30,880 bases of DNA, taken from a bacterium. GTDB lineage: Bacteria; UBA10199; 2-02-FULL-44-16; DYJF01. This document shows positions 1-30,880 of the stretch, one piece after another. The notes beneath the pieces are model-generated. The model was not told the origin of the DNA, searched no databases, and worked only from the letters and a program-made list of their open reading frames with translations. The stretch's first letter is position 1, and every line of letters starts with the position of its first letter. The stretch spans positions 1-30,880 of the forward strand of contig JBGSNL010000064.1 in the NCBI GenBank assembly GCA_041739675.1. The letters run 5' to 3'. Position numbers and translations under genes: made by a program.

Positions 1-175
1 TTATTACAGCAAGGGAAGGACCGATTCCCGCTACCGCATCATTTCGGACGACGAGGCGAAAACGACCGCCAAGTTGTATCTCTTGAAAAATTGTCAGATT
101 GTGTTACAAAATGCGCTCAAGGTACTTGGCATCAGCGCCCCGGAGGAAATGGTCCGGGAGGAAGAACAGGAATGA
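1..175 (+). CDS. argS: Arginyl-tRNA synthetase, 3' end (partial)
   Basis: My translation of frame +2 gives YYSKGRTDSRYRIISDDEAKTTAKLYLLKNCQIVLQNALKVLGISAPEEMVREEEQE*, the typical ArgS DALR C-terminus (LGI.APE.M). Stop TGA 173-175 overlaps the next ATG. argS followed by a SPOR gene is a common arrangement. Confidence 0.85.
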   Translation, partial: YYSKGRTDSRYRIISDDEAKTTAKLYLLKNCQIVLQNALKVLGISAPEEMVREEEQE

Positions 176-1008
176 CGGATTATCTGAAAAGTCGAAAGCC
201 GGGCGAAGATGGAGACGGTTTCTTCTGCCGCTTCACATTCGGCCAGTTTTTTGCGCTCCTCGTGCTGGAAGTCTTCACCATATTCTTCGTATTTTATCTC
301 GGCGCCAGATACGGCCCGCAGTTTTTGGGTTTTCAAAAGAAGGGTGCAACCGTAATAGGCGAGGCTCCCCGCGAAGAGGGCTCTCCCAAGGAAGCGATGA
401 CGACCGACAGCCCTGAAGTGGCGGCGATGGCGCAAGATCTCGTCGACAAGGCGAAGACCCCGGAACTCAAGGAACGTCTGGCGCAGATGCTCTCGCGTCC
501 CGCGGACGGCAAAGTTCAGCCGCCTGCCGACGTGGAACGCGCCGAGCTCAATTCCGAGGCCCCGGCGTATCCGGCTCCGCCCTCAGCGGCTCAGCCTGCG
601 GCGCCCGTGGCGGGGCAGCAGAATGCCGGAATTCCCGGCTCTGAGGAGATGACGGAGCCGCCGGTGGAAAACACAAAAGCCGCACCGCAGGGACAGATGC
701 AGATGAGACAGGCGCAACCGGCGGAAGAGGTGGAAAAGGGTGCGGTCAGGATCAAATCGGCGGAAAATGCAAAATATTCACTGCAGGTGGGCTCCTATCA
801 GCAGATGGCGGATGCCAACTCCGCAGTTGAAAAATTGAAGGGCAAGGGTTATCGCGCTTTTCTGATGATTGCCGACATCCCTGACCGCGGAAGATGGTAC
901 CGCGTCCGCGTCGGTGGTTTTGCATCGCGTGAAGAGGCGAAAAAATATCAACAGCAGTTCGAATCCCAGGAGACGATGCAGGCCATCGTTGTGATGAACG
1001 AACAATGA
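172..1008 (+). CDS. SPOR-domain cell-division protein (FtsN/DedD-like)
   Basis: N-terminal TM helix, Pro/Ala/Gln-rich linker and C-terminal SPOR domain (YSLQVGSY...WYRVRVGGFASREEA). ATG 172 (ATGA coupling with argS) preferred over the TTG at 91. Confidence 0.88.
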   Translation: MTDYLKSRKPGEDGDGFFCRFTFGQFFALLVLEVFTIFFVFYLGARYGPQFLGFQKKGATVIGEAPREEGSPKEAMTTDSPEVAAMAQDLVDKAKTPELKERLAQMLSRPADGKVQPPADVERAELNSEAPAYPAPPSAAQPAAPVAGQQNAGIPGSEEMTEPPVENTKAAPQGQMQMRQAQPAEEVEKGAVRIKSAENAKYSLQVGSYQQMADANSAVEKLKGKGYRAFLMIADIPDRGRWYRVRVGGFASREEAKKYQQQFESQETMQAIVVMNEQ

Positions 1009-1745
1009 GCTCCGATCTTTCAAGAAAGAAAAAGAAAAGCGTCGTACGCGAATACATCGAGGCCCTGATCACGGCGGGGCTGATAGCGCTTTTCATCAGG
1101 GCCTTCGTCATAGAGGCGTTCAAGATACCGTCCGGTTCGATGATCCCCACACTTTCGATCGGCGACCATATTTTTGTGAACAAGTTCATCTACGGCGTGC
1201 GAATACCCTTCACGTCTCTTCGGTTTTTTGACTACAACGAACCCAAACGCGGCGACGTGATAGTTTTCGTCTACCCTGTCGATAGAAGCAAAGACTTCAT
1301 CAAGCGGGTGGTTGGTGTTCCCGGCGACAGGATCCACTTTGAGGGGACGACCGTTTCTGTGAACGGCGAAGCGCTTCCGGCGAAAGAAGTGGAGGTCTCG
1401 CAGGATCCAAATGACAAGCGCCTCCTGATCGTAAAGAACGGCTCCGTGCAAGACATTCCTTTCGTTCCCGACTACTCGAAGTTCAATTTCTATGAAGAAG
1501 CGACCGACGGCATCAGGCATCTCGTCCAGTACGAGAAGGATTACGGCAGGCCCGTGTTCGACACGGAAGTGCCGCAAGGTCACTACTTTGTGATGGGCGA
1601 CAACCGAGACAACAGCGCCGACAGCCGCGAGTGGGGTTTTGTGCCGATGGGCAACGTCAAAGGCAAGGCGATGTTCGTCTGGCTCTCGCTGGACAAGGAT
1701 CAGGGCGGCATCAGGTGGCGCGAATTCGGCCGCTGGGTCCGGTAA
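1005..1745 (+). CDS. lepB: Signal peptidase I
   Basis: IPSGSMIPTL (catalytic Ser), DFIKRVVG (catalytic Lys) and GDNRDNSADSR motifs. Confidence 0.97.
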   Translation: MSSDLSRKKKKSVVREYIEALITAGLIALFIRAFVIEAFKIPSGSMIPTLSIGDHIFVNKFIYGVRIPFTSLRFFDYNEPKRGDVIVFVYPVDRSKDFIKRVVGVPGDRIHFEGTTVSVNGEALPAKEVEVSQDPNDKRLLIVKNGSVQDIPFVPDYSKFNFYEEATDGIRHLVQYEKDYGRPVFDTEVPQGHYFVMGDNRDNSADSREWGFVPMGNVKGKAMFVWLSLDKDQGGIRWREFGRWVR

Positions 1746-1754
1746 TTTTTGTCA

Positions 1755-1782
1755 TTGACCAAATCCAAAAACCGCATATAAA
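1755..1782 (+). promoter_or_regulatory. Sigma70-like promoter of the pyr operon
   Basis: TTGACC (1755-1760), 16 nt, TATAAA (1777-1782) in the lepB-pyrR gap. Confidence 0.5.
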
Positions 1783-1805
1783 CGCCTCAAAAATGAAGGC
1801 AAACC

Positions 1806-2354
1806 ATGACGGGTGAAAAGAAAATGAAAGGCAAACAACTGCTCTCCACGAAGGATATGGACCTGGCCCTCCTCAAGATGGCCAAGGAGATAATCTCGGA
1901 CGGCACCGAGGGTGTGGCGCTCGTGGGCATACGCACGCGCGGTGTGCCGCTCGCCGAATATCTCGCAAAGAAAATCGAAAAGGTTCAGGGTAAACCGATC
2001 GAGCTGGGCTCTCTGGACATCAACCTTTACCGCGACGATCTTTCGGAGGTCTCCGAACAGCCGGTGGTCAGGCCCACGGAGTTGCCGTTTTCCATCACGG
2101 GCAAGGGGATCATACTGGTCGATGACGTGCTCTACACCGGAAGGACGATCCGCGCCGCGATGGATGCGCTAATCGATTTCGGCCGGCCCCGTTTCATCAA
2201 GCTTGCAGTGATGATCGACCGCGGCTGGCGCGAGTTTCCCATCCAGCCCGATTACGTGGGAAAGGGCATCAAGACGACGGCCAACCAGAACATCAAGGTG
2301 ATGCTAAGGACAATTGACGGCGAGGACGCTGTCTTTATCAAGGAACAGGTATAA
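1806..2354 (+). CDS. pyrR: Bifunctional pyrimidine regulatory protein / uracil phosphoribosyltransferase
   Basis: GIRTRGVPLA, LDINLYRDDL, LVDDVLYTGRTIRAA and DRGWREFPIQPDYVG motifs. Start may instead be the ATG at 1824. Confidence 0.96.
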   Translation: MTGEKKMKGKQLLSTKDMDLALLKMAKEIISDGTEGVALVGIRTRGVPLAEYLAKKIEKVQGKPIELGSLDINLYRDDLSEVSEQPVVRPTELPFSITGKGIILVDDVLYTGRTIRAAMDALIDFGRPRFIKLAVMIDRGWREFPIQPDYVGKGIKTTANQNIKVMLRTIDGEDAVFIKEQV

Positions 2355-3286
2355 TGCGTTTATCACAGCCGCACATACTCTCTATCAACGACCTGACGAA
2401 AAAAGACGTGCTCACCATTCTTCAGACGGCGGAATCTTTCAAGGAGATTTCCGAACGCCTGATCAAGAAAGTGCCGACGCTCAGAGGCAAGACCGTGGTC
2501 AACTGCTTCTTTGAGGACTCCACGCGCACGCGCATCTCTTTTGAAATTGCGGAGAAACGCCTGTCGGCGGACACGGTCAATATTTCGAAATCGGGAAGTG
2601 CCATGGCCAAGGGTGAGAACCTTTTAGACACGATGAGAAACATCGAGGCGATGAAGCCGGACATCGTGGTGATAAGGCACTCGATTTCGGGCGCGCCCGC
2701 GATGATCGCAGAGGCAGTGGAATCCCATGTCATCAACGCCGGCGACGGCATGCACGAACATCCGACGCAGGCGCTTTTGGATCTCATGACGATAAGGGAA
2801 GTGAAGGGGCGCATACAGGGCCTCACGGTGGGAATCGTGGGCGATATTCTCCACTCGCGCGTTGCGCGCTCCGACATGCTGTTGTTCAAAAAGATGGGAA
2901 TCAACGTGGTGATAGGCGGCCCGAAGACGCTTATGCCCATTGGGGTGCAAGACTTCGGCGTGACGGTCTGCCCCGACATACGCGATGCGATCCCGTCTCT
3001 CGACGTGCTGATGCTTCTTCGCATACAGCGCGAGAGGGCGGAGGAAAATCTCTTCCCCAACCTTCGCGAATATTCCCGCTACTTCGGTGTCAACAGCGAG
3101 ATGCTTGAAAATGCCAGGGACGATATGACGATAATGCATCCGGGCCCGGTCAACCGCGGCATTGAAATATCGCCGGAGGTTGCGGACGGCCCGCGCTCCG
3201 TGATTTTGAATCAGGTGACAAACGGCGTGGCCGTGAGGATGGCGCTCCTGTATTTGCTGATCGGCGAAGGGAGCGAAGAAAAATAA
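2354..3286 (+). CDS. pyrB: Aspartate carbamoyltransferase catalytic subunit
   Basis: FEDSTRTRISF, HEHPTQALLD, GDILHSRVARS and MHPGPVNRG motifs. Confidence 0.98.
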   Translation: MRLSQPHILSINDLTKKDVLTILQTAESFKEISERLIKKVPTLRGKTVVNCFFEDSTRTRISFEIAEKRLSADTVNISKSGSAMAKGENLLDTMRNIEAMKPDIVVIRHSISGAPAMIAEAVESHVINAGDGMHEHPTQALLDLMTIREVKGRIQGLTVGIVGDILHSRVARSDMLLFKKMGINVVIGGPKTLMPIGVQDFGVTVCPDIRDAIPSLDVLMLLRIQRERAEENLFPNLREYSRYFGVNSEMLENARDDMTIMHPGPVNRGIEISPEVADGPRSVILNQVTNGVAVRMALLYLLIGEGSEEK

Positions 3287-3287
3287 T

Positions 3288-4568
3288 ATGAAACCTCTTT
3301 TCATAAAAAACGGCAGGGTGATCGATCCGGCGAAAAAAATCGACGGCGTCATGAACGTCATCGTCCTTGACGGCAAAATCTCCGCAGTCACGGCGGCAAA
3401 AAATGTGCCTCAAGATGCGGACGTGATCGACGCAAAGGGAATGATAGTCGCGCCGGGCTTTATCGACCTGCACTCCCACTTACGCGAGCCGGGCGAGGAG
3501 TATAAAGAAGACATAGAAAGCGGAAGCCGCGCTGCGGCCGCAGGTGGATTCACCACGGTGTGCTGCATGGCCAACACAAGTCCGGTCAACGACTGCGCGT
3601 CGGTGACGGAATACATTCTGAACCGCGCGCGTGTCTGCGCCTCGGTCAACGTTCTGCCGGTGGGCGCTATAACAAAGGGTCTCAAGGGAGAAAATCTCGC
3701 CGACATAGGCGATCTTGCTTGCGCGGGCGCGGTGGCGATATCAGACGACGGCAAACCGGTGATGAATGCGCTCATCATGCGCCGCGCGATGGAATACGCC
3801 TCCACCTTCAATCTTCCTGTCATTTCACATTCGGAGGATTTGAATCTTAGGGGCAGGGGGGTCATGAACGAGGGCGCCGCATCGACGGAGCTGGGTCTTC
3901 GCGGAATCCCTTCCGCCTCCGAAGAGACAATGATTGCGCGCGATATCCTTCTGTGCGGGCTCACGGGTTCGCGCCTCCACGTCGCGCATGTTTCGACCGC
4001 CGGCGGCGTAGAGATGGTTCGCGAGGCGAAGAAACTGAAACTCCCCGTGACCTGCGAAGTCACGCCCCACCATCTGACGCTCACAGAGCAGGCGGTCCAC
4101 GGCTACGATCCCAACACGAAGGTCAATCCGCCGCTCCGTTCCGAAAACGACCGCCGCGAATTGATCGCGGGCCTGGCCGACGGCACGATTGACGCGATAG
4201 CAACGGATCACGCGCCCCATGACATCACAGAAAAAGAGGTTGGCTTTGAGGGTTCGGCCTTCGGTATGGTTGGATTCGAGACCGCGCTTCCCTTGGTTCT
4301 CAAACTTGTGCACGACAAAAAAATCACGATGAAAAGGGCGATCGAGGCGTTGACCGCCCGGCCCGCCGCCATTTTGAATCTCAAGAAGAAGGGGACCCTC
4401 GCAATCGGGGCCGACGCGGACATCGTTATCTTTGCCCCAAATGAAGCGGTGACGGTGCGCGCTCAAGCGTTCAAATCCAAGAGCCGAAACACCCCGTTTG
4501 ACGGCTGGCGCCTCCTCGGAAAGGTTCATTACACTATCGTCTGCGGGCAGGTTGTATTCAGGGCCTAG
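3288..4568 (+). CDS. pyrC: Dihydroorotase (long type I)
   Basis: PGFIDLHSHLREPG, CEVTPHHL, KVNPPLR and IATDHAPH motifs. Follows pyrB. Confidence 0.97.
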   Translation: MKPLFIKNGRVIDPAKKIDGVMNVIVLDGKISAVTAAKNVPQDADVIDAKGMIVAPGFIDLHSHLREPGEEYKEDIESGSRAAAAGGFTTVCCMANTSPVNDCASVTEYILNRARVCASVNVLPVGAITKGLKGENLADIGDLACAGAVAISDDGKPVMNALIMRRAMEYASTFNLPVISHSEDLNLRGRGVMNEGAASTELGLRGIPSASEETMIARDILLCGLTGSRLHVAHVSTAGGVEMVREAKKLKLPVTCEVTPHHLTLTEQAVHGYDPNTKVNPPLRSENDRRELIAGLADGTIDAIATDHAPHDITEKEVGFEGSAFGMVGFETALPLVLKLVHDKKITMKRAIEALTARPAAILNLKKKGTLAIGADADIVIFAPNEAVTVRAQAFKSKSRNTPFDGWRLLGKVHYTIVCGQVVFRA

Positions 4569-4570
4569 CC

Positions 4571-5452
4571 GTGAAAAAAACTCCAAGCCGCCAGATTGTT
4601 CCGGTCGATCCGCTCAAGCGTTATCTGCAGGAGGTCAAGGCATATCCCGTTCTCTCGGTTGATGATGAAAAAGAGCTTGCGCGTCTCTACCACGAAAAGG
4701 GCGACATCGAGGCCGCAAGAAAACTTGTCACGACGCATCTCCGTCTGGTCGTCAAGATCGCGATGGAATACAGGAGCGCGTACCACAACGTTCTCGACCT
4801 GATTCAGGAAGGAAACGTGGGTCTTCTGCAGGCGGTCAAACACTTCGAGCCCGATAAGGGCGCGCGCCTTGCCCACTACGCGTCTTGGTGGATCAGATCC
4901 TACATTTTAAAATACATTCTGGATAATTTTCGGTTGATAAAGCTCGGAACCACCAAGAACCAGCGCAAACTCTTCTACAACCTCATGCAGGAAAAAGAGA
5001 AGATAGAGGCGATGGGCTACAAGGCAACGCCTGAAGTTCTCTCAAAAAAGTTGGGCGTGGATAAAGACGAAGTCGTCGAGATGCAAAGGCGTCTAACGCA
5101 ACCGGAATACTCCCTTGAGGCGCCCGCAGGCTCAAGGGATTCGGGGCATGAGGCCATCCTTCAGGATTTCATCGCGGACGATCAGATCCCCGTCGACGAT
5201 AAGATCGCGGAGCGGCAGACCCACGACATCCTCAAGGATAAGTTCGATGAATTTGCCAAGACGCTGAATGAGCGCGAACTGAAAATATTCCGCGACAGGC
5301 TCCTGGCCGAAATTCCCATTACTCTTCAGGACATCGCCGACGAGTACGGCATCACCAAAGAACGCGTCCGCCAGATCGAAGAGCGCATCGTCACCCGCCT
5401 GAAAGCCTATTTCAAAGAAAAGGGCGTCGAAGTCGAAGCCCTGCAACTTTAA
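4571..5452 (+). CDS. rpoH: RNA polymerase sigma factor, sigma-32/RpoH family
   Basis: DLIQEGNVGL (region 2.2), YASWWIRSYI, RpoH-box-like QRKLFYNL and region 4 TLQDIADEYGITKERVRQIE. Confidence 0.85.
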   Translation: MKKTPSRQIVPVDPLKRYLQEVKAYPVLSVDDEKELARLYHEKGDIEAARKLVTTHLRLVVKIAMEYRSAYHNVLDLIQEGNVGLLQAVKHFEPDKGARLAHYASWWIRSYILKYILDNFRLIKLGTTKNQRKLFYNLMQEKEKIEAMGYKATPEVLSKKLGVDKDEVVEMQRRLTQPEYSLEAPAGSRDSGHEAILQDFIADDQIPVDDKIAERQTHDILKDKFDEFAKTLNERELKIFRDRLLAEIPITLQDIADEYGITKERVRQIEERIVTRLKAYFKEKGVEVEALQL

Positions 5453-5512
5453 TATTGCCCCCGATATGCCCGTTTATAACCGAAATTTTGTACGCAACCT
5501 TCGGGCGATATA

Positions 5513-5536
5513 GCCGATACAGGGTCGGCCTCTTTT
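5513..5536 (+). terminator. Possible intrinsic terminator after rpoH
   Basis: GCCGAT-ACAGG-GTCGGC hairpin followed by CTCTTTT. The stem is short. Confidence 0.4.
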
Positions 5537-5580
5537 AGTGGGTTGATTTTTTCGGAAGGGTAGTTTATTGAACACCCGTT

Positions 5581-5664
5581 TATATTATGTCTGGTTGAAT
5601 GACCTTTTGGTTGACGGTGGTTTTTGACTTTAGGACCTTGATCCATTCAACCAGACATAATATA
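5581..5664. repeat. Perfect 21-bp inverted repeat with 42-bp spacer
   Basis: TATATTATGTCTGGTTGAATG (5581-5601) is the exact reverse complement of CATTCAACCAGACATAATATA (5644-5664). Confidence 0.95.
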
Positions 5665-5677
5665 TCTTATACGACGT
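5650..5677 (-). other. dif-like XerC/XerD recombination site
   Basis: Minus strand reads ACGTCGTATAA-GATATA-TTATGTCTGGT, an 11-6-11 layout with the ATAA-N6-TTATGT core of dif (E. coli GGTGCGCATAA-TGTATA-TTATGTTAAAT). The outer XerD-side bases are divergent. Confidence 0.55.
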
Positions 5678-5696
5678 AGTATATATAACGGAGCCC

Positions 5697-7706
5697 ATGG
5701 ATATCCGCGAATATACACTGATCGATTTGACCAAAAAGAAGCCTTTAAGGCCCGATTTGGCCGATTCCACCGACCTGCGCCAGGCCATATCTTCGGCCGT
5801 TTTCTCGCTTCTATCCCTTCAAAGGAATGACGGCTATTGGTGGTTCACTCTTGAGGCAAATGAGACGATCGGCTCCGAATTTATCTTCCTCATGACCTTC
5901 CTGGGTGAAGTTGACGAGAGCCTCCTTCACGGAATTGCTGAACGGATACTTGAGGTCCAGCGGGATGATGGAACCTGGGGTCTATATAAGGACGGCCCGG
6001 CGGATCTGTCCGCCATGATCGAATGCTACTTTGCCCTGAAACTCGCAGGCTTCGATATAGGTTCCGAGCCCATGCGCAAGGCCCGCGAGTTCATCATGGC
6101 TAACGGCGGGATCGTCAAATCTAGGGTCTTTACACGCATCCATCTTGCCATGTTCGGCCTTGTGCCGTGGTCCTCATGCCCTGAAATGCCTGCGGAGTTC
6201 ATTTTCATGCCCAGTTGGTTTCCCGTGAACATTTATGAGTTCGCAAGCTGGGCCAGGGCCACAATTGTTCCGTTGCTTATTTTCATGTCGATCAAGCCGG
6301 TTCGGCGGATTCCAAACGGTTTCAACCTTGATGAGCTCTTTTGCGAGCCGCCCGAGGCGCGCGATTATTCGTTTAAGAGTAAAAAAGGTCTTATATCCTG
6401 GGAATCTTTCTTCATATACTTGGACAAATTCATTAAGATTTATGAAAAAATTCCTTTAAAGCCGCTTCGTAACCTCGCAATAAAGAAATGTTCAAAGTGG
6501 ACATGGGAGCATGTCGATCGTACCGAGGATATCTATCCCGCGATGGCATATGCGGCCCTGGCGTTCAAAGCCCTGGGATATCCCAACAATGCGCCGGAAA
6601 TTCGAAGACCTTTTGAGGCGTTAAAGGGTTTTCAGCAGCTATACAAGAGTGCCGAGCATCTGCCGGGCCTCCCCAACGAACGTCGTATAAAGTCTATTCC
6701 CGATGTGAAGATCGTTATTCATCAGCAATGCTGCATCTCTCCGGTCTGGGATACGCCGTGGTCGCTGATGGCGCTCCTGGATTCAGGCGTTCCCGCCGAC
6801 GCGCCCCCTCTTCTCAAGGCCGCAAGATGGCTCATCTCAAGGCAGATCACCGATTTCAAGGGAGATTGGGCGGTCAAAAATCCCAAGGCGGAACCCGGCT
6901 GCTGGTCGTTTGAGTTCAAAAATGATTATTTCCCCGATGTGGACGACACGATAGAGATTGCAGCCGTTTTGCAGCGCATCGCCCTTCCCGACAAGGAAAA
7001 GGAAGAACCGATAAGGAAGGCCATGTCGTGGCTTCTCTCCATGCAAAACGACGACGGCGGTTGGGGCGCTTTTGACAAGAACCAGAAGTGCACCGTTGTG
7101 AACAAGATACCTTTCTCCGATCACAACGCCTGTCTCGATCCCTCCTCGCCCGATATCACGGGCCGCATGATAGAGCTTCTGGCAAGCCGCGGCATGACTG
7201 CTAACGACCTTCCGGTGAAGCGAGCGATAGAATATCTGATGAAGACGCAAGAACCGTTCGGAGGATGGTTCGCCCGATGGGGAATAAACTACATTTACGG
7301 CACATGGTGCGTGCTCACGGGCCTCGCTGAGCTTGGTTGGTCACCCGCCGGCACGGCGATGAAGAAAGCCGTGCGCTGGTTGAAACAGATTCAAAATGAA
7401 GACGGCGGATTCGGCGAATCGCCCGAAAGTTATCCAAGGGGAACTTACGTAAGATGGAAGGAAAGCGTTCCGTCGCAGACGGCGTGGGCGCTAATGGCAC
7501 TTATAGCAGCCGGCGAGGCGAGATCAGTTGAGGCCCGGCGCGCGGCGAAATTCCTTATGGATCGTTTGACTCCCGCCGGCACGTGGGAAGAAGAGGCCTA
7601 CACCGGCACCGGCTTCCCCGGCCATTTCTATATCCGCTATCACGGCTACAGGCAGTTTTTCCCGCTTCTTGCACTTGCAAGATACAACCGCGCAATAACA
7701 AGCTAG
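5697..7706 (+). CDS. shc: Squalene-hopene cyclase
   Basis: FPDVDDT (DxDD protonation motif), multiple QW repeats (QRNDGYW, QRDDGTW, QNDDGGW, QNEDGGFGE), SPVWDT, RWGINYIYGT and TGTGFPGHFYIRYH. Confidence 0.95.
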   Translation: MDIREYTLIDLTKKKPLRPDLADSTDLRQAISSAVFSLLSLQRNDGYWWFTLEANETIGSEFIFLMTFLGEVDESLLHGIAERILEVQRDDGTWGLYKDGPADLSAMIECYFALKLAGFDIGSEPMRKAREFIMANGGIVKSRVFTRIHLAMFGLVPWSSCPEMPAEFIFMPSWFPVNIYEFASWARATIVPLLIFMSIKPVRRIPNGFNLDELFCEPPEARDYSFKSKKGLISWESFFIYLDKFIKIYEKIPLKPLRNLAIKKCSKWTWEHVDRTEDIYPAMAYAALAFKALGYPNNAPEIRRPFEALKGFQQLYKSAEHLPGLPNERRIKSIPDVKIVIHQQCCISPVWDTPWSLMALLDSGVPADAPPLLKAARWLISRQITDFKGDWAVKNPKAEPGCWSFEFKNDYFPDVDDTIEIAAVLQRIALPDKEKEEPIRKAMSWLLSMQNDDGGWGAFDKNQKCTVVNKIPFSDHNACLDPSSPDITGRMIELLASRGMTANDLPVKRAIEYLMKTQEPFGGWFARWGINYIYGTWCVLTGLAELGWSPAGTAMKKAVRWLKQIQNEDGGFGESPESYPRGTYVRWKESVPSQTAWALMALIAAGEARSVEARRAAKFLMDRLTPAGTWEEEAYTGTGFPGHFYIRYHGYRQFFPLLALARYNRAITS

Positions 7707-7713
7707 CAAATTA

Positions 7714-7814
7714 GGAGACACTTCTCCTGTTCGCGCCATGTGAGGGGACGCTTCTCATTTTCTCATGGGGCCCGCGTGAACAGGAGAAGCGTCCCCTTCT
7801 TGAGAAGTGTCCCC
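7714..7814. repeat. REP-like palindromic cluster between convergent genes
   Basis: Four copies of a 13-mer: GGAGACACTTCTC (7714), GGGGACGCTTCTC (7744), and inverted GAGAAGCGTCCCC (7784), GAGAAGTGTCCCC (7802). Also a CTTCTCCTGTTC/GAACAGGAGAAG stem. Confidence 0.75.
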
Positions 7815-8264
7815 CTACCGTTTCTTCTTTTTCACCGCCTTGGCATGTGTCTCGCATCTCTCTTTCAGATGCATCAACATATTCGGCGCGTTCTTGATGA
7901 TCAGCTCTTCGATGATCGTCGAGGGAACCCATCTTGAAGGGACAATATCAACCCTGTAGGTTGCGCGGGTCATGTTTTTCCCCTTTGCCTCAAGTTTCCA
8001 TTCGCCGTCGTTTGAGACCATGAAGTCCCCTTTGATGAGCGCCCACTTGATCTCGGTTTTCGTCATCGTGAACTTGAGATAGCAGTTGATGGTGGTCACC
8101 ACGTGAAAGACAAAATGGACGTCGGCTTGGTTCTTGCTGTGTCGCATCACATGGGCCTCGCGGACCTCCGGAAAATAGTCGGGATAGTGCTCGAAGTTCG
8201 TGACGATCTTGTGCACGTATTCAATAGGCGAGTTGATCAGAATCGACTGGCTTGTCCTTGGCAT
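7815..8264 (-). CDS. SRPBCC/START-family protein (polyketide cyclase / Coq10 / RatA-like)
   Basis: 149 aa with the SILIN.P...VT.FEHYPDYFPEV pattern, GDF...DGEW.LE and a C-terminal helix. Confidence 0.8.
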   Translation of the reverse strand: MPRTSQSILINSPIEYVHKIVTNFEHYPDYFPEVREAHVMRHSKNQADVHFVFHVVTTINCYLKFTMTKTEIKWALIKGDFMVSNDGEWKLEAKGKNMTRATYRVDIVPSRWVPSTIIEELIIKNAPNMLMHLKERCETHAKAVKKKKR

Positions 8265-9108
8265 TTATTTGCTCCTTGTAACCTCTTTCCGCCATGTATG
8301 AGCTCCGCACAAAAGGGCCGCAAAACATATGTTTAATTCCTATTTTCTCACCCAGCAATTGATATTTTTTAAAGCGGTCCGGACGTATATATTCCGCGAC
8401 TGGCAAAGATCCCTTTGTAGGCCTGAGGTACTGGCCGATGGTGACGATACTGCAGCCGGCATCGTGCAAATCGTTGATAGTCTTAATTATTTCCTCTTCC
8501 GTCTCGCCTAAGCCCACCATGAGGCCGGATTTTGTGCGCTGAGAAACGCCCCCTGCCATTTTTAGTACCTCAAGCGACCTTTTGTACGATGCCTTGTTCC
8601 TCACGTGAGGTGTCAGCCTCTCCACCGTCTCAACGTTATGATTGAAGACATCGGGTCTCGCATCGCAGACTGCTTTGATGTCGCAGTGTCTTCCTTCGAA
8701 ATCGGGCGTCAAAACCTCGATTGTCGTCTTGGTGCACAGCTTACGAATCTCGCCGATAGTGGCCGCAAAGTGTGCGGCGCCGCCATCGGGAAGGTCGTCG
8801 CGCGTCACCGACGTGACCACGGCGTGCCTGAGTTTCATTTCACGTACCTGTTCTGCAACGTGCGAAGGCTCATCCGGGTTAAGAGGTTTCGGAGTCCCAT
8901 TTTTCACGGCGCAGAAACCGCAATGTCTAGTGCAGACATCGCCCATTATCATGAAGGTCGCCGTGCCGCACGCAAAGCACTCCCCTTGATTGGGGCAGCG
9001 GGCTTCCTCGCAAACGGTCGCAAGGCCTCTGGCCCGCATCCCCTTCTTGATCTCATGGACGTGAGCACCCGCGTTCTGATTTTTTTTGAGCCAAGGGGGA
9101 AGTCTCAT
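8221..9108 (-). CDS. lipA: Lipoyl synthase
   Basis: CEEARCPNQGEC auxiliary-cluster motif, radical-SAM CTRHCGFC, NHNVETV, GQYLRP and RSSY. Confidence 0.98.
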   Translation of the reverse strand: MRLPPWLKKNQNAGAHVHEIKKGMRARGLATVCEEARCPNQGECFACGTATFMIMGDVCTRHCGFCAVKNGTPKPLNPDEPSHVAEQVREMKLRHAVVTSVTRDDLPDGGAAHFAATIGEIRKLCTKTTIEVLTPDFEGRHCDIKAVCDARPDVFNHNVETVERLTPHVRNKASYKRSLEVLKMAGGVSQRTKSGLMVGLGETEEEIIKTINDLHDAGCSIVTIGQYLRPTKGSLPVAEYIRPDRFKKYQLLGEKIGIKHMFCGPFVRSSYMAERGYKEQINAKDKPVDSDQLAY

Positions 9109-9109
9109 A

Positions 9110-11230
9110 TCAGCTCACCGATGCCAGATCGAGTTTTCCGGCCCACCTGATCTCCAGAATCTTTTTGAGCATCAGATGTTCGGGTTTTTCAAAATCCGGA
9201 TCTTCATCGACAATTTTGAAGGCGGTTTCCCTCGCCTGCGATAGGACCCTTATGTCCCGCGCAAGATTTGCCACCCGGAACGGCGGCAGGCCGGATTGCT
9301 TGGTGCCGATGAACTCTCCGGGCCCTCGTAAAGAAAGATCCTCCTCGGCGATTTTGAAGCCGTCGGTGGTTTCAACCATCACCGCGAGTCTTCGGCGCGC
9401 GTCCTCCGAGCGCCTGTAGTCCGCCATCAGTATGCAGTAGGATTGATATGTGGAGCGCCCCACCCTTCCCCTGAGCTGATGGAGCTGCGAGAGGCCGAAC
9501 CTTTCGGCGTGCTCGATCACCATGACCGTTGCATTGGGGACGTCGACGCCGACTTCGACGACCGACGTTGCAACCAGCACCTGAGTTTTGCCCGCCTTGA
9601 AGCCTGTCATTATCGCTTCCTTCTGATCGCCCGACATTCTGCCGTGCAGAAGCGATACTTTGAAATCCGGCTCAAAAACCGTTGCGAGCTCGCGGCTCAT
9701 GTCCGTTGCGTTCTTGAGATCTATCTTTTCGCTCTCCTCTATCAGAGGGTAGACGACGTAGATTTGCCTGCCGTTTGAGAGCTCGGAGCGCATACCCTGA
9801 TACAATTTTTCGCGCTGATGTTCTTCGTAGAGGCGCGTGATTATCGGCCTGCGTCCCGGCGGCAGCTCGTCTATCACTGAAACGTCAAGATCGCCGTAGA
9901 GTGTCATGGCGAGAGTTCTGGGAATCGGAGTTGCGGTCATTATGAGGATGTCGGGACGCCCTTCCCCTTTTTTCAGTATCGCGGCGCGCTGCAAGACGCC
10001 GAAGCGGTGCTGTTCGTCCACGACGATGAAGCCCAGCTTTTTGAACGAGACCTCTTCCTGAATCAGCGCGTGCGTTCCAACGGCGAGCGGGGTCTCGCCG
10101 TTCGAAAGGCCGCGGTAGATCGCCTCGCGCTCTTTGCCTTTGACGTTGCTTGTCAGAAGAGCGTGAGGGATTCCCATGGGTTTTAAAAGTTTCGTTATCG
10201 TCTCAAAATGCTGTTCTGCCAGGATTTCAGTAGGGGCCATTATCGCCGCCTGATAGCCGGACCTTATCGCTTGCAAGGATGCGGCGAGCGCCACGACCGT
10301 TTTTCCGCTCCCCACGTCCCCCTGCAAAAGGCGGTTCATCGGTGCGGGTTTTGACATGTCATTTCTTATTTCATCGACGACTCGCAGCTGCGCATTCGTA
10401 AGTTTAAAAGGAAGTGCCCCTATGAATCGGCTGTGCTCTTTCTCATCACGCGTGAAGACGATGCCCGGCTCATGGACGATGCGTTTGCGCCTCAGGGCCA
10501 TCCCCAGCTCGAGAAAGAAAAACTCGTCGAATATGAGCGTGCGATGCGCTTTAGATCTGCCGATGTTCAAAAGCTCCACGTCTATATCGGATGCCGGGAA
10601 ATGGAGCTCCTGCAGGCAGCCCCACGGATCGGCCAGCCCGAACTCCTCGACCATAGAGTCCGGAAAGACGGGCTCGACATATTTGTTGAATGCGTCCCAC
10701 GCGTTGCGCACTATCTTGCGCATCGTCTTCTGATAGAGCCCTTCGGTCAAAGGATAGATGGGCAGTATCTTTGCGACGATCTCATCGGGGTTGTCGGATA
10801 GCATCTCGACTTCAGGGTGGATGAACTGCATCGTCGTCCTGAATTCTGAAACGTCGCCCGACAGGAGAATCTTTGTTTCCAACTTAAACTTCTGCTCAAG
10901 GTAGCGCTGTTTGAAGTAGAACCATTTCGCCGAGACGCGCCCGCCTGTTTCGTCCTCGACGACGATTTCGTAGATTCTCTTGCGCCCCCTGCCCATGAAC
11001 GAAATACCGGAGGCCACTATCTTGCCGATGACAGTCCGGTCCTTGCCGGGCGCCAGCTCCGAGATCGGAAGTATAAGGCGGCGGTCTATGTAGCGGATGG
11101 GGATCACATGCAACAGATCTCCCGCCGTGGTTATGCCCATCCGGGCGAGTTTTTCGGAAATTGCCGGCCCGACGCCTTTCACGTACTGGACGGGAGTTGC
11201 AAGCGGATGGCGGTTCGTATCCATATGCAT
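9110..11230 (-). CDS. recG: ATP-dependent DNA helicase RecG
   Basis: RLLQGDVGSGKT, DEQHRFG, MTATPIPRTL, HQLRGRVGR and DLSLRGPGE motifs, plus an N-terminal wedge domain. Start is 11230 or 11224. Confidence 0.98.
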   Translation of the reverse strand: MHMDTNRHPLATPVQYVKGVGPAISEKLARMGITTAGDLLHVIPIRYIDRRLILPISELAPGKDRTVIGKIVASGISFMGRGRKRIYEIVVEDETGGRVSAKWFYFKQRYLEQKFKLETKILLSGDVSEFRTTMQFIHPEVEMLSDNPDEIVAKILPIYPLTEGLYQKTMRKIVRNAWDAFNKYVEPVFPDSMVEEFGLADPWGCLQELHFPASDIDVELLNIGRSKAHRTLIFDEFFFLELGMALRRKRIVHEPGIVFTRDEKEHSRFIGALPFKLTNAQLRVVDEIRNDMSKPAPMNRLLQGDVGSGKTVVALAASLQAIRSGYQAAIMAPTEILAEQHFETITKLLKPMGIPHALLTSNVKGKEREAIYRGLSNGETPLAVGTHALIQEEVSFKKLGFIVVDEQHRFGVLQRAAILKKGEGRPDILIMTATPIPRTLAMTLYGDLDVSVIDELPPGRRPIITRLYEEHQREKLYQGMRSELSNGRQIYVVYPLIEESEKIDLKNATDMSRELATVFEPDFKVSLLHGRMSGDQKEAIMTGFKAGKTQVLVATSVVEVGVDVPNATVMVIEHAERFGLSQLHQLRGRVGRSTYQSYCILMADYRRSEDARRRLAVMVETTDGFKIAEEDLSLRGPGEFIGTKQSGLPPFRVANLARDIRVLSQARETAFKIVDEDPDFEKPEHLMLKKILEIRWAGKLDLASVS

Positions 11231-11273
11231 GAGTGGTTTCTATCCGCATTGCGGCGCGCTTGCAAGAAACTTA

Positions 11274-11311
11274 TAAAAGGAAAGCCCCCCGGCCTGTTCG
11301 GGCCGAGGGGC
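11274..11311 (-). terminator. Intrinsic terminator closing the accessory locus
   Basis: Minus strand GCCCCTCGGCC-CGAACA-GGCCGGGGGGC followed by TTTCCTTTT. Confidence 0.75.
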
Positions 11312-11326
11312 CATGGGATGGGGATG

Positions 11327-12835
11327 CTATGGTATAACTACATCGCCTGAGTAATTGGGGTCAAACACGGGATAGGCGGCGGCCAAGTCAGCGACTGTCA
11401 GAATATCTCCATTAGCAAAGCTCGTATAGACCACGTGCAGTCCGCTGTCGAAGAGGTTAGAGACGACCGAAGCGGGCGTCGAATCGACGTCCTGTTCGAA
11501 TATGCCCGTGAAGCTGGTGCCCGCACCCCCTGCGTAGAAGGTGTTGTTGGCTATTGTGGTGCTGCCGTTTCCGGCGATGAGATTGATAAGTGTCGCGATG
11601 TCACCCGAATCCGCGACTATCGTGTTGTCCACTATGTTTGCGTCGGCGAATTCAAGGTTGATCCCGGAAAGCCATGCGCCCGCGTCCCGGCTCACGCCTC
11701 CGCTTATGAAATTGTTGACGACGGTCGAGAGCTCGGCAGAGTTGTAAATCGAAAGTGCGGTTACAAGTGAGCTGCCGTCGCCCGCCGCTATCTTGTTATT
11801 TTCGATGGAGGCGAGATTATATGAAGCTGCGATATCGTGGATCGAATCGTAGCCCAGATCGACGCCGTTCGAGAGCGGAGCTGTTCCCGCCCGAACGTCA
11901 TTACCCGTCATGGTGAGATTGGCCACGGCATCCACAGTATCGGCCCATGCGTTTACCGCGATCGAGTAGAGAGTTGCCGCGCCCGCGGAAAGCTGGTTGC
12001 CGGTCAACGACGGTGCCACACTCGCCGATTTCGCCGCATGCGCCACAAGGCCAAGGACCATATCCGCAGGCTGGAGCGAGCCCGAAACAATGGCGTTGGA
12101 TTCGAATCGGGGGCTCAGACTCGATTGGTCCAGGGCCCTCGCTTCGACGGCAATGACAAGTGAAAGATCGCCGCTGTACGTGCAGGCGATATTTTCAACG
12201 GAATTGTTCGAGATGAGCGGCTGCATTATATTTGCGCCCGATGATTCAAGCGTGAGTGTCGCTCCGCCCCTGCATGTACCGCTTTCTGACGATATGACGT
12301 TGCTCGTTACAGTGGGAGAAGCATTCTTCACCGTGAAGTTTGAGATCGTCATACCCTCAACGAAACAATCGGAACCGTTCAGCGGCGCGCCGGAACTGCC
12401 GTCCATCACTAGCCGGTCCAGTGTCGTGATGTTTACTGCCGTGTCGCGGCTTCTCGTACCCGTCGCTGAATCAAACGAGCCGTAGCCGCCGAGCAGGCGT
12501 ACACCGTGATATGAAGTCGCATCACCGATGATCACTGTTTCTGCATAAGTGCCTGCGACCAGGTGAACCTCTTTCGCCCCGCTCGCCGCAACGGCCGCCG
12601 CGACGCCTTGCCCCACAGTTTTGTAAGGAGAAGCTATCGTTCCGGTGCCGGAATCGTCGCCGTCCGGTGCGACCCAAATGGCTCCGTCGTCCAGGACGGC
12701 CGCACCGTCAGTACCAGACTCTGCCGCGCTCTTGTCAGGGCCGGTGTAAAAGGAATTGTTTCCGCCTATCATTCCGCACCCGCCTGCAAAAAGCAGTGCG
12801 AACAGAAACATTGCTATGATCTTTTCTCTCTTCAT
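11327..12835 (-). CDS. Lipoprotein with DUF1565-like N-terminus and right-handed parallel beta-helix
   Basis: Lipobox FAGGC, WVAPDGDDSGTGTIASPYKTV...AGTY.E motif and repeated I..N.I beta-helix rungs. Paralog of 12981-14603. Confidence 0.8.
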   Translation of the reverse strand: MKREKIIAMFLFALLFAGGCGMIGGNNSFYTGPDKSAAESGTDGAAVLDDGAIWVAPDGDDSGTGTIASPYKTVGQGVAAAVAASGAKEVHLVAGTYAETVIIGDATSYHGVRLLGGYGSFDSATGTRSRDTAVNITTLDRLVMDGSSGAPLNGSDCFVEGMTISNFTVKNASPTVTSNVISSESGTCRGGATLTLESSGANIMQPLISNNSVENIACTYSGDLSLVIAVEARALDQSSLSPRFESNAIVSGSLQPADMVLGLVAHAAKSASVAPSLTGNQLSAGAATLYSIAVNAWADTVDAVANLTMTGNDVRAGTAPLSNGVDLGYDSIHDIAASYNLASIENNKIAAGDGSSLVTALSIYNSAELSTVVNNFISGGVSRDAGAWLSGINLEFADANIVDNTIVADSGDIATLINLIAGNGSTTIANNTFYAGGAGTSFTGIFEQDVDSTPASVVSNLFDSGLHVVYTSFANGDILTVADLAAAYPVFDPNYSGDVVIP

Positions 12836-12859
12836 ATGTCAGGAACCATCCCCATTATA

Positions 12860-12913
12860 ATGATAGCGCCATCGGCGTTTTTAGACCATTTGCTGCCTCC
12901 CCTTTTTACTGAC
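12860..12913 (-). promoter_or_regulatory. Regulon promoter 1: operator-like box plus -10
   Basis: Minus strand GTCAGTAAAAAGGGGAG (12897-12913), then TATCAT (12860-12865). Confidence 0.65.
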
Positions 12914-12930
12914 CGGATTCCCCCAAATGG

Positions 12931-12956
12931 AAAGGCCGCCATCTCTGGCGGCCTTT
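12931..12956. terminator. Bidirectional-type intrinsic terminator
   Basis: AAAGGCCGCCA-TCTC-TGGCGGCCTTT, a perfect hairpin just downstream of the 540-aa gene. Confidence 0.8.
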
Positions 12957-12980
12957 AGATAGGGGGTGAAGACCCTTTGA

Positions 12981-14603
12981 TTACATTTCATCGGCGCCTA
13001 TATCGGGTGCGGCTCCTGATGGTCTCGCGATGCCGTCGTAATCGACCGTGGGGGCCGCAGTTGCGTCCGCCATATCGACGGCGGCTGAGCCCGCGCTTAT
13101 GTGGAGATCAAGATTCGTGGGATCGACGAGCATGGATGCGCCTTCTATGTTGGCCGTGTAGGCGGGATACGCGACAACCAGATCGGCTACGGTCAGAATG
13201 TCACCCAATCCTCCGAAGTCGCTTGCGTAGACCAGGTTGAGCGAGTCGTCGAAGAGGTTGTTCTTAAGAACCGCGGGCGAAGAATCCATGGCTTCAAAAA
13301 TGCCGACGAGCGCGCCGCCCGCATTGGCGGGGTTCACGAACAGGATGTTATTTTCGATCTTTGTCGCCGCGGTCTGCTGAACCATGTCTATCATGTAGGC
13401 TGTGTCGCCCGTTTCCGCCACCAGCGTGTTGTTGATGATGTCGGCGCTGGCCGCTTCGAGTCTGATGCCCTCCTGGAACGCAAGAATCTGAGTGCTCTGG
13501 CCCGCGCTCACGAAGTTGTTTGTGAGCGAGCTCTGAGCCGTCGCTCCTGCTATCGATATGCCGGCAGAGAAGCTGCAGTTGGCTCCGCCAAAGACTTTGC
13601 TGCGCTGAATATCCGCCATCGTGAAGCTTGTCATCACGTCGGAGATCGAGTCAAAGCCGAGATCGACGCCGAAGCCGTCCACAGCTGTCCCGCCCCGTAC
13701 TTCATTGTTCAGTGCGACAAGGCTTGCGCCTGCCGTTGCCGAATCGGCCCAGATGTTCACTGCAGCCGAATAGTTGGCGGCGGTGCCCGCCGACACGGTG
13801 CTTCCCTCGAGGGCCAGCTCGATTGTCGAACTATCCATGGCGCGTCCCAATATGCCCATGGTATGCGTTGCTGCGGTCACGCCGCTGCCGCCCGTTATCT
13901 GATTTGTCCTCACCTGCGGCTTGAGCTGCGAAGTGCCCGCGCTTGAGAGCTCGAGGCCCACGACTTCGGCTATCCCGCCCACGCAACTGATGTTGTCTAT
14001 GACGTTTTCGGAAATGGAGGGTATGCTCACGACGGCGCCGGTTGTCGACAAGAGAAGCGCCGCCCTGCTGGTGCATAAAGGCGCATCGTAGGTTATCCTG
14101 TTGCTCTTTATCACTGGGGAAGCGTTGAGCGAGGATACCTGGGAGACTGCAAAGCCATCCACTATCGCCTCGGTGCCGTTAATCGGCGCGCCTGCGCTTC
14201 CGTCGATTGAAATTCTGTCGACCACGGTGAGATTCGCGACGATGTCCCGCGGACGGGTCTGAGTCACGGCATCATACGTGCCGTATCCGCCGTACAAGGC
14301 GATGCCGTAGTATCCGGCCGCGTCTCCGACGACGACGTCCTCGTGATATATCCCTGCGACCACGTAGACGCTCTCCGTTCCGCCTGAAGCGACGGCCGCG
14401 GCGACACCTTTGGCAACTGTGGCGAACGGTCTTTCAATGGAGCCGGAATTGGTGTCGAGACCTTCGGAGGCTGAGACCCAGAATTTTGCAGGGTTCTCCA
14501 CTGGCGTAGTTGTTGTAGCATCACCACCGCCCCCGCATCCTGCATAGAAGGCGACGCCGGCTGCCACTGCCACGACAACGAGGATCATTAAACGGTTCTT
14601 CAT
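12981..14603 (-). CDS. Lipoprotein with DUF1565-like N-terminus, beta-helix and choice-of-anchor-Q-like C-terminus
   Basis: Lipobox FYAGC followed by GGGG, WVSASEGLDTNSGSIERPFATV...AGIY.E, and C-terminal LHISAGSAAVD...DYDGIARP....DIGADE. Confidence 0.8.
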   Translation of the reverse strand: MKNRLMILVVVAVAAGVAFYAGCGGGGDATTTTPVENPAKFWVSASEGLDTNSGSIERPFATVAKGVAAAVASGGTESVYVVAGIYHEDVVVGDAAGYYGIALYGGYGTYDAVTQTRPRDIVANLTVVDRISIDGSAGAPINGTEAIVDGFAVSQVSSLNASPVIKSNRITYDAPLCTSRAALLLSTTGAVVSIPSISENVIDNISCVGGIAEVVGLELSSAGTSQLKPQVRTNQITGGSGVTAATHTMGILGRAMDSSTIELALEGSTVSAGTAANYSAAVNIWADSATAGASLVALNNEVRGGTAVDGFGVDLGFDSISDVMTSFTMADIQRSKVFGGANCSFSAGISIAGATAQSSLTNNFVSAGQSTQILAFQEGIRLEAASADIINNTLVAETGDTAYMIDMVQQTAATKIENNILFVNPANAGGALVGIFEAMDSSPAVLKNNLFDDSLNLVYASDFGGLGDILTVADLVVAYPAYTANIEGASMLVDPTNLDLHISAGSAAVDMADATAAPTVDYDGIARPSGAAPDIGADEM

Positions 14604-14627
14604 ATATACCTCCCAGTTCCTATCCCA

Positions 14628-14681
14628 ATTTTAAAACCATTCGCCCCTCCCCACAATTTGCTGGCTCCCCTTTATTCTGAC
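14628..14681 (-). promoter_or_regulatory. Regulon promoter 2
   Basis: Minus strand GTCAGAATAAAGGGGAG (14665-14681), then TAAAAT (14628-14633). Same spacing as promoter 1. Confidence 0.65.
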
Positions 14682-14703
14682 TAATTTCCACCTTCATCTC
14701 CGT

Positions 14704-16467
14704 CTAAAATGACCGCCTTGAGACGCGTGTTAACGACGATTGCGATCCCTCAGGACCGGTCACAATTACCCTTCTGGGAAATCTCATGACGCTGCCCACA
14801 TTTTTCTCCCACTTGGACGAGGCGGCGTTCCATGTCATGGGGCCGTATCCAAGAAGCTCAAGGTTTGCCCCGCCTCCCAATTCACTTGAAGCTTCAACCT
14901 TAAGTCTGCGTAATGTAAAGGAATAACCTGAATTGACGACGTCGATGGTCAGGTCGAAACCGTTGCAATCCTGATCGACGGCGTCGTGTTTGATCTCCGT
15001 GGCATTGGGATGTATCGATGCTTCTGTATCGTTGCAGTCAGTCTCCGTCCTGCAGACCGCATCGATAAAATATCCGTCGCTGTCGGCGTCCGCACAGTCA
15101 GGCGGCGCGACAAGCATGTCGTGTGCTCCCACGACGTCCAAAAGCCCGTAGCCATAGTTGTTGTCTTTTCCGCCTGCGCCAAGGGGGACAGCCCCGTATT
15201 TCAACGCCGATTCCAGTTCCGAAACTGTTGCCAAGGGGTCGGCGCTCAAAATCAGGGCCATCGCGCCGGCAACGTGTGCCGAGGCGAACGACGTGCCTGA
15301 AAGGTATGTGTATGAATCGGGAAATGTCCCGCCCAGGGTCAAATCGGCGGTTTTCACGTTAACTCCGGGCGCCACGATTTCGGGATAAGTCCTTGCGTTG
15401 CATGCGGACGGGCCTCGGCTGGAAAAAGAAGCGATCGTGCGCGTATCGTCGGTTGCACCGATTGCAAAACCTTCGGCGTAATTCGCGGGGCTGATGCTCG
15501 ATGCCGGGTACGGCCCCTCATTTCCCGCGCTGAAGCTGAGAACTATTCCCGCCGCCTTGAGCGCAGCAATGTCCGGCTCGAACTCCGTAACACAATCGTT
15601 CACGAATTCTCTTAAGCCCCATGAGTTGTTGACGACGTCGGGCTTGTCGTCGGTCGCCGGATTGCCGTCAGGGTCCAGAAGCCACTGAAATCCGAGATGT
15701 ATCTTACTGTATGTCGTGAAGCCCGCATCGTCGAATATCTTGACCGCTATCCATTGGGCACCGGGCGCCACGCCTATCGGCGCACCGCTCGAATCTCCGC
15801 CCACAATTATGCCCATGACGGATGTCCCGTGGCCGGCCGCATCGAAAGGAGTTGCATGTTCGCCGTTGGGGTCGAACCAGCTGTTCGCCCCGCCCCTCCA
15901 TCTCGCAGTCAGGTCCGGATGATCCACGTCAACGCCCGTGTCCATCGTCGCCACGACGACGCCGGTTCCCGTATGACCCATCGCCCAGAAATCGGTGGCC
16001 CTGATGTCGCTCAAATTCCATCCGTCGGGCGCTCCTGCTCCCCCCGCTGCAAGTGGCTGCGGCGCTGCGAGTGTGGCATCTAACCTGATGCTCTCTACGT
16101 CGGGGCGCGTTGCCAGTTCGCGGATCGTTGCCGGATCGGCTTTGAGGGCCATGCCGCCTATTATCCAGAGTGAATGAATTTCACGGACCAACCTGCTCTT
16201 GAGAAAACTTTTAACGACGCTCGCGTTTGAGCCGGTGATTTTTTTGAGGGTAACGATTACGGGCAGTTCTTCCTCTGCAGGAGTCGATTTCAATATCTCT
16301 TCAAGCTCGGGATCTATGACGCCGGCAATTTCCTGAGGTTCCCCCTGAATCGTTTCCTTAGGCGAGGATAAATCATTGACTGCGACTGCGCCGCATCCGG
16401 TGAACGCCAAAAGCAGCGCAAACACGACAATTACTTCCCCCCATTTTTTTATTCTTTGATACAACAT
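14704..16467 (-). CDS. Lipoprotein subtilisin-family (S8) serine peptidase with MopE-type putative metal-binding motif
   Basis: Lipobox AFTGC and propeptide. Catalytic residues: MDTGVD (Asp), HGTSVMG (His), AGNEG (oxyanion Asn), SGTSFA (Ser). C-terminal DADSDGY..DCND....IHP.A.E....DQDCNG. Confidence 0.9.
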   Translation of the reverse strand: MLYQRIKKWGEVIVVFALLLAFTGCGAVAVNDLSSPKETIQGEPQEIAGVIDPELEEILKSTPAEEELPVIVTLKKITGSNASVVKSFLKSRLVREIHSLWIIGGMALKADPATIRELATRPDVESIRLDATLAAPQPLAAGGAGAPDGWNLSDIRATDFWAMGHTGTGVVVATMDTGVDVDHPDLTARWRGGANSWFDPNGEHATPFDAAGHGTSVMGIIVGGDSSGAPIGVAPGAQWIAVKIFDDAGFTTYSKIHLGFQWLLDPDGNPATDDKPDVVNNSWGLREFVNDCVTEFEPDIAALKAAGIVLSFSAGNEGPYPASSISPANYAEGFAIGATDDTRTIASFSSRGPSACNARTYPEIVAPGVNVKTADLTLGGTFPDSYTYLSGTSFASAHVAGAMALILSADPLATVSELESALKYGAVPLGAGGKDNNYGYGLLDVVGAHDMLVAPPDCADADSDGYFIDAVCRTETDCNDTEASIHPNATEIKHDAVDQDCNGFDLTIDVVNSGYSFTLRRLKVEASSELGGGANLELLGYGPMTWNAASSKWEKNVGSVMRFPRRVIVTGPEGSQSSLTRVSRRSF

Positions 16468-16491
16468 TATTCACTTCCCCCATATCACCGC

Positions 16492-16914
16492 CTATTGCAC
16501 TATGAGCTCGCCCGAGTTGAAGTCGCCGACCACAATGGCAACCTTGCTTCCGGCCTTCACATAGTGCCATGGGTTCCCGAATATCATGAAATAGCCTCTG
16601 TCTTCATAAGGCTTTGCGCCCCTGGATGTCGGCCTCAGCGCTCCAACTTTTGGCGGCGAAGCAACCATGAATTTCGCCCCTGTCTCGATGTCCAGGACAT
16701 AGGGCTTCACCTTCCCGTCGAAGAGCGGCATTGCCTTGTCGGCGTCGATGACCTTGTAACGGAAATCGAGCATGTAACCGTTGGCCGAGAGGCGGATGGC
16801 TTCGATCTTGATGCCGTAGCGGTATTCGACTCGGGACGTGTACCAGAGTGCCGCCGCCAGTCCCGCCGCAAGGAAGAGTAAGATAACCGCCAGTAGTTTA
16901 ATTCTGGTCTTCAT
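16492..16914 (-). CDS. Membrane-anchored/exported hypothetical protein
   Basis: 140 aa with an N-terminal hydrophobic helix and a beta-rich domain (GYMLDFRYKVID..KA.PL; PPKVGALR; YFMIFGNP). Starts 1 nt after the upstream stop codon. Confidence 0.8.
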   Translation of the reverse strand: MKTRIKLLAVILLFLAAGLAAALWYTSRVEYRYGIKIEAIRLSANGYMLDFRYKVIDADKAMPLFDGKVKPYVLDIETGAKFMVASPPKVGALRPTSRGAKPYEDRGYFMIFGNPWHYVKAGSKVAIVVGDFNSGELIVQ

Positions 16915-16915
16915 A

Positions 16916-18520
16916 TTACCTCATAACGCGAATCGTCACCTTCCCGGGTACGGACGTGAGCGCCGGAAGCGGAGTTCCCGTGTCGGTGATCCTGTACGTG
17001 AACGTGTCCGTTCCTATGAAATTTCTCCTGGGTGTGTACGTGATCGTGCCGTTGGCGTTCAAAACGATAGAGCCGAATCTCGGATTCGAAGCGATCGACA
17101 CCGTCGCCGTGCTCACGAGGCTGTCGACGTCCGTATCATTGGCCCTGACTGCGATTGTCTTGGCCACGTTTCTGCGCGTCGTCACCGAATCAGCCTTGGC
17201 AACTGGCGCGTCGTTGATCGGATTGATCGTTATCGTTACGAGCCCCAGACTTCCCGCCAGACCGTCGCTGGCGATCGGCCTGTACCTGAAGGTGTCTGTG
17301 CCGTTGTAGTTGAGCGCCGGCGTGTAGACGAATGAACCGTCAAGACCCAAAAGCACGGTCCCGTGGCCCGCGGCTTGCGCGAGAAGTGAAGTCATCGGGT
17401 CAAAGAGCGGATCGTTCGTGTCGTTAACCAGAACGCCGTCGACGCCGGCAAGCGTCGTGTTGAGAACGACGTCCTCATTTATCGTGTAGTCGGCGGCGAG
17501 CGTGGGATCGGGCAGCGCCACAGGCGCGCCGGATCTTAAGAACGCTAGCATGCCGCCGGGTGAAGTCAGTGCGTTGACCATGTCTAATCTTCTGTCAAAG
17601 ACGGGGTGGGTACCGCGCGGCAGGGCCGTTATCACGGCGTCCATGGTTTTCAGTGCGGCAAGCTGGGCCGTATAGAGCTGCCTTGCCTGCGTATATTGAA
17701 AACCGTCCTCCGCCACGATGCTCATGTACTTGTCCTTTATGATCGGAACGTGTGTGAGAAGACTCGCGTTGAAGAATCTCATTAGAATAGTCGCGTCGAG
17801 AACCGGATCGATCGGATGATCGACGATGGGTTCGGCCGGTGTCGTCACGACACTTCCGCTGAAGGGCATGCCGTTGATGAGAAAGTACTTGGGATTATAC
17901 GTCAGCGCGTTCGGGAATGCCGCGGTTCCATATGTCCCGTTCACGACGGCCGCGTGCAATGCGGGATCAATTTCGCTGTAGAACATGATCGCTTCATTGT
18001 CGTAGAGGACGCCCGTGTAGGCCTCCCCTGCTGCGGTATCCTTTTTGACGCCGCCGTAGAGACCCATCTGCACCTGCACCTGGACGTGACTTCCGCTGTG
18101 GTAGATGTATGAGCCGGGTCTGAAGTTGTTCCAGGTATAGACGCCTGTTGCGCCGGGTGCCACTTCAGTCGTGAATGACGATACCCTCATCCTGCCTTGT
18201 GGATCGGCAAATTTGACGGGCGTGACTCCCGCAATCTGTCCGGGGATGACGATGGAAACCGGCACGGCGAGATTGTTCGTGAGGTTTATCGTCAGAGTCG
18301 GGTCGCCGACCGGCACCGTTAGTATCGGTCCCGGCACGGAGACGACCGCGTCGGTTGTGAGGCCGAAACCCCAGACCGTCACCGACTGCCCGTCCGGCAT
18401 GGCAAGAGTGGTGTCATCCGCCTTGAGATCGTAGACGACGGCGAAGGAGGAGGCGGAGAGGATGCACAGTGTGCCCGCCACGGCCAGAAACTGCGTTAGT
18501 AATTTAAGCGTGAGTTTCAT
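16916..18520 (-). CDS. Multicopper-oxidase-like protein C (two cupredoxin domains, Cu ligands largely lost) with two Ig/cadherin-like (Big_9) domains
   Basis: Sec signal, PGPILTV, PGSYIYHSG..QMGLYG and YFLING. No HxH/HCH motifs. C-terminal NDTD/YTP..N..G.D.F.Y repeats. RBS AAGGAGG. Confidence 0.85.
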   Translation of the reverse strand: MKLTLKLLTQFLAVAGTLCILSASSFAVVYDLKADDTTLAMPDGQSVTVWGFGLTTDAVVSVPGPILTVPVGDPTLTINLTNNLAVPVSIVIPGQIAGVTPVKFADPQGRMRVSSFTTEVAPGATGVYTWNNFRPGSYIYHSGSHVQVQVQMGLYGGVKKDTAAGEAYTGVLYDNEAIMFYSEIDPALHAAVVNGTYGTAAFPNALTYNPKYFLINGMPFSGSVVTTPAEPIVDHPIDPVLDATILMRFFNASLLTHVPIIKDKYMSIVAEDGFQYTQARQLYTAQLAALKTMDAVITALPRGTHPVFDRRLDMVNALTSPGGMLAFLRSGAPVALPDPTLAADYTINEDVVLNTTLAGVDGVLVNDTNDPLFDPMTSLLAQAAGHGTVLLGLDGSFVYTPALNYNGTDTFRYRPIASDGLAGSLGLVTITINPINDAPVAKADSVTTRRNVAKTIAVRANDTDVDSLVSTATVSIASNPRFGSIVLNANGTITYTPRRNFIGTDTFTYRITDTGTPLPALTSVPGKVTIRVMR

Positions 18521-18533
18521 AAAAATCCTCCTT

Positions 18534-18557
18534 GCCCGCCGGCGTCTTGTGGCGGGC
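18534..18557. other. Intergenic hairpin directly upstream of the RBS of paralog C
   Basis: GCCCGCC-N10-GGCGGGC stem-loop between paralogs B and C. Confidence 0.55.
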
Positions 18558-18565
18558 TTTGCTCA

Positions 18566-19954
18566 CTACATATCCACGATTGGTACAGACGGCGGCAGAA
18601 CCATCATCATAGTCATGAGACCGCCGGGGAATATGTCCCAGTTTGTCAGCTCTTTTTCAGTGTGGGAGTGCCACATGTACACGTAACCTGCATCGGGGTT
18701 GAGTCCGCCCTGAAGCGGCGGAAGCAGCGCCGATTTTCCGAGGAACGGTGTGCCGGGATAGAATCCGCCGAACGTGCTGTCACCCTTTTCCGGTAAAACC
18801 ACGGGGAAAGGCTTGCAGTGATCGGCTGCGTATTCGTTTGGTTCCAGCGCCGGCGGTCCGTCCAGAATGCCGTTGCCGTTATAATCGTTGTCCTCTGGTC
18901 CGGGGAAATTGCCGGCCGGATCCGCATCATAGTCGCAGTGGCCGTAGGCGTCCCAGCCCAGCCCCTCGCCTGTCCACGACCAGATTGCATCGGTTGTTTC
19001 CCCGGGCGTCGTCTGGATCGTGAATACATGATAGGCCAGATCACCGAGACCGGGTGCGGTCTCAAGCATTCTCCCGTCTTTGGCAATGACCAGCGCATGG
19101 TTTCCGTGATGGTGGAAAGGATGAAGGTCCCTTCCTCCGCCGATCACTCGCATGAGAACCCTGTCACCGGGATGGGCCAGCGGCATTGAATTGTATGGTT
19201 GCGTCGGAAGCCACGCCACCATCCCTGGAAGCATCGTGTCGGGAGCGTTTCTTCCGTTTATGAACCAGTAATATGCAAAATAGCTGCTCAAGAGATTCGT
19301 GCTCTGCAGGCCTGCAAGACCTACTCTTCTGACAGTATCATGAATTCTGGGGTCCATCTCAGTAAGGAGGAACAGATATTCACGGTCTTGCGCATAGGCG
19401 GAGTTAGCGTTGCCGTATGCTGTTGGGGCTGCGGGATTGAAACCCAGAGGGCGGACGATCAGTGCACCCACAAGACCCATGTCCACTTCCACTTCAGGCC
19501 TCGTGCCGCTGTGGTACAAATACGTTCCGGGTTCGGTTGCCGTGAATGTGTATGTCACTGTTGTGACTCCGTCCGGCGGGGCCTCTTGAGTCAAAAGCCC
19601 TGCAACACCGCCTGCCGCCGCGACCACTTGGCCCGGGAACACTATGGATACGTTGGGGGCAGCGGCGCCGTTTGCTGCAGCAGGAAGCTCGCTTTTAAGA
19701 TTGACGGTAATCGCCTGACCCTGCGTCACGATGAGCGTAGGTCCGGGATATTGCACCATGCCCGTGGCGTCGTCGGCGTATCCCCAGAAAAAGTGGGAGC
19801 CGGCGTCACCCGTGCTTAAGTAGCCCGCCTTCGCCGTGAGGTTGAAGACGGGGCCCGATATCCCCTGGATCGTCGCGTGAGCAGTGGCGGCCACGCACAT
19901 GAGGAGGATGGCTACCGCGGCACCTCCAAATGTTTTTGAAAACAATTTCTTCAT
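18566..19954 (-). CDS. Multicopper-oxidase-like protein B (T2/T3 His motifs only in domain 2, no T1 Cys)
   Basis: Sec signal, YPGPTLIV and PGTYLYHSG. Domain 2 has HPFHHHG and WHSH. ATG at 19954 with GGAGG RBS preferred over the GTG at 19975. Confidence 0.88.
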   Translation of the reverse strand: MKKLFSKTFGGAAVAILLMCVAATAHATIQGISGPVFNLTAKAGYLSTGDAGSHFFWGYADDATGMVQYPGPTLIVTQGQAITVNLKSELPAAANGAAAPNVSIVFPGQVVAAAGGVAGLLTQEAPPDGVTTVTYTFTATEPGTYLYHSGTRPEVEVDMGLVGALIVRPLGFNPAAPTAYGNANSAYAQDREYLFLLTEMDPRIHDTVRRVGLAGLQSTNLLSSYFAYYWFINGRNAPDTMLPGMVAWLPTQPYNSMPLAHPGDRVLMRVIGGGRDLHPFHHHGNHALVIAKDGRMLETAPGLGDLAYHVFTIQTTPGETTDAIWSWTGEGLGWDAYGHCDYDADPAGNFPGPEDNDYNGNGILDGPPALEPNEYAADHCKPFPVVLPEKGDSTFGGFYPGTPFLGKSALLPPLQGGLNPDAGYVYMWHSHTEKELTNWDIFPGGLMTMMMVLPPSVPIVDM

Positions 19955-19979
19955 GGGAAACCTCCCCGCCCTCACCTTG

Positions 19980-21167
19980 CTAGGGCGTAATTATAATCTC
20001 CGTCATTGCTCCGCCGTAATCCTCGTCATGGTTGCTTAAATAGTTGAGATTCGTCGTGTAGAGAAGATACGTGCCGGCTGCGACGCCCGTCGTGTCGATT
20101 ATGATGTCGAGCGTCTCTCCTCCGCCCATCGTCACGGAATTTGTCGTGTAATATAGATCGACTCCTGCCGGACTTCTGAGGAGCCTTGCATCCTTTCCCA
20201 CTACCTGCATCGGAAGGCCAAGAACGCTGATCGTGTAGAACTCGGAAACGCTCACGCCCGACGCGCGGAGCAATATCTTCTGCCCCACCTGCGCCTGAAT
20301 GAGCGAGCTCACCTTCTGAGAGACCTTTCCGCCGTTTTCAATCGGTGCGGGAAGATCGAGAGGATTCACAGTGTCGGGATATCCGCGCCCGTTTATCATC
20401 GCGTAGTCATCAGCCAGCTCGGCAAAAGGAAGCGGCTGCACATCTATATGTTCCTGATGGAAATGGCCGTCGAAGCCGCCCACCTGAAGCGGATACTCGA
20501 CGTCATAGCATGTCGATCCGTCGGTATCGTTGTAGGCGTAGGTCTGCGAGGCGCATCCGCCGACCGCCGTGCCGTCCTGCGCGGGATGGACGTAGAGGTT
20601 TCCGATCATTCCCATCTCCATATGCTCGGTCGCCTCGACGTGGCAGTGATAAAAGTAGGTTCCCGGTTGAACGACGTTATAATAATACGACTGCGATGCG
20701 CCCATGTTGATCGTGATCGTTGAGTCGGGCATACCGTCGAATATCGGCGCCGCCTGAGGGAAACCGTGCCAGTGAACCGAGTGCGGGTCGAAAAGGTCGG
20801 GCCTCATCATCATGCCGACGTTTGTCACCGTGAGGTAGAGCTCGTCCCCCTCATTGACTTCTATCGTCGGGGCCGGCCATGTGGCGGCAAGCATGCCGGC
20901 GTCCACCGCCATGTCGGGCATGATGCCGGTGAGATCGGAGAAGCTGAAGATATAGAGGACGGTTCCGTCCGCCATTGTGGCGAATCCGTCGCCGGCGCTG
21001 ATGTGCTTGCACTTGACGCCCGCCGGCTGAACCTCTCCCGGTGTGTTCCATGCGGCATCACCATCCAGATCGCCTGGACACTGAACCCTGACGGCCGCGC
21101 CGGATTGCGATGCAGCAATCATGAACATGGCGATCAGTGTGACAATGAGGTAAATTCTCTTTTTCAT
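19980..21167 (-). CDS. Multicopper-oxidase-like protein A (T1 site plus T2/T3 His motifs in domain 1, domain 2 ligand-free)
   Basis: Sec signal, HSVHWHG and YHCHVEATEHMEMGM. Equivalent positions in domain 2 read YTISVLG and YTTNLNYLSN. Confidence 0.9.
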   Translation of the reverse strand: MKKRIYLIVTLIAMFMIAASQSGAAVRVQCPGDLDGDAAWNTPGEVQPAGVKCKHISAGDGFATMADGTVLYIFSFSDLTGIMPDMAVDAGMLAATWPAPTIEVNEGDELYLTVTNVGMMMRPDLFDPHSVHWHGFPQAAPIFDGMPDSTITINMGASQSYYYNVVQPGTYFYHCHVEATEHMEMGMIGNLYVHPAQDGTAVGGCASQTYAYNDTDGSTCYDVEYPLQVGGFDGHFHQEHIDVQPLPFAELADDYAMINGRGYPDTVNPLDLPAPIENGGKVSQKVSSLIQAQVGQKILLRASGVSVSEFYTISVLGLPMQVVGKDARLLRSPAGVDLYYTTNSVTMGGGETLDIIIDTTGVAAGTYLLYTTNLNYLSNHDEDYGGAMTEIIITP

Positions 21168-21183
21168 ATATGCCTCTCTTTCG

Positions 21184-24100
21184 TCACCTTACAACGCGGA
21201 CCGTTACCCGGGCCCAGTTGGATGTCGCCAGCAGGTTATCCCAGACCGAGTAATAGAAGTAGTCTGCGCCGACGAAGTTCCTCTTCGGCGTGTAAGTTAT
21301 TCTGCCGGTGGCGGCGTTGACAGTCGCCGTTCCGAATCTCGGCGCTTGCACAACCGTCACGGAGTTCAGAGGTATCGTGCCGTCTGAATCCGTATCGTTT
21401 GCCAGCACGTTGATAATCTTGGCAGTGTTCTTCTTCGTGCTGACGGAATCGTATCTCGCAAGCGGCGGCACGTTCGGCGGATATTGCTCGTCCGCGCCTA
21501 TATCCACCTGTGTCGCGGCGTTGGGTCTCGTCTGCCTGTCGAAGTCGAGGACAAGCTCCGCAAATGCGGCGTCAAACAGAACGTCGCCAGTGTCGATCGC
21601 CGGGGATCCCAGCTCGATGTGATAATTTCCCGTGAGCGTCAGAGGACCGAAACGCACGTCTATGAAGTTTCCGCCCTCGTCGAACGCGGGCTGAACCTCA
21701 ATTGAAGAAGCAAGCGCCATGTTGAGGATCTTGTTTCTCGCACCGTTCGTGTATTCGGACATGAACGCCGGATCGGCCGCCACGTTCGATGCGTCATATC
21801 CTGTTGCATCGGTCAGGATGCAGTTCATGGGGTTCATGACGTCGGCCGCGCCGGTTCCGAGAACCTGCAAGTCGTTGTAAACCGCAGGATCGCCCAGTCC
21901 GATATCCGGCAGCAACCTGATCCCCGCCACCTGGTTGACGAAGTAGAATGAACGGTTGTGCCATATAATGTCGTTCTCGAGATGCGGGTTGGAGAACGTT
22001 GCAAACAACGGATCGACCGCGCCGATCGCACCCGCGAGTGCCGCTGTGTGCGCCCTCGCCGCGATACCGGCCGGCCATGGCAGAGACTCGTTTAGGTTGG
22101 CGGGGTCGAAGAGTCCGCCCGCGAACGCCTCTCCCGATGTTGCCGTGCTGTCGTTGTTGGTAATCGTGTTATGTATTATGTTCACCTTGGCCGCGTCCTG
22201 CAGGGAGATTCCCGCTCCCGCAAGGCCGGTCAGGTTGTTGACTATGTTGTTGTTCAGGATATCGACGCTGTACCACGGGGTCATGTCGTCGGGGCTTGCA
22301 GCCACGTCTTCGCCGTTGACGCTTGCCAGCCTGATGCCGCCGCCGTCTCCCGCGCCCGCCATGTTACCCTGAATGAGGTTGTTCACGATCTTGACCGATC
22401 CGGAACCGTGCGTCAGTGTCGCCGGAGCAATGGGTGCCGCTCCAGCTATGAAGATACCGCCGCCGGCCTGGATCGTACCCTGATCGAACGACTGGTTGAA
22501 GACGATGTAGTTGTCTTTTATCAGACCGCCGTTCGAAAGACCCAAGTGCCCTATTCCACCACCGCTTCCATCCGAGAAGTTTCCGCAGATGAATGAATCG
22601 CTGATCTCATAATTATCCGAACCCGAATACAGAGAGATACCGCCGCCGGCGAAATCGACTCCGCGGTTCTGCGTGATGCGGTTGTGGGCTATCTTGAGAT
22701 GATCGTTTCCTGCGGGCACGTAGTCGCCCAGATTCAGAAGCGTAGGATTACCGCTTCTTATGGCTCCGCCGTATGTGCCCTGATTGAAGCTGAACCGGTT
22801 ATTCGTTATCTGCAAATAATGGGCGCGGCCGTTTACAAAGAGGCCCGATGCAAAGTCGCCGCCCGTTATGTAGAAACCGTCTATTCTTGCATTGGGAATA
22901 CCACCGACGCCGAATTCACCTTCTCTGGCGAGCACCGTTACAACCATTCCCTCGCCACCGAAGGGGTTCACGCCGTCGATTCCGCCGGCGGGTATTGTCT
23001 GTCCCGGCAGCAGATAGAGAGGATCCAAAGTGACAAGCGCTTCTATCCTGTCGCGCCATTGCTGCACCTTTTCAGGCGGGCTTTTGGCGCCGTTGATTCT
23101 CGTGGAACCTTCGCCGTACCCTTGCAGGCGTACAGGCTTCCACATGACGACGAGTTCGCGGTATATTCCCGGAGGCACTAAGATGAGATCGCCGGCGTTT
23201 GCGGCGTCAATTGCCGCCTGTATCGAGCCGCCGGGCGAAACGTATCGCGGTGACGTGCCACCGATCGTGAAGGTGACGCCCGCAATAGTCGATCTCAAAG
23301 AGTCGCCGCGCGTGACCACAAGCTGTCCCGTAGTCGTTCCGGCCGCGATCTTTCCTCTGATCGTACCGTTGGACCATGAGACGTTTTCAAGCGCCGCGCC
23401 ATTGATCGAAACGCTCCCTCGGATGTTTCCAAAACCGTAGTCGCGCTTCACGGTCTTTTGCGGGTTCGTGCCGTTGGGGCCGTCATAGAGCGGATTCTCT
23501 ACGAATACCGAACCCACCGATCTTATCGTGACGTTCTGCGCGGTTCCGGATGAGTACGGTCCGCCGGTCGTGCCGTCCACCGAATATATGACAGGCGTCT
23601 TGTCTATCGGTTCGCAGTCGGCGGGGAACTGATCCTGCGCAGGGTATGCGACAGCCGGGAACACAGGCGTGTCAAGATATGTCGTGGCGCCCGGCATGAA
23701 CTGCAACGTGTAGGCGACCTGTATATAGTGAGGGTTGAAGAACGGGTCGTCTATCATCTTCGTGGAATCTGCGGGATTCGGAATCGGTCCCGGATCGTTC
23801 ATCGATATGAGAAGCATGCTTGCAGACACACCCGATGGTGAAGGTGTGTTGATCGTGTATGTTGAAGGAACGAGCAGATTATATTTTCCCCACTCGTCCG
23901 TATATGTGCGCGCGATCTCTCTTCCCGTCCAGTCTTTCACAGCGATGGGCAGGAACGGAGGCGCATATTTTTCACCGAAGTTCGGCGAAGTCGGATCGAA
24001 CTCGTTTGACAAATCGTCAAGACACAGGCCGATGATGTGTCCCGCGACCGGTGCCTTTGTGAAGGTATAGAAGTCAGCGGCGGAATTCTGTGCCTCGTTC

Positions 24101-26478
24101 AGTATGACCTGTTTTTTGTCGCAAAGAGGTCTTGACTGTCCGGCAAAGGCGCCAGGCACTCCCGGGAAGAGATCGAGCTCAGCCGGGACGGTGTGCATGT
24201 CGCCCACGCATGGAGGCGGGAAGAGCATCGGGTTGGGCATGAATTCGTCGCCGAAGTCGACGTTCTTGTCCTCTTCCTTCACAAGCGAATATCCCCTCGG
24301 CAGAACTGCCTCGACTATGTACGTGTCATTGGGAAGGCCCATGACCTCTGCGCTCCCTGAATCGATGCCGCCGGGGAAATAGGACGTGAAGCCGTAGCCG
24401 CCGTCGAAGACGCCTGGGCGGACCTGATTGAAGACCCACATACTGTCGAAGCAGTCGACCGCGTTGCCGTGCGACATGAAGTCAGCACCGACGCAGCCGG
24501 TCGGCAAATTATCGTCCCAGCTGTCCGTTGTGACGGATGCTATCGCATCGCCGTAATCAAGACGGCCGTTGCGGTTCCTGTCCGTATCTTCAGAACCGGG
24601 GAAGTTGCCGAACGGATACTGATCGGCATCGGCGAGTGTCACGGAACCGTTGCCATTCAAATCGTCGATGACGCTGTCTGCATCCGAATCCATGTACAGA
24701 TTGATAGGAACGCGCGGGATGCCGGGCTGCCACGGTTCGGGGGCATTGTAGCGCGGATCGTTTTCCGCGCGCGTCGTGTCATAATATACGACGCCGGTGA
24801 CTCCGCCGTTTTCGCCCATGGCGTACGCGGTTTTTCCCCACTCGATCACGCTGTACTGGCCGATTGTTCCTATGAAAGATTGCAGCAGGTATGCCGAGCC
24901 CTCCATTCCCGTGGGGTCAAATTCAGTTCGGAAAGGAAGCCCTGCGTTATCGGGCTGGTTCTGCGGGAAGAGGAAGCCTCCGAATGTGCAGTCTCCTCCC
25001 GGAAACACATCCTGAAACGCGCTGCAATCGCTGGCTGCAAAAACGTCGCCGCCGTTATCGACAACGGCTGTGAAACCCGTTGCCTTGAAGCGCGCGAAAT
25101 CGACTTCGGAAATTAAGAAATTGAAGAACGGAAACACTTCGTCGAACGGCAGATAACCTTCAAGATCGGTGGTTGATGTCTGATAAACGGTTCCATCTCT
25201 GAAGCGGTGATTGACGGTGACGTTTGGAATACCGACCTCGCCCGGATCCCTGAAGCCGTTCGCATTGTCATCCTGAAAGACGTAATATCTCATGCCCGTG
25301 AACCACGGAAATACAGGTACGTCGCCGATATTTACTACGCCGCCGCCGTCGGGCACGGTGACTGTGGCAAAATGTATGATGAGATCGTTGTGTTCATCCC
25401 ATACGACCAGCTGCCACAAACCGGGAGGCAGCTGCGGTATCGTGAAGGTGCCGTCTTCATTTGCCATCGCTGCATAGACGCCGAAGCCGCCTATCTCGTT
25501 CACACCTATCCACGGTATCGTGTAATCGAAAGGCGCGCCGGGAGTGAAGACTGTCTGATCGGGGCTGCCAAGGCGCAATGTCACGATTCGGCCGGTGACA
25601 TCGGCCGCAACTTGCGGGGCGACAGGAGCGGGAATGGAGTTAAACGCCCTCACGAAACCCATGAACACGTGAGGCAGCACCGGACCGAATTCCTGCAGAA
25701 ACGCCGGCTCGTTCGACTTGACCCACACGTCTATACCCTTTGTTCCTTCTATGGTCGTTGTCTGGCTCCAGCCCAGGCCCGCGGGGGGTTTTACAAAAAT
25801 CGTATATTTGCCCGGGGCAAGATTTTTGAAAACAGCTTCGCCATTGACGTCGGTCAAAAGGTAACCCAGTCCCATCATTATTATGTCGCCGTTGGCATCA
25901 TATGTTGTTCCCAAAGGATTGCCGAACGTGTCTGACATCATCTGTCCGCCGGAGATTCCGTACCTTCCGCCGGCATCAACGAGCGTGACGGTGAATCCCT
26001 CAAGCCCTGCCTCCTGCGGGAGGTCGGGCGTGTTGTTTATGGGCATCTTGTCTTCAAATACGAGGACCGAAATTTGCGCGGTCGGCAGCGGGAGCTTGTT
26101 GACGACTATCCGCACGGAGCTTTTCCCCGCGGCAAGGGGCGCACCGCCTATGGAGTAGCCCGCCTTGGGAAGCACAGAGACGAAATATTTTTTTGAAGGG
26201 TTCAGTGCGAGTCTCGTGGGCGGGCTCGTCTCGTCGCCCGTCGCCAGGATGGGCATGTAGCTGGTGTGGAAGCGCGCGGAGAGCGGCACCGGTTCGATGA
26301 CGCCAGGCACGACGTTGTGCGTCGCGTCCTCCTCAACGGTCCAGTAGTATCTGGCAACCGCCGTGCCGTCGGAGCCCACTACATTAATACTGAGCGCGCC
26401 GGCATTTGTGGCGAGAAGTGAGGCAACCAAAAAAGCCGCGGCCAACACCAGATGCCTCAAGATGTTTTGAGTTCTCAT
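21184..26478 (-). CDS. Giant secreted multidomain protein (~1764 aa): SdrD-B/prealbumin-like repeats, IPT/TIG, parallel beta-helix, choice-of-anchor-Q-like and Big_9 domains
   Basis: ATG 26478 follows an AAGGAG RBS and opens a signal peptide (MRTQNILRHLVLAAAFLVASLLATNAGA). Motifs include VF.D...NG..DPGE.GIP.VTV, SIQAAIDAA..GD.I.VPPG.Y.E, GSPAIDTG...DIGADE and a C-terminal NDTDSDG domain. Confidence 0.88.
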   Translation of the reverse strand: MRTQNILRHLVLAAAFLVASLLATNAGALSINVVGSDGTAVARYYWTVEEDATHNVVPGVIEPVPLSARFHTSYMPILATGDETSPPTRLALNPSKKYFVSVLPKAGYSIGGAPLAAGKSSVRIVVNKLPLPTAQISVLVFEDKMPINNTPDLPQEAGLEGFTVTLVDAGGRYGISGGQMMSDTFGNPLGTTYDANGDIIMMGLGYLLTDVNGEAVFKNLAPGKYTIFVKPPAGLGWSQTTTIEGTKGIDVWVKSNEPAFLQEFGPVLPHVFMGFVRAFNSIPAPVAPQVAADVTGRIVTLRLGSPDQTVFTPGAPFDYTIPWIGVNEIGGFGVYAAMANEDGTFTIPQLPPGLWQLVVWDEHNDLIIHFATVTVPDGGGVVNIGDVPVFPWFTGMRYYVFQDDNANGFRDPGEVGIPNVTVNHRFRDGTVYQTSTTDLEGYLPFDEVFPFFNFLISEVDFARFKATGFTAVVDNGGDVFAASDCSAFQDVFPGGDCTFGGFLFPQNQPDNAGLPFRTEFDPTGMEGSAYLLQSFIGTIGQYSVIEWGKTAYAMGENGGVTGVVYYDTTRAENDPRYNAPEPWQPGIPRVPINLYMDSDADSVIDDLNGNGSVTLADADQYPFGNFPGSEDTDRNRNGRLDYGDAIASVTTDSWDDNLPTGCVGADFMSHGNAVDCFDSMWVFNQVRPGVFDGGYGFTSYFPGGIDSGSAEVMGLPNDTYIVEAVLPRGYSLVKEEDKNVDFGDEFMPNPMLFPPPCVGDMHTVPAELDLFPGVPGAFAGQSRPLCDKKQVILNEAQNSAADFYTFTKAPVAGHIIGLCLDDLSNEFDPTSPNFGEKYAPPFLPIAVKDWTGREIARTYTDEWGKYNLLVPSTYTINTPSPSGVSASMLLISMNDPGPIPNPADSTKMIDDPFFNPHYIQVAYTLQFMPGATTYLDTPVFPAVAYPAQDQFPADCEPIDKTPVIYSVDGTTGGPYSSGTAQNVTIRSVGSVFVENPLYDGPNGTNPQKTVKRDYGFGNIRGSVSINGAALENVSWSNGTIRGKIAAGTTTGQLVVTRGDSLRSTIAGVTFTIGGTSPRYVSPGGSIQAAIDAANAGDLILVPPGIYRELVVMWKPVRLQGYGEGSTRINGAKSPPEKVQQWRDRIEALVTLDPLYLLPGQTIPAGGIDGVNPFGGEGMVVTVLAREGEFGVGGIPNARIDGFYITGGDFASGLFVNGRAHYLQITNNRFSFNQGTYGGAIRSGNPTLLNLGDYVPAGNDHLKIAHNRITQNRGVDFAGGGISLYSGSDNYEISDSFICGNFSDGSGGGIGHLGLSNGGLIKDNYIVFNQSFDQGTIQAGGGIFIAGAAPIAPATLTHGSGSVKIVNNLIQGNMAGAGDGGGIRLASVNGEDVAASPDDMTPWYSVDILNNNIVNNLTGLAGAGISLQDAAKVNIIHNTITNNDSTATSGEAFAGGLFDPANLNESLPWPAGIAARAHTAALAGAIGAVDPLFATFSNPHLENDIIWHNRSFYFVNQVAGIRLLPDIGLGDPAVYNDLQVLGTGAADVMNPMNCILTDATGYDASNVAADPAFMSEYTNGARNKILNMALASSIEVQPAFDEGGNFIDVRFGPLTLTGNYHIELGSPAIDTGDVLFDAAFAELVLDFDRQTRPNAATQVDIGADEQYPPNVPPLARYDSVSTKKNTAKIINVLANDTDSDGTIPLNSVTVVQAPRFGTATVNAATGRITYTPKRNFVGADYFYYSVWDNLLATSNWARVTVRVVR

Positions 26479-26526
26479 ACCGAACTCCTTTCTCGACAAA
26501 GTACAAGAATCGGGTTTCATGTGACA

Positions 26527-26580
26527 ATGATACAGCCTCATCTCTTTAAGAAGAATTGCCTCACTCCCTTTTTTTCTGAT
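26527..26580 (-). promoter_or_regulatory. Regulon promoter 3 (giant protein / MCO operon)
   Basis: Minus strand ATCAGAAAAAAAGGGAG (26564-26580), then TATCAT (26527-26532). Confidence 0.65.
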
Positions 26581-26596
26581 CTTTTTCCACCAGAGG

Positions 26597-26761
26597 TTAG
26601 CAAAACTCCGTGGGTTCTTCGGAAGGGCCGTAACCGGTCTCTTCCTCGTCGGAAGATGCGAAGAGTTGACACGCAGATTTGTCAACGCTGCCGAAACCGG
26701 CCGAAAAGACGGCACCGATTACCGCCGCGATTACTATATAAATGAAGAAACGTTGCTTCAT
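26597..26761 (-). CDS. Small exported peptide, 54 aa (not in ORF track)
   Basis: My translation: MKQRFFIYIVIAAVIGAVFSAGFGSVDKSACQLFASSDEEETGYGPSEEPTEFC*. Upstream AAGGAGG and a signal-peptide-like N-terminus. Confidence 0.6.
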   Translation of the reverse strand: MKQRFFIYIVIAAVIGAVFSAGFGSVDKSACQLFASSDEEETGYGPSEEPTEFC

Positions 26762-26779
26762 AAAGAAGCGTCCCCTCCT

Positions 26780-26923
26780 TTAAAACAGCAGGTTTATGAA
26801 GTGATGTTGTTTGAAATCCATACATTTCGCGAGGAAGTGCAGGTACTTTATGAACCCGAACGCACCTATGAACATCACCGGATGACATATTATGTGTCTT
26901 GTTTTTATGACTCCCAGCACCAT
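26780..26923 (-). CDS. Small His/Cys-containing protein, 47 aa (not in ORF track)
   Basis: My translation: MVLGVIKTRHIICHPVMFIGAFGFIKYLHFLAKCMDFKQHHFINLLF*. GAGGTG RBS, and it lies directly behind regulon promoter 4. Confidence 0.6.
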   Translation of the reverse strand: MVLGVIKTRHIICHPVMFIGAFGFIKYLHFLAKCMDFKQHHFINLLF

Positions 26924-26972
26924 AACTCTCACCTCATTTCCTTTTCAAACATCCTGCCCAACATCTGCCTTA

Positions 26973-27026
26973 ATGATACAGCGCGCTCCGATTTTACGGG
27001 ATTGCGCCGCTCCACTTTTTTCTACC
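26973..27026 (-). promoter_or_regulatory. Regulon promoter 4 (small ORFs)
   Basis: Minus strand GGTAGAAAAAAGTGGAG (27010-27026), then TATCAT (26973-26978). Confidence 0.65.
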
Positions 27027-27083
27027 CTTTTTATGCGTGTTTCAGGCCTGTTTCCGCCTGCAGCTGATTTTTTTCCACTTATG

Positions 27084-27491
27084 CTACTTGCTTTTGCGGT
27101 GGCCGTTTGTGGCCTTGCGGATTGCCGCCAGGAGGGAACTTATGCTGATGGGTTTGGACATTACATGGTGGGCCGTTCCGAGGATTTTGCACTCGTCGTC
27201 ATCATCGCAACTGTTCTCCTTGAAATTATCTATGACGTCGGTCTGGCTTGAGCAGACGATGACGTGAAGGTCTTTTTTGTTCTCCTTAATCTCTTTCAAC
27301 AGGTCGGTGCCGGAGAGACCCGGAAGCTTCAGATCGAGAACAACGGCGTCATAGTCGGCCTCGTCGATCTTCTCAGCGGCATCCAAGCCGTCGTAGGAGG
27401 TCTCGACGTTATAGCCCTCGTAGCGGAGGGCGTCGGCGACTTCTTCGCAGAACTCCTTGTCGTCGTCGACTATGAGGACCTTTTTCTTCAT
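27084..27491 (-). CDS. Single-domain response regulator (receiver)
   Basis: VLIVDDD, VLDLKLPG (phospho-Asp), CSS and SKP motifs. GAGGAG RBS. Confidence 0.92.
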   Translation of the reverse strand: MKKKVLIVDDDKEFCEEVADALRYEGYNVETSYDGLDAAEKIDEADYDAVVLDLKLPGLSGTDLLKEIKENKKDLHVIVCSSQTDVIDNFKENSCDDDDECKILGTAHHVMSKPISISSLLAAIRKATNGHRKSK

Positions 27492-27514
27492 TTTACTCCT
27501 CTTTGCCTGTTCTA

Positions 27515-27569
27515 ATGATACATGAAAGACGCACCTTTCTTATATGGCTTATCTCCACTTTTTTCTGCC
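27515..27569 (-). promoter_or_regulatory. Regulon promoter 5
   Basis: Minus strand GGCAGAAAAAAGTGGAG (27553-27569), then TATCAT (27515-27520). Confidence 0.62.
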
Positions 27570-27600
27570 ATTTATTCACATTTCTAATTTTTTCGCTTTT

Positions 27601-27996
27601 TTACGGCCGGTTCATCGCGGATTTGACCGCCTTGAGGAGCTTCGCCATCTCGAACGGCTTGGAAAGAACGCCGTCGGCGAGTCTCAAAAGGTCGTTTCTC
27701 TTGGCCAACGCCCCGTTATCGCTTTTTATGACGTCGCCGTCGATGGGCATCCCCGTGACCGCGATGATATGCACCTGTTTTTTCATCTCCCTCACGCCCT
27801 TCAATATGTCGAGGCCGTTCATGCCGGGAAGCCTCACGTCCAGAAGCACCAGATCGTAATTGTTATCCCTTATGTGAGCATAGCCCTCTAGGCCGTCATT
27901 GACCACACTCACATCATAGCCCTCGTCACGAAGTGCCTCGGATATCTCGGCGCACATCTCTAGATCGTCGTCGACCAGAAGGATAGTGTTTCTCAT
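27601..27996 (-). CDS. Single-domain response regulator (receiver)
   Basis: ILLVDDD, LLDVRLPG, VTG and SKPF motifs. ATGA-coupled to the kinase. Confidence 0.93.
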   Translation of the reverse strand: MRNTILLVDDDLEMCAEISEALRDEGYDVSVVNDGLEGYAHIRDNNYDLVLLDVRLPGMNGLDILKGVREMKKQVHIIAVTGMPIDGDVIKSDNGALAKRNDLLRLADGVLSKPFEMAKLLKAVKSAMNRP

Positions 27997-30245
27997 ATCG
28001 CACCTCTCTCTATGGGCAAAGACAACCTCACGATTGTCCCCACGCCCACTTCGCTGTCGATCTCAAGCCTGCCGCCGTGCATGGCCACGAGCTCCGAGCA
28101 TATCGTGAGCCCCAGGCCCGTTCCCCTCGATTTCGTCGTGTAGAAAGGCTCGAAGATCCTTCCGATATCCTCTTTGCGTATCCCGGCGCCGTTATCCTTT
28201 ATCACAATATCGACAAATCCGCCGCTGTCCCTGGAAGCCGTGACCTCTATTGTGCCCCCTTCGTTGGGCAGAGCCTGAAATGCGTTGCCGATGATATTGT
28301 TGAAAACCTCTCTCAACTGCAGTTGGTCGGCCTCGATGACCGTGCTTCTCAGAATGTCGTATTTCTTGTCGACGGCCGCTTTCTTCTCTCTGAAAATCGC
28401 CGAAGATGTGCCTATGCTCTCGTCCAGGACCTTGTCGATCCGTGTCTTTTCAAAATTGGGCTTCTTGATCTTCGAATAGAAAAGGAGATTGTTGATGATG
28501 AGGTTGCTCTCGGCGACCTTCTTTTCTATGCGCTCGAAATGCTTATCGAGCTCGGCAGACACCTTTTTTCTCCTCATGTTCTCGACGGCCAGCTGGATCA
28601 CGCCCAGCGGGTTTCTGAGCTCGTGGGCCACGGTGGAGGCCAGAGTGCCTATGTCGGAGAGGCGCTTCACCGTCATAAGCTCGTCGGTCCGCTGTTTGAC
28701 CCTCCGCTCGAGCTCCTCGTAAAACTTCTTCAGCTCCAGCTCCGCCTCTTTGCGCTCGGTGATGTCGTGTGTTATGCCGAACCCCCCCATGAGCTGGCCG
28801 TTCTCGTCGAACTCAAGATAAGCCTTCTCACGAACCCACCTGATCTCATCAGCAACAACTATTCTATGCTCGATGTCGTAGGGTTCGCCCGACAGACCTG
28901 CTTTCCATTTCTTGTCCACGTATTCGCGATCGTCGGGATGAATCGTCGAAAGAAACGTCTCGTAGGCCAGGGGCGTTCCCTTCGGGATGCCGAATATCCT
29001 GTGGTTCTCGTCGGACCACGTAAGCTCATTTTTGTGAATGTTCAGTCTCCAGCTCCCGACTCCGCCCACGGTCTGCGCGCGATCCAGGTCCTCGCGGCTG
29101 GCCCTGAGTTCGTTCTCCGCCTTTTTCCGCTCTGTTATGTCGTGCGCCACGTGAACCGAGCCGATCCCCTTGCCTTCACTGTCAAGCAGTGCCACGGTGG
29201 TTACGAGAAAATCCCCACCCAAACGCTCCTCATGAATCTCAACCCCATGTTCTTTTCCGTCGGCAATTGTCAACAAATGCGGACAAAACTGTGGAGGCGA
29301 TTCCATGCCGTGCACGACTTTGTAGCATGTCTGCCCGATGCAGTTATCCGGCGTGCAATGCATTCGGTCGGCCATCGATTTGTTCACACGCAAGATGCGG
29401 TGATTATTGTCCAGAATCGCGATAAGATCGGGCACGCTGTCGAACGTGCGTTCCCATTCTTCTTTTGCGCGTTTCAGCTCGGCAGTTCGCTCTTCCACAC
29501 GGGCTTCGAGAGTGGCGAGCATCTCCTGCAACTCCTCTTCGGAGCGCTTTCTGTCCGTGATATCTATGCCCATTTCCATGATGAGAGGCGAGCCGTCGGC
29601 GTCCTTGAAAGGATAGTCGAAGATGTCATAATTGCGGCTGTCGGGGCCCTTCCATTCCCAGTGATGGGATGTGCCGGTTTCCATGGGTTTGTATGTCTCG
29701 CAATTTTCGCAGGGCTCCGTCCGCTTGAACAGGTATTCATAGCAAATCTTGCCTTCACAGTCTCCAAAACGCTCCCTGAAGAACCTGTTCGCAAAAAAGA
29801 ACCGGTAGTCCGGCGTCAAGAGGATGACATAAGCGGGCAGCATCTCAAGGACATCGTTGAACCGCTTCTTCTCAAATTTTAAATAGTCGCTGGTCCGGCG
29901 GAACATTCCGCCCACCCAGCTCATGAAAATCCCCATGCCGGTGAACAGTCCGAGACCTACGATATCGGCGATACCGTGGCTTGCGGGTGTCCCCTGCGCT
30001 GGGAGGATCCAAAAGACGGCGAGGATTGCCGAAGTGGCGGTGGTTGCCAGGCCCGGCCCCATGCCGGCGAAGAGGGCTGCGATCATGACGACAGGGTAGA
30101 AAGTGACGAAGTGAGGGAGCTCGCCGCCAGCGAGGCGGATGACCCCGATGCGGAAGAGCAAGGCGACCACGGGCGCGACCACGGCAAAACCATAGCGTGC
30201 CAACCAGTGGTCCCTTAGCCCCATGACTATTCTTTTTCCCGTCAT
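27993..30245 (-). CDS. Sensor histidine kinase: DUF4118-like TM domain, three PAS/PAC domains, HisKA and HATPase
   Basis: Four N-terminal TM helices, DITD/ERK PAC ends, AHELRNPL, NIIGNAFQA, DNGAGI, FEPFYTTK and GTGLGL. Confidence 0.95.
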   Translation of the reverse strand: MTGKRIVMGLRDHWLARYGFAVVAPVVALLFRIGVIRLAGGELPHFVTFYPVVMIAALFAGMGPGLATTATSAILAVFWILPAQGTPASHGIADIVGLGLFTGMGIFMSWVGGMFRRTSDYLKFEKKRFNDVLEMLPAYVILLTPDYRFFFANRFFRERFGDCEGKICYEYLFKRTEPCENCETYKPMETGTSHHWEWKGPDSRNYDIFDYPFKDADGSPLIMEMGIDITDRKRSEEELQEMLATLEARVEERTAELKRAKEEWERTFDSVPDLIAILDNNHRILRVNKSMADRMHCTPDNCIGQTCYKVVHGMESPPQFCPHLLTIADGKEHGVEIHEERLGGDFLVTTVALLDSEGKGIGSVHVAHDITERKKAENELRASREDLDRAQTVGGVGSWRLNIHKNELTWSDENHRIFGIPKGTPLAYETFLSTIHPDDREYVDKKWKAGLSGEPYDIEHRIVVADEIRWVREKAYLEFDENGQLMGGFGITHDITERKEAELELKKFYEELERRVKQRTDELMTVKRLSDIGTLASTVAHELRNPLGVIQLAVENMRRKKVSAELDKHFERIEKKVAESNLIINNLLFYSKIKKPNFEKTRIDKVLDESIGTSSAIFREKKAAVDKKYDILRSTVIEADQLQLREVFNNIIGNAFQALPNEGGTIEVTASRDSGGFVDIVIKDNGAGIRKEDIGRIFEPFYTTKSRGTGLGLTICSELVAMHGGRLEIDSEVGVGTIVRLSLPIERGAI

Positions 30246-30880
30246 TTTTGAGTTTTTTTTCTGTATTCCGACGGCGTCATTCCCTCGTGTTTTTTGAACG
30301 CCCTTATGAAGGACTCGACATTCTGATAACCCAGATTATCGGAGATCTGGTTCACGTTGTAGCCGGTTGTGGCGAGCCACCCCTTGGCTTTTTCTATTTT
30401 GATCTCCGATTTGTAATCGGAAAACCCCTTGCCTGTTTCCTGTCTGAATATTCTGCTCAAATATTTGGGCGAAAGCCCCACCGCTTTCGCCGCATCCTCA
30501 AGGCCGATCTTCTTGTGAAAATTTCTCTCGGCAAAGCGCTTCACGTGCTCAATCTTGCCTTTGATGTCCGCAGCCGAGAGATCGGGCTCCACCCCTGTGT
30601 CCTTGAGAAGGCGCAGTATAATGGAGTTCAGTCTGTCTAAGTTGATGGGTTTTTGGATGTAATCGTCGGCATGGCCCTTGAGCGCCGCGATCGCCACGTT
30701 TTCCGAAGAAAAACCTGTCGATATGATGATGCCGACTTTGGGCGCGATCTTTTTGAGCTCGACTAACGCATCTGTGCCCGACATGCCGGGCATCTTTACA
30801 TCCAGTATGATGAGATCCACTTCGTTGGGTTTCTTTAGGATGTCGAGCGCGGTCTGAGCGTCGCCCGCTTCCATCACGTC
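30242..30880 (-). CDS. Response regulator with receiver plus AraC-type HTH (5' end outside window)
   Basis: ILDVKMPG and YIQKP receiver motifs. AraC motifs LEDAAKAVGLSPKYLSRIF...ISDNLGY.N...F.RAFKK..GMTPSEYR. Confidence 0.93.
   Translation of the reverse strand, partial: DVMEAGDAQTALDILKKPNEVDLIILDVKMPGMSGTDALVELKKIAPKVGIIISTGFSSENVAIAALKGHADDYIQKPINLDRLNSIILRLLKDTGVEPDLSAADIKGKIEHVKRFAERNFHKKIGLEDAAKAVGLSPKYLSRIFRQETGKGFSDYKSEIKIEKAKGWLATTGYNVNQISDNLGYQNVESFIRAFKKHEGMTPSEYRKKTQK

Follow-up and report, generated by a model that had tools for sequence, protein, structure and literature searches.

Three adjacent cupredoxin genes lie in the window, the whole 30,880-nt stretch of DNA analyzed here, and raise the question of whether they encode three multicopper oxidases or one enzyme divided over several chains. 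The original prediction contained both ideas, listing oxidases A, B and C and describing a composite copper oxidase on a large surface platform.

Copper ligands divided between two of three paralogues

Subunits A (395 aa; 19980..21167, minus strand) and B (462 aa from the ATG at 19954; 18566..19954, minus strand) each comprise two cupredoxin domains, and subunit C (534 aa; 16916..18520, minus strand) combines two cupredoxin domains with two Big_9/cadherin-like domains. The three are paralogues, as shown by A–B and B–C profile matches (hhalign E value of 1e-52 for C against B). Domain 1 of A holds a type 1 (T1) copper site, formed by H129, C175, H182 and M187, together with four histidines of a trinuclear cluster (TNC; H132, H134, H174 and H176), and all eight ligand positions were invariant in an alignment of 88 homologues (88/88). 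Domain 2 of A has no TNC ligands, its HxH, Cys and distal His positions being empty throughout (0 of 88–89). Four further TNC histidines are located in domain 2 of B (H281, H283, H429 and H431), where Ser430 occupies the T1 Cys position; H429/S430/H431 were present in 62/62 homologues with residues at those columns, and H278/H281/H283 were kept in 65/65. Domain 1 of B is devoid of the HxH motif and the Cys, and no His was found at the complementary positions in 70 sequences. C has neither a T1 nor a TNC ligand set, only variable single histidines, leaving A as the sole carrier of a T1 site. Summed over A, B and C, the ligands make up exactly one TNC and one T1 site. The motifs were retained in 21 additional A sequences from genomes sampled over an order and a phylum, and two B sequences outside the search pattern both retained HSH. 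Because the ligand set is incomplete in each of the three proteins, we rejected the view of A, B and C as three independent oxidases. The complementary ligands of A and B instead bear out the composite enzyme, and their positions make it very probable that the two chains share one trinuclear cluster.

Among solved structures, A and B are nearest in sequence to two type C two-domain oxidases, the Nitrosomonas europaea blue copper oxidase (3g5w) and a metagenomic laccase (2zwn). Both are the best PDB matches of A and fall within the four best of C, and Foldseek returned the same pair as best matches for a structure model of B (pLDDT 87.8). Type C oxidases resemble A in having T1 in domain 1, and B in having a non-Cys residue within the domain-2 HxH motif. 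In two-domain oxidases, the available text of PMC13151041 describes a cluster that forms between neighbouring protomers, one contributing its domain 1 and the other its domain 2. According partly to that text and partly to general knowledge of the class, type C enzymes are homotrimers with three active sites and every chain carries all ligands, whereas in the island the ligands are divided over two genes and a third paralogue has none. A conserved D-x-x-x-H motif opens domain 2 in A (D233/H237), B (D201/H205) and C (D185/H189) alike. Scores against TIGR02376, the model for copper nitrite reductase (NirK), ranged from 18.6 to 29.9, with a cut-off of 296.

Six-domain oxidases (MnxG type, ceruloplasmin), which are metal-ion oxidases, also have one TNC per three two-domain units, and the accessible part of PMC3600357 gives the bacterial members one mononuclear and one trinuclear site. 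They differ from the island proteins in being a single chain rather than the product of three genes and in placing T1 in even-numbered domains rather than in domain 1, as A does. No six-domain enzyme was among the structure or profile matches listed for A, B and C, so the likeness is one of analogy and not of close kinship.

The gene island, its partners and its relatives

The island is inserted between an ompA-family gene and recG, in keeping with the self-contained system originally described, and all genes assigned to it are present on the minus strand. The AraC-type regulator truncated at 30880 resumes on contig C78 through an exact 54-nt overlap of the contig ends; its 5′ end lies there, so the cassette is complete. 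This remainder of the regulator led us to reject the idea that genes are missing past the window edge. The spacing of 1–45 nt claimed from 26478 to 14704 corresponds to gaps of 16, 25, 45, 1 and 24 nt, of which the 25-nt gap upstream of B shrinks to 4 if the GTG start of B is used. N-termini judged by eye were signal-like, as expected from the predicted Sec and lipoprotein signals, and a Tat motif was absent from the island proteins checked. The intrinsic terminator ahead of recG is real (11283..11312, minus strand, z −3.5). Another strong hairpin, followed by a U tail, lies between the lipoprotein genes (12931..12956, minus strand, z −3.7); this internal terminator and five separate promoter-like sites led us to reject a single 19.5-kb transcript, and the island is likely a regulon instead.

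The giant secreted partner (1764 aa from the ATG at 26478; 21184..26478, minus strand) was resolved by Pfam and NCBIfam into SdrD-B/CnaB/transthyretin-like and IPT beta-sandwiches, a right-handed beta-helix, a choice-of-anchor Q domain and Big_9; Atlas named only the SdrD-B and beta-helix domains. The beta-helix was kept across 48 full-length homologues. For a model of residues 28–1075 (pLDDT 81.7, pTM 0.79), the best match in a VIA search was UafA (Z 12.2, rmsd 2.4 over 104 residues). This search, in which the matches were single beta-sandwiches only and large parts of the model were barely probed, revealed no catalytic fold in the first 1048 mature residues. The proposed physical link between oxidase and giant gained support from gene fusions in 10/111 loci, five joining the giant to A (5/111) and five to C (5/111). 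Fusions of A to B, B to C or A to C did not occur among the 111 loci. Gene order was invariant, with B following A in 88/88 loci and C coming next in 69/69, and the same 6 of 301 genomes held both A and B.

Among the remaining genes, that for the 140-aa exported protein (16492..16914, minus strand) was present in 47/51 loci. Its product matched no Pfam, NCBIfam, PDB or named Atlas family, and its alignment revealed no conserved metal ligands but a lipobox-like GC motif in many homologues. The S8 subtilase, a lipoprotein with a lipobox and a PF11617 motif (14704..16467, minus strand), has an intact triad (D176/H213/S393) and, counting only loci whose downstream sequence extends for 8 kb or more, was found in 36/49 loci and not in 13/49; the original prediction made it a maturation factor, a role that is putative. 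Co-conservation, as first proposed, holds for the giant, A, B, C, the 140-aa protein and S8. The AraC-type regulator, both small ORFs and the two beta-helix lipoproteins were added locally and do not belong to the conserved system. Lipoprotein 1 (12981..14603, minus strand), which is lineage-restricted and has a choice-of-anchor Q segment, and lipoprotein 2 (11327..12835, minus strand), which lacks that C-terminal segment, are paralogues with 42% identity. Neither has a direct Pfam match for a beta-helix, and a distant relative with a Beta_helix match, along with the sequence pattern, makes this fold likely for both. As they are not conserved across homologous loci, we rejected them as conserved subunits. 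A 47-aa hydrophobic ORF (26780..26923, minus strand) has a paralogue on contig C6 (39% identity, E 3e-8) and is likely a real gene; it has no Pfam match and was not found in homologous loci. Less certain as a gene is a 54-aa ORF (26597..26761, minus strand) with a signal-like N-terminus and, by eye, a ribosome-binding site, for which we found no Pfam match and no homologue in its own genome or in homologous loci.

The family is large, 4919 of 8000 scored proteins falling at E ≤ 1e-20, and patchy over several phyla. We identified the cluster in 17/301 genomes drawn from the phylum of a Thermodesulfobacteriota genome and in Paraburkholderia, Ralstonia and Cupriavidus, and the Cupriavidus and Paraburkholderia loci share the layout of the island. 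The Cupriavidus CH34 record is unannotated in the cluster region. SCO was encoded in 20/111 loci, as was a cytochrome c/periplasmic-binding protein (20/111), and a heavy-metal efflux-like pair was read by eye near 3 loci.

The same system occurs in Sideroxydans lithotrophicus ES-1, with three tandem cupredoxin genes, an adhesin-like giant part and a small exported protein. This cluster, Slit_1812–1818, is presented in the available portions of He et al. 2017 (PMC5566968) and Keffer et al. 2025 (PMC12016527) as an uncharacterized three-cupredoxin cluster. Matching by eye the peptides given in the part of the supplement at hand paired Slit_1818 with A, Slit_1817 with B and Slit_1815 with the 140-aa protein, and Slit_1816 (2873 aa) with the giant as well as C. 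In both organisms, the neighbouring genes include a receiver and a kinase. In our island, C and the giant are separate genes with the giant first, S8 and two lipoproteins are added, and the SCO and cytochrome were not found in the genome. In the accessible text of both papers, oxidase motifs are ascribed to Slit_1817 and to Slit_1818 alike, and no split ligand set or heterotrimer is described. In the literature searched, which lay mostly outside subscription journals, we came across no description of a split or heteromeric multicopper oxidase; one paper on an archaeal enzyme was among the matches.

A repeated promoter box and an exchanged oxidase

The regulatory module comprises a response regulator with a receiver and an AraC HTH (PF00072 and PF12833; 30242..30880, minus strand, start at C78:12834), a membrane PAS histidine kinase (Pfam DUF4118, three PAS, HisKA and HATPase; 27993..30245, minus strand) and two stand-alone receivers, receiver 1 (27601..27996, minus strand) and receiver 2 (27084..27491, minus strand). 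Co-regulation, predicted earlier, receives new evidence from a 14-bp box that is a finding of the present analysis and stands 31–32 nt ahead of a −10-like hexamer at five island genes, including both beta-helix lipoprotein genes. All on the minus strand, the copies lie upstream of receiver 2 (27553..27566, 32 nt from the hexamer), the 47-aa ORF (27010..27023), the operon running from the giant through A, B, C and the 140-aa protein to S8 (26564..26577, one mismatch), lipoprotein 1 (14665..14678) and lipoprotein 2 (12897..12910). The five copies are non-independent, both lipoprotein genes being duplicates, and leave-one-out margins went down to 0.1 bit. The predicted transcription starts fall about 7 nt past each −10-like hexamer. 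A generic sigma-70 scan showed no excess (9 sites against 11.1 in shuffles) and missed the five sites linked to the box.

The box is quite likely bound by the AraC-type regulator of the island. Its conservation did not extend to homologous loci that carry other regulators, where the best score was 20.5 and a relaxed pattern, composed after the boxes of relative G009 had been seen, gave 0 matches in 1.33 Mb. The 14-bp pattern with one mismatch allowed gave background counts only in five relatives, G009 among them. G009 carries an orthologue of the AraC regulator (62% identical) in the same gene order, with 49% identity over the kinase part, and its two boxes match partially (15 bits against 32–38). 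There, the orthologous regulator set precedes a different multicopper oxidase, a single chain that, read across a frameshift, has all four copper motifs and Fn3. In architecture, this protein resembles the OmpB/MofA type. OmpB (Geobacter GSU1394) and MofA (Leptothrix) are predicted extracellular oxidases with adhesion domains, and they join all four copper motifs and Fn3 in one chain, a build seen in no island protein. The available text of PMC5566968 states that these single-chain oxidases are non-homologous to the ES-1 trio and that their clusters contain SCO and a MofC-like cytochrome.

A proposed mixed ring and competing readings

We propose that A, B and C come together outside the cytoplasm as a mixed ring of three chains, a likely arrangement given the ligand distribution, with one type 1 copper and one oxygen-reducing trinuclear cluster. 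Domain 1 of A would face domain 2 of B to build the cluster, domain 1 of B would face domain 2 of C, and domain 1 of C would face domain 2 of A; C would close the ring and tether it through its Ig domains. The chains would be exported unfolded via Sec and take up copper outside, and they may leave through a type II secretion system, for which the host carries gspD/E/F/G/J. The ring, likely held on the giant, may serve at the cell surface to oxidize Fe(II) or Mn(II). It would correspond to a six-domain oxidase of the MnxG kind whose units are separate chains, and the AraC-type regulator would activate the five promoters through the common box. Taken whole, this explanation appears slightly likelier true than false. 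A metal ion as the substrate is a more tentative call, a little below even. In the available text of PMC12016527, the homologous ES-1 proteins and the adjacent receiver rise jointly in late magnetite cultures, which favours the proposal. Slit_1816 is not up in the early fresh-magnetite comparison, however; such late-only induction is also consistent with attachment, starvation or stationary phase, and the conserved beta-helix of the giant could equally indicate a polymer substrate. In the host genome (94.6% complete) we found no SCO and no MofC-like cytochrome partner, in the island or elsewhere, and no haem-copper oxidase; a protective role, removing reduced metal and O2 at an oxic–anoxic boundary, would therefore be likelier than energy conservation. 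Nor did the genome show a copper-exporting ATPase above the cut-off, and this, together with the SCO not found, counts against the proposal on the side of copper delivery.

The same split enzyme might instead act like a laccase on phenolics or on polymers of the cell surface, with the beta-helix of the giant presenting substrate for matrix cross-linking or from humic or lignin fragments. The retention of that beta-helix and the occurrence of the cluster in Paraburkholderia, Ralstonia and Cupriavidus fit this reading, as does the capacity of two-domain oxidases to be slow, broad laccases (available text of PMC13151041), but the sole expression data link the cluster to magnetite cultures, its partner genes match those of OmpB/MofA clusters, and the probed part of the giant matched no catalytic fold, making it unlikely. 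More improbable still is that A and B are catalytic in another stoichiometry, as an A–B dimer, as A2B or in rings that the giant completes, with C only a tether or assembly factor. C is indeed the least conserved paralogue (45% mean identity, compared with 60% in A and 56% in B), lacks ligand sets and is at times fused to the giant; against this, it retains both cupredoxin domains and its place after B, and the shared D-x-x-x-H motif fits a pseudo-threefold arrangement.

We consider it very unlikely that the complex serves mainly in electron transfer or in nitrogen-oxide turnover together with a cytochrome, rather than as an O2-dependent oxidase, in the manner of copper nitrite reductases or in the way that OmpB has been linked to Fe(III)-oxide reduction. 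Nitrite reductases are frequent among the matches and likewise have T1 in domain 1, and the cluster occurs in the phylum of a Thermodesulfobacteriota genome; however, nitrite reductases have only a type-2 site and no type-3 histidine pairs, whereas all eight TNC histidines are invariant here, and no cytochrome partner was found in the host genome. Least probable, and only barely credible, is a role in copper detoxification as a cuprous oxidase of the CueO or CopA/PcoA kind: multicopper oxidases often detoxify copper, and three loci have the efflux-like pair nearby, but neither a Tat motif nor a Met-rich insert was seen, the regulators at homologous loci are AraC, LuxR and NtrC types with one OmpR among 31 scanned, and the host has no copper ATPase over the cut-off.

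Returning to the mixed ring, whether it defines a widespread, undescribed oxidase class, namely an obligate single-site heterotrimer that follows the type C plan, docks on a dedicated partner of 1700 residues and can stand in for OmpB/MofA-type single-chain oxidases behind one regulator, is evenly balanced. If so, it would mirror, in a living and unfused form, the transition from two-domain homotrimer to six-domain enzyme, and an asymmetric one-site heterotrimer would join models of six-domain oxidase origin. Exchangeable in this way, the island oxidase and the OmpB/MofA type would do the same mineral-surface job, and the promoter box together with this swap offers a handle on the inducing signal and a functional tie to OmpB/MofA-like enzymes. 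The uncharacterized, magnetite-induced cluster of a model iron oxidizer would become a testable enzyme, and split ligands would account for any failure of single-gene expression. Family members bear generic multicopper-oxidase names, yet no single chain has a complete oxidase ligand set.

Boundaries of the island

Direct reading of the window, which is contig C83 of a 1.91-Mb genome (94.6% complete), bore out all genes, strands and gaps in the original prediction. The giant secreted partner starts at 26478 and is 1764 aa long (21184-26478, minus strand, like the other island genes), and subunit B (18566-19954) most likely starts with the ATG at 19954, giving 462 aa and the residue numbering used here. 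The lipoprotein subtilase (S8; 14704-16467) has a lipobox and its complete catalytic triad; none of the island's exported proteins carries a Tat motif.

Four relatives (G002-G005) have an ompA-family gene immediately 5′ of recG; in a fifth, G001, recG sits at a contig end. The host genome's best match to this ompA-family gene (73%) lies where contig C78 ends; after it come the opening 43 codons of the AraC-type regulator (a receiver with an AraC HTH; 30242..30880), and an exact 54-nt overlap joins C78 to the end of the window. The island thus spans from the regulator, next to the ompA-family gene, to the terminator at 11283-11312, with nothing hidden past the window edge, and is self-contained as predicted. 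It is real and complete, and its core is a known but uncharacterized gene cluster. Subunit A (19980-21167) was found in none of 60 relatives, which makes a lineage-specific insertion the likely origin of the island; in GC content, island (55.9%) and flank (54.3%) are close. Secreted proteins of 1500-1770 aa are encoded 5′ of the ompA-recG pair in relatives (L144:218-10115, L145:4249-9552 and L147:6289-10872), indicating that this position often hosts large surface proteins. On the other side, a squalene-hopene cyclase gene (5697-7706; TIGR01507 above cut-off) adjoins lipA, a START-domain gene and recG in this 1.9-Mb genome.

A conserved operon with copper ligands split between subunits

We determined gene order in 109 loci, restricting each count to loci with enough DNA; the set includes some near-duplicates and was mostly picked by likeness to A. 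B followed A in 88/88 loci and C (16916-18520) came next in 69/69, while the giant gene preceded A in 70/77, the 140-aa gene (16492-16914) was present in 47/51 and S8 in 36/49, so that the predicted co-conservation was upheld by the gene neighborhoods. Among the seven giant exceptions, four lay downstream fused to C, two further upstream and one was unresolved. In a less biased check, A and B occurred in the same 6 of 301 genomes of an order sample; in a phylum sample, B occurred in 17 of 301 genomes, and A was directly upstream of B in all 16 newly examined genomes as well as in locus L006 of the centre genome. Of 111 loci, 5 had the giant joined to A and another 5 had it joined to C; no fusion linked A, B and C to one another. 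SCO and a cytochrome c/periplasmic-binding protein were each encoded in 20/111 loci; neither was found in the host genome at its 94.6% completeness. In several loci (L088, L027, L034, L037 and L048), type II secretion-like genes and a lytic transglycosylase adjoin the cluster; Pfam confirmed T2SSE and T2SSF in L027, and the pseudopilin-like ORFs were recognized by eye. L001, L006 and L041 have a di-haem cytochrome c peroxidase (CCP/MauG family) beside the cluster. L024 and L032 carry a tandem pair of giant-like genes 5′ of A; in L107, L031 and L080, the giant or C is in several ORFs with A and B intact, reflecting frameshifts or assembly errors.

A, B and C are paralogues (A-B, E = 2.5e-29; B-C, E = 1.2e-52). 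The two-domain oxidases 3g5w and 2zwn are the best solved relatives of A and of B, rank second and fourth for C, and are again the top fold matches of the B model (pLDDT 87.8). As described in one report, two-domain oxidases assemble the trinuclear cluster where domain 1 of a chain meets domain 2 of its neighbor, and in type C members the type-1 copper sits in domain 1 (PMC13151041). In A, domain 1 retains H129, H132, H134, H174, C175, H176, H182 and M187, each in 88/88 homologues, and domain 2 has no histidine at the cluster positions, save a neighboring column with histidine in 4/88. In B, domain 2 retains H278, H281 and H283 in 65/65 and H429-S430-H431 in 62/62 of the sequences that have residues at these columns; all other rows of the 69-sequence alignment are gapped there, mostly through truncation. 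The sole remnant in domain 1 of B is a variable histidine (39/70). C has neither ligand set, only variable single histidines (32/57 and 36/54). Collapsing at 90% identity left 82 A, 67 B and 55 C sequences; the lowest identity between any two was 41%, 38% and 28%, respectively. Both A motifs were kept in 21 additional sequences from the genome samples; among B sequences from these samples, two missed the motif pattern yet keep HSH and two others were cut by contig ends.

Counted over A, B and C together, the ligands are just enough for a single type-1 site and a single trinuclear cluster. A homotrimer of A, B or C alone could not form the cluster, and we infer an A-B-C ring. Our best reading from sequence is an obligate A-B-C heterotrimer with one active site, which would dock on the giant partner, probably act on reduced metals and be expressed under a dedicated regulon. 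A D-x-x-x-H motif conserved at the start of domain 2 in all three (A D233/H237, B D201/H205, C D185/H189) may provide an additional site on the pseudo-threefold axis. In B, H278, E433 and E435 at the vestigial type-1 position are invariant too.

Residues 28-1075 of the giant gave a confident predicted fold (pLDDT 81.7, pTM 0.79) of β-sandwiches matching SdrD-B, CnaB, transthyretin-like and IPT domains (best Z 12.2, rmsd 2.4, 104 residues), followed by a β-helix, an anchor-Q segment and a Big_9 domain. Conserved histidines are few (H270 and H1311 among 48 homologues). This architecture fits a structural partner, while leaving some room for a catalytic role.

Related oxidases and host physiology

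He et al. (2017) noted in Sideroxydans lithotrophicus ES-1 a tandem of three genes for extracellular oxidases, accompanied by a mofC-like gene and one for a copper chaperone, and proposed no function for them (PMC5566968). Keffer et al. (2025) reported a higher abundance of Slit_1812-1818 of this strain in late magnetite cultures than in cultures on Fe(II)-citrate; for late fresh magnetite, the differences, apparently log2, were 5.5 for Slit_1815, 7.7 for Slit_1816, 3.5 for Slit_1818 and 4.0 for the neighboring receiver, with no early rise of Slit_1816 (PMC12016527). Compared by eye, peptides in the ES-1 supplement matched B (Slit_1817, HPFHFHGNHAR), A (Slit_1818, FGGMMTEIR), C plus the giant (Slit_1816) and the 140-aa protein (Slit_1815, YMIFGNPGR). 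The accessible parts of both papers make no mention of a ligand split, and the literature searched, most subscription journals being outside its scope, yielded no description of a heteromeric enzyme. The closest functional plan is that of bacterial six-domain oxidases, in which domain 2 holds a single mononuclear site and a single cluster lies between domains 2 and 3 (PMC3600357). A+B+C would act like these or like a single-chain OmpB/MofA-type surface oxidase, but membership tests place the three proteins in neither group, nor among classical type C enzymes.

The host genome encodes cytochrome bd, a flavodiiron-type protein, rubrerythrin and a type II secretion gene set; haem-copper oxidase, SCO and FeFe hydrogenase were not found in the 94.6% recovered. 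This gene content is suggestive of life at low oxygen, where the oxidase would serve protection and not respiration. No copper ATPase scored over cut-off, which leaves the copper supply unexplained by host gene content. Two ORFs in the genome have two or more CXXCH motifs, and the only clear multihaem protein in the scan is a six-haem cytochrome c with a lipoprotein-like N-terminus (G000:C5:3127-4386).

Promoter box and its probable dedicated regulator

Five copies of the motif AGWAWAAAGKGGAG, one of them with a mismatch, lie in the window, against 0.02 expected. All five boxes lie on the coding (minus) strand in intergenic gaps, 5′ of receiver 2, a 47-aa ORF (26780-26923), the giant and each of the two paralogous lipoprotein genes (12981-14603 and 11327-12835), and each stands 31-32 nt ahead of TATCAT or TAAAAT. 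In leave-one-out whole-genome scans, every held-out site scored above all non-sites, by margins of 0.1 to 12 bits. Together with a terminator-like hairpin between the lipoprotein genes, the five sites make the island look like a regulon of several units; the proposed co-regulation is thus supported by the shared box, whereas a single transcription unit is not. The 47-aa ORF is explained by neither Pfam nor the homologous loci; a stand-alone paralogue lies at G000:C6:72984 without a promoter box.

Two-component genes lie within 3 kb upstream in 23/38 loci, and the 31 regulators scanned at homologous loci comprised 14 LuxR, 2 NtrC, 1 OmpR and 14 receiver-only proteins, with none of AraC type. 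The lipoproteins had four close homologues among 8000 candidates and no full-length match in the homologous loci; distant relatives occurred in 6/60 related genomes, all among those in which A was not found. The AraC-type regulator and the lipoproteins therefore do not belong to the conserved system as originally conceived, and the latter look like surface proteins of the host that the regulon has co-opted. For two of the four close homologues, the longest contig equals in length that of A homologues, hinting at linkage within a narrow lineage.

One of the 60 relatives, G009, has a close regulator orthologue (62-63%) in the same regulator-kinase-receiver-receiver order, and the best host match of all four genes is the window's own. 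G009 lacks A; downstream of its module lies a gene for a single-chain multicopper oxidase, split by a frameshift, whose product combines all four copper motifs with Fn3, an architecture like that described for OmpB (PMC5566968), by description rather than alignment. The family of this G009 oxidase is large and includes Geobacter, Geomonas and Oryzomonas proteins. With the window-derived matrix, the site before this oxidase ranked second in 23 kb and first on its own strand, at only 15 bits. A relaxed pattern, written after viewing this site, gave exactly two sites in G009, one ahead of the second receiver and one ahead of the oxidase, each with a spacer of 31 nt; no match appeared in 200 shuffles or in 1.33 Mb of homologous loci, and two extra places were hit in the host genome. 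This one genome supports, at the sequence level, the regulator as a putative box-binding activator dedicated to an extracellular oxidase. The G009 locus (L142:10542-19120, contig C21) runs from the regulator set through the frameshifted oxidase, which has InlB-like repeats besides Fn3, to a small lipoprotein gene, and rubrerythrin- and ferritin-like genes lie nearby.
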